A DNA stretch of 63,936 bases, the filler included, from Kipferlia bialata (taxonomy: Eukaryota): assembly GCA_003568945.1 (NCBI GenBank). It is 5 parts of 5 records of this genome, joined end to end, with 100 filler letters (N's around TTAATTAATTAA, not from the genome) between each part and the next. Parts side by side here need not be neighbours in the genome. Positions count along the whole stretch, not along the records: positions 1 to 24,539 come from BDIP01000222.1; positions 24,640 to 41,140 come from BDIP01000223.1; positions 41,241 to 48,163 come from BDIP01000232.1; 2 more parts are not named here. One strand, 5' to 3'. Made by a program: the position numbers and the translations under genes. Positions within the stretch are counted from its first letter, which is position 1. Every line of letters starts with the position of its first letter. Positions 1 through 63,936 of the stretch are shown here, in pieces. Below the pieces are notes generated by a model that worked only from the letters and a program-made list of their open reading frames with translations, was not told the origin of the DNA and ran no database searches.

Positions 1-3000
1 GGGGGAGGGCGTGTGTCGGGCGTGCTCTGCCTCGGAGTGCCGCAGCTGGGACAGGTTGATGTACACGGCCTGGGGTGACTGGGGGACATATATATATATA
101 TATAATACAGCACAGTATACAGGACACCACACACGACATATACAGCACACCCACCTGCAGCACTGGCACCGCTGCCATACATAGGACAGTGCCCCACACG
201 TCTGCCTTGCGCACTCTCACAGCCTCATACACGCGCATCGGGCTGTTCTCCTTGGCGGTATCGCGTAGAGTGGCGACAAGGGTAGTGATTCTAGAGATGA
301 GAGGCAGTATCTGACGAAAATAGCAACTTACACATCAGTACGTTCACTATATACACCTATAGTACAGCGTGTCCCTCACCTAACATCCTCGGACAGATAG
401 CCTGCCAGCTGCTGCGTGATACTCTGGGCTGAATAGGCTGCGGTTAGAGACATAGAGACTCACAGTGTGTACAATATAATGAAATGAGCACAAGGCCTCA
501 GTCGTGGCATCCCCCCACCTAGTATGTGCTTAAAGAGCACTGTCATGGGGCATAGTCTGTCTGTCTCCTCCTGAGACAGGGTCTTCCAGAGCATAGTCCC
601 ACTGGGAGCGGGGTCTGCTAGGGACTCGGACCGGGGGGAGGCGGGGAGGCCCAGGACAGAGAGAGAGGTGCGTCTCACAGAGGGGCTGTTGGGGACAGTG
701 TCTGGCAGGGAAGAGAGAGAGTCTACAGTGACATCATCATCTGCAGAGGGAGCGTCACTGTTGGAGGGGGTCTCTAGGGTATCGACATCGTCCCCGTCCT
801 CACTCCTCTCGGACTCTGACTCTGCTACAGAGGGCCCCCCTGTCTCCACACTGGACCAGAGCAGGGCGGAGACCAGGAGGGAGAAGAGGGTGAAGGAGAC
901 ATCGGAGTCACGCTCACCCATCTGAGAGTCAGAGGAGACAGGGAGAAGGATCGGTGACAGTGGAGTGATGTACAGCACTATATAGCAATATACCTGGTAG
1001 AGCTGGTGGGTGGGGATCTGGGGTCTGTAGTCTGAGTCCCCTACGGCACTGCGGGTGCCACTGTAGATGGATGGGAACGGGGTATCGGCAGAGGTGACGT
1101 CCTGGGATGAGAGGGGGAGGTAGGAGCACCACTGACTGACGGACACCTAGGAACCCTCACCTTGAGCACCCCCCAGTCCAGCAGGTCAAACCCACACAGG
1201 GAGGCAGACAGACCGAGGTACTTCTTGAGAGATGTGCCGGAACCAAACCGCAAAACAGGCACCCCTGATAGCAATAGATGGGCGGGCAGGGCATCGACTC
1301 TGGGGGTGAGAGGAAAGGGAGATAGAACAAGAGTAGACTTCATATAGAAATTGGGACTGACCACTGTACCTAAGGGATATGTTGGGGGCATGCTTGGTGA
1401 CCAGGGAGCCTATGTACTGCTTGAGGGTCTCGCGCATACCGTCAGAGAGCACCATGTGGCCATATGCAGCCTCGAGGTTGGACAGGTCCTGGGGTTAGGA
1501 GGACGGGTATAAGAGTGTCATGTAAAATAGATAGTGTAGTGCACCCACCCTCGTCCGCCTCTGCTCTGCGTATATGTTGCCGGCCAGGGTGTGCATGACT
1601 CTGATGATGTGGTCCGAGGCAGACACGATGAGGTGCAGGCTGTGGGGGGAGGGGTCGAGGGAGGGAGAGAGAGTCCTCATGAGGCCACAGGATAGTGCCT
1701 CCATCTCTGCAGCTGGCAGCTGATACCACTGGTGGGTGGCGGTGGACCGATACATGTCACCTCTACCCCCGTCAGTCTCTGCCCTATCACTGCCCAGGGC
1801 CCCTAGGCCACGGGGCAGCACCTGGGAGGGCGTACACGACGGAAGGGGCTCAGTGGTGTACCTGGAGAGATATGCAGACTCGCCCAGGTTGTATACCCCT
1901 CTAAAGTCGATGGGAGAGCCCTCTCTGAAGTACTCTCCACAGAGAATGAGGACAAGAGCCGTCTCGTCTCTCTGAATCCTCTTCTCTCGCTGAATGTCCA
2001 CATCCATTTGGGACAGGGAAGACGCGCTAGAGCGCCTTCTGTATGGAGCAGATTCATCAAGGATATGGTCCAGCACGGCATTGCACACGGCCATGCGAAG
2101 GTTGCACTCGCAGTACACGTCTCCCCATGGGAGGGTGCCTGCCTGCGCAGTCTCTGGAGACGCCTCTCCCTTGTTGGACTGGCTGTCACCCGTACTCCTG
2201 CGCTGGGGGGTAGTGTCCCCCTCTAGACCGATTATAGGCTGTGACAAGCGTGACACAATGTCATCCACCCCCTGCAGACTGTACTCAGCGTGTAGGAGGA
2301 TGGCAGAGAGAGACACAACAGCACAGTAGAGGGTGGCCGTGCTGCGTGCTCTCTCGTCTCTGTCCTCCTGCGTCATGGGGTCCCCCTTCCTCAGACGCCT
2401 GGCCTCTGCAGCTGTGGTCCTATCAATGTGTGACCCAGGTAGGGCCATGATGATATCCACGGCATTGGGCACCCCACTCAGCACATAGGCGTTGTAGGGG
2501 TCCCGACAGAGCAGGCGAAGCTTGAACAGGGTCTGAGACAGAAGTAAGGGACACGAAATACGGGGCAGCAGCCTCACGAGCAGATACACGACGCAGGGGA
2601 CTGAGATGCGAGGCACCGATATCCTCTCTCTCTCTGTGGCAGGCTGGGCCCTGAGCAGGTGGGCCAGGAAGGGAGGCGGGAGCAGTGCCTGCAGCGACTG
2701 GTGGACTGTGGCATCGCCCAGGTCAGAGGTGGGTGTGGTGTGTATGTGGGGCATGCCTGTGTCGCAGGAGAGGTGGAGCAGGGTGTCCACAAACAGCTCG
2801 AGGGGCCTGGCATCATAGTCCACTCGGGGCAGACCACTGACACTCTCGGCACACACAGTCCCCTCAGTGTTCTGGGCCCCTATCCTGTCTGCCGCCACAC
2901 ACTGCAGACCGACCTGGTAGAGGGCGCTGATCACTCCAATCTCCCCAGGACCCCCCACGAAGCTTTCACTGCTATTGTAGGCACGTAGGGAGTCCCTGAC

Positions 3001-6000
3001 CTCGACTACTGAGTCAAAGGCCTCTCCAGACGTCCATCGCTGTCTGTGCTCCTCGCCCACCTGCCGCACACGCATCCTCTCCTACTAGTGAGTGAAGACA
3101 TGGAAAGGAGTGTGATATACACATATATGTGTGCAGCATGTATGCGCCACCTCACAAGTCTGTACCTGCTTTAGTATGCCTCCGACACAGTGAAGCAGGA
3201 GGGTGCGATACACACGCAGCTGTCTGGGGTCGGACCAACCAGGGCCTGCGGGTGAGGGGAGGATTACATATATAGGATACAGCACATACAGGACAGCATA
3301 ACTAGGCGATGTATACTATAGAGGAACTCGGTACACACATGACCGTACCCACTGTGACGTCGTATGACTTCTGGTGGAGGGTGAGGGAGGGTGCCGCCAG
3401 GGTCTGGAGGAATAGGCCACAGATCACAGAGACAGCTGGGAGACCGGACAGCTCGGTCTGAGGGTGAGTATGTGGGTACTGAAGTGGCAGATCCATACAT
3501 GGTGCATACACAGTACATACCGGAGTTGCCATGACAGTCTCTGCCTCTGGCGGAGGGGCAGCAGACGAGTCATCCAGAGTAGGGATGAGACCCTCCAGGC
3601 CCCCGCACAGGACGTCTCTATCCCCACCTGTCTCTGGCCCTGCTGCCTCTGCAGCCTGTGCCATGGGGTCGAGGTCGAGGGAGGGCAGGGCATAGACGGA
3701 GGAGCAGAGACAGCCCATCAGGCTCTGGTTGGGGAGGTGGCCGGTCCTCAGCAGCTGAGACAGCACTGCAGTGTACTCACACCTGGCCACATAGTCGTCT
3801 GGGGTGTCAAAGACCAGGCCCAGGAGGCACCCTGCGGCATCCCTCCCGCTGGCCCCAGAGAAGGCCTCAGGGGGAAGGGCTGAGTAGGCAGAGGGTGAAG
3901 AGGGGGTGGATACCCACTCTAAGAGAGACGCCAGAAGAGCACGGCGGAAGGGGGTCAGTGCCGCTGGCCTGGGTCTCTGAGCAGTCCACCCAGTGGTGGG
4001 GGGGGCCTGGGGTGAGGGGTTATAAGGAACACAGTGCTGCCACACTATACACACACCACAGATACATACCTGTAGGACTGTCTTTGGGTACCCTCTCTGA
4101 GTGGGCTCATAGTACAGCACGAGGCTGGACACATCGAGCATGTCCACAAACCCAATGCTCTCCAGCAGGACCTCCTTGATATCCACCTTGGGAGAGAGAG
4201 AGAGCTGGAGGCGCGGGATGGTGATGTAGAGGTCTGCCACCTGCTTAAGTACATTCTGAGGGTAAGAAGGGGGCCGGCTTGTAGCTTGAGAGGACATTGT
4301 GTATAATACTACTGGGAAGTGTTTGACATAATAGACCCACCTCGCTAGTCCACAGCCAAGTAGCAGCATTGTACACGTGGGACCTCAGCAGTGACACAAC
4401 CAGTTCCCTAGGGCCCCTGGTCTTGACGCTGTTGACCATGTTGCTGGGGTGAGGGGAAGGGGTGTATGGTACTGCCAATGAGAGAGTGAGATGGTTGTTA
4501 CGCACCGCAGCACCGAGACGAAGGCCGCATCGACTGACTGGGGGGAAGTGCCCTCGAGGACGACGGAGGGAATCCTGAAGTGAGAACAAGAGCAGCAAGG
4601 TAGAGATTGATAGTGTAGAGACGCACCTGAATGAGAGAGCGGCCATGTCGTGTCTCAGACTGGCACTGTCCCGGAGTAGGCCGTTGAGCAGCTCATAGAA
4701 GCACACCACGAGGCCGGTGTCAGCACCGCTGGGGTCGGCTGAGAGGGCACCACCCGGGGGGGGCCTAGGGGGGAACGACAGCTGCTGAAGGAGGGGGAAC
4801 AGGGACTGTACTCCGCCGACACAGGTGAGCAGCTCTCTGATGGACCTGTTGGATAGGACACAGGTGCCTGGAAGGATGGAGCAGCCCTGGTTGAAACAGG
4901 CATGGGAGGTCGCCTCTGGGGTAAGGTCCGGGAGTGTATAGCGAGAACTGAAGGAATATGGATATAGTTGAGCCTATCCCCCCACCTGGTCCCACTGCGA
5001 CTGCGTGTACATGGTTGGTGCCATCCTCCGTGGCCTCTGGGTATAGGGCCAGGACCACGTGCCTCTGCAGGTCCAGCATCACCCTGTCCCCAGGTGACCC
5101 TGTCTGGGTGGGGTCAGACGATTCAGACGACGCGGCTAGGGGGTTGTCGGTCTCTGTCAGCGCCCCCCTGCCCTGTGACCTCAGTAGGAAGAGGGACAGA
5201 CCCACCGCAGCCGTGTCCCTCATCAGAATGGCCTGGGGTGAGGGATAGCCATATACACAACAGTATATAGAGATATTATGGCAGACATATCCCACCTGGT
5301 CCTGTTTGGATGGTCCATCTAGCAGCACAATACCAGTGGCCTGGCAGATGAGACCCGAGGACCGTAGCAGACGGCTCTCTCTGAAGGTAAGATAGACTGG
5401 AGATAACCCATCAGGGACACATTCACAATACAACACCCCACCCATCCACACCTGTGCTGCACGTGGTCGACCACCCTGTTGGTACCGATGGTGAGGAGGA
5501 GGGTGTCGTCTATGTCTAGGGAGTCCATGGGGTAGAACGCACTCTCAGAGGCCACCTGCTTCCCGTTCACATAGACAACGACGTCAGCCTGGCGTCAGTA
5601 TTCCCTATAAGGTATAATGTGTATTGTATAGGGAATGTCCCACTACCTGCCCCTTCCCGGTGGCCTTGATGCTGACACCGAGGTGCCTCCAGATACCAAC
5701 AGACCACTCGTGGCCGGACCGAGCGTCTAATAGGACGGTCAGCTCCTCCCGCACCGGCCTCTTGAGGTTGCCTCCTAGTCTCATGCCCACAGACCGCATC
5801 ACAAGGCTGCCGTTCTCATCGAGGTACACCTCCACCCCTAGGCCGTCCTTGGTCAGCAGGGACATGACACGGGGCTTGTAGAGGGGGCGGCCGAGGGGGT
5901 CAAGCAGGGAGCTCACCCTGACCCACAGGAAGAGAGACAGGCCATGGGCAAATACAGACACGGGGGTGGGGGCATTAGCCTTGGGTGAGGAATGGGAGAT

Positions 6001-9000
6001 ACAAGTGGAAGCATCTGATGGTAGTACCCACCTGGATTCCACTCTGCTTGCCGTCTAGATCGAAGCAGGACCTAGGTCCGGCCTCACGAGACATCCTCTG
6101 GAGGGCCCTGAGGTGAATAATGGGGAGGTGTTATGGGAAGGGATAGAGAGAGAGTGTGTTTGGGAGTATGGTTGTGGTTGTTACCTCAGGATTAAAGGCA
6201 TATGGGGGGACCGGTACCCATCATCCTCTACCCTCAGGAGCTTCAGGACACGCTTCAACTCATGGACACTGTGTACACCTAGGGTCAATGGGAGCTATGA
6301 ATGACAGTACCATAGGCACCATGCACATACCTACGATAGATGCTAGGTATCCCAGCTGCCTAATGAGTAGGGTGGGCTGGTTACGGGTACCCCCATTAGC
6401 AGTCACAGCTCTGTCATCTGCCTCTAGAGACCACCTCTCGCCAAACATACCACAGACAGCAGTGTCAACAAGACCCTGTGCGTCAGAGAGTATCAACCTA
6501 TCGGGGATGATGATGTGTGTACCATATGTATTCATACAACTATTCTAACCTGCTGTGCATTGGGGTCCACATAGAACAGGGTGGTGGTGAAGGTATCCCC
6601 GCGCTCACCAACACGGATGTTGGCACGGTCCCTAGGGTGAGGGGAGTCAGGAACACACTAAGTATAGCACCTCACACAGTACATACCCATCTACGAGGCT
6701 GGACACCGCTGCCATACTGATTGCACCAACGTTGCCCTCCATACCGGTGCCGTCCCCTGCCGCTGACTGAATGGAGTGGTATCCACCCAGCTCAACGTCC
6801 ATGGGGTTGCTAGGGGTTAGGACTATACTATACAGGAGGATATGCAGAGTAGGATAGGACCCAGACTGGGCTACACGTACCGATACTTGACTGCATTCAC
6901 CACCACCACAGGCTCTGTGAATGGCTGCGTGTCTGGCGAGCTAGACAGCACAGAGAAGGAGGCCGTGCTGCGGGGTGACCTACTGACAGCACTGGTCTGA
7001 TCATCCTCCTGGGAGCTCTCCTCTGTCTCAGAGTCCTCTCCATCATTGGAAGGGGTACCTGTCCCCTCGGGGTCCTCCTCACTGTACCTAACGGCATCGA
7101 TGTCATTGATGGCCGCAAGGATCAGCATGAGAGTGCCCTCCTTAGAGCACAGAGACCTGTTGGAGACAGATATCTCGACGAGGGACTCCAGACAGTCTGG
7201 GGTAAGGGAAGACAGTAAATGAAGAGAGAGGGAGAGAGAATGAGAGGAACCGGACACAGACTACAGACGACTCATGATGCCGTACCCAGGATGAGGTGCT
7301 GTACAAAGGGGGCACAGGCTGGGTGTCTGAACACTGCAAAGAGAGACCCCAGGATGCAGGGTGTCCTGATGCGCTGGTAGCCGGACATCGTGAACTTGTC
7401 CTCCACCAGGATGTTGAGCAACAGCTGCACGTGGGACACGAGGACAGAGCCCACGACAGCGCCCTCACTCCCTGCCAGTCTCACCCTCTCCCTCTCGCCA
7501 CTCTTGGCCAGCAGCTCTGCCACATCAGTAGGGACAAAGGCACGCCGCAGGGCACTCTTGCTCTGGGGGTTGCCTGCCACGAGGTGCCTGACCACGGTGA
7601 AGAGGGCCGATGTGAGCGTGGCACTCTCTGTCACCTGCACCGTTGTCCACAGCTTGATGAAGAAGGAGTGGGACCGCAGGGTGTCCTGGAACAGCCTCAC
7701 AGACGTGTCCCTCATACCCGTGTCCACCCTGCCCCCATTCACGTTGAGAACCACTGTGTTGGAGCCATCCAGCACCTGGCACAGTATCTCTATCAGGGCA
7801 CAGGCAACACCAGGGCTCTCCCCTAGAGTGAGTCAGACATAAAGTGTTGGGGGTCAGGACAACTGTTTGGTTATATATATACCAACCTGCGTTGCGCTGG
7901 ATGCGGTCGATGATGCCAGCTGCGAGCATCCCCAGCCTATTCTCGGCAGCCTCCATCACCCGTGCCTCCTCGTTACGCTGCTTGAGAGAGAGGGGGCGCC
8001 CCTCCCCCAGGGACGAGGGAGAGACGCTGCCCCCCAGCAGGGAGGTGACCACATTGTTCATGGAGGGCTCCACTGGGGGGGCCTGCGTCAGGGACACGAC
8101 GGCGTGGCAGGCTGGGGTCAGGATGGAGGGATCACGTAGAGTACTGGGATTCTATGGCATATCCCTACCTGTCAGGATGACGCGGCCCAGAAGGGTGACA
8201 GCCCACTTTCTCAGAGAGACGTCGGTCAGCAGGCCGAATACGATATCCAGAGCAGTTCTGCAATGTTAGGGGAGGTATGAATGATACTACCACAGTGAAT
8301 CACTCATCCTGTACCTGTCGTCCAGCAGCCGAGTGAGTCCCTCCTCCCCATCCACTATGATGTCTATCACGCTCAGGACCTCGTGCCTGGCTAGCTGCAC
8401 CAGGTGGTACCCAGGCTGGCCGGGCTGGACCTGTGGGTGAGAGAGGACACAGGATGTATATAATACAAAGTCAAACACTGACAAAAGCATATGACAATAC
8501 ACCCCCACCTGCTGATGGATGAGCTGGACCTGGTCTAGCAGTCTGAATAGTACTACCAGGGCATCTAGCTGGAGGAGGGTGTCTCTCACCCTCTCATGCC
8601 GCCCTGCTGCCATCTCACACAGGGTGGAGCAGCAGTTGATGACAGACCCCAGCCTACAAGTGAGATATATACCAGAGATAGAACACTCTACATCCATTAT
8701 ATATACAAATATATACACAAAAACAGAACAGAACCCCCCACCTGTTTGGGACCGTGTTGATGACGACCAGGAGTGCCTCGACCACATCTGACACACAGGA
8801 GGTGGAGGGTAGGGATCCAGCGAAGGAGAGGAGCTCCAGCACACCCTGGCGGAGAGAGGCGGCACTGTCTGTCTGGGAGGGCGGCCTGACCCTTCTGATG
8901 GGGACCTGACTGCTGAAGGCTAGGATGTTGGGGTCAGGGACACGGGGCCAGTCCTCGGCAGAGATGTCTGTCTGGTACTCGACACTGTCTAGTAGGGATG

Positions 9001-12000
9001 CCATCATACTCTGCACGTCCTTCCAGTCTCTCTCTCTCTCTCTGTCCCTGCCTCTCTCAGGCTCCCCCTCCCCCAGTGGCATCCCGGGCATGGTCTCTAC
9101 AGCCCCTCCCCTGTCTCTGTCTGGGTTGTATGAGGTGGACCCCTCTGTCGGGAATGAGTTGTCGATGCTGAGGGTGTCTGGGTCACTGTCCTCTCTGTCG
9201 GTACGGCCTGGCCCAGTCGAGTCATCGGGGGTGGCCACAAACCACAGCTCACTAGGGTTGGGGTGTGGTTGTAGAGAGATCAAGTTATGAAACTATACTC
9301 GGCACATAGAAGTACACGACCAGATAAGCAGCCATACCTGCTGTACTGCGAGGGATTGCTCTCTCCCCAGAAGTAAAAGCTGCCGCTAAGGAGGGCACCC
9401 AGGACACCGCAGCTGCTGAGGATAGTGCTCTCTCCCTGCGGGTTAGGGATACAAAGAGACCTCTTTACCAAGGACTGTAATTACTCTCTTGTCAAGTATA
9501 CCTTTGGTGTCTCGATCACATAGCACGTAACCATGTCCAGCAATAGCTGCTGGATAGAGGTACCAGACCTGCCGGGTTAGAGGGCGCGCAACAAAAGAGT
9601 ATATATCAGTACATTGCAAAATGAAGCAGTGTCCTCACCCCATCTTGTGTCTGATCAGCGCTCTCTGTGCCTCTCTCTCCCCCTCTGTGAACCTGCCGCT
9701 GAGGGGGTCCGAGTCAGAGGCCGCTCCCACATACAGCGAAGTGGAGTCCCTAGGAGTCAGTACATGGGGGACACAAATGGTTTCTGCATCAAGTGAGAGT
9801 AGTGTAATGTGTTCAGCCCCACCTCTTGGTGTCCCTCTTACCCCTCTTGCCAGTGTTGGATGGGGGCGGGGCTCCCAGTAGGGCCCCCAGCATAGTGTCC
9901 AGTATCTGTCTGTGTGCACTCTCCGTGGTGACAGGCACCCTGTGCAGAAGGTGCAGGGGGACAGTCAGGTGGGAGGAGGTCCTGGGGTGAACTAAGCGGG
10001 GCCTAGATAATCGGGGAAAATGTATAATACACGCCATTACCTGTCTAGGTAGCTGGATATGAAGTCTCCGAACACGAACGAGAGGGGTGATGCGTTGGAA
10101 GACCCTATCCCGTGGGACTGGGGTTAGGAAGACGTATACTGCTCAACAATGAGGACATGGTGTTGAATGGTATATACTACACGCCCGTACCTTCTGGACC
10201 GATCTGAAGAGGTCTGGGGTAAACGCCTCTGCAGCAGCCAGAGAGGGGATGGGGGAGTGCAGAGCTGGGTGGTGCACAAGCCTGTCCTCCACATAGAGGG
10301 GGACGCCAAAGTGCCTGGGGTGAGTATTGTCTGTGTGTGATCATAACGTTGATGTAAATATTAATTTACCTGTTAGCAACCAGGGGAGACGTGATGGGCA
10401 CCAAGAGAGACTCTGGGGTCTCAGCCTCTCCCTCTCGACTGGCAGGGCGTCTACGTCCCTCTGCTGAGGATCCTCTCTCTCTCTCCCTCTCTCTGTCAGA
10501 GGGTGACGCATAGGAGGGAAGACCGTCTCCAGAACTGCTCCTAGGATTAGATATGTCTAAGAGGGGACACGTCGAGATACTAATGGATCAACTGAGACAA
10601 TTACATGGGCATTGCCGACGCACCCGAACCCGTGCTGGCCCCTGCGGCCCCCGAACCTGAGTTCGAAGGTGTCTCTCTTGTGGACCGTGTGTGCACTAGA
10701 GTGGTACGGGTTGGCAGGCCGGGGCACAGCAAGGGTCATCAGCAGGGCTAGACAAGTGGCCACAATGGTGGCAGACTCGGGGGAGTGCCGGGAGGGCAGC
10801 GGAGGGGGGGAGGTCTGGGGGTCGTAGGTCACGTAGTCCCTTGCTGTGTACTCGCTCTCCCCTCCTGCGTCTCCTTCGCCTGACTCCTTGGCCTAGAGGT
10901 GAGGCCACACGTATTAGAAAGACTGGTATATCCATACACACAGTGTCTGACCTGAGCCCTCATGAGAGACGCCATGTTGGTGTAGGAGTTGCCCAGGGAT
11001 GTATAGTCCAGCCACTGGTTTGGGTACATACACGCTAGGATGTCCTGGGGTAAACGCATTCAATGCGGCTGACAAGTAGCAATAGAACATATAACAGTAA
11101 TGTAAATTCCACAAAGACTCACCTGACATGCTGTAGGTAGGAGGACGACGTCTTCCAACGTCTCTCCCAACCGGAGTCTGGGGAAGTCCCTCTGCCTCTG
11201 GCGCTCCCTGACCACAAGGCTACCCCCTACACAGACATCCTGTGGTGGGGCAGACTCATCCCCGTCCCCTGTGTCCTCACACACACCGACAGTCACAGCA
11301 TCGGACAGCAGCTGGAGGAACCGAGGGGTCAGGAGGGTCTCTCTGAGATTAGATGAGTCAAGCAGAGTAAAGTGAGACATATAGGATAGCACACACACCT
11401 AGGGTCAGGCAGGCCCCCCTCTGTGCCTAGCTCTATAGGCACGAGGGGCGGCATGGAGGGGGAGGAGCACCCGATATACAGGATCCTGGTGATGTCTATG
11501 AGCATGGCAGACAGAGCCAGGAAGGGACCAGTGGGTAGGCCGCACCGGCCTTGCAGCATAGCAAGAGTATCCATCTCCGGCTCCCCACCCATGGCACCCA
11601 GAGGACCAGACGCAGGGGGCGCACTAGTAGAGCGTGTATGCACATGCTGGAAGAGCCTGTCTAGGATGGAGGCAGTGTACACATCATACTTGGCAGACCG
11701 CGACCCTGCCCTCCTCTCCCTAGCATGGGAGCCTCGGCGCCTCTCAGAGGGGCTTTTGGTGGCAGTCGGCTCGATATATGCCCTCTCATTGTGCCGAGAC
11801 TTGAGAGTCCTGGGTTAAGAGTATGGAAGAGGTTGTATAGGGTAACAAGACACATACCGGGGATGGAGGCTGAGCAGCATACTGACTGGGTCCAGGGTAC
11901 CGTATGCACCCACTATACAGAAGCAGAGGGGCACACACATGAGTCCAGATGCCTCACTGGAGTCCGATGAGGATGGAACGTGGTGGTAGTACTCGTCTAG

Positions 12001-13546
12001 TACATCTCTCACTGGGGTGAGGGAGCAGGGCAGGAAGAGTGACAACTACCCCCACTGACTAACTGACCTAGAGTGCTGACAGTACGCATCAGTGAGGAGT
12101 GTGTGCCAGTTGACATCTGGGAGAGAGCGTCCTTTCTCTTTAGGGTCATAACCAGGGCTTCTGACTCGGCCTCACGCTCTCTCTTCGTGTCCCTCTCCCT
12201 TTCCTGAAGGGTCTCTGGCACACTCATACCCTCCCTGCTGGTCAGAGTGGGTGAGTGAGGTTGAGCAGGATAGAGTGTGTGAGTCGCATACCTGCTTGAG
12301 AACAGCCGGGAAGGGTGCGACACGGGGGCCTCCCCACACAACGGATCTCTAAGGGGGGACACACCATATACCGGCTCGTTACTACAGGTAGGGAGCAGGG
12401 AGAGAAGGGCGGCCTCCCCAGATGCTGCGGCAGCAGGGGGGGGACGCGACACCTTGGAGTGATCTCCAGCAACCAGATGGAAGCTCGTGAGGCGAGACAG
12501 AGTGGACGCGGCCGGGCCGGGGGTCCTCTCCTCATTGTCTCCGTCAGAGCCATCGCCATCACCCTCAGCCTCTCCCTCTCCCTCTCCCTCGGTCTCAGAG
12601 AGAGCCCCCCCTTCCATGTCTTCAAAGGCCTCAAAGGAGGCTGAGTGGGGAAAACGGTCCCCGAAGAGCATGCTACGCACTGATCTGATGTACGTGTTGC
12701 TGAGGTCACCTGGACAGTAAGGTAGAACACAGAGACAATACACACCTGTGTAATGACCACCAATTCCACACTGAAGCTTACCTCTCATTGTGAGGAACAG
12801 AGGCATGTGAGGGTAAGGGGCTGTGGGTGTGTTACTACGAGATCCCGGGCCAGCCGAATCCTTCATACGCTGCTGCATTCTAGAGTGAGGATAGGCGCCA
12901 GAAGGGGGGGGGGGGTACTGATAGCTCACCTGAATATGGGCCAGGGGGATGGAGACGACATCCAGGTGAAGGTGCGGTCTGTCAGCTGTAGCAGGATGTA
13001 CAGAAACTCCTTCCGGAGAGGGGCCAGCACAGAGAAGACCTTCCGGCCCCTGGAATTAGCTGCAAGTACAGGAACTAGAAACCAAAGCATAGGATAATAT
13101 GATACCTATTGGCGGCAGAGATACACCACAGGTTGGATATGTGGCAGATGCCGAGGAAATCATCGGTCAGCTCCACCTCGGGCCCCCTCAGGTACCAGTT
13201 GCAGACAGGTGACCTGGGGTGGGGGAGAGGGGTGGGAGCTAAGAAGATATCACTTGGCATCTGATACATAACAGACCAGCTCTCTCAGAAGACATGGGGT
13301 GTATAGGGCACATGTCATAGGGCATCTACCTCGTGATCACTGCAAGCACTGACACCACGGCAACAAAGTATCGGAAGCCTCGGCTGGCAGCTGAAGTTAG
13401 TGGGAGATATCACATACACAGGGCACGAAAGAGAGAAGCGAACTACCAAGGGTGGAGAGTGGGCACATACCAAGGATGGTCGGGTTATCCCCGTTGTGCA
13501 CACAGGACTGGGCAAGTTCAAAGGACTCCTGGTCATCAGAAGCCAT
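1..13546 (-). CDS. Very large multi-exon BEACH-family (neurobeachin/LRBA/NBEAL-like) protein, N-terminal and central part; continues beyond position 1
   Basis: First exons splice in frame from ATG 13546 (MASDDQESFEL...ITR|SPVCNWYL). ConA/LamG-like segment at ~6040-5450 (WRHLGVSI...ADVVVYVNGKQVASESAFYP) is followed by SIRELLTCVGGVQSLFPLLQQL (~4845-4780), resembling the NBEA/NBEAL 'IGGIQVLFPL' motif. The BEACH domain itself is not in the window, and not every junction was verified. Confidence 0.7.
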
Positions 13547-13739
13547 TGTCACAGAGAATCGGGGGAGGGGGGGGGGGGGGGGGGGAAAAACAAAAAAACA
13601 ACGCNNNNNNNNNNNNNNNNNNNNNNNNNNNNNNNNNNNNNNNNNNNNNNNNNNNNNNNNNNNNNNNNNNNNNNNNNNNNNNNNNNNNNNNNNNNNNNNN
13701 NNNNNNNNNNNNNNNNNNNNNNNNNNNNNNNNNGGTGTC

Positions 13740-13778
<39 letters not shown>

Positions 13779-13786
13779 GCTCCCAC

Positions 13787-14500
13787 CTGTGATGGCGCCT
13801 CTGATCTTGATGGCAAGGTCAGACTCAGTCCACCTGGGGGAGTTGTCGGCAAAGATACCAACCCTGGGGGTGAGAATATAAATAGAACACTTGGGATAGA
13901 AGACGAGTTGGAGCAATATGAAGCAAAGCCGCAAAACAGACGCACCTGTCGCCGATGGCCACGCCCACGTTGTCGAGGACCTTGGAGATCTCGTCGACCT
14001 CAATACCCATCTGGGTGTAGCTCCTCCACTGGTAGTCGGGGGCGAACTCGCCGTCCTCCTGCACGGGCCTCTCTCCCAGGGCCATGGCGTCGCCGTAGTT
14101 GTCGACGGCCATGCGGAACATGCTCCCGATGGTGGCATTCTTGTAGTCCCAGTCTGGGGTGAGGAAGCGTGGTGGGAAAATGGGTGTAGGTGGTCCCTAA
14201 TCAATGCAATCAAGGGTCATGGATGAGACGTCATCGCCCAGTTACCCGAAAATAGAATCACTACCAAAAGGTCGCCCTAAAAGCCAAAATCTCTTCGTAG
14301 TATAAGTGAGGGGTGATATCATAAGCGAAAAGACTCGAGGAAAGGTGAATGCGCGAAGAATACAGGAGGTAGATGCACATCGAAACTCGAGAACTAACAA
14401 AATCAGCAAACGTACTCTCTAGGACAGGGTGAGTAGCGTCAGCGAGCGCCTTCTCGGCATCGGTAGGCTGAGGGACCCTAATAAACGTAGTGTGGCTCAT
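13787..14500 (-). CDS. Long-chain acyl-CoA synthetase (AMP-binding), 5' three exons only; remainder lost at poly-G/N gap
   Basis: Exons 14500-14416, 14153-13946 and 13863-13787 join in frame to ...YQWRSYTQMGIEVDEISKVLDNVGVAIGDRVGIFADNSPRWTESDLAIKIRGAIT, a typical ACSL N-terminus. Confidence 0.8.
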
Positions 14501-14845
14501 TATTGCTGTGTCGTGCCTAAAGAAGCAGAACTATGAAACGAGCATCAGTCTGGCCGGGTTTGAATTATAACCAAAGTGAATTAAAGGTATAGGCCTTCAT
14601 ATATCGCAGTGTTCTCAAGGCGGTGATCTATAATGCTTGTGGGCAGATATCAAGTATCCTAGTTGTCTTCGAAGATATCATTCACCGTCGTGATGCTGAG
14701 GTGATGGCTCACTATGAATTCACTGAAACCCTCATTGTCAAATAGTCTCCCACTCTACTTGGCACATGTCACTGTCAATGTCACTACAGTCTAGTACGGC
14801 AGTCTATTATGGTACACCTACTAATTGACACGTATAATATGGACG

Positions 14846-15306
14846 CTATAGCATATCACATTCGTAAGCCTCTGGACACACAATATCCTCCTGGAACCGC
14901 AGCACCGATGTGTTGCACTTGCCAACCACCAGCACATCCTTGTGACTCAGGCGACAGCATGTGATGCGACCTGTATCGGTCCAGTTGGGGGAGGTGGTAG
15001 TCCACCACTTGCCCCACGGTGTGAGATTACCCTGAGAGTGAGGGGAACAATAATGATACGTATATATATATATATATATGTGCAACATAGTGTGAGTGGA
15101 TGTACCTCCAGCCTGTTGTACCCTGCCACGTCCCCAGTGTATCTGTTGACACTGACTATGTGTCTGCCCATGGGCATCAGGGTGGTGCCAGAGGGAGGGT
15201 TCATGCTGGGGCACGTGCTGCTTGTCTCCCACCCTGTCTCCAGACTGAACACATGGGACACCCTGCCATACTGCAGTATGTGGACACGGTCATCCATCAC
15301 TATCAT
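14846..15306 (-). CDS. 3' exons of a hypothetical protein (beta-propeller/Kelch-like composition)
   Basis: Two exons with GT-AG intron (…GYNRLE|GNLTPWGKWW…CDML*); out of phase with the upstream exons across the poly-G run. Confidence 0.5.
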
Positions 15307-15342
15307 CTGGGTCAGTATCAGGTGGGGGGGGGGGGGGGGGGG

Positions 15343-15379
<37 letters not shown>

Positions 15380-15439
15380 AGAGGGAGGGTAAAATAGGGA
15401 GAGCTGAATGGTTGTTTGACATGTGCTACTCTCTCGTAC

Positions 15440-15706
15440 CAAGTGCCTCGGTCTGTCCCTTCAGAGCAGTGTACCACCCGGCAGCAAGCTCTCTCCTCCT
15501 CTTCCAGAGGGCTGTGTCACCCTGGGTGTCAGAGAGAGGACATCACACTTTGTAATGGGTGACGAGTAAGCTTTTGTGCTTCAACTTACCCTCCTGGCGT
15601 CTGGTAGGTCCACAATGATGGCCAGACCCTTGTCCTGAGGGGTGGGGACAAACACACGCTGCACAAGCAGAGTCAGCTCCTCACTGGATAGGTGTGTGTC
15701 GGTCAT
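15440..15706 (-). CDS. 5' exons of a hypothetical protein (MTDTHLSSEELTLLVQRVFVPTPQDKGLAIIVDLPDARR|GDTALWKRRRELAAGW…)
   Basis: ATG 15706, exons 15706-15590 and 15521-15440 with canonical splice sites. Confidence 0.6.
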
Positions 15707-15931
15707 GGTTTTGATTTCAGAGGTGTAAAGGTCAGTGTCACTAAGCAGTCAAGTGAAAGCTCAACCCTTAGCGGATTTGTTTCTGCCTTACTCGCTTCCA
15801 AACACTGTCACACATCCTTTCTCAACTACAAGATCTATTCTTGCAGTCTGCAAGGTTAATATAGAAGCAGAGGGCGGGATATAGGAACATGAATAGTACA
15901 CATCTTAGTGAAGGGTGCCACTGAGGCAGGG

Positions 15932-18707
15932 TCAGTATCTGAGGGATGATATCACATCAGCCAGGGTGGAGTGGATGTATCCCACACTGCCCCTCTCGTT
16001 CCTCTCAGTCTCTACATCGAGAGAGTGCCTGACCCGTGCATCCTCCTGGTTCTCCTCACTCTCCATCTCTCTCTCCCTCTCTCTGGTCTCTTCGAACACC
16101 TTTACCTGATGTAAGAGGCAAATGGAAACACACAAACAATATCCTACACACACAGCAACTATGAAGTATCATATCACATAAGGCCACACACTGTCTCCCA
16201 CATAAATACCCACCTCCTGGATGACCTCCCTCAGCCTTCTGAGTGACACTGTCTCACTGGGCGTCAGCTCAGGGTGGACAGGGGTCTGGGACTCAGGCCT
16301 CTCCTCCAGTAGGATGGAGAGAGAGAGGGGCTGTCTGGCGGTGGGGGAGAGGGTCCCCACATAGTCCTGGCCAGACACACCAGACGCACTGACACTGACA
16401 CTGGACCCACAGTCATCCCTGGGCGACCCCCCTCTGCTCTCTCCCTGCCAGTCCGGTCTGGGTGCCTTGAGCAGCTGCTCTCGGATGTGGTGGGCCAGCA
16501 GGACATGCGACACCTCGGCCACTCCATCCGGTACAACCTCCAGGGCAGGGAGGGGGTCAGCGGTGTCTGTCCTACCAGTGGATGCCCCAGCTACCCCAGA
16601 CCCTGCCCTACCACCTGCATACCAGGGGTGCTGGGGGAAGGGGGAGACAGCAGCCCACAGAGACCCATCAAAGGAGGTAGCAAAGGAGGGGGCGGGGGCA
16701 CGTAGCCTCTCCTCCTGCAGAGCCAGGGAGACAGCTCTGAGGTTAGATGTATGTATATTCATGTATGTACAGACATAATAGGAGAAGTGTATGGATTAGC
16801 CCCACCTGACTGCGTTTGGGATACTGGTGCATATGAGGCACCCTGCCAGCATGCACCCCTCCACCGCAGAGTCATAGGCATGCAGGGCAGACACACAGTC
16901 GTCCAGGTGCAGCAGACGGAACCGCTGGCAGAGGGTCTCGATGCAGTGCCTAAGGCCTCTGAAGGTCTAGGAGTCAGATGCGGATCGAGAAAGGTACATA
17001 AGATGTGATATATGGGGTCGTAATACCACATCCTCGGTACACATACCTGTGCTAGCACCATCAGGTCACTGCGAAGGTGGGGGGTGCGAGTGCGGGAGGG
17101 GCTGATATTAGAGGGTAAACTGATAGAGTTAAGATAATACAGTATCCACAACTACCACATACCGGACCCCCTTTGCAATGCTCTTCCCCCATGCCTCAGC
17201 TGCCGCCACACTATAGCTGAGGAGGATGCTGATGGGAGCAGGGAAGGGCGTGGGGTACAGGGTGGGGGGTATGCGGCGTCGGTATGTCTGCACCCCAAGG
17301 GTGGACCCCCCCACCCTGACCCCAGACCCCCTCTCAGTAGTGTCCAGATAGTGCGCATGGGATAGAGCTGTGCACATCTGTATGACACCTCTCGCATGGT
17401 GCATGAAGGCTAGGGAGGAGCCTGTAGGGGGAACCGAGAGGGGAAGGGAGAGAGAGGGACACAGGCCAGGGGGGGTGGGCCGCTGGTGGAAGCTGTTCCA
17501 CTTCTCCTCCTCCCTGTGTGCCTGTATCAGCACCCTGGCCTCTCCCACCAGGGACACTGTGACTCTGCGCCACAGGGAGGGGTGGGGTGGGGCAGGGGAG
17601 ACCAGGAGTCGGTAGAGGAGGTGGGTGGGCCGCAGGGGGTAGAGAATGTCTGTCACGTATCTGCTGTGCTCCCTCTCATCCCCTCCCTCCCCTCCCTCAC
17701 TGAAGTCCCCGGTGAGTGAGGCCCCTGCATCATCCCAGGACTCAACATCATAGTAGTCGTGTCTGGGGTCAGATGAGAGAGAGAGAGAGGGGGGTATTGA
17801 GTGTCGATACATGCATACACCACCCATACCTATCCTCCAGGTGTATGTTCATCTGCAGGGACTGCAGAGGGAGCTTGGCCAGCCCCATCGCATGCATGGT
17901 CAATAGCATCGTGTAGGTATGCCTCTCGGGGGTGTCCATGTTACAGCAGCCAAACCTGGGTGAGGGAAGTTGGAGATAGATTACAAATATAGAACTCATA
18001 TATGCCACCATACACACACTCACCCGAACCCCCTCCCCCAGGACTGCCCCCTGGGTGCATCGACCTCATCAGGGAGGGTGCGCCACACAGACACAGCGGA
18101 CCTGGGTGAGGAAAGGGGGGGGGGGGGGGGGCTACACTGATGATATATATACATATATGTAAATATGTATCCAGTCACACCTGTTGACAGGGCAGAACAT
18201 GCTGTACACCAGTCTGCGGCATATGGGCCCTATCTGGTCGAAGAGAGGCTCCCACAGGGAGAGGAGGAGGGGTGCAGCCTCTGTGGCGACCCCTGCTGTG
18301 GGAGGGGGGCACTCCTCGGATGCAGGGTCGGACAGACGCTGCATGCACTCATGCAGGGAGGAGTGCACGCGGCGCAGATAGGAGACAAAGAGGGACAGGA
18401 AGGAGTGGGCCATCAGGGACGGGGGGGCCTGGGGGTAAGGGGGTGGTAGAGAGACATGAGTAGTAGTATATACTGATATACACACACCTCTGAGTCCCTG
18501 GCCAGGAGGGGGTGCTGTCTGCATAGCAGGAAGAGGGACTGCTCAAATGCCTCAATCCCTGTCTTTGTGCCCACCCCCCCTGTCAGGATGGACACGGTCT
18601 GTCTGTCCAGCACTATCCCATTCTGGACAAGGGGCATCACAGTCTCCACAACACCGGGGTCTAACTGCACCTCTCTATGCACAGGGTCCGGCACCAACAC
18701 TCCCTGC
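15932..18707 (-). CDS. Multi-exon hypothetical protein, 5' end lost in gap
   Basis: Series of GC-rich exons bounded by GT…CTCAC/CTGAC-N-AG introns; stop at 15932; no family recognised. Confidence 0.6.
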
Positions 18708-19755
18708 CTGGAGGGTAGAGGGGGGGGGGGGGAGAAGAGAGGGGGGGGGGGGGCATAATATACCAAATGTGCATGGNNNNNNNNNNNNNNNNNNNNNNNN
18801 NNNNNNNNNNNNNNNNNNNNNNNNNNNNNNNNNNNNNNNNNNNNNNNNNNNNNNNNNNNNNNNNNNNNNNNNNNNNNNNNNNNNNNNNNNNNNNNNNNNN
18901 NNNNNNNNNNNNNNNNNNNNNNNNNNNNNNNNNNNNNNNNNNNNNNNNNNNNNNNNNNNNNNNNNNNNNNNNNNNNNNNNNNNNNNNNNNNNNNNNNNNN
19001 NNNNNNNNNNNNNNNNNNNNNNNNNNNNNNNNNNNNNNNNNNNNNNNNNNNNNNNNNNNNNNNNNNNNNNNNNNNNNNNNNNNNNNNNNNNNNNNNNNNN
19101 NNNNNNNNNNNNNNNNNNNNNNNNNNNNNNNNNNNNNNNNNNNNNNNNNNNNNNNNNNNNNNNNNNNNNNNNNNNNNNNNNNNNNNNNNNNNNNNNNNNN
19201 NNNNNNNNNNNNNNNNNNNNNNNNNNNNNNNNNNNNNNNNNNNNNNNNNNNNNNNNNNNNNNNNNNNNNNNNNNNNNNNNNNNNNNNNNNNNNNNNNNNN
19301 NNNNNNNNNNNNNNNNNNNNNNNNNNNNNNNNNNNNNNNNNNNNNNNNNNNNNNNNNNNNNNNNNNNNNNNNNNNNNNNNNNNNNNNNNNNNNNNNNNNN
19401 NNNNNNNNNNNNNNNNNNNNNNNNNNNNNNNNNNNNNNNNNNNNNNNNNNNNNNNNNNNNNNNNNNNNNNNNNNNNNNNNNNNNNNNNNNNNNNNNNNNN
19501 NNNNNNNNNNNNNNNNNNNNNNNNNNNNNNNNNNNNNNNNNNNNNNNNNNNNNNNNNNNNNNNNNNNNNNNNNNNNNNNNNNNNNNNNNNNNNNNNNNNN
19601 NNNNNNNNNNNNNNNNNNNNNNNNNNNNNNNNNNNNNNNNNNNNNNNNNNNNNNNNNNNNNNNNNNNNNNNNNNNNNNNNNNNNNNNNNNNNNNNNNNNT
19701 TCCCCAGGGGTGGTGTTTTCCCCCCCCCCCCCCCCCCCCCCATTCTCTTCAGTCT

Positions 19756-19787
<32 letters not shown>

Positions 19788-19808
19788 ACCACCCCTCTCA
19801 CCTCCCAG

Positions 19809-22792
19809 CGGTCTCTTTGGCCCTGTGTGTCAGATACTGCTGAGTGTCAACCCTCAGATGTTTGTGGAGTGGTTCAGCCTGCACCCATTGCTCTGGATTG
19901 CAGTGAGGTGTATTGACCTTGTGTACCTCCATTTCTCTTCATCCCCACTCTTACTTCTAGTCAAGTGTGTATATATTGTTTGTGTCACCCTCACCTTTCC
20001 TGCTTTCTCTGTCTCTCCTCTGTCTCTCTGTCTCTCTCTCTCTCTGTCTTTCTCTCTCTATACCTATTTGCACCATCTCACTCCCAGCGTGGCTGTCTCC
20101 GTGGGCACCCTCACCTACTTCATAGTACTAGTGACAGTGGCAGAGTGGGCCACAAAGGCAACGTACGTATATACACACATAGTATTCTGCTACATATATA
20201 GATAGAGATTAAGGGGGAGAGAGAGAGAATAATGTCAGTCCTGGTCACAGTGGCAGAGTGGGCCACAAAGGCAACGTACGTATACACACATAGTATTCTG
20301 CTACATATATAGATAGAGATTAAGGGAGAGAGAGAGAGAGAAATGACAGTCCTGGTCACAGTGGCAGAGTGGGCCACAAAGGCAACGTGAGTATAGCATG
20401 TTTATATTGTGTATAGTTATAGATAGAGAGAGAGAGAGAAGTGGGCTACCAAGGCAACGTGAGTGTAGTGTATTCATATATATTGAGAGAGTGAGTGTGT
20501 GAGAGAGACTCTGTCTGTGTGTTTGTATGTACTCAGTGCACCTGACCCAGCTACCATGCTGTCTCCTGTCGCTATAGGATACAAGTGACTATTTCTATCA
20601 GTCTGAATATTTACTCATAATATATATGTACCAACTTCTCACCCCAGTTACCAGGCTGTATCGTGTAGGTTCAGATACCCCCAGAGGTTCCTGCTCTATG
20701 CTGGGGTGTACATATTCGTGGAGGTGCTCTATGGGTTCACAATGATGGGTGCGTGTTAGTAGTGTTAACTATACTATTATATATATGGGTGTGTTTACAT
20801 GGAATAGTAATAGTATCGTAAGTATTAATACATATCGTGTGTTCTGACCCCCAGGCACCAACTGCCAGACCGACTCTGACCACCTGTACATATGCCCTGT
20901 CCTAGTTCTAAACGGGTCCGGATTCAGGTATGGGGTATATTACATATATGTAAGGTATAGCATCCTGTTCCATCGTATGTATTATATATTTCCTTCGGAG
21001 TTCCTCTCACAACTTACATGCGTGCTTAGGAATGCGTCTCTCTCTCTCTCTCTCTCTTCCTCCCTCTACCCCCTAGGCGTGATGACCTGGATCAGATGGG
21101 TCTGCGACCATTCCTCAGGGAGGCCACATGCGATGGTATGGGTTGGGCCAATTAATATATATATATGTGTATATAACCAGGATATTTGTATGCATTGGCC
21201 ATTCCTCAGAGAAGCCACGTGTGATGGTATGTATTGTTCTGAAATAGATGCTAACACATCAAGTTCTTCCTCTGCGTATCTCTCCTCTCTTCGCTCCTCT
21301 CATCCCTCAGCCACCCACTGTGCCGAGATATCCCCAGTAGTGCGGTCAGACCTCAAGGTATTGCTATATGTCTGTACATACCTCTATATCTCTCTCTCCT
21401 TTTGTCTCTATATTGTTCCATACCTATGCATTTGTCCTTAGTACGGTCAGACCTCAAGGTAAGGACACACACACACATATATGTATATATACATATATAT
21501 ATACATATATATATATACCTCAAGGTACACTATGTCTGTCTCCCTCTCTTCATATGTATCTCTGTACCCCTCTAGTACGCTCAGACCTCAAGGTGCTATA
21601 TATGACTCTCTCTCTCTCTCTCAGTCTGTCTCTGAGGTTCCTGTATATATATATTCATCTCCACAGCCTCTAACCCCCAGGCCTTCTTCCTGATCCAGTT
21701 CCTTCTCTCTCTCTCTCTCTCTGTCTCTCTGTATCTCTCTCTCCGTCTCTGTCTCTCTCTCTAACCCCCAGGCCTTCTTCCTCATCCAGTTCATAGTGCA
21801 GCCCCTGAACTACCTCATCTACATGCGCTTCATCAGGTATATGTCTCTCTCTCTCTTCATCAGGTGCATGTGTCTATCTCTCTCTCTCTCCCATGTAGTG
21901 TGTGCGACGTGTAGGTACATACTCACCTTAGACTCTGAGCTCATAAACAACCAATGATGTTATGTGTATCCGTTTCTCTTGTATATCTGCTACATACACC
22001 TAACATCAGATACTACCCCGAGCTCATCAAGAACCTGCGGCGCCCTCTCTTTGACAAGAAGGACAAGAAGAAGGATGTGGACGAGAACTCTCCCCTAGGT
22101 AACCATATCATATAGATATATTCCCTGATGCCTCTTTGTCTCTATAATAGTCCTCTTTGTGTCAAGAAGGACAAGAAGAAAGATGTGGACGAGAACTCAC
22201 CTTTAGGTAGGGTGTATAACCTCAGCACGCTGAGTATTCTTACCCATATAACCAGTATACCAATACACCTCTTTGTCTATGTACCTATATAAAGTGTGTC
22301 TCCCTCCTCACCCCCAGTCGTTGTGGCCCCCAAGCAGGCAGAGTATACTCATCCTTGTCCATATATACAATACTGCTATATACCTGTATATCTCTCTCTC
22401 CATCCTCACCTCAGTCGTTGTGGCCCCCAAGCAGGCCGAGTTCGCAGGGCTGGTGGCAGTCAACTTCTGGTGGGTGTTATGGCATCTCTCTCTCTCTCTT
22501 TACCTGATTCCATATAAGTATAATGTAAGTATAGTGTTCACATTGATTGCATTTATGTATATATACCCCAGTTCGCAGGGCTGGTGGCAGTCAACTTCTG
22601 GTGGGTGACGTGTACTCTCTCCCCCTCTCTATATATAAGTTATGTATTGTGTATACTATTTATATTCCCTGACCCCAGGTACTTCTTCCTGTCCAGCGTG
22701 GCCTACCTATGGTGCAACACACTCAATGTGAGTATAGTATAGTATAGTATAGTAATTCTATATTCTAGTATTGTATACATGAGTCATGATGT

Positions 22793-22824
<32 letters not shown>

Positions 22825-23496
22825 TACACCCTTTAACCACAGTTCACTGTCATTGATGACCCTGATGAGTCTGTCATGATGTTCTGTGTCATTGTGATGG
22901 TCACATACCACGTCACACTGCTGGATAACCTGATAGGGATAGAAGGTGAGGAAATATATACACCCACCTTAGTGTATATATATGATTGTCACATATACTA
23001 GTCTGTATCAATGTATTAAGTCAATGCATATAGTCTCCCTCTCCCCCCAGGTGGCACCATGGATGCCCTGAGGGCTAGTAGGGGATATGAATTATATACT
23101 ACTATATATATGATTGTCACATATACTCTTGAGTCTCTCCTCTTATACAAGGTGGCACCATGGATGCCCTGAGGGCTAGTGGGGGATATGTGTTATGTAC
23201 TATATATATATATATATATTTATATATACATATGATATGTGATTGTTCCCTATACTCTATATCCTCCTTCTCACACCAGGTGGTACCATGGATGCCCTGA
23301 GTGCCAGGCCCTCCAACCAGATACTGTCAGACGACATCCCATATAGGTATGTGGATACGTATATATGTATTGACAGATACTGTCAGACGACATACCGTAC
23401 AGGTGGGGGATGGGTATTCGTCTACGCATCCACATGTGTGTATTAATTTCAATTTGGACTAACCCCTAGGTGGAAGGACACCTCTGCCAAGCACTG

Positions 23497-23531
<35 letters not shown>

Positions 23532-24494
23532 ATATATATATATGGCCTCACTCCCAGGTGGAAGGACACCTCAGCCAAGCATGAGCTATTGAGGGTACCC
23601 ATTGAGATGGCACTGCTGCTCACAGGGCCCGTGGTGTTCTTTGGTACCTGTACTCTCTCTTTCTCTCTCTTACAGCTATTCGACTCCACATACATATGGA
23701 TTTCCCTTCCAATACCTATTATTACTGACCCCAGTATGCAACCTAGACTCGATCTCTGCTGAGGACGTGTGTCCATCCCTGGCCCTACTGGTGGCAGAGC
23801 AGTTCTCTATACTGGGGTGAGAGCATATGTGTAGAGATATCATTAATGGGAGTGTACAGTGACACTCTTTGGACCCCATGTCTCTCTCAGTCTATTTCCC
23901 CTCAACCTAACCTATCATGGACTGGACTGTTTCTCTCTCCCCCCCCCCCCACCCTCTCTCTTCTCATCCCAGTCCATCTCTTAGTCTCGAGCGCCTTATG
24001 CTTCTCTCTCTCCCTCCCCCTCCCCCCGTCTTACTCTAGCATGTCCTTTGACCTCGAGTGCCTCATGCTCCTGGGTGCCCTGTGTCTAGTACTGTTTACA
24101 GTGTTCATACTGCTCATGAGGGGACATGTCGCTGTTACCACAATCAAGAAGAGGTTCAGGTATATATAAAGCTTATGTATAGTGTAGAGTAGACCATATA
24201 TATACTCCTCCTGAGGGAACACGTGGCTGTCACAACAATCAAAAAGAGGTTCAGGTGAGTGTATGTGGTGTCCCTCTAGTATCTATCTTCATACCAATAT
24301 TTATGTATACATGTCTCCATACATTGATATGTATTATGTATACAGGTCTCTCTAACTATCTTACCAGTTACCAGTGGTGATACCCCCATGACCCTCTAGT
24401 ATATATACCTCTATATATATTTGCACATAGCTCTCTTGCTCTCTCTCTATACCTGTCTCTCTCCCCCTCACCCCCAGTGGCGACACCCCCATGA

Positions 24495-24500
<6 letters not shown>
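19809..24500 (+). CDS. Multi-exon multipass membrane protein, partial at both ends
   Basis: Exons with hydrophobic helices (VAVSVGTLTYFIVLVTVAEW; FLLYAGVYIFVEVLYGFTMM; AFFLIQFIVQPLNYLIYMRF; LMLLGALCLVLFTVFILLM); the junctions checked are in phase. Confidence 0.7.
20131..20462 (+). repeat. Tandem exon-end/donor repeats (4 copies, period ~112 nt for the first three)
   Basis: GTGGCAGAGTGGGCCACAAAGGCAAC|GT ending at 20162, 20275, 20386, with a shorter variant ending at 20458. Confidence 0.95.
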
Positions 24501-24538
<38 letters not shown>

Positions 24539-24583
24539 TNNNNNNNNNNNNNNNNNNNNNNNNNNNNNNNNNNNNNNNNNNNN

Positions 24584-24595
24584 TTAATTAATTAA
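24584..24595. other. Artificial scaffold linker TTAATTAATTAA flanked by N runs
   Basis: Six-frame stop linker embedded in N runs; identical at four places. Confidence 0.95.
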
Positions 24596-24647
24596 NNNNN
24601 NNNNNNNNNNNNNNNNNNNNNNNNNNNNNNNNNNNNNNNTATAAAAA

Positions 24648-24687
<40 letters not shown>

Positions 24688-24731
24688 AGAGGTAGAAAGA
24701 AAGAGAGAGAGGGGAAGAGAGAGAGTGCTAC

Positions 24732-25324
24732 CTGCCATCTTGGCACCAAAGACACCAGTCTGTACGGCCTCCCCGTTGTACTCCTCCCTGAATGCAGTGA
24801 CACACCTGTCGAAGAAGGGCTCAGCCTAGAGGATAAGGAGTTAGAGAGAGAGAGAGAGAAGGGGGGGGGGGGGGGGGGGTAGCAAGAGTGAGAGACCCAT
24901 ACCTCCTTGGGGTTGAGTGCATTGTGGAAGTCGGGTCTGTTCCCCTTGAGCTGTCCGTACAGAGTGAACTGGGGCACCAGCAGCACACCATACCCGGCAT
25001 CCTTGACACTCTTCTTCCAGGGCCTGTATCAGTATCAGTATCTGTATCAGAATATATATATGTATCGGTATATACCTGCCCTGCTCGTCTGGGAACAGCT
25101 TCACATTCAGCACCTTCCTCACGATGTAGGTCATGTCGGCACGCATGTCATCCCAGTTGATGCCAAGGAGCACCATGTATCCCTAGGGTGAGAGAGAGAG
25201 AGAGAGATGGGGTATAGATGCACTACCCTGTACCCACCTGCTCAATGGCCCCAGAGACATATGGAGTCTCTACGTCCTCAATCGTCACAGAGGCCTCCCT
25301 GACACGCTGGATAATGACCTTCAT
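24732..25324 (-). CDS. DTD1: D-aminoacyl-tRNA deacylase, last exon missing
   Basis: MKVIIQRVREASVT…GYMVLLGI…KVLNVKLFPDEQGRPWKKSVKD…LLVPQFTLYG…KGNRPDFHNA…VQTGVFGAKM. Confidence 0.93.
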
Positions 25325-25470
25325 AGATGGTACGTGACTATGAAATAGTGTTCAGAGAGTATACTTATGGAAAAGACCTCTGGGGCCTACACCCTCAGTG
25401 TGCCAAGACAAAAAGAGCTGAATTGATTTCCGCCCATGCCACTCAGTTACATTATACTCTCTACCCACAG

Positions 25471-26404
25471 ATGTTCAGCGGTAGTGGAGGTGTTGCACAC
25501 ATAGAGACAGCCAGGCCAGACCTGCCCAATGCAGGCGTGGCCCAGGCCCTGATTCCCCCATTCAACCAGGTATATAGTGCGTTGAGTGTAGGATTATTAT
25601 TAATACTATATTGCCTTCTATTCACTGATTGATATGCTGTGTGGTGCTCTGATTCCACACTTCATGCATGCATATCTGCTATTTGGATGAGTATAGTACT
25701 TCAGCACATATATGCTGCATGGCATGTGCATGAGAGGTCCCTAGTCTGGGAGTGTATACACTATGGTAGGTACCCCCCCCCCCCCACTTTCTTCACTCAC
25801 TCCAGTTCCTTCGTGTCCCCTACAAGGTCCTGGCCATTGAGACCCCCTCCGAGTTCACCTATGCCTCTGGGTCTGGGTCCACAGTGCGTGCATGGAACTG
25901 GCGCAATGGAAAGAGCAGACGCGCCTTCAAGGGACACACTGGTACGATGCTATGGGAGAGGCACTCTGTACTATATTATATCTATACTCGGAAAAGGATG
26001 TTGGTTTCAATATGACTTTGATTTGCCCAGTAGTGTGGCAGAAGGAATTGATTCTGTTACCGGTACCGGTACCGGTACCAAATCCGCTTCACTCTCCTTG
26101 TCTTTTTCATTTCTTCTCCTCTTACCCCAGGACCCGTGACCAGCATTGCCCTGGACTACCCTGCTGGCCTCCTCTACACAGGTAGGAGTGGAGTGTATGT
26201 GTATATATATATGAGAGTATATAGATACTGATACCCCCGCCCTGGACTACCCTGCTGGCCTCCTATACCCTGGTATACGCCCCCTCTATAGTGTACCTTC
26301 TATTGTTGTCAGTATATAGATTACTGATACCAGGCAGCTGGGACCAGCGCATTGGTCACTGATATACCCTCTCAGTATCCATAGTGTCACCATACCTTAT
26401 ATTA

Positions 26405-26440
<36 letters not shown>

Positions 26441-28349
26441 CTGATCCTTAGGCAGCTGGGACCAGCGCATTGGGGTGTGGGACCTCAAGACTGGGGACAA
26501 TGTCAAGTACGTGGCAGAGCACCTCGACTTTGTAAAGGTAGGGCTGGACTCTCTTTCTCTCTCTCTCTGTCCGACTAGCATGGAAGAGAGCATTATGTTT
26601 TCGTCTATCGAGTATAACCCTCTCTATATAGTTGTATTCTTTTATGGACTGCCCCTTGCTCTCATTCCCCCAACCATTTCCCCTCTACCCCCCTGGCATG
26701 TTTCTCTCTTTTCCCGTTTCCCTCTCTTTTCCTCTGTCTCTCTTTCCCACTTACCCTCTCCCTCTCACCCCAGGCCCTTGCTGTGTTCCCTGAGCACAAG
26801 CGCCTGGTGTCTGGAGATGCCAAGGGAGTCATGAAGGTATCATCTGTTGTATTGTAAATATTCCTTATATTGTGTCACATGCACTCTGGTGATGCCAAGG
26901 GAGTGATGAAGGTACTATCATTATTACAGTAGTTGATAATGTGTATATATCTTTATACTACTTGTTGCGTTATATACCCTCTGGTGATGCCAAGGGAGTC
27001 ATGAAGGTACTGCTATTCTCATGTATTTTGTGTATATACTACAGTTGTATTAATGGTGTGAGTCAGTCTCATAAGTGTGTATGGTAAAGAATATCCCCTC
27101 ACTGCTAGGTGTGGGACACTGAGACCATGACTGGTGCAGACCATCAATATATTTGTGTATATCAGTGTTATTATTGTATTTAGTATAGGCTATCCCCTCA
27201 TATATAGGTGTGGGACACTGAGACCATGACTGTGGTGCAGACCATCTACCACCACAGCAGGAGTGTGGACTCTATCATCAGACTGGGGTCATCCGACCTG
27301 TTCTGCTCGGCATCCAGTGACAGGTATATATATACACACATATATATATGTATTTGCACTGATGTGTAGATGAGTAGTGACACTGACACCAGGGCTGTGT
27401 GTGTGTGGAGGCTGGGTGCCGAGGCCCCCGAGGTCTCCCTCCCTGTCTCTGACGACATTGCTAAGAACATGGCAGGTGGGACACATACATTTATAGTACA
27501 CTCTTGCACTAACTCTATACATTTCACGCTTCATCTGTACTTACCCTTCAGGCCACCTTACGGGTGTCCTCGACCTTGTCTATGACGAGGGGACTGGTCT
27601 CCTCTACACTGCATGTGCAGACAGGTTCGTCCGTTGCTGGCGGCTCCCCCAGACGAGTGATGGCCAGGCTGTCATGCAGTGGGTGTCACCACACACACTC
27701 AACACTGGGGTGACAGCTCAGGTAGGCGGACGCTGATACATATGATATACCTATGTTTGTTTATGTATATACTGACGTAACCAGGTTGGCACCAAGTATG
27801 AGGAGGCTGATACCTGTACTGATACGTGCACTGATACCTATGCATATATATATATACTTGTATATGTATATATACTGACATAACCAGGTTGGCACCAAGT
27901 ATGAGGAGGCAGCCCACGACCGCATCCTCCCTGTCCTCTCTGACTGGCCCCTCTCCATCGCTCTCTCTGCCGACAGGGCCCACATGGTGTGTGGCCTGAG
28001 GGACGGGCGTGTGACAGTGCTCGACAACAGTGACGGGTCTGTGGTGGGCAGTGTGAAGCCCCACAAGGACGGCATTGCATCCATAGAGTGTGTGTCCATG
28101 CTGGACTCCGGTGACAAGGACGTGCCCCAGTCGGAGCAGACACCAGTCGAGTGTGTAGTGACCGGCTCCTGGGACTTCTCTCTCAGGAGGCGGAGGCTGG
28201 GTGACCTCCTGGCTGAGATTAAGGGTGTAGACAGGGAGGAGGGGGAGGGAGAGGGCGAGGACTCCTTCGAGGACACGGATGATATGCTGGATGACCCCGA
28301 GGTGGCCGAGATGCAGAGGGAGAGGCTCAGGGCCATGCTCGGAATGTAG
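25471..28349 (+). CDS. WD40-repeat protein
   Basis: Spliced repeats: AFKGHT|GPVTSIALD…LLYT|GSWDQRIGVWDL; RLVSGDAKGVMK|VWD; FCSASSDR|AVCVW; VVTGSWDFSLRR; acidic C-terminal tail. Start codon tentative. Confidence 0.88.
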
Positions 28350-28583
28350 ACGGTGTAGATACTACAATGTAACACTACCAAACCCAAATAGAACATGATT
28401 ATTATACGGTGACGCGTACATGAGTCGTTGAAATCACCATTGAGCAGAGCCTGGGAGATCAATGTGACATTGATCAGTGTTGAAGGGTTCGACGTTTTTG
28501 CTTGATTCTGACTGGTAAGAACAGGCATTTTGTAGTCTCTCTCCACCTGACGGAAATCATCTCTCTCCACCTGACGCTGTGCC

Positions 28584-30739
28584 ATGTCCCAGGGAGAGAG
28601 TGCCAGTGAGGAGTCGTCCTCCTTCGATGACGAGGACTTCTCGGACATGCCGGGTCTGGAGCAGGTGGACGTGCAGGCACAGAGGCAGGAGATGGCGGCA
28701 GGTATTCATATGATGCATACCCGTATTACTATATATATATATATATATATATATATGTTCAAGCACAGAGGCAGGAGATGGCAGCAGGTAGGCTTGTATA
28801 CCCCACTATGTAGTCATACTCTTATTTCTTTTGTGTATACATAGGTACAGGCACAGAGGCAGGAGATGGCGGCAGGTACACTGTGTATGTAATGTATATA
28901 GGTATATCCAGGCTTGTATATACAGGGGGGTGCAGGCACAGAGGCAGGAGATGGCAGCAGGTAGAGTGCACTATATCCATGTGTGGTAGAGTATACCCAG
29001 TATATATATATAGCGGCGTGCAGGGCAGAGGCAGGAGATGGCAGCAGGTACCCGGCATACTAACATACACACATATGATGCACTCTAAATGCATGGTTTA
29101 GCATGATCTTACCCCCAGAGCTAGCCATTGACTTCCGTGACCTCCCCATGGGCACCCTGGAGGATGGTGCTGAGCCTGACTATGCCCATGCCGCTGAGCT
29201 CAAGAGTAGGGCACTGGAGGAGGCCAGGGAGGGACACCTTAGGTATGAGCAGTGTATATATACTATCATATAGTGTACTCTCTATCAAGAGTAGGGCACT
29301 GGAGGAGGCCAGGGAGGGACATCTGAAGTATATCGTAGTATATACTATATAGTACACACTCTCTCTATCAAGAGTAGGGCACTGGAGGAGGCCAGGGAGG
29401 GGCACCTCAGGTAGGGCGGTGTAATGGTATCATATATATTCTCTCTATCAAGAGTAGGGCACCTCAGGTAGGGCGGTGTAATGGTTTCATATGTATTCTC
29501 TCCGCATCACTGGTGTCTCACCTACCGGTATCTATTCACCTCAGGAAGGCCGTCCTCCTTGCCTCCGATTATCTAGTATAGTATATTACAGTAGTATATT
29601 CTACATTCATAATCAATTCACCTTAGGAAGGCTGTCCTCCTTGCCTCCGATGCAGTCCAGGCCCACCCTGGGAGTGGGCTGATGCTGGTGTGCAGGGCAC
29701 GCATCCTCATCGACCTGGGGGAGATATCAGCCGCAAAGAGGGACCTCAAGGTATCCCAGACACACACTCTCTCTCTCTCCCCCTCCCTCTACACAATCCT
29801 TTACTTATCTCTCTCACTCCAGCTGGCTGTTAAGCGCTCTCCCAACAGTGCCAGTGCATACCACTGCCTAGGTACATCAGTGCTAGTATATATATATATA
29901 TATATATATGAACTGCCATAGGTTCACTGATGAATAATGTATCAATACGCCGATACTTACAGTGTCTGTCTAACTCTTCAGGTGACGCCTGCAGTCTGTA
30001 TATGTGACAATGTTATTATATATGAGAAATTGTGCTCTCTATTGTATTCGATCCATCTACTTATGGTAGTACTTATCCCTAAGGCGACGCCTGCCGTCTG
30101 CTGTGTGACAGTGAGGCAGCAGTATCATAGTATATAGTGCATATTTGATTATTGATGGTACATTGATATACACCATATCTTTCTCTCATCTTCAGGCGAT
30201 GCCTGCCGTCTGCTGTGTGACAGTGAGGGTGCTGTCAAGGCATACCGCACTGGGCTTGACCTGGAGTACAGGGCAGAGAGTGCTAGACACCTCACGGTCA
30301 TGGAGAAGGATGTTAAGGTATAGGGATATACCACCCATAGCATATGTATATATATATACCACTATGATAGTATCTGTTTATATATATATATATATATATA
30401 TCACTGTGGTAGTATCTGACTGTCATGGAGAAGGACGTCAAGGTATAGGGATATACCTCCCATAGCATATGTATATATATATACAGCTATGCATATTTAT
30501 GTATAGCTGTTGTTTTCCCTGTAATGGTACTGATGTCCTGGGCTAGGAGCAGGCCAGTCAGTATTCTCTCTCTCTCTCTATATATCATTATACACTGATG
30601 CCCTAGGAGCAGGCCAGACGGGACAGGGCAGTCAGTGTCATATATTGTACACACTACTATTTGCATACTTCTATATATATATATATCAGTTGATACTGAT
30701 GCTTTAGGAGCAGACAAGACGGGACAGGGCAGTCAGTAT

Positions 30740-30778
<39 letters not shown>

Positions 30779-30941
30779 CAGTTGACCCTTATCCCTAGGA
30801 GCAGGCCAGACGTGACAGGGCAGTCCGGGAGAAGGTCAAGGTCGACATCAAGCCTGGGAAGCCGTCATCTGCCATACCTGGGGTGCACCCAGCCGCACAG
30901 GGGTTCAAGCCTCCTGCTGGCATGGCCAACCGTACGTTAGA

Positions 30942-30983
<42 letters not shown>

Positions 30984-31286
30984 TTCCCTCTATATATATG
31001 CTATCTTACCCCAGCCTTTGAGGTGCTTGCTGACGAGGCTGCCAACCTCTCGCCCCAGATGGCTGAGAGGCTCATGGGGGACAACAAGGTGGCATCCCTC
31101 TTCAACGACCCAGACTTTGCGGCAAAGGTATGTTCATAGTATTCATTACCCGGCTTAAGGTGTGATATCTACCCCCAGCTTGCCGAGGCCTCCAATGGTC
31201 CAGAGGGTGCTGCCAAGTTTGCCAATGACCCCGAGTTTTTGAAGAACATTGCGGCATTCATGGGTGTCATGGGGCAAAAGAAGTGA
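28584..31286 (+). CDS. Hsc70-interacting protein (HIP/ST13)-like TPR plus STI1/DP co-chaperone
   Basis: TPR helices (KAVLLASDAVQAHPGSGLMLVCRARILIDLG…RSPNSASAYHCLGDACRLL) and C-terminal DP motifs (LFNDPDFAAK…KFANDPEF); stop 31284-31286. Confidence 0.78.
28671..29050 (+). repeat. Five regularly spaced exon-end/donor repeats with dissimilar spacers
   Basis: CAGAGGCAGGAGATGGC(A/G)GCAG|GTA with GT at 28702, 28788, 28876, 28961, 29048. Confidence 0.95.
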
Positions 31287-31287
31287 G

Positions 31288-31335
<48 letters not shown>

Positions 31336-31682
31336 ACGCGCGAGGCATTCGTGGGACGCTTTGAGCTGCCGCGACCAACCTGTATCCTTAATAGTGTAGT
31401 GTTTACGAGCGGACGCGATGGCCGGGAGTATCATTCATTCCCTCCACTTGGCACTGAGGTGATATTATCAGCAGATATGTGTGTAAGGCCGAAGACGCCA
31501 GGGGCCGGGATTCATGGAATTGAAGGATGGATGCACAACTCTCTAGTACTACGAAGCAGTCTCTGGAATAGACAACGACGCGACCACCTTCACCGAATGA
31601 ATATCAATAATCTATTGTTACCACCACTCGTCTCGTATAAATGCTATCTCTCCTATCTCCGTGTATCACTGGTAGTCTGTAT

Positions 31683-32333
31683 CTACTCGGTGATGCCCCT
31701 CTGTGCCAGGAACTCAGTCTCCTCGTTCTCAGTCATCTCAGCGGCAAGCCTCAGCCACCTGGGGGTGAGGGGGGGGGGGGGGGGGGGGGGGGAGGGGGGG
31801 GGGGGGGGGGGGGGGGTAAAGGGGGAGATAATGGTAACGATATTGACTATTTAGCCAGTAAAGAAGTGTCACTGCAGTACAAAAGGAGCACGCATACAGT
31901 ATTGGAATGATGGGACACATATTCATATGGACTAATCTGATCGATTGACCATCAGCATGTGTACCTTGCACACTTTCCCGAAGCACCCTGAACCCAGTAG
32001 GGCTTCCAGAGTGTACAGCTCAGTGAGCGAGTGCTCCCTGGGGGTGAGGAGAGAGATAGAGAGAGAGAGACGAAGGAGGAAGGAAAGCGAGTAACATCAG
32101 AATGTATGACACATTAACTTCTATATGCTACAATTTCACACTCGGACACATACATTTGCGTCATGATGACAGGAATAAGGCAAATGAACTGTGTGAGAGC
32201 CCTTAGAGGGGTTGAAGAGATTGAGTATACATGTTATGTATATGCTTGATTACAGGTTGATACAGATAGAGGGGAACACTTACTTTTGCTCTGCAGGCTG
32301 TGAGGACTTAGTCAGAAAGCTGTGATCGGCCAT
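31683..32333 (-). CDS. Ser/Thr protein kinase; N-terminal exons plus probable last exon, middle missing at poly-G run
   Basis: MADHSF…EQK|EHSLTELYTLEALLGSGCFGKVCK (Gly-rich loop); the terminal exon WLRLAAEMTE…* is out of frame with it and resembles the post-HPWL kinase tail. Confidence 0.7.
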
Positions 32334-32659
32334 CGCTGATAGTATGTGCTATTGCGGTTAGTAGTATGGAGCCTAGAGAGAGAGCTCTACTTGTCAGAGG
32401 GGACCAGTCCTCGAGACGACTTTTTGTCTGAGAGCAAAAGGGTGTAGGGTGACTAGTCCTGAGGTCCTCAGGCTGAGGACTAAGTCCTCTTGTACCGCAC
32501 AAGGTCAAAAGTTAATATCTATTGTACACATCCACTATATGGACAACTAATCACTCCACTACCTCTCTTGAAATATGTCAGAGCACCAGGGCTTCAAAGC
32601 ATTGAGATAGAAGTGAATAGAATAGTACTGTTCCATAAGTACTTAATAGCCTAATAGTC

Positions 32660-32967
32660 TTCAGGCAACACCCATCCCTTCAAAGATGTCAGGGGTGAGC
32701 ACCGCCCCAGCCTCACTCAGCATCTCGAGGTCGAGGGTCATATCACACCAGTCCTTCCCGTCATGTGCGTCAGGGCTGGGATGTAAGAATCAGTCGGTAA
32801 TCTACCATGACGCATAACAATACCATATATTCGAGTGTCATATCACACCAGTCCTTCCCGTCATGTGCGTCAGGGCTAGAATCAGATGTAAGAATCAGCC
32901 ATGATATACTAACAACATGACGCATAACTCCAAAGCAATGATAGTTAACTATTATCCAAGCTTCTGA

Positions 32968-33022
<55 letters not shown>

Positions 33023-36000
33023 TGAAGAAGAGAGGAGGAGAGAGCAATGGAGAGAGACGTAAAAATACTACTTCTCACACAGAGCCAGGCATATGTGTGC
33101 ACTGAAAAATATACATAGAGAGAGAAAGAGAAAATGTATAGAGAAGGAGGAAAATTGAGGGGAAGGGGGAGAGAGTATATACACCCTTACCTCTCACACA
33201 GAGCCAGACACGTGTCTGCACTAATATCCTGCACTAATATGTATATATGGAGAGAGAGAGAAAATGTATAGAGAGAGAGAGAGAGGTTTACCTCTCACAC
33301 AGAGCCAGACACGTGTCTGCACTGAGTTGCACTGCCTTGTGGACATGGAAGTCAGTGTCGGCAAGGTGGAGGAACCTCTCTGAGGTAAGTGTTGAGAATG
33401 CCTATGTATTACTTCGGTGATAGAGAAAGAGACTGTCCACAAGGTGTAGGAACATCTCTGACGTTAATACCGACACAACCCAAAGGTTAGTACCCATACT
33501 GCGCAAACGACTACAAAACAGTCTCCTGGCAAATACTATAAATACTATACATGGCATGAATACCTGTCTCTGCGTCGATGCAACCAATCCCAAGTGTAGT
33601 ATTGTCTGCAGTGTATCCGAGGAAGAGAGCGTAGCGGCGCTTGGGACCCACATTGACATATGCAGTGTGTGAGAAGGCGGGTGGTAGACCCCACTCAGCA
33701 CTCCACCTCCACTCTCTCTCTCTCTCTCCCTCTCCACCCTTTACATCGGTGTAGGAGAGAGTGTAAGTGGGTGTACCAGGTGCACTGTAGATGTACACCA
33801 GTGAGTCTCCAAGGATGATGGGGTCACTTCTGGTGGCATCCTCTAAACCTTAGGATCAGATATCACACACGAACAAATATACCTATCCTACATGAAGATT
33901 CATTCATGGAGAGAGAGATTGAGGAAGAGGGGACACAAAGAGAGATGTACACAACCATAGTACTACAAATAGTATTTTGAGGGAATATATGTATGAGGTG
34001 TTACCTTGAGGCCTTGGGTGCATCTGACAGTCTGGTCATATACATATGCATATATATATATATATACATATGCATATATATGAATATAATACATATCTTA
34101 CATATATATAATTGGTGAATACGTATTATTCACCTTGGAGCCTTGGGGGTACCTCTGGCAGTTTGGTCCCACCCATATATATATATTCATATATAATACT
34201 ATATATGTGCAATGTAGGTATGTGTATGTACTGTGCATATACAATGTGATAATATACCTTGAGGTCTAGGGGTTGCCTCTGGCAGTCTGGTCCTATCTAT
34301 CTCTCTATATATATATACTATTGCTATGTGATTATCTAATATAGATATTATAGTATACCTTCAGGCCTTGGAGGTGCCTCTGGCAGTCTGGTCCACTGCT
34401 CAGTCTGGGTGTCAGAGAGAGAGGGAGAGAGAGAGAGAGAGAAAGACCAGCCAACTCTTGTGCACTCCAACTGCCTCATTCACTGTAATCAGAGAGGGGA
34501 AGGGGGGAAATACACCAAAACAAATACACCTACACTGTTGACGGTGTACCTTTGTGTCGAACTCCCACACCCCAGCTGCCTCATCGGCACATGTCCGGAG
34601 GATCTTGCCCTAGGGTCAGGGAGAGATTTACACATGTATACTCTGGTGTATGAGTAATCATAGAGTATGGATAGGAGTATACAGAGAGAGCTAGTTGGCC
34701 GTACCTTCAGACCATGCAGCCTCACCCCCTTGGCAGCCTTTGGACCTGTCTTTGGCCTGCATGGCTTCCAAAGGCCTAATGGATAAGTAGTTTACAAGTA
34801 CAGAACGGCAAACTAGCATAAACAGCTGATACTGATACTGATACTGATACTTCAGAGAGAGATCTATATACCTGAGTGTGGGTGGAACACCTCAAAGTGG
34901 TGGCTGGTGCCTCTTCTGCGGAAGTAGACGCCACTCCTAAGGGTCACACCCCTGGGTGAGAAAGATACTGCATTCCTAATATATATATATATATATATAC
35001 ATATACAATAGGTAAGAAGGGTGTATCAAGGAGCGGTGGAGAATAAAGTGCACTGGATGAGAAGAGTACATAGAGCGCTAGATGAGACAGAGAGAGAGAC
35101 ACGCAGAGAGAGAAAGAGAGAGAGGGAGACTCACCCGGGGACAGCTGCGTTGTTGAACTGTCTCAAGAAGCACATCTTCCAACATAGCTAAGTCACAAGG
35201 TATATATATATATATACATATATGCAAATATGTAACTAACTCACCCTGGTACAGCTTCGTTGTTGAACTGTCTCTTGCCAGGGACAAGTTTGTATTCACT
35301 CTTGCCTGGAATCAGTGTTGATATTAATATATACATTAATTAATATGATATGGCATACACACTCTTGTTCACTCTTGCCTGGAATCAGTTCTGATACATT
35401 GTAGACTTACTATATACACATGTGTATATATATATGTGTGTGTATATAGATTCTTCGGCTTGTCAGATACCATTGCTGACATGTGAAATAGCATATATAT
35501 ATGTAGCATACTCACTCTGGGTCCCCTTGTTCCCCTTCATTGGCTTGTCAGTCACTAGTAGCTTCTGGAGGCCATTAACTACCACAGTACCGGAGGAGGT
35601 ACTCTTGGCAATGTCATCTGACATAAGAGAGAGAGAGAAAGAGATAGATTGAGAGAGAGAGAGAGAGAGGGAGAGAGTGACATCAGGGTCTGAGGAGGTA
35701 CTCTTGGCAATGTCATCTATAGTAAGAGGGGAGGTAGAGTGAGAGCAGTAGATTGATAGAGAGAGAGAGACAGAGAGAGATACCACAGTGCCTGAGGGGG
35801 TACCCTTAGCTATGTCATCTGACATTAGAGGGGGGAGGGAGAGAGATATGTGCAAACCGATGTAGTTCAGAGAGAGAGAGAGAAAGAGAAAGAGAGTACC
35901 TGTGTGGTCCAGGCCAAGTACAGTATAATATTGATGAATAATAGGCTTCAATGTTCCTACATCTATATATTTGACACCTAACCTGTGTGGTCCAGGCCAA

Positions 36001-36348
36001 GTGAGTGCAGGTACCTGAGAGGTGAGTGGGAGTATAGGGCAGAGAGAAAGAGGGGCATTAGGCCGGAGACAAGACATATAGTATGTGGAGTCGTGAAAGA
36101 GAGTACACGAAGACGTGGGAAAGATGTCAAGTGGGAAAGGGGAAGGGGAGATCAGGCTATCTGACGTACATGAATCCCTTGGTGGACCCCCCAAAGTCAG
36201 AGAGGGATACTCTCTCTCTCTCTATATATATATATCAAATAGGTTGTAAATAAATATATATATATATATATGTATTCACTCTCTGACGTACATGAATCCC
36301 CTTGTGGACCCCCCAAAGTCAGAGAGGGAGAGGGTGCGGGGCATGGTC
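32660..36348 (-). CDS. Multi-exon hypothetical protein (beta-propeller/Kelch-like C-terminal part), 5' end in gap
   Basis: Exons such as GVWEFDTK|TEQWTRLPEAPP, LGIGCIDAET|ERFLHLAD…ALCES|PDAHDGKDWCDMTLD…GMGVA*. Confidence 0.6.
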
Positions 36349-36657
36349 TGAAGATCAGGTGTAACAATATATGAAATATATATATGTAATAATATGTAAT
36401 GACAGCTGTAATAGAGAGTGGGGGGGGGGGGGGGGATGCCATATATATATATATATATTTACTNNNNNNNNNNNNNNNNNNNNNNNNNNNNNNNNNNNNN
36501 NNNNNNNNNNNNNNNNNNNNNNNNNNNNNNNNNNNNNNNNNNNNNNNNNNNNNNNNNNNNNNNNNNNNNNNNNNNNNNNNNNNNNNNNNNNNAGGTGGGG
36601 GGCGGGGGGGGGGGGGGGGGGGGGGGGGGGGGTGAGAGAGAGACTCAGGGCTGGTAC

Positions 36658-36871
36658 CTCCCAGTGGTCTTGTCCTTCACCCTGTTGACTGTGCCGAATG
36701 ACCCACGGCCAATCTCACCTGGGGTCAGAGATATGCATATATGGGTATACAAACAATCAAATAGAGGCCAATCTCGCTTGGGGTTAGAGATGCATAGGGG
36801 GAAGCAGATGAGGGAGAGAGTGTGTTACAGGTCCAATCGACAGATCCTGCCTCACTATCCTGTACATCCAT
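36658..36871 (-). CDS. Protein kinase, first two exons only
   Basis: MDVQDSEAGSVDWT|CEIGRGSFGTVNRVKDKTTGR (GxGxFG loop); followed by poly-G and N gap. Confidence 0.7.
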
Positions 36872-37384
36872 ACAAGTACAATAAGACAATCACCAAAACA
36901 GCATACTCCAAAGTACATCACAGAGTACATCAATCACGGGTTAGAGACAGTATTGAAATGGGCGGACCACTATGAGAGAAGAGCGGAATATGCGGCATAC
37001 CTAATGTGCGGTACACACCAAGTTATACCTCTAACCATACAACCTAGAGCAACAACACGTAATAAAGTGCAGAAATAACGGCCGATGATGCATGAACACC
37101 ACGATAACAATTCTCTCAATCCACTCAGTGATACAAATATCAGGGCCAAAAGTGCACTCCTCCGACTGAAATCTTACCTAGCTTCTGGTACTTGTCCATA
37201 TATGTCTGTCTTTGCTTCGCTGTGGGTCAGTGTGGGATTTGCTGTGAGCACGGGCTGGGTGTGTTCACTGGAGAGCAAGATTCCGCAAGACTCTGAATAT
37301 CAAAAACATCAAAGGGTGTAGCACGAAGTGTCGTTCTTCTCAGAACGGGTCTCTTCACACTATCCCTGTTTCTACACTCCCACC

Positions 37385-40300
37385 ATGGCCAACATCCCCA
37401 ACCCCCGTCGCATACCCTGGAATGACCCGTATAGAGATGTCATCGACCAGGTGGGTGAGAGGGAGTAGTGGCATCTATATATAGTATGAATTAGAACTCA
37501 CTTTGACATGTGACTCACTGTTGTATATGGTTGTCCCAACCAGTGAGGTATTGCCTTCATGTGTGTCGATATGTAGAGTGTGGGGTGAAAGATATATTAA
37601 TGTGGAGCAATCTAGTACAGATAGGCCTGTTTGGTAACTGTACTCCATTCCAGTGCACATTGTGACATATACCCACCATGTACACATATGTTGATATACA
37701 CCCCCTCACCCTCAGGAGGCCATCTGGATCACTCTGAACTCCACCATCCAGATCATGGGGCTGATTGACACTGGGATGGATGTGGACAATAGCGTAGACT
37801 GGTGGGTCAAGTCTTCACTCTCTTTCTCTCTCTCTCGCTCTCTCTATTACCCCTTAGTCCAGTCTGCAGACAGCCGTAGATGTGGTTCTGAGTCGCTATC
37901 CTGTTCTCTCCCTTGAGGTTGTACCCAACGACATTGGCACATATTCATATAGACCGAGAAAGGAGCCACTCAAGTTAGGTGAGTGGGTTCTCTCTCTCTC
38001 TCTCTCCCTCTCTGTCTCTTTCTATTGCGGACGTAGCAAATAGCCACAAAGGACTGGTGGATACTCCCTCAAGTGTTTTCAGTCGCCATAAGACTACTAC
38101 ACTGTGTTCACCTTCTCTCTTCCTTTCTCTCTCTCTCTCACCCCTCAGACCTTGTCCATGACTACTACACCTCCCCCCCTGTGTCCACCATGTCTGAGTA
38201 TGACTCTGTCCTGGCATACCCTGTCCCTGGGTACCAGGCACCCAAGGACGGGGTGTCAAGGTGGGGGCTAGTAGTATAGTACACTATTTGTATGTGATAA
38301 TAATTGTGTGGGATAGGGATGGTATCCCATATACAACATCGTGAGTGTCTAGACCAATACCCACTCTCAGACTGTTCCATGTCAAGTTGGTTCGGTTCGA
38401 GGTGCCTGATGATCCTGACCCCGACTTCCTCACTGCCATAGATGGACACACACACGCACTGGTGGTGTCACTGCACCACATACTGGGTGGGGGCTATGTA
38501 CATATGTATATATTCTAGTGAACTCCCACTCTATATATGTATGCTCACTAGACAGGTGACGGCAACAGCACAGTGATATGCTGGGTACAGATATATACTA
38601 GCAGACTCCCACTATATGTATGTGTGTGTATTTACACTCACTTGACAGGTGATGGCAACAGCACAGTGATGCTCCTCAAGATGCTGGCTGAGCTCTGGAT
38701 CAGTGAAGGCCTGGATGCATGCCGCAAACCAAGGTGACCACTCTCTCTCTCATCGGATCCCATGCCAGTTCTCTCTCACAATATAGATAGTGTAATATAC
38801 TATACATTGTGTATATGATGTCCTCACTCTAGGCAGGCCGGCACTGTGTGGAGCAACATGTACTGCCCAGGTGGTGTGCCTACCATAACACTACCCACAG
38901 AGGGCTCCCTTGCAGCGACACTCAGGTATAGATTGCACATATCACACAGTGATTAACACGTTCCACTACCTCACTCAAACCCCACCACATTTCTCACCGT
39001 AGTGGTACAAAACTGGACTCCAACCCAATTGAGGAGGTATGGGCGATCTTTATTGGGAGTTGATAGATACCTTGGCAGTGATTCTATCGCTGTTACCCAC
39101 GCACGTCCCCACTGCAACAAGATACTGAGTGTTGCGGATAGACAACCGAATCTGAGATTCATGACAACTCTCTTATATCAGCGCACCCCCTCCTGCGTGA
39201 CTGCTGCTGTGCCTGTGTCACACCTCAGCCAGGCCAGGGTGTATGACTACCCCCTCACAGGTACGTGGTATAACCACTCTCGTACAGATACATGTACATA
39301 CTTGTGTGCACCCAGGGTGTAATCTGTATGTGTGTAAACTTTACCCCATAGACACCCTTGGAGGAGTCTTGCTGGCCGTGACTGGTGCCCAAATCCTGAA
39401 TGAGAGGAAGAGGGATGGAGATGAGACAACTGACATGACACTCAGGTTGGGTCTCATACCTACAATAATGTCTTTCTCTTCCTCTGACCCTTCTAGGATG
39501 TGGCTCCCCAGTGACGTCCAGCCCATACTCAGGGCACAGAGACCTGACTTACCTGACATAGGGGGGCTGGTGTCCAATGCAGCCAGTGGGGGGAGGGGGC
39601 AGGTGCGGGGTTCAGACACTACATCACTATGTATCGGATGTATACACAGTGTGTGCTGTGTCTCACTCATTCTATCCCTGCCACTCGAGCATACTATATG
39701 TGAATGAATAGTATATTGCATTGTGCGACAGGCTCCTTCCGTGCCACCCCAAGCACATACATATACAACATAGTGGTATGCTCTTTATACTTAGAGATAT
39801 GCGCCATAGTCTTACTCCAGATCCATGCCACCCCCACCACCACAGTAGAGGCTGTGTGCCAGGCAGTCAATGCAGGGAGGGAGAGGGAGAAGGTACACTC
39901 ATTGATACATACCTGGTCTATCATACTGATGCAAAAGCCATCCCTTGTCTCCCGCCATTTACCACCTCCACATCCAAGGGTGACATGGCACCATACACAC
40001 AAACTGTATTCAAAAGATATTACATATTCTGTGTATGTGTGCTATACATATGCTTTGCATACACCTCCCCCCAGGCCACCTCCACCCCCACCTTCTGGGC
40101 TGTGACCAAGGCACTGCTGAGCAAGGGGGTCCAGACATCTGTCAGGTATGGTATTCCTGCGATATTCATGTACTCTCATGTATTCATAAATGTATGTATG
40201 CCCTGACCCCAGCCCTGATATCAACTCCCAGACCTGTGTCTTCAGCAACCTGGGAAGGGTGGACCTGCCCTACCCACTCGCAGAGGTGGGGTGCATATAT

Positions 40301-40897
40301 ATATATGAATGAAGATAGTAGTAGAGTAGTACAATTGTGCCTGTGTTTGCAGCGTGTCAGTGAGTCATACGCTAACCACCCTTGGTTTAACCGAGAGGGA
40401 TGTTAACCCCCAGATCACAGGCTGTGTCTTCTCCAGGGGTGTTGGCAAGTATGTAGTGGGGGCCATGAACACGAGGTGATATATTCAGAGTTTTTGGATA
40501 TACACATATGCTTCTGTTTCACTCCCATCTCACGGCAGGGGTAGCAGCACTGTAAGCCTCACCTTCTCCTACTCCCAGCCCTTCTTCTCCAGGGACATGG
40601 GTGCGTGTTGGTTATCTTACGTGTATGCTTCCAGTATAGTGTCTATGTGGTGGGTAGACTCTCTGTCCCAGTTGTCTTAATGTGGTTTCTTACCTTCAGC
40701 CATTGCCCACAGGGATGCCTTCCTAAAGACTCTGCCGTGGGTCAGAGACAACCCGAAGGTAGCATATTCGATACACATGATATGGGCGATACCATATACC
40801 ATAGATCATACACTCTTCTGTTGAGACACATAGGTGAAGCATTTACTAACTCCAGGCCACTCTGCAAGACCTTGCTCTGTTCCTTGAGACTCTGTGA
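37385..40897 (+). CDS. Stand-alone CoA-dependent acyltransferase of the condensation-domain/PapA5/alcohol acetyltransferase fold
   Basis: Spliced motif ALVVSLHHIL|GDGNS (HHxxxDG); N-terminal LQTAVDVVLSRYPVLS; C-terminal FSNLGRVD; terminal exon ATLQDLALFLETL*. Confidence 0.78.
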
Positions 40898-41184
40898 TGA
40901 TGTTAGGATGATGGGAGGTTGAAGACAGTTGTGTGGGTGTATGAGTATATGTGAATATGGAATTGACCACCCGGACAAGAGGTGGCACGTGTAGAATGAG
41001 AATTTTGCGGGAATAGTAGAATATGTGAGTATGAAACAAGTATTGGGATTGTTGTCGCTATGGTAGAGTCACTATCAGTGACTTATTTTCATTCTCAGTT
41101 TTTTATTACGAGGGGGCGGCCGCCTTGGCTATTTGAAAATNNNNNNNNNNNNNNNNNNNNNNNNNNNNNNNNNNNNNNNNNNNN

Positions 41185-41196
41185 TTAATTAATTAA
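41185..41196. other. Artificial scaffold linker
   Basis: TTAATTAATTAA within N runs. Confidence 0.95.
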
Positions 41197-41251
41197 NNNN
41201 NNNNNNNNNNNNNNNNNNNNNNNNNNNNNNNNNNNNNNNNTGTGGGAAAAA

Positions 41252-41284
<33 letters not shown>

Positions 41285-41495
41285 ACTGAGGATGTGGATT
41301 CAGTAAATTCACTCCAGTGTGAGAGAGAGTGCGTGTGTATAGACAATCACTGGGAGATAGCTAGGCAGTATATATAGTATGTACATAATATACACATACA
41401 TACTCACATGATTGAGTTCCTCAGCTTCATCATCTCATGTAGTATCCCACATACCATATGCATACATATACATATATATATACTGGTATACTCAC

Positions 41496-42462
41496 ATGAT
41501 TGAGTTCCTCAGCTTCATCATCTCGTGGGGGGTCAGGGCACCCCGGGTGTACTTGGAGGGGTGCCTACAGTGAGATAGGTATCTATATATATATATATAG
41601 GTATATATATAGGGAGGGAGAAAATGGGTGAGAGAGAGAGAATGGGGAGACCCCGGGTGTACTTGGAGGGATGCCAAAAGTAAGACAAATGTGTTACTAT
41701 ATATATAAGGGGGAGAGACAGAGATATAATGGAGGGTCAGAACACTAACAATATATATATATGTCTGGTGATGTACCTTGGCAGCCACAGCAGAATGTCC
41801 CATAGATATACAAGTATATGTTCAACATATGTAAATATAACCACATAGACTATTAGAGAGACATTCATATTCATCATACCTTGGCAGCCACAGCAGTATG
41901 TCTCCTGGTATATATACACATACATATGAAGCATATCAATACATATACATGTATATACATACGATAGAGGTGTATAGATATTCATACCTTGGCAGCCACA
42001 GCAGCATGTCGCTTGTTATACCAAATACAAAAGGTACTATATAAGGTACTCTATAGACATACTATAATAATATATCGACATATACATATATATACATATA
42101 TGTATGTACCTTGGCAGCCACAGCAGCATGTCTCCTCTGCGCCGCACATTGGTCTGGGGGTGAGAAGATGACAGAATATATAGTGTATATAGTATATATA
42201 TATATATAAGATAACACAGTATATAGAGTATACATAGTGTCTCCTCTGCGCCTCACATTGGTCTGGGGGTGAGATACTCATGGGAAGATAACGGTGAGAT
42301 AGTATGAAATAATGGGAATAGATGGGAAGCCGGTGCAGGGGGAGGGGAGGGAGGGTAATACAAAACTCATATACACACATATATTCCCACCTGGTGGAAT
42401 GTCCTGATGGATGGGAATGCCGTCCTCAGCTCATTCACAACCTGCTTGTAGTCCTTGCCGTT
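41496..42462 (-). CDS. Internal exons of a hypothetical protein, possibly Myb/SANT-like
   Basis: NGKDYKQVVNELRTAFPSIRTFHQ|TNVRRRGDMLLWLPR|HPSKYTRGALTPHEMMKLRNSI; only loose resemblance to a Myb repeat start. Confidence 0.45.
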
Positions 42463-42705
42463 CTAGAGTTAGATATATGTATACATATATATACACATAT
42501 ACTATACTATACTGAGAGGGAGAGAGAGACAGGGAGAGAGAGACCACCTGCGTTTAGTCCTTGCCATTCTAGAGTTAGAGAGAGATAGTAAGAGTCATAT
42601 CTACCTAGATAGATATAGATAGATATACAGAGAGAGAGAGAGACAGAGAGAGGATAGTGAGAGGGAGAGAGCTGTAACTGAGGGGGGGCCAACGGGTTGG
42701 GGAAA

Positions 42706-42744
<39 letters not shown>

Positions 42745-42812
42745 TCATGGACACTGGAACCTACTAATACATTTGTATATGTGCTAGTACACTGCATGGA
42801 TAGTGTCCGTAC

Positions 42813-42974
42813 CAGTGTGCATCTTGAGTCAAGGCTGGTCCCCTCGGCATAGTAGGGGTCAATGTGGGCGTCGGTGATCTGCACAATGTACCCAGAGCCC
42901 CCTGACGTGGCCAGAGCCACCACGGCTGACGCCACAGCGGCCAGCACATACATGACCAGTGTGGGATGACCCAT
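42813..42974 (-). CDS. First exon of a secreted metallophosphoesterase (acid sphingomyelinase-like/endopolyphosphatase family)
   Basis: Signal-peptide-like N-terminus then YIVQITDAHIDPYY (DxHxD metal motif). Confidence 0.75.
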
Positions 42975-43382
42975 CTTTGAAGGTCTAACTGAAGAGAGAG
43001 AGAGGGCATGAGTCATGCCGCATGACATGGCACTGATTTCTGTTTTTGTTCTTAGAAATCTACACCCCTTTTCAACCGTTGATTAGACCTGTCATACGTC
43101 AAGCTTCTCTTTAAGCCTGTGTGTCTATGCGTCTGGAGGCTACCTTTGAGTGTGCGGGGCATATACTGAAGTCTGGGTGGGAGGGCTTCCTCACCTATGT
43201 GCTGACTGACATCCTCCACTTGCCAGCTGAGCACCCAAAGCAGGTGCCCTCACTCACTCTCTATCTCTCTATCTGTCTTTTGCATATATAAATGAAGTGG
43301 TTATCCTCCATATCTTAGCAGAGCGCACCAGTATGGTTCTCCCCCTCTCCCCACTCCCACCCCTCTCTCTCTCTCTCTTTCT

Positions 43383-46300
43383 ATGGTACACCTAGCCAGA
43401 GTGTTGTACAGTGTCCCGGGTGAAGACCCCCTCCCAACCACCCATTCCGTCTGTTCGAGTGTAATTATGTATAGTCTTCTCTTCTGATCACACTATGACC
43501 TGCGATACATAAAGCCCTTTTGTGGTCGTACCTCCCAGCGTATTGTGTCACTATACTCTCTCTCACTCCCTCTCTCTCTCTCTCATACCAGATCGACACT
43601 GTCAAGCGTCTTCTGGAGTACAACGTAGCTATATATGTATATATTGCATATAAGTATATAGACGTATACCTGTATGTTCTCTCTATTGCCAGGTCGACAC
43701 TGTCAAGCATCTTCTGGAGCTCTCTCTCTCTCTCTCTCTCTCCCTCCCCCTCTCTCTCTCTCTAACCTCTAGATTGACACTGTCAAGCACCTCCTCGAGT
43801 ACAACGTGCCAGGGGGCAAGGGGTTCAGGGCACTCCTCTCCATATACTCCTTCCTGTGCTATGTGGATGGGTGCGTAGTGTTCACTCTACATATCAATTC
43901 ATTGTACATTTGTATGTTTTATGTTCCCTTATACTCCTTCCTGTGCCATGTGGATGGGTAAGTCGGCCTATTACATACAATACTGTCTTAAAGCATGTAT
44001 ATTGTGTATTCATAGGTAGGTAATCTTGCTTTGCACATATATATTCTCTTATGATTGTGTCTTCCTCGTCGTTAATGTATTATTGTTATATTATTTGGTA
44101 ATTTGATATGCTCTGGAGGCACTCGTCGATATCTAGTCATATGGTCTCACCCCCTCTCACCCCCTAGCCTTGTGGAGGGTGGTCTCGAGGGGTTCTCCAG
44201 GCACTTCCCGGTGGACGAGGTACTACACTTATATGTATGTATATATATATATATAGATACACACCCATATATTCAATATATATATTATCTACTATGAGTG
44301 AGGACGAGGTAACACATGTTTGACTCTCAAGATTCCTATGCATATGTTTATTCTGGTCACTAGTCTCTGTTCTTCTTCTTCCCCCATGTCTCTTGAGAAA
44401 CACACACACATATATATTTATATATACCTTCACCCCAGACCATAGCCGACCTGTCCCGCCTTGGCTGGATGCACGAGACACTCCAGAGTGCATTCCTCGT
44501 GATAGACGATGTGCTCGACAATGCAGGTATATTATACTTTGATATTTATTATATATATATATTATTATATACTAGTATAGTATTATTATACTGTCAATAT
44601 ACGAATCTATATTGTTATTGAGAGAATGCCCTTGTATTTATTCATGTTCCCTTTATTAGCACTTTGTTAGTATAACAATTGAGAGACTATGCCCTTCTCA
44701 CTTCCAGGCACCCGTCGCAGCAAGCCCTCCTGGCATGTCATGAAGGTATTCTTACACCTGTCTCATTTCTTTGTTCCAGGGTCTCTCTCTATAATTCCAT
44801 TCTTTTGTGACATGTAGACTCAATCATCCCTCACCCCCAGGGCCCAGGCCGTGCTGGCTTCGATGGGTTCATCCTCAAGGGCGTTTCGTCCCAGGTACCT
44901 GGAGTATTTAATAGTATATCTCTTGTGTTGTTTTCTTTCACATATATATATATGCGTCTCCTTCCTCACCCCCAGGTTGCCTCTGACCTTGAGAGGAGGT
45001 GCAGTGCTACTGGACTCCTGCAGGTATGAGAGACCCATGCGAACGACAGGACATGTATAGTATACCCTCTTATGTATAGTATTTCGTATATTTAGACCTT
45101 GAGAGGAGGTGCAGCTGGACTGCTACAGATGAGGCAACACTATATATTATTGGTATATAGTTCTATGTAATTGATTACTCACCCCCAGGTCCTTGAGCAC
45201 GTGTGCATGCGTACATGCATGGGAGAGCTAGACGACACAGACCTCGCAGTCACAGGTATACATATGTATAATACTTGACGAAGTAAATAGTGATACCTCA
45301 TGTCATCAGGCTCCACCCTTGATGAGCTCCGCACTGCCTGCCCCCCCACCCTCATATATGTTATACTATACTATATGTGTTACTATATTCTAAATGTACC
45401 AATAACTGCATATTGTGTTAATTACTCACATACTACCCTTAGGTACTACCCTTGACGAGCTCCGCACTGCCTGCCCCCCCACCCTTGTTGACTCCATCCA
45501 CTACAACAAGACAGCCCTGTACACAGTGTGGTTCCCAATCCTCAGTGGTGTGCTTGTCGCACAGGTAGATATGCATATAAATGAACAGTGTCAACTCTCA
45601 TCATAGCGCTGTATATATGCTTTCTACTGACGTAGCGGTATCGTGAGACTTGCCCCACTAGTAGATATATCTCTCTTTCTCTCTCCTTGACATGCTGAGC
45701 TCTTTCCCCACCTCCCCCCCCCCCCCTCCACCTTCTCGCAATATATATGTATATATATATATCATAATGAACACTACTAACTACAGGGCATGCTGAGCTC
45801 TGTCCCCCACCTCACCCCCCGCACCCAGCACACCAAGTCTGTCTCCATGGACACATCCAGCCCTGTCGGTGGGGCACCTCTGCCTGAGAGGGTGCTCTGT
45901 GATGAGGAGACGACACCCAGGTAGGGTATATATCTACATATCATGATGTGTCAATGTGAATCATGTAGCATTCTATATTGATATTGTAAGATGAATATGA
46001 TGATTGCTAGACCCTAACCCCAGGCAGCTAGAGTCTCTCAACCTGTCCCAGGTCTGCATTGAGATTGGGCACTACTTCCAGATCCAGGATGACTATCTCG
46101 ATGTGTTTGGGGACAAGGTACGGCATATCTATCTGTATGTGGCATTAGATAGTTCCGTAGCTACACGTATATAACTGTATATGGTTGGTAACCCTCAGGC
46201 CGTGATGGGCAAGGACGGGTATGACATCAGCGTGTACACTGTGTCTATACAGTGTGTATATAACATATATATTAATTTGCATATATACTCTGTCTCTTAT

Positions 46301-47663
46301 GTACCAGGCCGTGATGGGCATGGACGGGTGTGACATCAGTATGTATATACATATATATATATGTATATACTATATATATACTATATATATATGTATGTAG
46401 TATCTATTCTAACCCTCAGGCCGTGATGGGCAAGGACGGGTGTGACATCAGAGAGGGCAAGGTGTCGTGGTGCCTGTCCACTATGCTGCATGGGTGCGAG
46501 GGGTACGAGGCCCAGGAGCTGACAGGTATAGTTGAATATATATATATATATATTTATATATATAGTATAGTATATATATATACATATATGCATAGTGGTG
46601 CCTGTCCACTATGCTGCACGGGTGCGAGGGGTACGAGGCCCAAGAACTGACAGGTATAGATGCATGTATATATGCATATAGTATATATATATACATATAT
46701 GCATAGTGGTGCCTGTCCACTATGCTGCATGGGTGCGAGGGGTACGAGGCCCAAGAACTGACAGGTATACAGACACATATTTTTACTATATAATGTATTT
46801 ATGCTGATCTCTCACCCCAGACGCCGAGGTGTCTCTCTTTGCCTCCACCTATGGCAGGGGGCCTCCCCCTATATTATGTATATATATATGTATTGTATTT
46901 CTATGTATATACCTCTCACCCCAGACACCGAGGTATCACTCTTTGCCTCCACCTATGGCAGGGGGTCCAGTCCAGCCAAGGAGGACGTGGACGCAGTGAG
47001 GAAGGTATGTTACTTGAATGTGCAAGAGAATAAGGTAGCATGTATATATGTATTGCAGGGGAAGGTCAAGGAGGACGTGGACGCAGTCAGAAAGGTATAT
47101 AAGTAGAATGTCATTTATACACTATACATGAGTATGTATTTGTTTTGCAGGGTCCGGCCAAGGAGGACGTGGACGCAGTGAGGAAGGTAAGAAATAGTGT
47201 ATCCACCTCTTGTCAGGTTATCAGGTTATGACTTAGGAGAATCTCTGAGTGTATGTGGACCATTAGTTTGTATATACCACTTTCCCCCCCTCTCTTATTG
47301 TATATATGTACACTGACTCTAGGTCATGACTGACAGAGGCATCCCAGAGGTCTATGCACAAGTGAGCAAGAGGTGAGACAACCGTATAGCTACATTGTCT
47401 TGTGATCAGTTACCCTTTATGTACAGTTTCATTTGCAGTCTGACTTATATAATACAAGGTACCAGCGTGACACATCCGCCGCTGTGCATGCCCTGTTCCC
47501 TGCCTTATATGTATACTGTATTTATATACTATATGTGCATACTGCCTATAAATTGACTTCTAGGTACCAGAAGGACATTGCAGCTGCTGTGCTTGCCCTC
47601 CATCCTGCCCTCCAGCCACCCCTGACACTCTTCCTCAGAAAGCTGGAGGGGAGGAAGATGTGA
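43383..47663 (+). CDS. FPPS-type trans-prenyl diphosphate synthase (start codon uncertain)
   Basis: LLEYNVPGGKGFR; FARM QSAFLVIDDVLDNA|GTRRSKPSW; YNKTALYT; SARM IGHYFQIQDDYLDVFGD; GKDGCDIREGKVSW; basic C-terminus EGRKM*. Confidence 0.92.
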
Positions 47664-48207
47664 TATACATCATTGTATTGTATACAAAGTGTCTCTTCAG
47701 CCCCTTCCCCTGACACTCTTCCTGAGGAAGCTGGAGGGGAGGAAGATGTAGATGTAGATGGTAGTAATAGACGTGAATGATAGATGAGTCAATGCAATGT
47801 TTTAGGGCTTTGTTGCAACCTCTGGAACTATTTATAAATAACAGAAGGAGAAAGGAGTTGCGACAGTCGCCCCTGCTACAGGCAGTAGAGTATTCCTCGG
47901 GGAGTAAAGGGGAATGTGTCAGAAGTACAATTGGGTATAGTATCAACGATGAATTGTCACTGTGACGAGATATTTAGTGGAACTGGCCCTCTATGAGCAC
48001 CATAGGACCCCAATGAAAGTCTGAACTATCTCCTTAAGGTTAGAAGGCAGAGAGGAACGAGACTGGCAGAGAGGGGAATGAATGAGTGAGTATACATATG
48101 GGGTATATGGGGAGTGAGAGAGGGGGGGGGGGGGGGGGGGGGGAGGGGGGGACAGCCCCCCGGNNNNNNNNNNNNNNNNNNNNNNNNNNNNNNNNNNNNN
48201 NNNNNNN

Positions 48208-48219
48208 TTAATTAATTAA
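48208..48219. other. Artificial scaffold linker
   Basis: TTAATTAATTAA within N runs. Confidence 0.95.
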
Positions 48220-48263
48220 NNNNNNNNNNNNNNNNNNNNNNNNNNNNNNNNNNNNNNNNNNNN

Positions 48264-48519
48264 ACCTCTGTCTTCAGCGCCAAGAAGGGCGAGCTCCAGG
48301 TGTCTGCCGAGAGGGCCGTTCAGGAGGTACAGCACACACACACATCTAAATATAGATAAACACTCTCACTATTTCCCTTCTTCGCCTCCACCCTTACACC
48401 AGGGTGAGACTGTGGGCGAGGTTGTGTTCAGGGGACTCGACATCGCACCCGCCGTGCTCGCTGCCGGTGGCGATAGGGAGTTTGTGGTGGCCGTATCTGC
48501 CGATGAGGAGATGCAGTAG
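48264..48519 (+). CDS. Last two exons of a hypothetical protein
   Basis: TSVFSAKKGELQVSAERAVQE|GETVGEVVFRG…DEEMQ* with canonical intron. Confidence 0.6.
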
Positions 48520-49503
48520 TGTGGGTGCACCAGATGCAGGGTGGGGGCTGAGGTGATCCTGTCTGGAGGCTGCAGTACTGCTATCAGAGAGGGAACGAGG
48601 GACGAGACGAAGTGCTCCACGTTGTAATAGATGAATATTATACTAGCTGAGAGTGAAGGCACCTCGTCAGAGTATTACAAATATAGGTTTCGGCAGAGTA
48701 TCCGTTTACCTGTAAGTGACTGACTATCATTACTGGAGTCCAGTAACTGGACTAGTATTACTAGTCTAGTAATGATTTGTGCTGGCGAGCCCCAGCATTT
48801 CCAGTTGTTGCAGTCTGCCTTGAGGGCGGAAAGAACACGAGGCCACAAACACTCGTGTGGACTATACGGTGTAGAATTTGTTGTTGCAGAGAATTACCTG
48901 ATACGCCTACCTATCATGAGGAGCCTCCGTCAGTCTATAACGACTGACGTTACGATGCCATTTGCACCGTTGCGAATCGCAACTTGCGATAGTCCACTGT
49001 GACAGTGGACCACTGTTCCCCAACGCTTACTACTCGGGACTCTCTGGGTTGTGTCCCAGCGCTATATGGAAGTACCTTTCCATTTACCTCCAGGCCCTTG
49101 ACCAGGGCGATGGTAACCACAATAACAGTCAAATGTAATCGAGTTAAAGATGATTGAGTGAGTTATGATTGAGTGAGTCATAGAGAACTCTGAACTTCTC
49201 TGAAAGATTTAGGGTCCCTTTTGCTTGAGAAAGGAGATGATCCCTATGTCTAGTAGACATTGTCTACTGTGCGATGAGAGGCACCCTTCCCTTCGTTTGG
49301 GTCAGGGGTGAGATTTCTTGTGACCTCTTCCTTCAGTGTCTATATATCCTTTTGAAATAATCAACTCATACATGAAAGTCTTGATCTAGAGGATCCATGA
49401 AGAATACTATGAATTCCGATTTGGGTAAAAGTGATTCAGAATCCATTTTATTTCCCAGAATCCACGTCTTCATTCAAGTCTCAGTAAAATGGATTCCAAC
49501 CAG

Positions 49504-49530
49504 CCACACGATATGGCCCATATCGTGTGG
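49504..49530. repeat. Perfect 13-bp inverted repeat with 1-nt centre
   Basis: CCACACGATATGG-C-CCATATCGTGTGG. Confidence 0.95.
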
Positions 49531-49649
49531 AGTCCACACGAATACCCTTAAAGGGTAGAGTGCAAAAACACACTGTGGCCACGGAAAGGGCTTTAAAAGG
49601 GGGCTTTTAGGTGGTTCTGATGGCAAATATACTTAGATGTCCGTCAACG

Positions 49650-50777
49650 ATGCAGGTGTGTCGACTTCCTCTCGAAAGGGAACCAGTAAGGAGTATTTGC
49701 GCTGGAATTGAGTTATTTACTGCAGAATAGCGACTTTTGGCCTATTTTGGGGAAGGGTACCAGGTTCAGGGACCTACTCGACCGCAGTAAGTGTCCTTTC
49801 ACCACTACCGATGAGGCCGAGCCACTGACAAGGGTGAGTTAAGTATGTCATAGGCATGTCGTTCTACCATATTGACCCTGTTGCCCATACTCTCTTAACC
49901 ACTCCTGTTTACGTCAGTGGAGGCCGTACGATGAGTCCGGACAGCTTGCTGACGCCCTCTCCCTCATGATATCGTTCTACCATGGGAACGATGCTGCCAG
50001 CAAGGTAGGCCCATTGATTGACTCTGATTCAGATGGTACATACAGGAGATGCACACCTGTTACGACTTCCTATCTGACTACGTTCCTACTGACTACACTA
50101 CACTATGGCATTCGCTCTAATGCTCACTGATCTACCAGCCAGGTGGGGATTGGCACCTGGGGGATGTTCCTGGGTCTCCACGTTGGCCTCAATGCCATCG
50201 AGGCTGGACTCAGTGGGGGCTGGAGGGTGAAGAGGCTGAAGGGAGAGGTCACCGTGATGGGGGTTCCACTTGCCCTGCAGTACCAGAGGGTTAGTCTACA
50301 TAGTGTCTAGTACAGTCCATACTCCCCTCAATTCCCTCTCATCATGTCTCCTCTAGTGCTATATTATTTGTGTGTGTCTCTTGCTCTCTCTCTCCGTATC
50401 TCTAAGTCTCTGATTGTCCAGGTACGGAGGCTAGATGCGGAGCTGGGGCTGGACTCTAGAGAGCTGGCCCAACTGTGCTTCCACTTTGGATACGGTCACC
50501 CCTACCGTGGATGTGGCAAGGTGGGTGGCGTCTTCGACATACTCTGTTGGTTCATTGTATGTGCCATCCTCACTGTCAGATTCGCGTGAGGAGTGTCCAA
50601 GAGCAGTGGTCTCTGCTTGACAAGATACGGATACACACACTGTCCCCCATATACCCCTTCCAGGATACCTTCAACAAGATGTGGGCCATGTTTGAGGGAG
50701 TGGACAGACACAGTCTGACCCCTATCACAGACGACGACGTGGAGTTCTTTCTCTCACTTCCAGAATACAACTACTAG
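49650..50777 (+). CDS. Six-exon hypothetical protein
   Basis: All exons join in phase 0: MQVCRLPLEREP|NSDFWP…|WRPYDE…|VGIGTWG…|VRRLDAE…|DTFNKMW…YNY*. Confidence 0.7.
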
Positions 50778-52147
50778 GCCTAGAAGGGCATAAGAGAATA
50801 TAGCCAATGATGTATGTGTTCAAAGATCAACTAGTGTGCTGGTCTAGTACCATATATCCAAAGTATCCCTTGCTCTCCAAGAGAGCTTCTTCTTACCGTG
50901 ATGAATCATGCTATATTCTGATAGTATTGGTCTCAAACAGCTAGATATCCAATTGCCAACTCGTATCTTAGCAACCTTCCGGGGCACGCGAAAAGTATTC
51001 TCTTCATAAATACGATACTACCAATATAGTGACTCTGGAACTCAGCAACCCCGAGCTCTATTACATCACAATGAAATGGAACAGCAACAAAGTAATGTCT
51101 CGCACGCGTAGGTTAAACTACCTCGAGTGCCCTTGAGAGAATGTAGCATGTATTCAGTCCAATGATTTGGTGTGGTAGTACTCTATGATAGCGTAGATAT
51201 ACAGACTAAGGCCCTTAGTCTAAGGGTCATGTATGTTCACAGTGTATCTCGCAAGGTATCGGTCGCCGTAGCAGCTATCTCCTACACCACCCACTCAGCA
51301 CCCCTGGCGACCCGCCCATGGTGGGCGGCCCACCCCATACATGAGCAGCATACCAAGCGTCGTCGACCTCGAGGTGTAGGCTGTAGCGTACCGAGTGAGA
51401 GTTTCTCGTCTTCTGCATGAACTTGGAGTCCAAGTCTTGGACTGAAAATTTCAGTGAAGTGTCACAGACAGGTCAGAAGGAAAGGTGAATGTGACGTGTT
51501 GCTCCCACTCTTCTTGTTCTTGACAACTGATTGAGGCCCCTGTGTCACAATATCACAAATATGCTTTCTGTTGATGTATGTAAGAGGCACCTGGGTGGAA
51601 GATGTCTTCAGACCCTTTCCTTGCTCAAATATGTACTTGACGCTGAGGAGAGCGATGTCATCTAGCTTAGATGCTGTCTCAACTAGGACTCCAACCAACT
51701 GTTCAATTAACCTGAGGGTTGTTGGCTTATAGTGGCCTCTCTTGCGATTCAGATGAGCCTGGGAAAATGGGAGATTACCGTAGTGTAAAAGTTGCCGAGG
51801 TTGGATTGGACTTCGATTGTGAATAGGGGAATAGGGGAGATCAGTGAAGAGGGGTATTCCACTTCAACATTAGTGGACACAGGGTGGGAGTGGGGGCAGA
51901 GTGACTTGCCAGTTCTGAGTCCCTTGATGGTATCGCGGCAAAAGTTGAAGAGGGCGTTCTACTCAGCGGTTCAACTCAGTCATGAGTTTCTAACTGACTA
52001 TACGAACCTGATAGCAACACAATGCTACAAATACAACCAAAACATGGAAATCTATATTTAACCTGAAGGAACAAGGAGAGAAGAAGTACACCAATGAACG
52101 CAAGAGGAGGCTTCCAGTTGTCTTATGACATATGTCTGTGTCACCTA

Positions 52148-54839
52148 TCAGGCCCTTGCAGTCTTCTTGTGCTTCTTGTACCTGTAATGAGCATTGGATC
52201 CAACTATCAGAACAAAGAGAGCCCACTAGAGCCAAGGGCCGTCACCTCTGTAGAAGCTCTGGGTTGGTCCTGGGGTTGGCCCTGCACCCCCGGCCCTCGG
52301 TATAGTGGGTCAGGGCATCCTCGCCGTCCTGGGGTTGGTTAAGGGTGTCAGACCGTCGAGAGAGATGCTGATTGAACAGTTGAACAAAGAACACTGGGAG
52401 GGACAGAGCACGATCCGCACTCACCTTGAGCAGTTCGTTGCACAGGGGGCACATGACCTGAATATCTGTGAGGACCACGGTACAGTTGCTGGGGTGAGAG
52501 GTAAAGAGGAGCAACGTCCACAATGTGTGTATGACCCCACCTGACGTGGTCCTGCACCAGGATGTCGGGTATCATCTGGCGGCACTTGGGGCAGAGGTCA
52601 AAGTGCACAGGGGTGTTGGGGTCCTGGTTGGCGGCGCACTCAGCCACCATGTGCTCTGGGAGACAGGGGGTCTCCACCACTCTGGGGTCAGGTGTCTTAA
52701 CACTCCCACACATTGAGAGCAGAAAGAGCAGAAAGAGAGTAGAAACACAGTGGCTGAGGTACCTTTCACAGGCCGGACAGCAGCACAGACAGGGACAGTC
52801 CACAAGCAGGTGTCTACGGAGGTCGGACTCGTCCTTCGACTGGGGTCAGGGGAAGACTACTCGGTACACAACAGCATCACATCAAGCTGTCACAAGACTG
52901 GGTATGAATGGCATGACGAACTGACTCACCTGGTACAGGCAGAAGTGACACATGCCGACAGGGAATCCCCCCTCCTCCTCCCCGTCGTTCATGACGTCAG
53001 GCTCAGGCCTGGCCTCAGGATGGGCGGGCTGGGGCTTAGCGACCTAAGGGTGAGACCTATGGAACAGAGAGGACAATGGAACCACACCCATCTTCACCAA
53101 CACAATGACACCTAGACCAGCAGACAACCTGTGATAGACAGCCAGTGATAGACAGAGAGTGATAGACAGCCAGTGATAGAAACGCACCATCTGCCTGGGG
53201 GGCTGGGTCATGCTGGGGACAGCGGGCTGTGGGGTGGGGGGTAGCACACCAAGGGGACCGCCTCCTTGTGCCTAGGGGTGAATGCAGTTAAGAAAGGGAA
53301 AGAGAGACAGAGAATGACAAGCAACAACTCTGAGAGGTTTCAAGACATGATACAACTGGAAGAATGCGAACACTTGTACAATAATTACTATGCAAGAAGA
53401 AAATTACATAGCCGTACCGCCTTAAGGGCAGCTCTCCTCTGCCTAGCTAGCTCCTTGAGCTCTCTCTTCTTCTGCTGACAGGTCAGATGACATTGACATT
53501 GAGACAGTGGAATAGTCAGACTGGCCCATACCTCAGCCCTCAGCCTGTGCTCCTCTGCGATCTGCAGCTTGTCCTCCTCTGACAGGGCAAAGGCCGCCAT
53601 GCCTGGCATGAGGGGAAGGGGGTAGGTGGAAAGAGGGGGTAGGTGGTCGGGGTGATGAGAGAAGGGGGTGGGTGTTTGTGCATACCTGTGGGCTTGATGG
53701 GCCTGCTGTCCCCCATCTGCATCTCTTCCTGGCAGTCAGGGTGGGGCAGAGACTAAGTTGTATCATAATAGTACGGCACATGTGTCACAAGAACCCACCT
53801 GAGTGATGGGCTGGCCAAAGGGGTTCAGCCCACCATCGCTCACAATAGGAGGAGGGGGCACGACCTTGGGTGGGGCTGGGGTGACCATAGAGGGACCGGG
53901 GCCTGGGGTTAGTGAAGGCATGGGGGCAATGGGAAACATACGTGTATAGACGTATTGATCAACAGGAGAGACCATACCTCCCACGCTGCCTGGGTCCTGT
54001 GGGAGGGGGGCATACCCCGCCCCACCCTGACCAGGGGACATGGGGAGAGAGGCAACCTGGGGGTCAACAGCGCTGAACACAGGTACACTTGGGAGAAACA
54101 TGAACAACGGTTATCATGTACAATACCTCGTTTGCCTGGGGAGCGGGCATGGCAGGAGCTACGGGCTGGGATCAGAGGAGTAACGGAGAGGGGGCACACA
54201 GTATGGAGAGACAATGACCCCATACCTGCACCACTGGCTTTGGCTTGGGGGGCATGACAGTGGCCATCTCAGGGGCTGGGGGTTAGAAGGATAGCGAGAC
54301 CTGCATAGACGGGTAGAGATGGCGGGACTGACTGACCGAGTGTGTGGAGCAGGGTCTCGTCGTCCATGTCGAGGATGGTCTGGATCTCCTTGATCTCCAA
54401 GTTCATGTCATGGGCAGCACGGTACATCTCAGCCTGACATCAGTACTCAACACAACCACGAGTGACTCGGAGTCGTCTACAAAATACAGGTGTCTATCCC
54501 ATGACCAGACAACCCACAGAGATGTGCATACCTGAGCTGCCTTCCTCTTTCTGATCTCCAGCTCCTCCAAGGTGTCTGTCAGGGCCTAGGTGAGACTATG
54601 CTGCGCAAAGACAGATACTGATACACAAAAACCGTCTTCAAAGAACAACACTTCCTCCCACACAGTATATATCGTCACTGTCACACATACAGTATATGAA
54701 GAATAAGGATATTCATATACACCATACCCTCAGGTTTGTGACTGCGGCCTTGTAGATATCAGCCTTGAGATACTCTTCATTCTCGGCTGCCTCCGTCTTC
54801 TTAATATTCAGGGTCACAATCATCTCCTCAGCACGGCCT
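52148..54839 (-). CDS. CEP104-like ciliary protein (coiled coils plus C-terminal zinc-finger array), 5' partial
   Basis: RHLLVDCPCLCCCPACE|VVETPCLPEHMVAEC…CPKC…DHV…CPLC…GEDALTHYTEGRGCRANPR follows the CEP104 zinc-finger spacing; upstream LNIKKTEAAENEEYLKADIYK and LEIRKRKAAQAEMYRAAH resemble its coiled coils. Confidence 0.72.
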
Positions 54840-54960
54840 CTGGGGTGAGGATGATGATGCAGCAGACAACTGATGAAGTGGGGGGGGGGGGGGGGGCCTC
54901 TTCTATATAAAACACANNNNNNNNNNNNNNNNNNNNNNNNNNNNNNNNNNNNNNNNNNNN

Positions 54961-54972
54961 TTAATTAATTAA
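54961..54972. other. Artificial scaffold linker
   Basis: TTAATTAATTAA within N runs. Confidence 0.95.
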
Positions 54973-55474
54973 NNNNNNNNNNNNNNNNNNNNNNNNNNNN
55001 NNNNNNNNNNNNNNNNTTCTCTGAGGATACATGGCTCATCTCACCGCTCCAATTGCCCTTTCCAGACATTTTTCGTGCTCTTCCACAGCATAGAGAGCTG
55101 TTGTGCGCTAATTCGTATGGCCCTACACCCCTATGGGAGGAGCAGTGATCAAAAAAGTTCAATGTATATGTTCCAGTGGAACAGTTCCACGTAGTGCCTC
55201 AACACCGCAAACCTCATATGTGGACCAACCTGCCTGTATCACAGAGGCAACAGATGCAATGACAGATACTACAGTATTGAAACACAAATACTGATATATT
55301 CCTCTTAGCGAGTAATCAGGTCATGCACGAGCATACCAGAACCTAAACGAAATGACAGGAGAGTAATGAATAATGTTATGGCAGCCAGCAAGTAGCCACC
55401 ATCAACACCTGCCCCTCTCAGAGGCAACACAACATAATAGCAACATAGAGGTGGGTAACCACACCTCAAAAGCG

Positions 55475-55863
55475 CTACTTGCCAAAGACAACTGGAGCAG
55501 GCATGGCACACCTTGGGTGAGCTGGAGAATGACACAAACAGGAACACAAAAGCTTCAACAAGGACTGAGGCCTCACCTAACGTCCTTGAATAGGTCATCG
55601 TTTGATGCGTTGATCATGAGGTCCCCGACAATGGCAACATCGTCGCCCTTCACAACCATAGTCTCACACTCAACATACTGGTGTGAGAGGTCCAATCATT
55701 GCATTACATCAACATACAACAGTGGTGGTGGTGGGGGGGGATACCAACTGAGGCGTGTCCATATGAGAACAATACCTGTGGTCCCTCATGCTTGGACAGA
55801 ATAACCTCCTGACACTCGGACAGTACCAGGTTTGTGTTTTGGTCGAAAGTGGAGAGCTTTCCC
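55475..55863 (-). CDS. LSM8: Sm-like protein LSm8, 5' partial
   Basis: GKLSTFDQNTNLVLSECQEVILSKHEGPQ|YVECETMVVKGDDVAIVGDL…R|CAMPAPVVFGK* (Sm1/Sm2 motifs with Lsm8-type tail). Confidence 0.72.
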
Positions 55864-55959
55864 TTGGGTAAGTGACATACCAAGCAATACACAAAGAAAC
55901 GGATACCTAGAAAGGAAGACTGCTATATATTACTGACATATGAATGATGTTTAGTGTAT

Positions 55960-56004
<45 letters not shown>

Positions 56005-56063
56005 AGAAGGACCGACAATGGTAAATAGTAACCATGAACGGTACCGGTACCGATTATCATCAC

Positions 56064-56311
56064 CTGTGTGTGGGAGGGGTGCGGTGGGTGAGCCCAGGGG
56101 CTTGAGGAACAGAGGCACCGCTGTCTTGATGTGGGAGGCAAGAAACTCCTCCTTGGGGTTCCTCTTCATGTGTGGCATGTACCTGGGTGAGTGACAGTTA
56201 TCGGTACCGGTACCGAAACAATACCATACACACTCACCAGCTTCCATCCACGACTACAACCTCGTCTAGGTGAGAGTTCAGCCACTCGGGGGTAACAGTG
56301 ATGGGGGCCAT
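56064..56311 (-). CDS. Rhodanese-type sulfurtransferase (TST/MPST family), first two exons
   Basis: MAPITVTPEWLNSHLDEVVVVDGSW|YMPHMKRNPKEEFLASHIKTAV. Confidence 0.82.
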
Positions 56312-56504
56312 TGGATAGATGTCATGTGTAAACAGTGCTCGACCAGGTCCCAAAAAGCAGAGGTGTACAGCGAATTGATTCAATGTCAACCACCAAATCT
56401 GAAATCTCAAGAACACATGAACATGATCACACGAAAGAAAACATCTCAATACGACGTGACACTGTCACGGTGACAGGTAACTCAATTTCATTTATGAGCG
56501 CCCC

Positions 56505-59500
56505 TTATTGGGGCTTTGGGTGGAGGCTACCAGGTGTGCCCAGCCCCCCTAGGGAGAGAGAGAGGGAGGGTGTGGACCCGAGGGATATGCCCATTGGGGG
56601 GCAGGAGGGTGGGATGGGGGGAGGGGGTGCGTGGGGGGACGGGCCTCCCAGGGACAGAGACAGGGACCCGGGGTGGGTGGGTGTGGGTGTGGGTATGGGT
56701 ACCATGGGTGCAGTGTGGGCTGGGGTCCCTGACACATTGAGGGATAGGACCATCGGCTGGGGGGGCCTCGGGGCAGAGGGGATGCTGAGGCTGTGCGGCA
56801 CTGAAGGGGAGGGGCCCCTGAGGCTGCTGGACAGCGCCGACTGGCCGTTGCCCCTGAGGGCCGTCCCTAGGGACAGAGGCCCAGGGGATATGCCGATGGG
56901 GGGCAGGCCCAGCATCTCTCTCTGTCTGGCTGCCTCTCTCTCCTGGGCCCGTCTGGCCTCCTGTCTAGCCTTGTCCTCCAGCGCCTTGGCCTTCGCCTTG
57001 GCATCCCTCTCCTCTCTCTCCTTGGCCACCTTGGCACACGAGATGCGGATCGACTTGCCGTGGCTCTTGAGCACCTTGAGCAGCTCCTTCTTGGACACGG
57101 TCAGGTGCATCACCATCTGGTCGCTGTCCTTGATGAGCCTCAGCGACATCATACGCTCCGCCTCCTTGATCTCAGTGCGCACAGCCTTGGGCGGGGGCTG
57201 CAGGGAGAGGGGGTCCATGCCGGTGCCGGTGCCCAGGACAAGGGCACGCTGCTCCTCAACCGCATCTCTCTCTGCCTCTGCCTGCTTCTTCAGGGCTGCC
57301 TCACTTAGCACAGGGGGCGGCACAGGGACAGCGTCCGCTATGCCTGGCTGAGTGACAGCCAACTGAGTCAGGGAGGGGGTCTCCTCCAGCAGGGTCTGGG
57401 GGGGCTTGACCTGCACAGACGTGGTGATGGGAGGGGGGGCCAGGATGAAGGGCACGCTGACGTCCCCATACACAGCAGCCAGTGCGGCAGTGAGGGCGGG
57501 AAGGTGCCCTCCTTGCAGCAGAGAGAGGAAGATGCGGTGGGGGTTGGTGTGGGGGGTGTCGGGGTTGAGGCAGGACCTGTATGTGGAGCACGTGCACCCA
57601 CTGCCGCAGAAGCACACTGGGCAGGGGGCGGGGACGGGGAGGCCTGCCTTGTCCACAACACCCAGGGCAGGCACACACCTCAGCATGCAGGCCAGCTCCA
57701 CCTGCGTCATGCCCCCAAGGGACTGGTCTGCCTCGGCCACAGCCTGCCCTGCCCTGCAGCACTGTACAAGGCCCACCCTCGACAGCACAGCTGGGTCCAC
57801 CAGCATCACACACACACACTCGTGAGCAGCATGCCTCTGCTCGACAGAGGGTGCAGAAGCCACGGCATCTAGGGCGGCCAACAGCACGAGGCACCTGAGG
57901 GACACAGCGGGGTCGGCAGCAGGGGAGTCGAGGACTGTGTTGGGTGTCTTGGCCTGTCTCTTGCCCTGCCTGTCCTGTGCCTGTGCACATGCATCGTATG
58001 CATCCATGGTCTGCAGCACTACGTCCCAGGCCTCACCCAGGGCCTCCACATAGGAGGGTGCCACCTCTCTCCTCATGGCAGAGGCAAGGGCCCGGGCCTC
58101 GCTGTTGTGCAGGCCGGCCACCCTCACTGCGTCACTGCCCGTGGCCTGTGCGGCACCTTGCAACACAGCCACAGCCGTCAGGAGCTTGAGGGCTGCGGAG
58201 GACACGACGCACCCGAGCTGCAGCCCCTGGGCCAGACCGACCATGCACTTGGACGCCACATCTACACCCCCGTCCCTCTCGCCCCCGGCCACAGACACCC
58301 CGCCAAGGATGAGGTTGGCATAGCTCTGGCACACCGCACACCGTACGGGGTCTGCGGAGGAGGGGAGAGCGAGGGAGGCCAAGGCACAGTGCTCAATGGC
58401 ATCCAGCACTCTGGTGTAGAAGGCACGGAAGTGGGGGGGCTGGGGGTGAGGGAGGGGTTCCACACCAAGAGTGTATCCAAGTATATACACACACCCCCAC
58501 CTTAGTCTTGAGTCTACCCAGGGCCAGTGCCACCACGTGCACCGGGATGGGTGACCCCTGGCTGCCACTCAGCCACCCAGGCACCGTGTTGGTCAGGAGG
58601 TTGGCAGCGTCGATGGGGGTCACGTTCAGCTCCCTGGATAGAGACGCAGCCTCTATCAGGGCGCACAGTACCTGGGTCAGGCAGGGGGATATGTACATAC
58701 ACAAATAGAAGGAGAGTAATGGCAATGAGATGATGGCACTACTCAAGGACACAACCCACCTGGCTGTCGAATGCGGATGGCTTTGGGGCAGGGGGTCTGA
58801 CGAAGGCCAGCAGGGTCTTGAGATGCTCCAGCCTGGTTGATATCAGGACATGCAGCAGGGCACACTGCCTGACCACAGAGTAGCACGCCACGCTGCCGGA
58901 CACAATCTTGGGCAGGGTCTGCAGCACTGCGTCCTTGAGGGAACCACTCCTCAGACGGCCCTGGCCTAATATGAGAGGGAGGGGGGGGGATATGTATGTG
59001 GTGTGTTGTGTGTATGACAGCCCCTACCTGCGAGGTTATCCAGTGCCCTCATCTGCGCTGTGCTAGAGGCCTCCATGATCAGCTGGGGTTAGTGAGGAGG
59101 GGTAGCCAATGTGGCAATACATGGTACCTGAGTGTCATCCCACACTTCCGTATGCTGTATATGTATCCACTCAAGTGTACCTGTATGCCGTATGCGGATG
59201 CGCCCTGGTCCACCCTCCACCTGACCAGGGGACACGACAGATCAGGGTCCACAGATACAAACCGGTACTTGCCCAGGTCAGCAGTGAGGGGCTGGGGGAT
59301 GGGCACGTCCAGGAAGGCCCTGGCTGGGTTGTTGGAGGCGTCGAACAGGGTGCCCTTCTTGCGGGACTGGGCCGTCCTACTCCGGACCTTGCACGAGTTG
59401 CGTGTCCCTACGCCCTTGAGGTTGAGGGACACCCTGTACTCAACGCCATCGAGTAGAACTACCTACAGGGTCAGTAGGAGGAGTGAGAAGCAGGGGGCAC

Positions 59501-62500
59501 GAATATGCATATTTGTATATACATACACACAATACCCACCTTGGCCGGCACGTGTATGGGCAGGCCCTTGGGGTCTCCGATCTGGACACTCGACACATTG
59601 ACCCTATTGCCCCCCTCGTCCGTATCATCCTCCAGCCTCACACTCACACTACAGGCAGTCAGCATGGCAGAGGTGCCCACCGCATCGTACACTGCAGCAG
59701 CGGGGTCGGCCCTGGAGTAAGGTGAATCCAAGTACAGATACCTATACATCCACATGCACCCCCACCTGTGTTCCTTGAGTGCCTGTCCGACCTGGTGTGC
59801 AGATAGAGGCTTGGCAGTGGGTGCGTGCTTGGAGTATATGTCTGCCACCGTGGCCAGGATGTCTGCGGCACAGGGCAGGGCAAGCAGGGTGGCAGCCAGG
59901 CTGGCCTCCTGGCATTAGTCAGTTGTCATGTCGTCCTACACTCTAGAAACATAGCCCAATACCTTTGCAAAGGAGTGCGACCGCATGTCCCGGGGTGTGT
60001 GTGCAAAGGGTATGTCGGCACACCCCATCAGGGCATCGCCTGTCACCCTGGGGGTGAGGGGGATAGGGGACCAATGGCATATAAAATATATACCATATCA
60101 AGTACATAGTAGAAACACACCTTGTAGACGCTCTCTTCGACACCCCCCACAGGGGTAGACGCGTGGCATCACCAAGTAGAGAGGCTCTGAGACCAAAACG
60201 GTATCTGAGGTGAGAGGGTGACCTTCCCATACAACATACACACCCATGACTGAACTGGACCGCACCTCTCCACGGATGCCTCGTTGGAACCAAACACATG
60301 CCCACAGTACTGGTGGAACAGGATGGCAGCCAGGGTGTGCACAGCTGGGGGTCAGAAAGGAGGGGAGGGAGAGAGAGAGAGGGAGAGAGAGAGTATGGCC
60401 AGGGTGCACACCTGGGTGAGAAGGGGGAGGGGGGGGGGGAGTATTGCTTATGATGATATGATTGGTCACTTCTTCAGTCCCCCACCTGATGTCTCTGAGA
60501 CTGAGACTGGGGGCACCACCACCCCAAACAGATGGCGGCACATGCACAGCACAACGTCACGGCGGAAGGCAGCCCTGGGATGAGAGAGTCGTATGTAGAG
60601 AACACACTGCATGGGAATGTATATCCACCTGCACGCGTGGTCTGGGACCTCTGCTGCCCTAGCGTCCAGGTGGACAGCAGGCAGCATGGCGGTGGGTATG
60701 AGGATGACAGAGTGGTACACCCTGGGGGTGGGTATGGGCACGAACAGAAGGGTCATGGCCAGGGGGGGGGCACCGATACGGGAGCACAGCCACTTGAAGG
60801 ACTGTGGGATACGCTCACAAACAGCCTGGGGTGAGTATGGGCCACACATACATGTATATGTAAACAGTACCCAGCACCTCCACAGCCTGTGAGTCTTGAC
60901 ATACATGGTCAACGCTAAATATACAGGACACAGACATACATATGAGTGTATATATATACAATACAACTCCCACCTCCACCGCCTGTGCGTCGTGCTTGGT
61001 GTCGGAGAGGGGTGCGTATGTGAGCCTGGCGTCTGAAGTGCCCTCCTGTGCCGGGTAGGGGTCGAAGGGACCACACACCACCCCTATGTGTCTGGCCAGG
61101 CAAGGGCCGCACTGGGGGTCAGAGACGATACACACCACAAACACATATTCCACTACATATACTCTCTTGGGCTGAGATAGGTGTATACTGAGCGATCTGT
61201 ATAGACAGATAAAAGATTATACCTGGTAGAGGAATGGCCTTGGGAGGGATGGCTGGCGGGCGTCCACCTCCCCACATGTCAGGAGGGTGCCTGATGCCAC
61301 CACCACTGCAGGGTGGGGGGAGACCATGGACACCTCCAGCCTGCACTCCACAGGGGTGTTGGCCCAAGGGAGGGGCAGAGGGAACAGACACGCGGGGAGG
61401 TCGGGGGGGAGGAAGTAGGCCCGGGACTCATGGGAACGGGCACCTACATACCTAAAGGTCAGAGGGGGGGTATACTACACACCGCATGCTCATCACTCCA
61501 TCACATCCATCAATCACAGATTACTAACTGTAGGGTATAATGGACATACATCCACCCCCACCTGTGGAAGAGAGGCAGTGCCCGGGACCCCGAGTCGTGG
61601 AGGGTGAAGGCAACCTCGACCTGGCGGGGGAGGGCACCTGGGGTCAGGCCACCAACGCTGTCGCACCATATATGCAAGTGGAACATACGTGTGTATACAC
61701 ACAGAACATATACATAGAATATATACATATAGACCCACCTGGGTCCAGAGGCACCAGCACATCTCCAGCTGCCTGTCTTCTCCCGTGGTGGGTCCAGAGT
61801 TTGTCCTGGTATTAGGGGAGAGACACCCACATACACACATGAGAGTACATATGTAATACACACAGCCCCTGTACCTGCATGGCTGTCTCCGAGTACCCCC
61901 CAGTCCCTATCCCCTTGGCCACGGGCTGCACTGACACATCAGACCCCTCGCCTGAGGCCTCACCAACGGTCAGACGGGCAGGCTTGGAGGGGGGCTGGCC
62001 ATCCAGCAGTACACCTGGGGGGTTAGATGATATAACTGTGGAGAGATAGTGGGAGAGATACTGGGAAAGACAAGAAGAGGCCTACTGACTACGAGATAGA
62101 GTATCAGTCCACTCCCGAGTAATATGTAATGATGCGTGTGTGGCTGATAACGGTGATAGAGAGAGAGGTAGATATAAATGTGTTAACCAGTAAAAGTACC
62201 TGTGACTGCGACCAAGGGAGAGAGGAGGCAGAGGGAGGAGGGGGCTGAGACGGGGCAGGGTGTCATGCCCTGCACATCGAATGACACGGACCCGTGCATA
62301 GTACACAAGGACAGGTCCACATTGAGCATCACAGTCAGCAGGGGGTGGCGGGGGGCAGAGGACTGGAGGGGGAGGGGGAGGGGGGCAGGGTCCTGGGGTA
62401 TGGGCACCGTCTCTGAGGGCAGCGTGGGGGGTGCATCGACCCCTCCCTTGCCAGTCCCAGTGACATTGACATTGGCAGCAGGAGTGGCAGACCCAGTCAT

Positions 62501-62938
62501 ATCGACATCCCCACCCGGCACACCACCCTGGGCACCACTATTACTATCACTCACAGGCATAGGCATAGGCACAGTGGGTGTGGCCACACCACCACTGCCC
62601 ATGGGTACATCACCTGCACCTGCCCCTGTCTCAGACACGCGTTGTGATGGTTGGGACACAACACTAGGGGGAGGGGGGTTCACAGGCTGACCACCACCAC
62701 TCTCACCTGTACCCCCAGTCCCACTACTACCCACAAACCCAAACACCGGCTGTTGGGAGGCCTGGGTGACACTGCTGACACCATCGGGTACAGACCCAGT
62801 CTCGACAGCTGGATCAGAGACATGTGTAGGCACCACAGGGGCAGTGCTAGACACACCACCAGGTGCCATAGATGTGTTAGACACCACAGGGGTCACAGAC
62901 CCGTATGGGGGTATGGGCACCTTGGATGGTCCCTGCAT
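56505..62938 (-). CDS. TAF2 (TFIID subunit 2)-like, degenerate M1 aminopeptidase fold with low-complexity termini
   Basis: HIGVVCGPF; RHLFGVVV…FHQYCGHVFGSNE; KVRSRTAQSRKK…YRFVSVDPDL; helical C-terminal region; no HExxH seen. Recognised from motif order only. Confidence 0.55.
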
Positions 62939-63188
62939 CCCCTACAACTGTGTGTCTGGAGTCCCTCTCTCTCTCCCTCTCTCTCTCCACAAAGACTCAA
63001 GTCCAAAGGCCACAAAGACTCTTCCAGTATCAGCGGGACTTCCTCTCTGTTCTGCTGTGGTACTGTCTAGGGTAACCTCCAACGCAGCGCTACGAAGAGA
63101 GAGTGAAACAGGATGTCCGACTCGACACACAAATACAATGATCTCCGACAGACTCTCTCTCCGCTCTTCTCTTCAAGACATATCAGCT

Positions 63189-63605
63189 ATGGCAGACTCT
63201 GATATGGTTGGGCAGATCCAGGCACCCCTCGACCTTCTGAGGGAGGCCCTGGACGGCACTGTGGTGGTCAGCTGCCACGGACACAGAGAGCTCACAGGAA
63301 GGCTGCATGTACGTGTCATACACTACTCTCTCATCTGCCTCGTTTGTAATCATAACACAGTCAGAAGCAGTATATATGCATGTTTGGAGTCATGGAGGTG
63401 TACGTCAAGCAGTTATGTTGGTGTTATGATGGGGTTCCATAGATCTGATCACCGATACTGGCGCCCTGGTATCTCATATGTGTAACACTCATTCTGTCCC
63501 ACCCCCCAGGCCTTCGACCAGCACTGCAACCTGCTGATAGGCGATGCCCGTGAGACCCACCTGCGCATCACCATCGACACAGCCACCATGGAGGAGACAC
63601 AGGAG
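63189..63605 (+). CDS. LSM3: Sm-like protein LSm3, last exon beyond window
   Basis: MADSDMVGQIQAPLDLLREALDGTVVVSCHGHRELTGRLH|AFDQHCNLLIGDARETHLRITIDTATMEETQE; exons 63189-63308 and 63510-63605. Confidence 0.9.
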
Positions 63606-63936
63606 GTACGGGGATGTTTTGGGGTATATATCGGTAGTGCGACGCACTGTGCGTACTTATGTTCCACACATGTATGATTGTGACTCCAAGGCCAATTTGT
63701 CTGTGCATATTCGGTTATGTAGGCCTATCTAGTGGTTTGTGGTGTACGTTGCTCTCTCCAACCCAGCATCCATACTCACTCCAACTCTGCCAATACCACT
63801 CATGTCTCATATTGCAATCATGTGCCTCTTTGTACTGGATTCTGCTCTAGGAGTTTCTTTGACATTGTTCTTATCGTCTCTCTCTGTCTCTCTCTCCCCC
63901 CCCCCCCCCCCCCCCCCCCCCCCACCCCCCACCCGC

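Follow-up and report, generated by a model that had tools for sequence, protein, structure and literature searches.

Why do introns of a unicellular eukaryote carry partial copies of the exon edges next to them, and why do these copies differ from the exons mostly at silent positions? The question arises from a stretch of 63,936 nucleotides, filler included, from Kipferlia bialata (assembly GCA_003568945.1; five parts joined end to end, hereafter the window), for which a first-pass annotation had proposed a pervasive, undescribed system of gene-structure turnover.

Partial copies of exon edges in the window

Within this window of Kipferlia bialata, we assembled seven gene models manually from coordinates, with 64 exons, 57 introns and 128 exon edges; all of them translate open. 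Each exon was compared with its own flanks by codon-blind local alignment (score of at least 28), yielding 70 matches; 67 were anchored at an exon edge, and the remaining 3 were discarded. Among adjacent exon-intron pairs, 44 of 114 passed this threshold, vs. 21 of 2988 cross-gene control pairs and 3 of 546 non-adjacent pairs from the same gene. A protein-level search over 1354 own-intron anchors contributed just two further matches, one of them fragmentary and the other a new, deep copy. The modelled genes and individual copies are:

19809..24254, plus strand: gene A, unnamed, membrane-protein-like; partial hand model of 15 exons with an open frame, made without an RNA check; 17 matches, 15 edge-anchored
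20237-20458, plus strand: three copies of the end of gene A exon 2 (local alignment)
20551..20574, plus strand: deeply diverged acceptor copy of gene A exon 3, overlooked at the DNA level and recovered by the protein-level search
24732..25324, minus strand: gene B, D-Tyr-tRNA deacylase; partial model, introns of 52-77 nt; zero copies, an internal control
25806..28349, plus strand: gene C, WD40-like (weak Pfam WD40-type matches below cut-off); partial model, 8 exons; 6 copies
28584..31286, plus strand: gene D, 296-aa model with a weak STI1/HOP DP match; 13 alignment matches, 12 edge-anchored
28757-29047, plus strand: four copies of the end of gene D exon 1, with mutually unrelated spacers (local alignment)
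32661..36347, minus strand: gene E, unnamed; partial model, 11 exons, the first two uncertain; 12 copies
38556..38663, plus strand: acceptor copy at 38556 ahead of the matching acceptor at 38649; the gene is unmodelled, and its piece is otherwise poor in echoes; outside the pooled counts
41408..42568, minus strand: gene G, unnamed; partial set of three exons; 7 copies
43127..47663, plus strand: gene H, polyprenyl synthetase (PF00348); 15 exons, 415 aa, model identical to database protein P0001; 15 copies
43592..43957, plus strand: copies around gene H exon 2, two acceptor-type (43592-43626 and 43696-43719) and one donor-type (43927-43957), all three skipped in a spliced contig
47707..47749, plus strand: copy of the end of the last gene H exon, behind the stop codon, ending in an in-register stop (TAG vs. 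TGA)

One to four partial copies were found at 46 of the 128 edges, for a total of 67 in the seven models (39 donor-type and 28 acceptor-type); 30 of the 46 families are single, 12 double, 3 triple and 1 quadruple. The copies are 20-59 nt long and are spaced by 56-134 nt (unit length, median 101), close to the 20-60 nt and roughly 75-130 nt read off in the first-pass annotation, which had also counted at least seven genes on three scaffolds. That count is matched by six of the seven modelled genes, on three scaffolds, together with the unmodelled gene at 38556 and one further copy seen by eye near 36779. 'Pervasive', however, was an overstatement because four of the eight window pieces are nearly echo-free (0-0.11 repeat-bearing bins per kb); the density is 3.4-4.3 in three pieces and 0.66 in one. 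The placement within introns is correct for most copies but not for 47707-47749, which includes the stop codon and sits outside any intron.

Splice signals are largely kept in the copies, as had been claimed: a GT is retained behind 36 of 38 donor copies and an AG in front of 26 of 28 acceptor copies. The branch-point motif is present in 18 of 28 acceptor copies, compared to 53 of 61 real acceptors and 21 of 534 other intronic AGs, and the scores of donor copies equal those of real donors, with 20 of 38 scoring at least as high as their own real donor. An in-register GT/AG route is present in only 8 of the 67 copies; in this form, the only one tested, the claim that most echoes have a single splice site is borne out.

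The median unit of 101 nt is about the length of a plain intron here, and where an intron has several copies its length can reach 300-545 nt, as might be expected if the copies served nested or recursive splicing of long introns, one of the four initial hypotheses. However, donor and acceptor copies are unpaired within introns (e.g. 4 and 0, 3 and 0, 0 and 2), several copied exon ends terminate, on inspection, in something other than AG, and the codon-position bias described below is not predicted by this explanation. We therefore consider it highly improbable as the reason for the copies, although nested splicing could be a route by which some decoys are tolerated.

Structures of this type have been described before: in amphioxus, exon-intron boundaries duplicated in tandem have been published as 'mirages', in Adh3, the globins BflGb6 and BflGb9, troponin C and PGBD5 (PMC3087553, PMC3902484). 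According to the available parts of these papers, the units are about 10-160 bp long and lie at the 5' or 3' boundary, many keep AG/GT, and normal mRNA is made; BflGb6 units are 81-100% alike and undergo concerted evolution, and mirages are described as tolerated minisatellites of unclear origin, with a copy number that can vary somatically or from haplotype to haplotype. As far as those parts go, the Kipferlia copies are similar in that they are boundary-spanning and tandem, of both donor and acceptor type, with units inside the amphioxus size range and with GT and AG kept. In contrast, the host here is a unicellular fornicate, more than a third of the edges (46 of 128) are affected, and the units are not homogeneous minisatellites, given that spacers are mostly unrelated (10 of 93 within-family pairs related, in 6 of 45 families). 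The codon-position bias is seen here in pooled copies, whereas the available text of PMC3087553 and PMC3902484 reports none for mirages. Thus, the unicellular host, the unrelated spacers and the pooled synonymous bias are what sets these copies apart from known mirages; our literature search found no prior report in Kipferlia bialata and none of a synonymous bias in such repeats, although the supplementary alignments of PMC3087553 may bear on the bias.

Assembly and splicing in read-derived contigs

Haplotype mis-assembly, with allelic pieces placed in tandem, would give exactly such a synonymous bias, and the scaffolds are short-read-like, with gaps and long G runs. Contigs were compared at the read level over one 1.8-kb stretch, and most copies lie outside it. 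However, among 489 words sampled from 43050-47800, 0.97 are present in the DNA contigs of run X1, whereas 6.4% of the 31-mers in this interval span the far edges of its 15 copies; one X1 contig bridges copy, spacer and copy at 43591-43711 with 0 other letters; and some copy junctions are themselves duplicated with small changes. X1 is possibly the window's own source, so that this match checks the assembly and not the biology. Mis-assembly, also among the initial hypotheses, is thus disfavoured, and we regard it as very unlikely. Contig depth was 472 vs. 384, values that are unusable as copy number.

Run X2 is not on record as RNA and was taken as spliced RNA on the grounds that one of its contigs lacks a GT-AG intron between exons. 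This contig joins exons 1-4 of gene H with 0 other letters and skips all three local copies, i.e. 3 of the 67; contigs hide minor isoforms. The word share of X2 (0.21) is about that of exons plus 3' flank (0.17-0.20) and is uninformative on copy use. No second allele was seen in either run over the 1.8 kb (18 and 17 of 30 bins covered; contigs drop variants). Comparisons with proteins (best other match 26-36% identity) and metagenome contigs returned no close relative of P0001, and a search for other isolates returned only distant prenyl synthases (7 proteins, 2 metagenome loci). As partial, mirage-type tandem duplicates of exon-intron boundaries, the copies are real, and they are spliced out where checked.

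Codon-position bias and apparent decay of the copies

Exons and copies differ at 190 of 2241 sites (31, 34 and 125 at codon positions 1, 2 and 3), and 117 of these differences are synonymous, in agreement with the initial description. The pooled pN/pS is 0.21 (family bootstrap 0.135-0.317), compared to the 0.5 expected when the exon is constrained and its copy evolves neutrally, so that the synonymous excess survives the refutation test that the first-pass annotation had set. The ratio is 0.19-0.27 across transition weights of 1-8, 0.14 and 0.19 in fixed windows of 15 and 21 nt, respectively, and 0.18 with one copy per family; the excess holds separately in transitions and in transversions.

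This bias could reflect direct selection, if copies were translated in minor mRNAs through alternative or non-canonical splicing. The intact splice signals are compatible with such use, minor isoforms would be hidden by contigs, and the deep copy at 20551..20574 keeps 6 of 8 residues of gene A exon 3 with 1, 1 and 5 differences at codon positions 1, 2 and 3, i.e. with 5 of 8 third positions changed. However, few copies have an in-register route, the spliced gene H contig skips all three copies that it could have included, 9 of 10 gaps in copies break the frame, and one copy contains a stop. Given these indels, present coding use is unlikely; we rate direct selection as quite unlikely to account for the bias. 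Mutually exclusive exons are tandem exon duplicates with low dN/dS. The Kipferlia copies differ from these in being partial, in the scarcity of in-register routes and in their frame-breaking gaps; as for selection on protein, pN/pS is 0.21, and the amino acid changes do not exceed random ones in conservativeness (p = 0.22). In Neisseria pilS and Borrelia vls, silent, untranslated, partial cassettes that are true to the protein donate to an expressed gene. The copies here, in contrast, are bound to the splice sites of housekeeping-type genes, measure only 20-59 nt and show no sign of programmed variation.

Differences private to one copy are synonymous in 22 of 45 cases, which exceeds pure neutrality (0.26) but fails to exceed the neutral-versus-constrained model (0.41). 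In 13 of the 15 columns where all copies agree against the exon, the difference is synonymous. The latter pattern would fit neutral cis duplicates next to live exon ends whose synonymous sites turn over about 4 times faster than the copies, by exon-specific mutation or codon shifts, and such an explanation dispenses with divergent alleles. However, the silent changes show no strong direction (53 GC-to-AT vs. 38 AT-to-GC), the introns adjoining copies appear to be fast-evolving rather than slow, and the combination of unrelated flanks with good splice signals is left unexplained. We consider fast exon turnover rather improbable.

Sequence identity drops to near the cross-gene level directly past GT and ahead of AG, and 3 of 66 intron flanks lie above the null's 99th percentile. 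The spacer difference is roughly 0.6-0.7, and flank similarity does not predict the divergence of the exon part (Spearman 0.00 and −0.15). Nevertheless, copies of the same family often share their far edge to the base despite unrelated spacers. From the sequences, the intact GT/AG, branch-point motifs and donor scores appear to be signs of recent function of the copies; the near-unrelated flanks and spacers suggest a deep split between copy and live edge. The frame-breaking gaps, the non-conservative changes and the higher pN in the farthest copies (0.064 vs. 0.033 in the nearest) are likewise apparent signs of present neutral decay.

Origin of the copies

Among the initial hypotheses, the deposition of pieces of divergent alleles fits best. 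We estimate a probability of about 0.45 that the copies are working exon edges that were displaced recently, in a population that is diverse and recombines. In this scheme, synthesis on a divergent homologue would be primed by a break that lies 20-60 nt within an exon end; it would run about 70 nt into the homologue's intron and then rejoin out of register. Such repair, or unequal exchange, would insert about 100 nt of the same edge from the divergent allele, with only the events that cross the splice site surviving. The old edge would turn into a copy under neutral decay, which before long would be either deleted or multiplied through unequal exchange; hence, the silent differences would be mostly allelic and would date from a time when the two versions were each still translated. 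For this, haplotypes would have to exchange sequence, and synonymous diversity would have to be about 0.1-0.2. Such diversity is extreme, which counts against displacement by divergent alleles. Furthermore, base-exact far edges shared by copies with unrelated spacers call for a second process beyond birth from an allelic template.

Ordinary cis duplication in one lineage could keep the copies protein-true if they frequently collapsed or converted into the live exon, a form of indirect purifying selection. As collapse predicts, pN climbs with distance from the splice site (from 0.017 to 0.107) with pS near 0.2 throughout; a small number of cis duplicates are recent, with 111-nt units that are 94-98% alike; and amphioxus mirage copy number differs between haplotypes, as stated in the accessible part of PMC3087553. 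We compared these possibilities in toy simulations, which were small (N = 100, 1-5 seeds, parameters of our choice) and had birth from an allelic template built in. Single-lineage simulations (8 settings) gave ratios of 0.82-0.93, and clonal populations (4 settings each) gave 0.61-1.26 untrimmed and 0.52-0.64 trimmed, all above the observed 0.21. Rates high enough for indirect selection cut pS to 0.05-0.07 and the spacer difference to 0.06-0.10. Thus, exchange within one clonal lineage does not by itself reach the observed ratio in these toy simulations, and indirect selection appears unlikely. Allele-templated births in toy populations (7 settings) gave ratios of 0.07-0.34, with pS of 0.14-0.25 and GT kept in 0.89-0.97; the simulated spacer difference of 0.16-0.30 does not reproduce the spacer divergence observed. 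Outcrossing with unequal crossover alone, without edge trimming, gave 0.40-0.82, and this model was rejected.

To our knowledge, sex is little documented in the group to which this organism belongs, and no demonstration of it was found in the literature on Kipferlia bialata that we consulted. NHEJ and Rad51A are absent from fornicates, in which Dmc1 occurs as two paralogues (PMC8516963, from the part available), and Dmc1 tolerates mismatches (PMC7809202, PMC11514202, likewise in part). In the hypervariable fungus Schizophyllum commune, crossovers favour exons (PMC4209137, accessible part); exon-biased recombination between divergent haplotypes is the regime that displacement by divergent alleles needs, although the fungal events are allelic crossovers as opposed to boundary duplications. 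It is possible, but in our view doubtful, that in certain domains Dmc1-only, NHEJ-less repair routinely overwrites exon ends from highly divergent homologues faster than displaced edges decay, so that introns would archive exon edges that come from other alleles. On this reading, the mirages of a single genome would disclose cryptic recombination and hyperdiversity in a free-living fornicate, and the same would perhaps hold for outcrossing marine animals with mirages.

Intron gain by internal gene duplication (the Rogers model, the potato RdRp case, and Gao and Lynch 2009 cited therein; PMC4974935, as far as available) similarly involves short intragenic duplications crossing an intron-exon boundary. 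In the Rogers model, a new intron results when an exon segment with AG|GT is duplicated. In contrast to that case as described there, the Kipferlia copies comprise the boundary and its intron side within existing introns, a new intron is not evident, and the extra edge is skipped where checked.

Mirages are thus dense in a unicellular eukaryote distant from amphioxus, with pN/pS of about 0.2, which neutral cis duplication does not give. If the copies are displaced allelic edges, past recombination and very high diversity would become visible in a single genome, and the codon-position test could be applied to animal mirages to settle their origin. At least in the one gene checked, a spliceosome working with short introns passes over decoys as strong as real sites, and the copies can mislead gene prediction in the Kipferlia bialata genome.

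Census of exon-edge copies and support from read contigs

Partial tandem copies of exon edges were counted in seven hand-built gene models (A, B, C, D, E, G and H; 64 exons and 57 introns, with every reading frame open); five of these models are incomplete (A, B, C, E and G), and exons 1-2 of E are uncertain. Only the gene H model was compared with external sequences, namely a spliced contig and a database protein: the single protein match of the exon at 45445-45564 was P0001, labelled at source as the polyprenyl synthetase of Kipferlia bialata, and the 15-exon model of this gene is identical to P0001 across 415 residues. In a codon-blind DNA alignment of every exon with its own flanks, 70 matches scored at least 28, with a pass rate of 44/114 for adjacent pairs vs. 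21/2988 for cross-gene pairs. Removal of 3 unanchored matches left 67 copies, 20-59 nt long and spaced 56-134 nt apart, i.e. 39 donor-type (exon 3′ end plus GT) and 28 acceptor-type (AG plus exon start), which form 46 families, each comprising the copies of one exon edge; 46 of the 128 exon edges have copies, and the same census found none in gene B. Very short copies below the threshold (GT or AG with just 8 bases of exon) lie at 21525, 21864, 30547 and 35378; such copies number 4 in 26,608 own-intron bases vs. 6 in 1,392,686 bases elsewhere. Outside the pooled counts, the exon at 36650-36780 (-), which contains what we take to be a kinase-like glycine-rich loop, is preceded, at a distance of about 60 nt, by a short acceptor copy. 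One copy in gene H is strongly diverged, with a Lys codon changed to an Arg codon at all three positions:

47459-47504, acceptor-type copy from the final exon of gene H, with 13 of 46 nt mismatched

A DNA read run assembled to contigs (X1) contains 0.97 of 489 words sampled from 43050-47800, where a word loss of about 6.4% would be expected were all 15 far-edge junctions artificial. In the single stretch compared, an X1 contig spans acceptor copy 1 of exon 2 of gene H, the spacer and copy 2 without a differing letter. X1 is possibly the window's own source, and therefore its match tests assembly only; a few junctions among the copies may be false. A contig from a second run (X2), treated as spliced RNA, joins 43153-43241, 43771-43869, 44167-44217 and 44437-44527, again without a differing letter, and skips three copies, although contigs lose rare forms. 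One skipped copy bears GTAAGT, whereas the donor actually used is GTGCGT.

Synonymous bias and anatomy of the copies

The 67 copies differ from the live exons at 190 of 2241 sites (31, 34 and 125 at codon positions 1, 2 and 3, respectively), and 117 of the 190 differences are synonymous. Across transition weights 1-8, pN/pS is 0.19-0.27 (0.21-0.31 with each variant counted once, n = 171; family bootstrap 0.135-0.317); it is 0.18 for the nearest copy alone, and 0.14 and 0.19 in fixed windows beside the splice site. A neutral copy next to a constrained exon is expected to give 0.5, the outcome that would have undone the synonymous excess claimed in the first-pass annotation; this value was rejected at every setting (p from 2 × 10−11 to 8 × 10−4), as well as for transitions and transversions separately, and the bias stands. 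Ordinary duplication does not account for it. With distance from the splice site, pN rises from 0.017 (0-9 nt) to 0.107 (>40 nt), in part perhaps through alignment overrun at the far edge, and pS is flat (0.12-0.25).

Copy and live edge have an identity of about 0.9 over the exon side; beyond the third intron base and, likewise, upstream of AG, identity is near that of cross-gene pairs. Real donors across the window are mainly GTAT or GTAC, with scant consensus farther in, and in 53 of 61 real acceptors a branch-point motif lies 1-6 nt upstream of the 3′ YAG. Judged by sequence, the splice signals of the copies look functional: donor copies score on par with real donors, and the branch-point motif is present in 18/28 acceptor copies, compared to 53/61 real acceptors and 21/534 other AGs, with acceptor copies weaker than real ones (p = 0.004). 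Spacers are related in 10 of 93 within-family pairs, 9 of 10 gaps break the frame, the conservativeness test on amino-acid changes was negative (p = 0.22), and pN of the farthest copies is about twice that of the nearest. Because the signals appear functional, flanks and spacers are mostly unrelated, nearly all gaps break the frame, changes are non-conservative and pN is higher in the farthest copies, the copies look like edges that were functional until recently, diverged from the present edge under translation and are now decaying.

Relation to mirages and possible origin

K. bialata is a free-living fornicate, and the synonymous bias makes cryptic recombination in such an organism testable. 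Our account of mechanism is inferential, and the simulations are toy models. When one lineage underwent unequal sister exchange or conversion, pN/pS was 0.82-0.93 in 8/8 settings; untrimmed populations with crossover and conversion only gave 0.61-1.26 (4 clonal settings) and 0.40-0.82 (6 outcrossing settings). With census-like trimming, copy loss and new-edge birth added, the ratio was 0.52-0.64 in clonal runs (4 settings) and 0.07-0.34 in outcrossing runs in which the new edge is templated on another haplotype, a key step built into the model (7 settings); at diversity 0.11-0.23, outcrossing runs came close to the observed pS, pN and GT retention. Spacer differences in these outcrossing runs were only 0.16-0.30, and therefore the unrelated spacers are unaccounted for unless repeat-rich spacers mutate several-fold faster. 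Tentatively, at a probability of about 0.45, the copies are former edges displaced by edges copied from divergent alleles. Plausibly, the new edge would be created when a divergent homologue is invaded from one side and the ends are then joined out of register. NHEJ and Rad51A are absent from fornicates, in which Dmc1 is present as two paralogues (PMC8516963); Dmc1 is described as tolerating mismatches (PMC7809202, PMC11514202). Two points weigh against the allele-templated reading: a 1.8-kb contig comparison and protein and metagenome-contig searches yielded no second allele or isolate, and the simulations presuppose the templating step.

The structure had been flagged as undescribed, which does not hold: in amphioxus mirages, 5′ or 3′ intron-exon boundaries are tandemly duplicated in units of 10-160 bp (PMC3087553; also PMC3902484), with AG/GT in many units, normal splicing, haplotypes differing in copy number and an origin described as unclear (PMC3087553). 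The K. bialata copies share three mirage features (tandem copies across either boundary, unit length, and AG/GT in many units) but lack the homogeneous units; they appear to work like mirages yet form a variant. The K. bialata genome paper, as far as its text was available, reports 124,912 GT-AG introns from a short-read assembly and mentions neither duplication nor heterozygosity (PMC5874029). Within literature coverage that excludes key older papers and supplements, we found no account of such copies in K. bialata and no report of pooled synonymous bias in such repeats.

Regional distribution and other features

Besides the linkers between its five scaffolds, the window contains three N gaps. 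In a model-free repeat scan for the copies (echoes), repeat-bearing bins numbered 4.3, 3.4 and 3.9 per kb in three pieces (microsatellite 7-12%); a further piece had 0.66, and the other four (microsatellite 0.4-1.7%, about 100 acceptor motifs) had 0-0.11. The pattern is regional; of the "pervasive" echoes reported initially, their reality and density in three pieces are upheld, but not their pervasiveness. Echo-free and echo-rich sequence alternates across N gaps inside the same scaffolds (1-18776 vs. 19700-24539; 24640-36463 vs. 36593-41140), and microsatellite content and intron length shift in step, which suggests, provided that the scaffolding is correct, local hot domains of 5-15 kb. Copy-free features include:

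1-13560, minus strand, gene of great length with many exons, short introns and zero copies (no Pfam match for a tested exon)
56505-58568, minus strand, open frame of 687 codons on an echo-free scaffold (no match in a Pfam search)

At 42706-42974 (-), a first exon that encodes a hydrophobic N-terminus, along with a motif presumably resembling metallophosphoesterase, runs into a 38-base G run, past which the exons do not carry on its frame; long G runs may flag mis-joins or collapsed sequence.

Follow-up and report, generated by a model that had tools for sequence, protein, structure and literature searches.

Intronic echoes of exon ends in Kipferlia bialata differ from their exons mostly at silent sites

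In intron gain by duplication of an AGGT motif, splicing runs from the GT in the first copy to the AG in the second, and the second copy enters the mRNA. Where introners and other insertions duplicate their target site, the exon end is repeated and the new intron sequence lies next to it. Internal tandem duplication that spans an exon-intron border (Gao and Lynch 2009, cited in PMC3342872) produces, as the citing passage outlines it, head-to-tail copies that carry a splice site, and longer introns. Mutually exclusive tandem exons, such as those of Dscam treated in a portion of PMC3342872, are likewise neighbouring copies; they have a low dN/dS and are multiplied by staggered recombination. When divergent genotypes of the hyperdiverse fungus Schizophyllum commune recombine, crossovers fall preferentially in exons, according to the relevant part of PMC4209137, and silent diversity is given there and in a section of PMC4576712 as 0.13-0.20.

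Here we describe short copies of exon ends, termed echoes, that lie in the introns beside their exons in the fornicate Kipferlia bialata. Their structure is that of internal tandem duplication, since they are direct, adjacent, same-strand repeats that carry the exon end and its splice site on the predicted side. Differences between exon and echo follow the codon frame. They differ from the process as described in PMC3342872 in that 32 of the 54 modelled introns hold one (median intron length 281 nt with an echo, 95 nt without) and in that the untranslated copy keeps a codon-level signature of selection. Unlike introners, echoes are mostly 19-59 nt long and differ in sequence from the exon, and their silent bias is explained by no mechanism of insertion. 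The spacer flanks of one junction are, within this window, mostly unrelated, which bears on a repeated element family of the introner or transposon kind. No description of an echo pattern with silent bias was found in searches of openly available papers, and the string 'duplicat' occurs 0 times in the main text of the genome paper.

The material is a 63,936-nt stretch of K. bialata DNA (GCA_003568945.1), here called the window, in which five parts are joined with 100-letter fillers; positions 1-24,539 come from BDIP01000222.1. Seven genes (61 exons and 54 introns, all GT-AG) were chosen by eye from its repeat-rich middle and modelled, and all counts refer to this window. Each exon was compared with its own flanking introns by an ungapped, position-blind search, which returned 68 echoes in six of the seven genes. 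When exons were set against foreign introns, a score of 13 was reached in 8 of 600 trials and a score of 18 in 0 of 600; thus, about two of the 68 may be chance. An automatic exon predictor, which served as a draft only, took some echoes for exons. A reading of the echoes as micro-exons was rejected; 0 of 34 donor echoes have an acceptor of real strength.

The geometry of the echoes is strict. Of those upstream of their exon, 26/30 begin at the exon start and 0/30 reach the exon end; downstream, 35/38 finish at the exon end and 0/38 begin at the exon start. This arrangement is what must result when a tandem duplication begins or ends within the exon and has its other limit in the intron. The distance between echo and exon, taken over the 60 anchored echoes, is 56-346 nt with a median of 110. 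In a count that makes no use of gene models, 54 of 55 local repeats fall within 20-48 kb of the window, and their density tracks that of TA runs (rho 0.84, 32 bins). The echo-rich genes have TA-rich introns, and the regions 1-19000 and 48000-63936 contain long GC-rich genes with short introns, few TA runs and almost no echoes. The phenomenon is patchy: a D-Tyr-tRNA deacylase gene (PF02580; 24732-25324, minus strand, four exons and three introns of 52-77 nt) lies between echo-rich genes, and comparison of its exons with the flanking introns found no echo.

The gene in which echoes were first noticed lies at 19809..24159 on the plus strand, has 15 modelled exons and encodes a multi-pass membrane protein of no Pfam family. 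It is truncated at 24539, where the piece ends. A search with one 41-residue exon returned a single protein, K. bialata KIPB_001534 (P0001), and the exon chain is that of this deposited sequence. No listed run is recorded as RNA, and run X2 was taken as RNA solely from an intron-skipping contig (contig 9, 1097 nt). All five displayed pieces of this contig agree with the offsets expected from summed exon lengths (130, 304, 649, 842 and 1012-1097), which shows that each intron of the host gene is removed whole, echo included. Intron gain by a duplicated AGGT was rejected on this ground. Exon 3 (20648..20748, plus strand) is used in the contig, with no other letters over 20648-20747. Exon 5 (21077..21135, plus strand), the last 28 nt of which are echoed, is placed in part by X2 bin depth. 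For the acceptor echo at 20551 and the donor echo at 21199, bin depths of 9.13 and 4.47 match 51 and ~25 exon nt at a depth of 28.5, which leaves both echoes uncovered. Low-depth unspliced X2 pieces at 22130-22352 and 23614-23763 (depth 5 and 8 against 28.5), the first of which covers a donor echo, may be retained introns, pre-mRNA or DNA.

Two pairs of exon and echo had been singled out in a sequence-only reading of this gene, and both lie where it put them. In the donor pair, the end of exon 5 (21108-21135) is echoed on the plus strand at 21199..21226, where a GT follows and the intron flank is at background similarity. The claim of four changes, all silent, is borne out: the differences, at 21119, 21122, 21128 and 21131, are all third-position, and both copies read PFLREATCD. 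In the other two frames the peptides differ. When the base changes are kept and positions are random within this 28-nt stretch, all four would be silent with a chance of 2/7 x 2/7 x 2/6 x 4/9 = ~0.012. A wrong reading frame, which would have undone the claim, is contradicted by the spliced contig, the deposited protein and a paralog, P0002, that is 61% identical to the host-gene protein.

The acceptor pair is more diverged. Exon 3 is echoed on the plus strand at 20551..20578, behind an AG at 20549-20550, over at least 28 nt. Seven of the nine differences are at third positions and five of the seven changed codons are silent; the two replacements (Q/H and F/Y) are conservative. The peptide score of this echo, 41, is the second of 127,818 six-frame positions in the window (the exon itself scores 49 and the next position 29), and the best score at 362 AG sites in the introns of other genes is 17. 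The echo falls under the threshold of the nucleotide search and was left out of the 68 counted. Its silent sites are near saturation, a depth of divergence not expected of ordinary alleles. Two further short acceptor echoes, at 29982 and 35378, are also sub-threshold at the nucleotide level and uncounted. The description of the changes as near-exclusively synonymous therefore overstates a bias that is nonetheless strong, with 109/166 differences silent over the 68 counted echoes against 5/7 changed codons in the acceptor pair.

Further echoes of the host gene, all on the plus strand, follow along its length. Exon 2 has three donor echoes (20237-20275, 20348-20386 and 20440-20458) in a 111-nt tandem unit, with 8/8 counted differences silent. 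Two donor echoes of exon 6 (21439, 21567) and an acceptor echo of exon 7 (21681) lie within 21439..21701. Exon 8 has a donor echo (22152-22206) in which a Leu codon is changed silently at its first position, and exon 9 has an acceptor echo (22318) and a donor echo (22567), within 22152..22600. Within 23051..23493, exon 12 is echoed twice on the acceptor side and once on the donor side, and exon 13 has an acceptor echo; the donor echo of exon 15 (24202..24254) has six silent and two replacement differences.

Beyond the host gene, eight echoes lie in a plus-strand WD40-type gene (25471..28349), the WD40 matches of which are weak and below curated cut-offs, and 12 in a plus-strand gene with an STI1/HOP-like DP stretch (28584..31286), in which 20/22 differences are silent. 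Exon 1 of the latter has four donor echoes, every one with a different intron start. Two minus-strand genes follow, a partial model at 34140..36347 with eight echoes and one at 41408..42568 with three exons modelled and seven echoes. A plus-strand polyprenyl synthetase gene (43592..47751) has 15, and its model agrees with the deposited protein P0003 at 376/376 residues. Short runs of a palindromic GGTACC-based repeat occur at 26060-26080, 56040-56053 and 56201-56216, in introns of two genes.

Over all 68 echoes, 109 of the 166 differences are silent and 116 are on third positions. A permutation null that keeps each base change (20,000 permutations) gives a mean of 44.4 silent differences and a maximum of 65. 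The corresponding rates are dS 0.272 and dN 0.037 (pS 0.228, pN 0.036), a dN/dS of 0.135, which becomes 0.124 for the 60 echoes scoring at least 18. Post hoc choice of frame was rejected as an explanation, as the two wrong frames give 21 and 23 of 166 silent. Mutation bias was rejected too: every base change is preserved in the null, and both directions are represented among the unique silent changes (C to T 17, T to C 15; G to A 13, A to G 7). On the donor side alone, changes from G in the exon to A in the echo are commoner than the reverse (22 against 7 in all counts, 13 against 6 among unique silent changes), with C and T balanced.

The fair null is a dead echo beside a selected exon, for which 42% of differences would be silent and dN/dS would be about 0.5. 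Such ordinary dead copies, drifting freely while only the exon is selected, would account exactly for the geometry, which is that of tandem duplication, and for the acceptor side when pooled. There, 37/76 unique differences are silent (P 0.14), as are 21/42 in 18-nt windows (P over these treatments 0.12-0.20); dN/dS on this side is 0.26-0.32, and the silent share exceeds that of pure drift without exceeding what dead copies predict. Of the 34 anchored replacement changes on the acceptor side, 21 come from three echoes of one gene, two of which are visibly over-extended alignments. The full data nevertheless reject the model (P 9e-10), as do the counts limited to one echo per exon side (P 4e-6) or to unique sites (P 4e-7). 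By gene, it is rejected in those labelled A, C and D, with the strongest bias in A and D, and is not rejected singly in E, H and I (P 0.23, 0.53 and 0.10).

The excess lies on the donor side: 66/83 differences are silent, dN/dS is 0.065 and P is 3e-11. It persists there at unique sites (56/73 silent, P 2e-9 against 0.42 expected) and in fixed 15-21 nt windows at the junction. The codon-blind decay expected of internal tandem duplication, with a dN/dS of about 0.5, is thus not what is found, either overall or at donor junctions. Nor do dead copies account for the echo-echo pairs, and in simulation local copying does not rescue them. A bias beyond ordinary dead copies stands for donor-side echoes and does not extend to the pooled acceptor side. 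As untranslated DNA should not respect codons, the donor-side ratio needs an explanation beyond duplication and decay, and dead copies are judged improbable as a general account. The echoes are real and widespread in affected genes, and on the donor side they are not explained by ordinary decay.

Other features of the echoes point in the same direction. When echoes are compared with one another, 25/36 differences are silent and 11 are replacements, over 25 pairs that are not independent. The GT is retained in 33/34 donor echoes and the AG in 23/26 acceptor echoes. At least one echo, of another exon, has a 6-nt in-frame gap in which two whole codons are missing, and the echo of the last polyprenyl synthetase exon, in the 3' flank (47619-47751 region), has TAG where the exon has TGA. 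The echo-echo bias, the kept GT, the in-frame gap and the stop-to-stop change are signs that the echoes diverged as coding sequence. Several echoes carry frameshifting deletions, so not all of them are protected now. The flanks, in turn, have mostly lost any resemblance: the next 40 nt are at unrelated-intron similarity in 26/34 donor echoes, acceptor flanks are at background in 19/26, and the five copies of one exon end each run into a different intron start. Silent divergence shows no relation to the similarity of the flanks (rho 0.04 and 0.01), and overdispersion of silent differences is borderline (P 0.051).

At 30291-30483 the exon end and its echo differ at four silent sites in 27 nt, and the next 41 intron nt have one difference; either the exon part or the flank was replaced on its own. 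This pair lends itself to the idea that silent sites of exons change faster than intron copies, for example by error-prone rewriting of the exon from its own transcript, the echoes being slow snapshots of the earlier exon. Transcript RNA or cDNA is listed among possible repair templates in general in one portion of PMC8516963. Such a process would explain the silent bias of both exon-echo and echo-echo pairs without foreign alleles, and it fits a homozygous locus. However, by our own arithmetic (m/(1+m) = 0.135 to 0.065), exons would have to mutate ~6-14 times faster than echoes, and the 41-nt similar flank can be the product of recent local conversion. Further, intron flanks are mostly unrecognisable, echoes do take frameshifts, and the balance of unique silent changes given above is not an editing-like spectrum. 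Fast exons are unlikely on this evidence.

The echoes might instead be used in cis, now or recently, as rare isoforms, through a non-standard jump between direct repeats, or as half-lost mutually exclusive exons. Use of this kind would place the echoes under purifying selection directly, and it would account for the most diverged of them (20551 and 47459), which resemble long coding divergence. Donor-like GTs after acceptor echoes are also slightly raised (rank test P 0.011), although strong ones follow only 7/26 against a background of 0.20 (P 0.25). Unlike mutually exclusive exons, echoes are incomplete copies with a single splice site, and the main mRNA contig lacks them; whole exons with both splice sites are found neither among the 34 donor echoes nor, as judged by the end-to-end counts, on either side of the exons. 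The spacing between echo and exon is divisible by three in 13 of the 60 anchored echoes (20 expected; a weak deficit), so use of an echo site by mistake would in most cases disrupt the reading frame, and several echoes are themselves frameshifted. Echo variants, which the sequence-only reading had proposed to seek in mRNA, are absent from the main contig at 3/3 echoed exons that can be read directly. No letters other than those of the exon are present across exons 3, 8 and 13, whose echoes differ, in evidence that consists of assembled contigs, which drop rare forms. Use in cis is accordingly held to have a low probability. It and the fast-exon explanation remain live rivals.

The possibility that the echoes are an assembly artefact, two diploid haplotypes having been written in tandem, was also considered. 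The genome is reported to be diploid from k-mer peaks, in the part of PMC5874029 that concerns ploidy, and haplotypes would differ at silent sites. Against this, separately assembled DNA contigs of run X1 traverse echo and exon with 0 differences and at usual depth (20359-21027, 21071-21460 and 21771-22468), which argues against an artefact, although X1 is possibly the source of the window, so that its assembly, and not its reads, would be independent. Up to five different versions of one junction are present besides. An artefact of this kind is extremely improbable. Across the 4.76-kb host locus, X1 shows other letters at only 1/15 exons; the locus looks homozygous in this culture, and contigs can also hide alleles. 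A second X1 contig over 20658-20750, most of exon 3, has a depth of 487 (others 322-486) and, among the listed letters, three silent changes and one V/T codon. It may be a paralog, a far echo or a leftover allele.

Donation of echoes by paralogous genes elsewhere in the genome would have candidates in this second copy of exon 3, at single-copy depth, and in P0002. At the 37 residues where exon and paralog differ, however, the echo sides with the exon 34 times and with the paralog once. A 40-residue exon of the polyprenyl synthetase, whose gene has 15 echoes, matched its own protein only, in a weak search. Paralogs are therefore very improbable donors.

A toy simulation (30 sites, N = 100, few replicates) was used to compare modes of copying. 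Copying within one lineage, with the exon seat under selection, gave a pN/pS of 0.48-1.12 in 18/18 settings, so concerted evolution in cis cannot give the observed ratio. With overwriting from a homologue, one of eight settings (theta 0.3, rate 60 x mu) gave a pS of 0.29, a pN of 0.036 and a ratio of 0.12, at an allelic silent diversity of 0.25; the ratio was at most 0.12 in 2/8 settings and near 0.5 at theta 0.05. As one-lineage copying fails, homologue overwriting fits and the paralog is not the donor, exchange with diverged alleles is favoured.

The explanation that we favour, with about an even chance of being right, is that echoes are junction-spanning head-to-tail duplications in which a functional but diverged allele of the homologous chromosome was the source of the exon part or has overwritten it. 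Breaks in TA-rich introns would be mended through homologous recombination, on which a lineage reported to be without NHEJ and Rad51A mainly relies. If the alleles were very different, only exon sequence would pair well, and a broken end might invade the exon of the homologue out of register, or copy it and rejoin. The product of an out-of-register invasion would be an exon end with its splice site and the intron start of the homologue. Later exchanges between exon and echo would multiply the unit and overwrite its exon-like part as far as homology extends; the flanks would drift apart, and copies that escaped overwriting would decay by frameshifts. Differences between exon and echo would be mostly silent because both were alleles under purifying selection. 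The spliceosome would skip the echoes, probably because each has one splice site, in keeping with exon definition.

The setting fits such an exchange. Metamonads are reported to lack NHEJ, and fornicates to lack Rad51A and to have two Dmc1, which serves in its stead, in the sections of PMC8516963 on these repair genes; diploidy and the exon-preferring crossovers of S. commune complete the picture. In that fungus, too, exons are the stretches in which diverged homologues still pair, but the part of PMC4209137 that deals with crossovers describes them in register and does not mention out-of-register junction copies. In Kipferlia, exchange with diverged alleles would need a silent diversity of ~0.25, above the 0.20 given for S. 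commune in the relevant section of PMC4576712. Since the host locus looks homozygous, it must also assume loss of heterozygosity or inbreeding. The diverged alleles may have arisen through outcrossing, hybridisation or long asexual divergence of homologues, which are indistinguishable here. The asymmetry in bias between donor and acceptor sides counts against exchange of alleles and is unexplained. No second strain was found for comparison of alleles, the protein clusters of P0001-P0003 having one member each, and two metagenome scans for relatives of Kipferlia gave 0 confirmed among 170 and 589 pattern matches. Donor-side echoes may, alternatively, be kept true to the code by some as yet unknown process, RNA-guided or linked to splicing, in which they are used.

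The echoes bear on several aspects of the biology of this organism. Dozens of intact decoy splice sites constitute a natural test of exon definition, in a setting where the spliceosome is reported to be reduced (87/174 proteins, PMC6679479). If the copies do come from diverged alleles, evidence on silent diversity and on recombination between homologues would be obtainable from a single genome, in which former alleles of a population among the most diverse known in eukaryotes would be archived in series. Whether the relatives of Giardia in this group have sex is an open question, and the echoes would then prove that homologues exchange sequence in a fornicate that is free-living. They would also show an intron-rich genome lengthening and replacing its intron ends under repair by homologous recombination. 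We tentatively suggest, at somewhat less than even confidence, that routine repair files pieces of the exons of other alleles beside splice sites, and in doing so grows and renews the intron ends of Kipferlia.

Follow-up and report, generated by a model that had tools for sequence, protein, structure and literature searches.

Copies of exon ends that lie in introns, and that nevertheless look as if they had been selected as protein, present a paradox, and the question of how such copies arise is raised by a membrane-protein gene of the free-living flagellate Kipferlia bialata. The DNA analysed here (63,936 nucleotides, referred to as the window) consists of several scaffolds of this intron-rich eukaryote with spacers between them. 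An exon translation of the membrane-protein gene is 100% identical to KIPB_001534, and a second gene in the window matches KIPB_001538 (WD40 gene). A preliminary description of the 3' half of KIPB_001534 (22053-24254) reported a run of such copies, here called echoes, which differ from their exons mainly by silent changes, and proposed that conservation declines with distance from the splice site.

Gene models and the extent of the echoes

KIPB_001534 (19809-24491, + strand) was modelled with 16 exons as one open frame through the exon chain, both ends of the gene being cut by assembly gaps. Its summed exon lengths equal the offsets of the pieces in records 9 and 12, spliced contigs of run X2, and the match of its translation to protein record P0001 was judged by eye. 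Six genes in all were modelled by hand, giving 56 introns, all of them GT-AG and with open frames. Three of the other models fit 14 of the 15 joints listed, out of 17 in all, and two of the six were built from reading frame and splice signals only, without RNA support. The models do not include a gene at 37.4-40.9 kb, a minus-strand gene at 24.7-25.3 kb, two kinase-like pieces and the exons upstream of 43773, and the echo-rich sequence studied amounts to only about 23 kb. Searches against Pfam returned no family for 13 ORFs and none for P0001.

Each exon was aligned to each intron without anchoring, which gave 66 matches; 62 were kept (score of at least 30, no more than 6 nt from the junction) and four were dropped as scoring under 30 or lying off the junction. 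These 62 echoes are copies of the adjacent exon end and occur in 32 of the 56 introns, on 43 junction sides, with up to four on a side. Exon-intron matches scoring at least 32 were found in 43 of 112 adjacent pairs, compared with none of 560 non-adjacent pairs within a gene and 5 of 2800 in which exon and intron came from different genes. The splice dinucleotide is kept in 58 of the 62, with GT following 36 of 38 donor echoes and AG preceding 22 of 24 acceptor echoes. Echoes are 20-59 nt long and their junction-to-junction period is 56-134 nt (median 101). The unit size of about 100 nt may be set by the mechanism, or it may result from a filter, with longer units gaining a second splice site and shorter ones escaping detection. 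Intron length increases by 93 nt per echo (r = 0.89), so that echoes account for most of the variation in intron length.

In KIPB_001534 all echoes lie on the + strand. Three donor-side echoes of exon 20088-20162 occupy 20237-20458, the first two being recent, near-identical units; an old acceptor-side echo of exon 20648-20748 (20551-20578; 4 silent and 2 replacement codons of 9) was not counted, and four more echoes lie at 21197-21226, 21439-21458, 21567-21592 and 21681-21701. Eight scored echoes lie in the interval 22053-24254, and together they differ from their exons by 20 silent and 7 replacement changes. Here the used exon 22010-22098, which ends in KKDVDENSPL (record 9 spans 22004-22096 with no other letters), is followed by a donor-side echo at 22152-22206 with GT after it. 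Exon 22415-22469 (104 nt between record-9 pieces, that is, 55+49) has an echo of its own first half on one side (22318-22344, acceptor-side, AG before it) and of its second half on the other (22567-22600, donor-side). Exon 23280-23346, ending in QILSDDIPY (67 nt between record-9 pieces), is preceded by two acceptor-side echoes at 23051-23078 and 23152-23179, which share three identical differences, and is followed by a donor-side echo at 23374-23402. The WKDTSAKH echo (23470-23493) is an acceptor-side copy from exon 23558-23643 (record 9, 23556-23643, no other letters). Exon 24040-24159, ending in HVAVTTIKKRF (record 12, 24039-24159, no other letters), has a donor-side echo at 24202-24254 and an old, decayed acceptor-side echo at 23973-24005 that falls under the score cut and was not counted. 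An acceptor-side echo (24371-24394) of the exon starting at 24478, found as the pair 24371-24394 and 24474-24497, stands outside the statistics.

A further 28 scored echoes belong to three genes at 26239-36207 (the WD40 gene KIPB_001538, a second + strand gene and one - strand gene), and 19 to two more at 41408-47504, whose models are those drawn from reading frame and splice signals. Among start and stop codons, one of four stops and neither of two starts has an echo. The stop-codon echo (47707-47751, + strand) follows the stop codon and repeats the final 15 codons, with three silent codon differences, TGA/TAG among them, and no replacement.

Where an intron holds both types, donor echoes come before acceptor echoes (11 of 11 introns). 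Distal echo ends adjoin dinucleotide repeats (P = 7e-4 against spacer background), and echoes are found only in (TA)n-rich regions; there an echo lies upstream of 15 of the 58 strong acceptor-like sites, whereas none of the 90 such sites at 1-19.7 kb and 48-64 kb has one. Echo-rich introns are crowded with microsatellites. Sibling echoes of one junction often have a common distal boundary, with spacers that cannot be aligned, and in the first intron of the 28584 gene one silent variant appears and vanishes along the array. Age showed only a slight trend toward older echoes deeper in the intron (0.066 compared with 0.089, 14 arrays). Several echoes are frameshifted and one contains a stop.

The first donor and last acceptor are used in the spliced contigs at all 7 joints listed over echo-bearing introns, and likewise in the KIPB_001534 exon chain. 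Each joint links the outer donor and the outer acceptor of a single enlarged intron, and stepwise removal would be invisible in contigs. Echoes are thus absent from the dominant spliced contigs, with the reservation that contigs lose rare forms and that run X2, which shows spliced joints, is RNA by guess. Of 38 echo donors, 16 have a score no lower than that of the used donor. Recursive splicing at AG|GT was rejected as a general rule.

Silent differences and the proposed gradient

The codon differences given in the preliminary description agree with the alignments. The KKDVDENSPL echo (exon 22044-22098 against 22152-22206) shows AAG/AAA, TCT/TCA, CCC/CCT and CTA/TTA codon by codon, together with one further silent codon and two replacements (F to C and D to V) at distances of 45 and 48 nt from the donor, for a total of 5 silent and 2 replacement differences. 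In the QILSDDIPY echo there are three silent differences and no replacement (exon 23318-23346 against 23374-23402), and the WKDTSAKH echo has TCA/TCT and CAT/CAC (exon at 23558 against 23470). Five silent differences and no replacement were also found across the 11 codons of HVAVTTIKKRF; that echo reaches back to 24202, which brings in a sixth silent change as well as replacements located 37 and 44 nt from the donor (6 silent and 2 replacement).

The silent excess is strongly supported and extends well beyond the interval in which it was first noticed, with a pN/pS of 0.16-0.17 for the 62 echoes of the six genes. With all echoes pooled, pS is 0.24 and pN 0.04 (ratio 0.16), differences at codon positions 1, 2 and 3 number 22, 26 and 103, and the ratio is 0.17 when siblings are collapsed. 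Fourfold sites differ at 71 of 295 and zero-fold sites at 48 of 1161, a ratio of 0.17 (bootstrap 95% CI 0.10-0.27, 43 junction sides); by gene, it is 0.05-0.06 in three genes and 0.30-0.33 in the other three. When echoes dead from birth were simulated with the same detection, the ratio was 0.52 +/- 0.09 and none of 100 runs reached the observed value. Sibling echoes compared with one another differ by 25 silent and 16 replacement changes, where 77% replacement is expected (P = 3e-7). Because siblings differ from each other mostly silently, the excess is not merely drift of the exon.

The proposed gradient fared differently. In 22053-24254, none of 7 replacements compared with 9 of 20 silent differences lie within 15 nt of the junction. 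Over all genes, the gradient is unsupported (P = 0.08-0.45). A distal rise is already produced by a flat model that keeps the real intron flanks, and the observed values fall within its range. Flat simulation that includes alignment-end bias gave P = 0.28-0.45 for the relative position of replacements and P = 0.08-0.13 for far-minus-near pN. Pooled pN is 0.046 at 1-5 nt from the junction, 0.021 at 6-15, 0.026-0.039 at 16-25 and 0.055-0.079 beyond. KIPB_001534 alone is borderline (P about 0.03-0.05, 8 replacements, one of six genes), and of its 8 replacements two represent one change common to sibling echoes and another two are probably located beyond the breakpoint. Loss of the gradient after alignment-end correction had been set beforehand as the ground for giving it up, and the gradient was largely lost. 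The old echo at 23973, with replacements next to the junction, is a counter-case. Nor does the splice site serve as anchor; because the echo at 47707-47751 lies behind a stop codon and needs no splice site, the anchor is the boundary between coding and non-coding sequence rather than the splice site as such.

Intron flanks of exon and echo score as expected for 40% substitution plus indels, well below the scores for 8% or 24% divergence; they are nonetheless above unrelated introns (P = 2e-6), with only 5 of 62 exceeding the 99th percentile of these. The flank divergence figure is possibly inflated by microsatellite slippage. Since flanks are about 40% diverged, ten times the 4% at zero-fold sites, both copies were coding during most of their divergence, and one copy, selected as protein for most of that divergence, is now intronic.

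Per-echo pS and pN are uncorrelated (rho 0.06), where 0.30-0.44 is expected were both tracking age (P = 0.002-0.02), and silent changes are balanced in their G+C direction (38 and 37). Conservative replacements were considered as a sign of allelic origin and rejected, replacements being no more conservative than random (P = 0.31). The independence of pS and pN, the balanced G+C and the random-looking replacements indicate that silent differences were present at birth and that replacements came after. A two-phase calculation places 72-92% of the silent divergence before the duplication.

Origin of the echoes

What is observed, then, is a series of tandem units of about 100 nt across a coding boundary, skipped in spliced contigs, biased toward silent differences and with strongly diverged flanks. 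The silent bias, the flank divergence and the independence of pS and pN suggest that the two copies came from different haplotypes, and two versions of an exon end that had each been selected as protein would most simply derive from two alleles. Judging from sequence comparison, we lean slightly toward echoes being old exon ends left behind by out-of-register break repair between two diverged alleles. A break in or near an exon would be repaired from the homologous allele, which would pair in the exon only, because the introns differ. Copying would continue into the intron of the donor allele, and the strand would be rejoined to the other broken end, often at a dinucleotide repeat, so that the donor allele's exon end turns coding and that of the recipient comes to lie within the intron. 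Survival would be limited to events that have one end in coding and the other in non-coding sequence, because the protein then stays intact. Units would afterwards be multiplied by unequal exchange. About 70-90% of the silent divergence (about 0.2-0.3 per site) would be older than the duplication, and replacements would represent later decay. Such a repair route would nest old ends inward and hence place donor echoes before acceptor echoes, the order found in all 11 introns with both. The spliceosome would bear the load by choosing the outer sites, those closest across the exon.

Candidate enzymes are Spo11 for breaks, Dmc1 for invasion and polymerase theta for joining; all are present in the species, with hypothetical roles. 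In the part of PMC8516963 Supplementary Data 2 that was available, K. bialata has entries for Spo11, Dmc1 and PolQ and none for Ku70, for which no metamonad has an entry, and mismatched joints are stabilised by Dmc1 according to the accessible text of PMC6719624. This repertoire makes the repair route feasible without proving it. K. bialata is reported to be diploid by k-mers (PMC5874029, as far as its accessible text goes). No second allele was seen as other letters in DNA run X1 over 19790-24495 at 90% likeness, and only one member sequence was found for both proteins searched. The silent divergence between alleles that an allelic origin implies, 0.2-0.3, is very high and weighs against it. 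A paralog as donor was rejected; KIPB_009340 is 61% identical and differs where echoes agree with the host exon.

Shared distal boundaries among siblings call for a second process beside independent breaks, and the same siblings, with their unalignable spacers, also fit old one-chromatid duplications whose spacers aged while echo or exon was overwritten by short gene conversion from the used exons of other alleles. The silent variant that comes and goes along an array and the recent, near-identical units are likewise in keeping with conversion, and old same-allele duplication refreshed in this manner predicts much the same data and fits nearly as well. Conversion between exon and echo on one haplotype only would give a derived ratio of 0.5-1, and so this explanation also needs diverged alleles; its tracts must moreover include the junction, given that GT or AG persists at 58 of 62 echoes and that the intron bases next to it resemble each other more than those of unrelated introns do. 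We regard it as unlikely, while giving it real weight. That echoes are selected in place, as alternative exon ends or small exons of minor transcripts, appears improbable. The silent bias would follow, the 16 of 38 echo donors as good as the used one are suggestive, and the loss of rare variants from contigs leaves room for minor use. Against this, an in-register GT/AG pair able to swap echo for exon end exists for only 9 of 62 echoes, mostly weak; splice sites are not enriched at distal ends (5% compared with 5% for acceptors, 8% compared with 17% for donors); the outer sites are used at 7 of the 7 joints listed; several echoes are frameshifted and one has a stop; and the stop-codon echo, without a splice site, is out of reach of such a swap. 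Three cases hinted that echoes are former complete small exons, which splice-site scores ruled out.

Were the echoes same-allele tandem duplications, dead at birth, whose silent look came from detection bias and silent drift of the exon, a ratio near 0.5 would be expected in place of 0.16-0.17, and flanks within about 8% in place of about 40%. The replacements do resemble neutral decay and microsatellites do abound in echo-rich introns, but within the window such an origin is refuted unless echoes mutate at about a third of the rate of the surrounding DNA, and we consider it very improbable. A draft short-read assembly, a report of diploidy and an allele-like silent bias might point to two haplotypes stitched in tandem. 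However, exon and echo are crossed by unbranched X1 contigs of 294-764 nt at even depth with no other letters, and X1 contigs 21771-22468, 23237-23490 and 23939-24467 each cover exon and echo, again with no other letters, although X1 may be the sample behind the window and these contigs are therefore not independent evidence; a contig of run X2 (22130-22352) runs through two echoes; and up to four different echoes stand at one junction. Judged by short-read contigs, such an artefact is exceedingly improbable.

Returning to out-of-register repair between alleles, it seems an even question whether recurrent swapping-in of diverged exon ends lengthens introns, so that those of the hot regions form a layered archive of past alleles.

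Related systems and biological meaning

Duplicated or mutually exclusive exons are tandem exon-like copies with low dN/dS; echoes differ from them in having only one splice site and in being absent from spliced contigs. Homing-endonuclease cassettes bring in a diverged spare gene end that takes the place of the resident one, leaving it behind as a fossil, whereas echoes are junction-specific and have no element or endonuclease gene alongside. Unlike introners or transposon-derived introns, echoes match the adjacent exon only and form no one dispersed family. Where introns are gained by tandem duplication, the duplicated segment carries AGGT. Such gain from an AGGT-containing segment (Hellsten 2011, PMC3265369) resembles the echoes, so far as the available part of that source describes it, in that duplicated coding sequence turns intronic and an exon copy lies beside a splice site. 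Echoes, in contrast, copy an existing junction and enlarge an existing intron, with no new intron in spliced contigs. AG|GT is not required; exons end in AG at 16 of 23 donor-echo junctions compared with 26 of 33 without an echo, and start with GT at 6 of 20 acceptor-echo junctions compared with 6 of 36 without.

Human F7 intron 7 contains a minisatellite, a tandem repeat with 5' pseudo-sites over the exon-intron boundary (PMC1557585). In the accessible portion of that report the repeat spans the boundary, donor copies trail the real one and the most upstream donor is used, features that recur here. There, however, a single locus carries near-identical 37-bp units, whereas in echo-rich genes the majority of introns contain echoes, on both donor and acceptor sides, with gene-specific units, diverged spacers and silent-biased exon parts. 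In mouse, offset SPO11 breaks lead to tandem duplications through out-of-register joins of two chromatids, and the same study also yielded inter-homolog joins and cases of aborted gap repair that included haplotype switches (bioRxiv 10.1101/2020.06.23.168138, from its available text). Those duplications are rare, come from ATM-deficient animals and span hundreds to thousands of bases, while echoes are fixed, serial and about 100 nt; the K. bialata lineage is reportedly without Ku-dependent joining, and a haplotype switch, observed in mouse, is for echoes inferred.

The K. bialata genome paper makes no mention of duplication in the main text available and contains nothing relevant in three supplements, and the accessible part of the spliceosome paper names K. 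bialata only for 87 retained proteins. In the literature searched, which most subscription journals lay beyond, no description of the echo pattern was found; the pattern is real and strong, and apparently undescribed. Echoes can mislead gene prediction. They are also relevant to the question, left partly open in the available text of PMC5874029, of whether K. bialata owes its intron richness to its ancestors. If the allelic reading is true, it would represent a new route of intron growth and imply exon-centred choice of splice sites in a short-intron protist with a reduced spliceosome. It would also provide a natural test set of competing splice sites, dozens here and, by extrapolation, likely thousands genome-wide. 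The recombination and extreme past diversity of a fornicate would then be readable from a single genome, which would record hidden recombination between haplotypes with a silent-site divergence of about 25%.

Regional distribution of echoes

Echoes, that is, unused copies of the adjacent exon end lying in an intron or beyond a coding boundary, are divided abruptly by region, with positions 19700-48163 being echo-rich and positions 1-19699 and 48264-63936 echo-free. The echo-rich parts carry 12-20 (TA)4 matches per kb at 43-49% G+C, whereas the echo-free parts carry at most 1.5 such matches per kb and have short introns. Echoes are also few in the TA-poor gene at 37.4-40.9 kb. A weak, possible old echo lies at 60853-60994, on a scaffold that is otherwise echo-free.

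Forms of echo and gene ends

At 22318-22600 a single used exon (22415-22469, + strand) stands between copies of its own 5' half (22318-22344) and 3' half (22567-22600). The break point is nearly identical in the two flanking echoes, as though an intact exon copy had landed inside a broken copy. An echo of the last 15 codons, its stop codon swapped synonymously, occupies 47707-47751 in the 3' flank of a gene that, by its motifs, is putatively prenyl-synthase-like. Immediately 5' of the start codon at 28584 is a short, non-coding direct repeat (28540-28577). Mini-echoes with short spacing, at 21514-21525 and 21859-21870, consist of just 7-8 exon bases plus GT; because copies of this length fall under the detection limit of the echo scan, the real number of echoes exceeds the count.

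In the public model of the membrane-protein gene KIPB_001534, the last two residues are encoded past the exon, in the intron from 24160 (positions 24160-24500). Since the paralog KIPB_009340 runs on, with sequence like the KIPB_001534 exon at 24478, this sequence comparison indicates that the end of the model is probably wrong and that the scaffold end truncates the gene.

Splice-site choice

Low-depth contigs of X2, a run taken to be RNA only by guess, traverse echo-bearing and echo-free introns alike at 22130-22352 and 23614-23763, and represent either retained introns or DNA within the run. K. bialata is reported to retain 87 of 174 spliceosomal proteins. Throughout 19790-36400, every splice joint observed in spliced contigs for echo-bearing introns uses the outer sites (first donor and last acceptor), although echo donors, the GT following a copy, equal the used donor in score in 16 of 38 cases, which suggests that sites are chosen across the exon or that mis-spliced RNA decays.

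Follow-up and report, generated by a model that had tools for sequence, protein, structure and literature searches.

Exon ends of Kipferlia bialata genes recur beside splice junctions and after a stop codon, with mostly synonymous differences

The window, the whole stretch of 63,936 nucleotides that was analyzed, consists of Kipferlia bialata genome segments with N linkers between them, and it holds a gene that is of the farnesyl diphosphate synthase (FPPS) type, as judged from its domain, motifs and best solved matches. Its exon chain translates exactly into the deposited K. bialata protein P0001, named polyprenyl synthetase. The product matches Pfam PF00348 (E 2e-41), has the two DDxxD motifs of a polyprenyl synthetase domain (DDVLD and DDYLD), and finds its best structural-sequence matches among solved FPPS chains (E 4e-28). 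Its C-terminus, LTLFLRKLEGRKM, lines up with the chain ends of solved synthases (...KSFLAKIHKR), and the first TGA therefore closes the working protein. One exon, at 45787-45920 (plus strand), encodes about 45 low-complexity residues that separate the synthase domain into its two halves. In this gene and in the others listed in Table 1, the ends of exons recur as partial copies, here called echoes.

Table 1. Echo-bearing genes of the window and the features around the last exon of the FPPS-type gene (syn, synonymous; non-syn, non-synonymous differences).
Feature	Position	Strand	Description
Membrane-protein-like gene A	19809..24159	+	Partial; 15 exons in one open frame; named from a reading of its translation; 15 echoes, 37 syn / 8 non-syn
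WD40-like gene B	25471..28349	+	Weak WD40 matches; 6 echoes, 5 syn / 1 non-syn
TPR/STI1-domain gene C	28584..31286	+	Model identical to deposited K. bialata P0002; 12 echoes (four in one intron), 20 syn / 2 non-syn
Kelch-type gene D	32661..36347	-	Model equals deposited K. bialata P0006 but for one donor, which the deposit places 12 nt earlier; 12 echoes, 17 syn / 18 non-syn, weakest bias
Gene G	41408..42568	-	Partial; 7 echoes, 5 syn / 4 non-syn
Farnesyl-diphosphate-synthase-type gene	43127..47663	+	15 exons, 415 aa, 15 of 67 echoes
Dense echo arrays around FPPS exons 12-13	46199..47186	+	Local repeat scan and exon-flank alignment; in order, two acceptor echoes, two donor echoes, one acceptor echo, two donor echoes
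Diverged upstream echo of last-exon start	47459..47494	+	Acceptor plus 36 nt; 3 syn, 6 non-syn; score 27, near threshold
Working last exon ending in TGA	47564..47663	+	Acceptor with branch motif, score 5.5
AT-rich filler after working stop	47664..47694	+	24% G+C; not clearly homologous to the sequence behind the echo
AG proposed as alternative acceptor	47699..47700	+	Without branch motif; echo read out of frame
Post-stop echo	47707..47751	+	Spans 14 codons and TAG, with two silent changes; may reach weakly back to about 47695

The last 45 nt of the FPPS-type gene (47619-47663, CCC CTG ACA CTC TTC CTC AGA AAG CTG GAG GGG AGG AAG ATG TGA) reappear beyond the stop codon at an offset of 88 nt, as the first-pass annotation of this DNA had claimed. 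The copy has a local score of 76. When the 450 nt downstream were shuffled 2000 times the score never exceeded 26, and 2649 comparisons of exons with foreign introns reached no more than 29. An 18-nt pattern from the repeat matched two places in the sequence and none in 100 shuffles, and the longest exact repeat in the pair is 22 nt. The two substitutions in the copy, CTC/CTG (47636/47724) and AGA/AGG (47639/47727), are both silent. The first-pass annotation saw coding selection in this, a claim that the focal copy alone cannot make because chance would leave both changes silent with P = 0.07-0.17; as a class, the echoes do bear a coding signature, from the counts given below. Its "synonymous" stop is weak evidence, as the best alignment places one inserted A (ATGT-GAT / ATGTAGAT) running into a GATGTA repeat, not a two-base swap. 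The copy may start about 12 nt earlier, judging from CTT CAG CCC and then an extra CTT codon, against CTC CAG CCA. The flank score of the post-stop filler is -6, the 14th percentile of the null.

A copy behind a stop codon matters in that it sets the DNA event apart from splicing. GTGATA at 47660 scores -1.4, compared with 1.6 for the weakest of the 54 modelled donors, which upholds the earlier view of the echo as a DNA-level feature that needs no donor. The AG noted at 47699-47700 is present, likely as a copy of the exon's own CAG codon. Its proposed use for an alternative last exon is not supported. Its score is -0.7, where real acceptors have a median of 11.6, a 10th percentile of 6.2 and a minimum of -2.2, and it cannot account for in-frame conservation because the echo would be read out of frame, as ...SKSPFP and a stop. 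The AG at 47688-47689 also puts the echo out of frame, and a cryptic intron at 47660-47700 would have a weak donor and a product ending in ...GRKIPFP. Upstream of the last exon (47459-47563, plus strand), use of the echo acceptor would add 105 stop-free bases in frame; its score is low, at 0.4. Two 36-nt in-frame donor echoes on the plus strand, at 47059-47094 and 47151-47186, each follow a TTGCAG and have no branch motif; going by their sequence, they are possible as rare cassette exons.

A blind scan of the window returned 94 local repeat pairs, nearly all at splice junctions. Genes were modelled where these pairs cluster, and thus chosen after the repeats had been seen (62 exons, 54 introns), and every modelled exon was aligned to its own flanks with a threshold near the 99.9th percentile of the 2649 foreign-intron comparisons. 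One internal match in gene A (score 26), probably due to chance, was left out of every count, so that 67 of the 68 matches above threshold are counted as echoes, in six genes and 30 of the 54 introns. The polarity is strict: 67 of the 68 matches consist of an exon end with its donor lying downstream, or an acceptor with its exon start lying upstream. There are 40 exon ends downstream and 27 exon starts upstream, with donor-type echoes before acceptor-type ones in all 11 introns that have both. Echoes are 15-59 nt long (median 31), fillers 27-108 nt and whole units 56-134 nt; a constant unit length was rejected, since echo and filler lengths correlate at only rho -0.31. The 30 echo-bearing introns span 165-545 nt, and the 24 others 51-236 nt.

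The splice site next to the exon is usually kept in the copy. GT persists in 34 of 37 donor echoes (35 after one donor was corrected) and AG in 25 of 27 acceptor echoes, and echo donors score 8.0 compared with 8.7 for real donors. At the inner edge, an acceptor-like site was found in 0 of 40 donor echoes and a donor-like site in 0 of 27 acceptor echoes. An in-register GT/AG pair occurs in 6 of the 67 echoes, none with the branch motif; that motif, YTNAY, lies 6-10 nt from the intron end in 51 of the 54 modelled introns, with no long pyrimidine tract between. The deposited models of P0001, P0002 and P0006, which are predictions and not transcripts, use the outermost sites and skip all echoes. 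Splicing and translation likely ignore the echoes. The search that the first-pass annotation proposed for echoes after stops and before start codons, carried out on the window's modelled genes, found one at 1 of 4 stops and at 0 of 4 starts. A 16-nt direct repeat at 28537-28576 (plus strand), just before the ATG of gene C, is non-coding and is not a coding echo.

Echoes are not spread evenly over the window. On the acceptor side, the only side compared, automatically called acceptor-like sites have echoes at 0 of 74 in the window's other genes, compared with 19 of 60; one echo at 38544, found in the blind scan, was missed by the automatic acceptor pattern. Introns of echo-free genes are less A+T- and TA-rich than echo-rich introns, in which TATA/ATAT reaches 0.128 compared with 0.037. 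Breaks at microsatellites lying right at the junction were considered and rejected, as dinucleotide repeats are not enriched at junctions (0.47 vs 0.49, P = 0.5). Genes at 1-18700, 52100-54900 and 55400-63936 are long and G+C-rich, have simple, short introns and lack echoes, and there are echo-free genes even on a segment shared with an echo-rich gene (19.7-24.5 kb). Runs of GGTACC repeats lie in introns of unrelated genes (about 26058-26079, 56040-56052, 56203-56216). Long G or C runs occur at 42706-42749, at segment ends, at gaps and inside gene G, and are likely places where the assembly breaks.

The differences between echoes and exons look like those between coding sequences. There are 113 synonymous and 48 non-synonymous differences, one of the latter a nonsense change (in gene G), giving a pN/pS of 0.13-0.17, and codon positions 1, 2 and 3 hold 23, 20 and 118 differences. 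The synonymous share exceeds the 41% to be expected if one copy were dead and the exon beside it still worked (P = 4e-14, or about 1e-9 with one echo per exon side). Simulations of the whole pipeline gave 0.26 or 0.40-0.41 synonymous, with a maximum of 0.53 in 360 replicates, while 0.71-0.72 was observed with one donor corrected and inner edges trimmed. Differences from the exon common to all echoes of an array are synonymous in 15 cases and non-synonymous in 2, and those private to one echo are synonymous in 20 of 40 (26% expected, P = 8e-4). The echoes therefore carry functional-type variation plus neutral decay. That decay also acts follows from the non-synonymous half of the private differences and from the weak bias of genes D (17/18) and G (5/4). 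In the silent changes, decay toward the A+T-rich introns is slight (45 vs 36; P = 0.03 against a mixed model), and the amino acid changes are mildly conservative (P = 0.02). Judged by these substitution patterns, most of the differences must have arisen while each copy was functional as coding sequence.

In a plain tandem duplicate the intron side should match too. The 35 nt beyond the splice signal have a mean score of 10.9 of 70, compared with 3.3 for a null of other exons in the same gene and 36 for a simulated divergence of 20%. The intron-side flanks are often at null level even where the exon parts are identical, and the flank score is at least 30 in only 7 of 67 echoes. By this measure there is faint common descent of the flanks, far older than that of the exon parts. 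Near-perfect units of 111-113 nt at 20170-20395 and 46566-46769 (the latter a 111-nt tandem pair in the FPPS-type gene) are, by their near identity, traces of unequal exchange or slippage in the recent past. A nearly identical flank at 30297-30491 adjoins an exon part with four silent differences, a mismatch that points to mosaics made by exchange. Four-gamete inspection of five echo arrays was uninformative. A mobile intron or a transposon with target-site duplication finds no support, as 35-nt flanks from different exons average only 3-5 of 70 and form no sequence family.

Both copies must once have been coding, yet only one can be read at any moment, as none of the 67 echoes offers an in-register swap site that has the branch motif. 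The simplest source of the second copy is another allele. We lean modestly toward an origin of the echoes in recombinational repair that used a diverged allele as template, was interrupted, and was finished by end joining at coding/non-coding borders, with splicing ignoring the resulting half-exons. Past alleles would have differed by about 20% at silent sites and far more in introns and 3′ flanks, and hence only coding DNA could have paired. A break near a coding/non-coding border would pair through the exon, and new synthesis would then cross the border. The non-homologous end so made could not re-anneal and would pass to alternative end joining, leaving an exon end, 27-108 nt of filler and a second exon end of 15-59 nt. 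The survivors would be the products with an intact reading frame, which would fix the polarity and permit a copy after a stop codon, the case in which the border is itself a stop. Unequal exchange between exon end and echo would add or remove units, and the half-exons would stay silent if splicing works exon by exon, joining in a pair the acceptor and donor that lie closest on its two sides. The imported piece may be either the echo or the working exon end.

We know of no case in which aborted SDSA plus end joining is a standing genome feature tied to exon borders. In Drosophila, aborted SDSA is finished by ligase-4-independent end joining (PMC8951532). Templated synthesis from a homologous copy followed by alternative end joining is, by analogy, the step that would have operated in Kipferlia. 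The Drosophila case as described comes from a gap-repair reporter whose template was identical and whose tracts ran to kilobases (PMC8951532), whereas the Kipferlia case is a genome feature at exon borders. The gene models of K. bialata are reported to include four Dmc1, five Rad52, PolQ and XPF, with no Rad51A-D, and NHEJ is described as lacking in metamonads (PMC8516963). Dmc1 is reported to stabilize mismatched joints (PMC6719624). The first-pass annotation had raised allele import, which we infer to be the best reading here; the protein collection did not yield the second allele, as P0001, P0002 and P0006 each form a cluster of one and every exon search gave a single protein (of 3, 17 and 124 candidates). 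A metagenome scan with P0001 found two distant synthases among 164 candidates, at 26-27% identity, and no donor allele. To our knowledge, the sexuality of the Kipferlia lineage is unproven. Interrupted repair does not predict the narrow unit size (56-134 nt) or the lack of echoes in other genes.

An unlikely alternative is that the echoes arose on the same chromosome and are kept by selection as sacrificial repair handles, breaks in the filler being repaired by annealing the exon end to the echo. Annealing would bring the echo into the reading frame, which would explain the silent-site bias without a second allele. The echoes, at a median of 31 nt, come close to the shortest length on which single-strand annealing works, and hybrid units show exchange between exon end and echo. 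Five Rad52 models in a lineage that lacks NHEJ also fit (PMC8516963). However, we estimate that collapse frequent enough to purge amino acid changes would erase the echoes well before 20% silent divergence had built up. It would also come before fillers could become unalignable, yet up to four unrelated fillers persist in one intron.

That the echoes are used in RNA, as alternative last exons, cassette exons or swapped exon ends, and are selected as coding sequence, is improbable. The kept GT and AG, the near-normal donor scores and the two 36-nt echoes at 47059-47186, which would be in-frame cassettes, are what such use would predict. Against it stand the absence of inner-edge sites (0 of 40 and 0 of 27), the few in-register pairs, none of them with a branch motif, the out-of-frame reading from both AGs before the post-stop echo, and the deposited models (predictions), which skip every echo. 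Still more doubtful are plain junction-spanning tandem duplications on one chromosome followed by neutral decay. These would have the same polarity, a few units are near-identical including their intron parts, and the echo-rich introns are rich in microsatellites; but they predict 26-41% synonymous differences where 70-72% are observed, a prediction already contradicted in the window, and they predict matching flanks beside identical exon parts, where mostly null-level flanks are seen. The least credible alternative is an assembly artefact that strung diverged haplotypes head to tail, for although the echoes resemble alleles and the published draft is a short-read SPAdes assembly (PMC5874029), two haplotypes should form bubbles and not a path from mid-intron back to mid-exon, the exact repeats (median 21 nt, maximum 48, focal 22, 0 of 67 reaching 55) let the units fit inside a read, and the echoes begin mid-exon with graded decay.

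Tandem exon duplications and mutually exclusive exons give intronic exon-like copies with silent-site conservation, as whole exons with both splice sites. The Kipferlia echoes differ from these as half-exons with one splice site. Intron gain by tandem duplication involves an AGGT site in the duplicated stretch; the echoes show the GT/AG pair in register in 6 of 67 cases, and with the branch motif in none. The likeness to intron gain by tandem genomic duplication lies in the short tandem duplication of coding DNA beside splice signals (PMC3265369). There a new intron is created (PMC3265369), whereas in Kipferlia existing introns grow. The closest geometry is in intron 7 of human F7 (IVS7), where a 37-bp minisatellite spans the exon-intron border (PMC1557585). 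As in the echoes, copies of the exon end and its donor extend into the intron; in F7 the later pseudo-donors, though intact, stay silent while splicing takes the first donor (PMC1557585), and the deposited gene predictions suggest the like for Kipferlia. Later units keep the splice site in Kipferlia too, but the units are not alike over their whole length, as the flank scores indicate. F7 IVS7 is described as one locus of like repeats, while more than half of the modelled Kipferlia introns (30 of 54) are involved, mostly with unrelated fillers; Kipferlia also has acceptor-side and post-stop copies, and differences that are mostly synonymous.

The geometry is thus already known in kind, and the coding-type divergence and the scale are new. 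We found no report of such echoes in Kipferlia in the literature, where supplements and subscription journals could hold a mention. The text of PMC5874029, supplements aside, makes no mention of duplication, heterozygosity or ploidy, and that of PMC6679479, likewise without its supplements, none of tandem copies or duplication. Dense echoes are apparently unreported so far, and on the sequence a mechanism of repair from another allele is likely. Read mapping, variant calling and gene prediction can all go wrong at echoes.

If repair from another allele is the true origin, echoes supply thousands of natural tests of splice-site choice, in which intact and nearer sites are skipped in genes with short introns; K. 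bialata is reported to retain only 87 of 174 spliceosomal proteins (PMC6679479). A broader picture, held tentatively and with more doubt than the mechanism itself, is that Kipferlia, recombining with Dmc1 only and without NHEJ, has assembled introns and gene ends at thousands of exon borders by stacking pieces taken from other alleles. The introns would then be an archive of allele exchange, echoes would repeatedly return to the reading frame, and a strongly reduced spliceosome would ignore near-perfect inner sites by exon definition. If interrupted repair holds, there is a route of intron growth tied to the loss of Rad51 and NHEJ, and one genome would reveal the silent diversity of a whole population as well as evidence that a free-living fornicate outcrosses.
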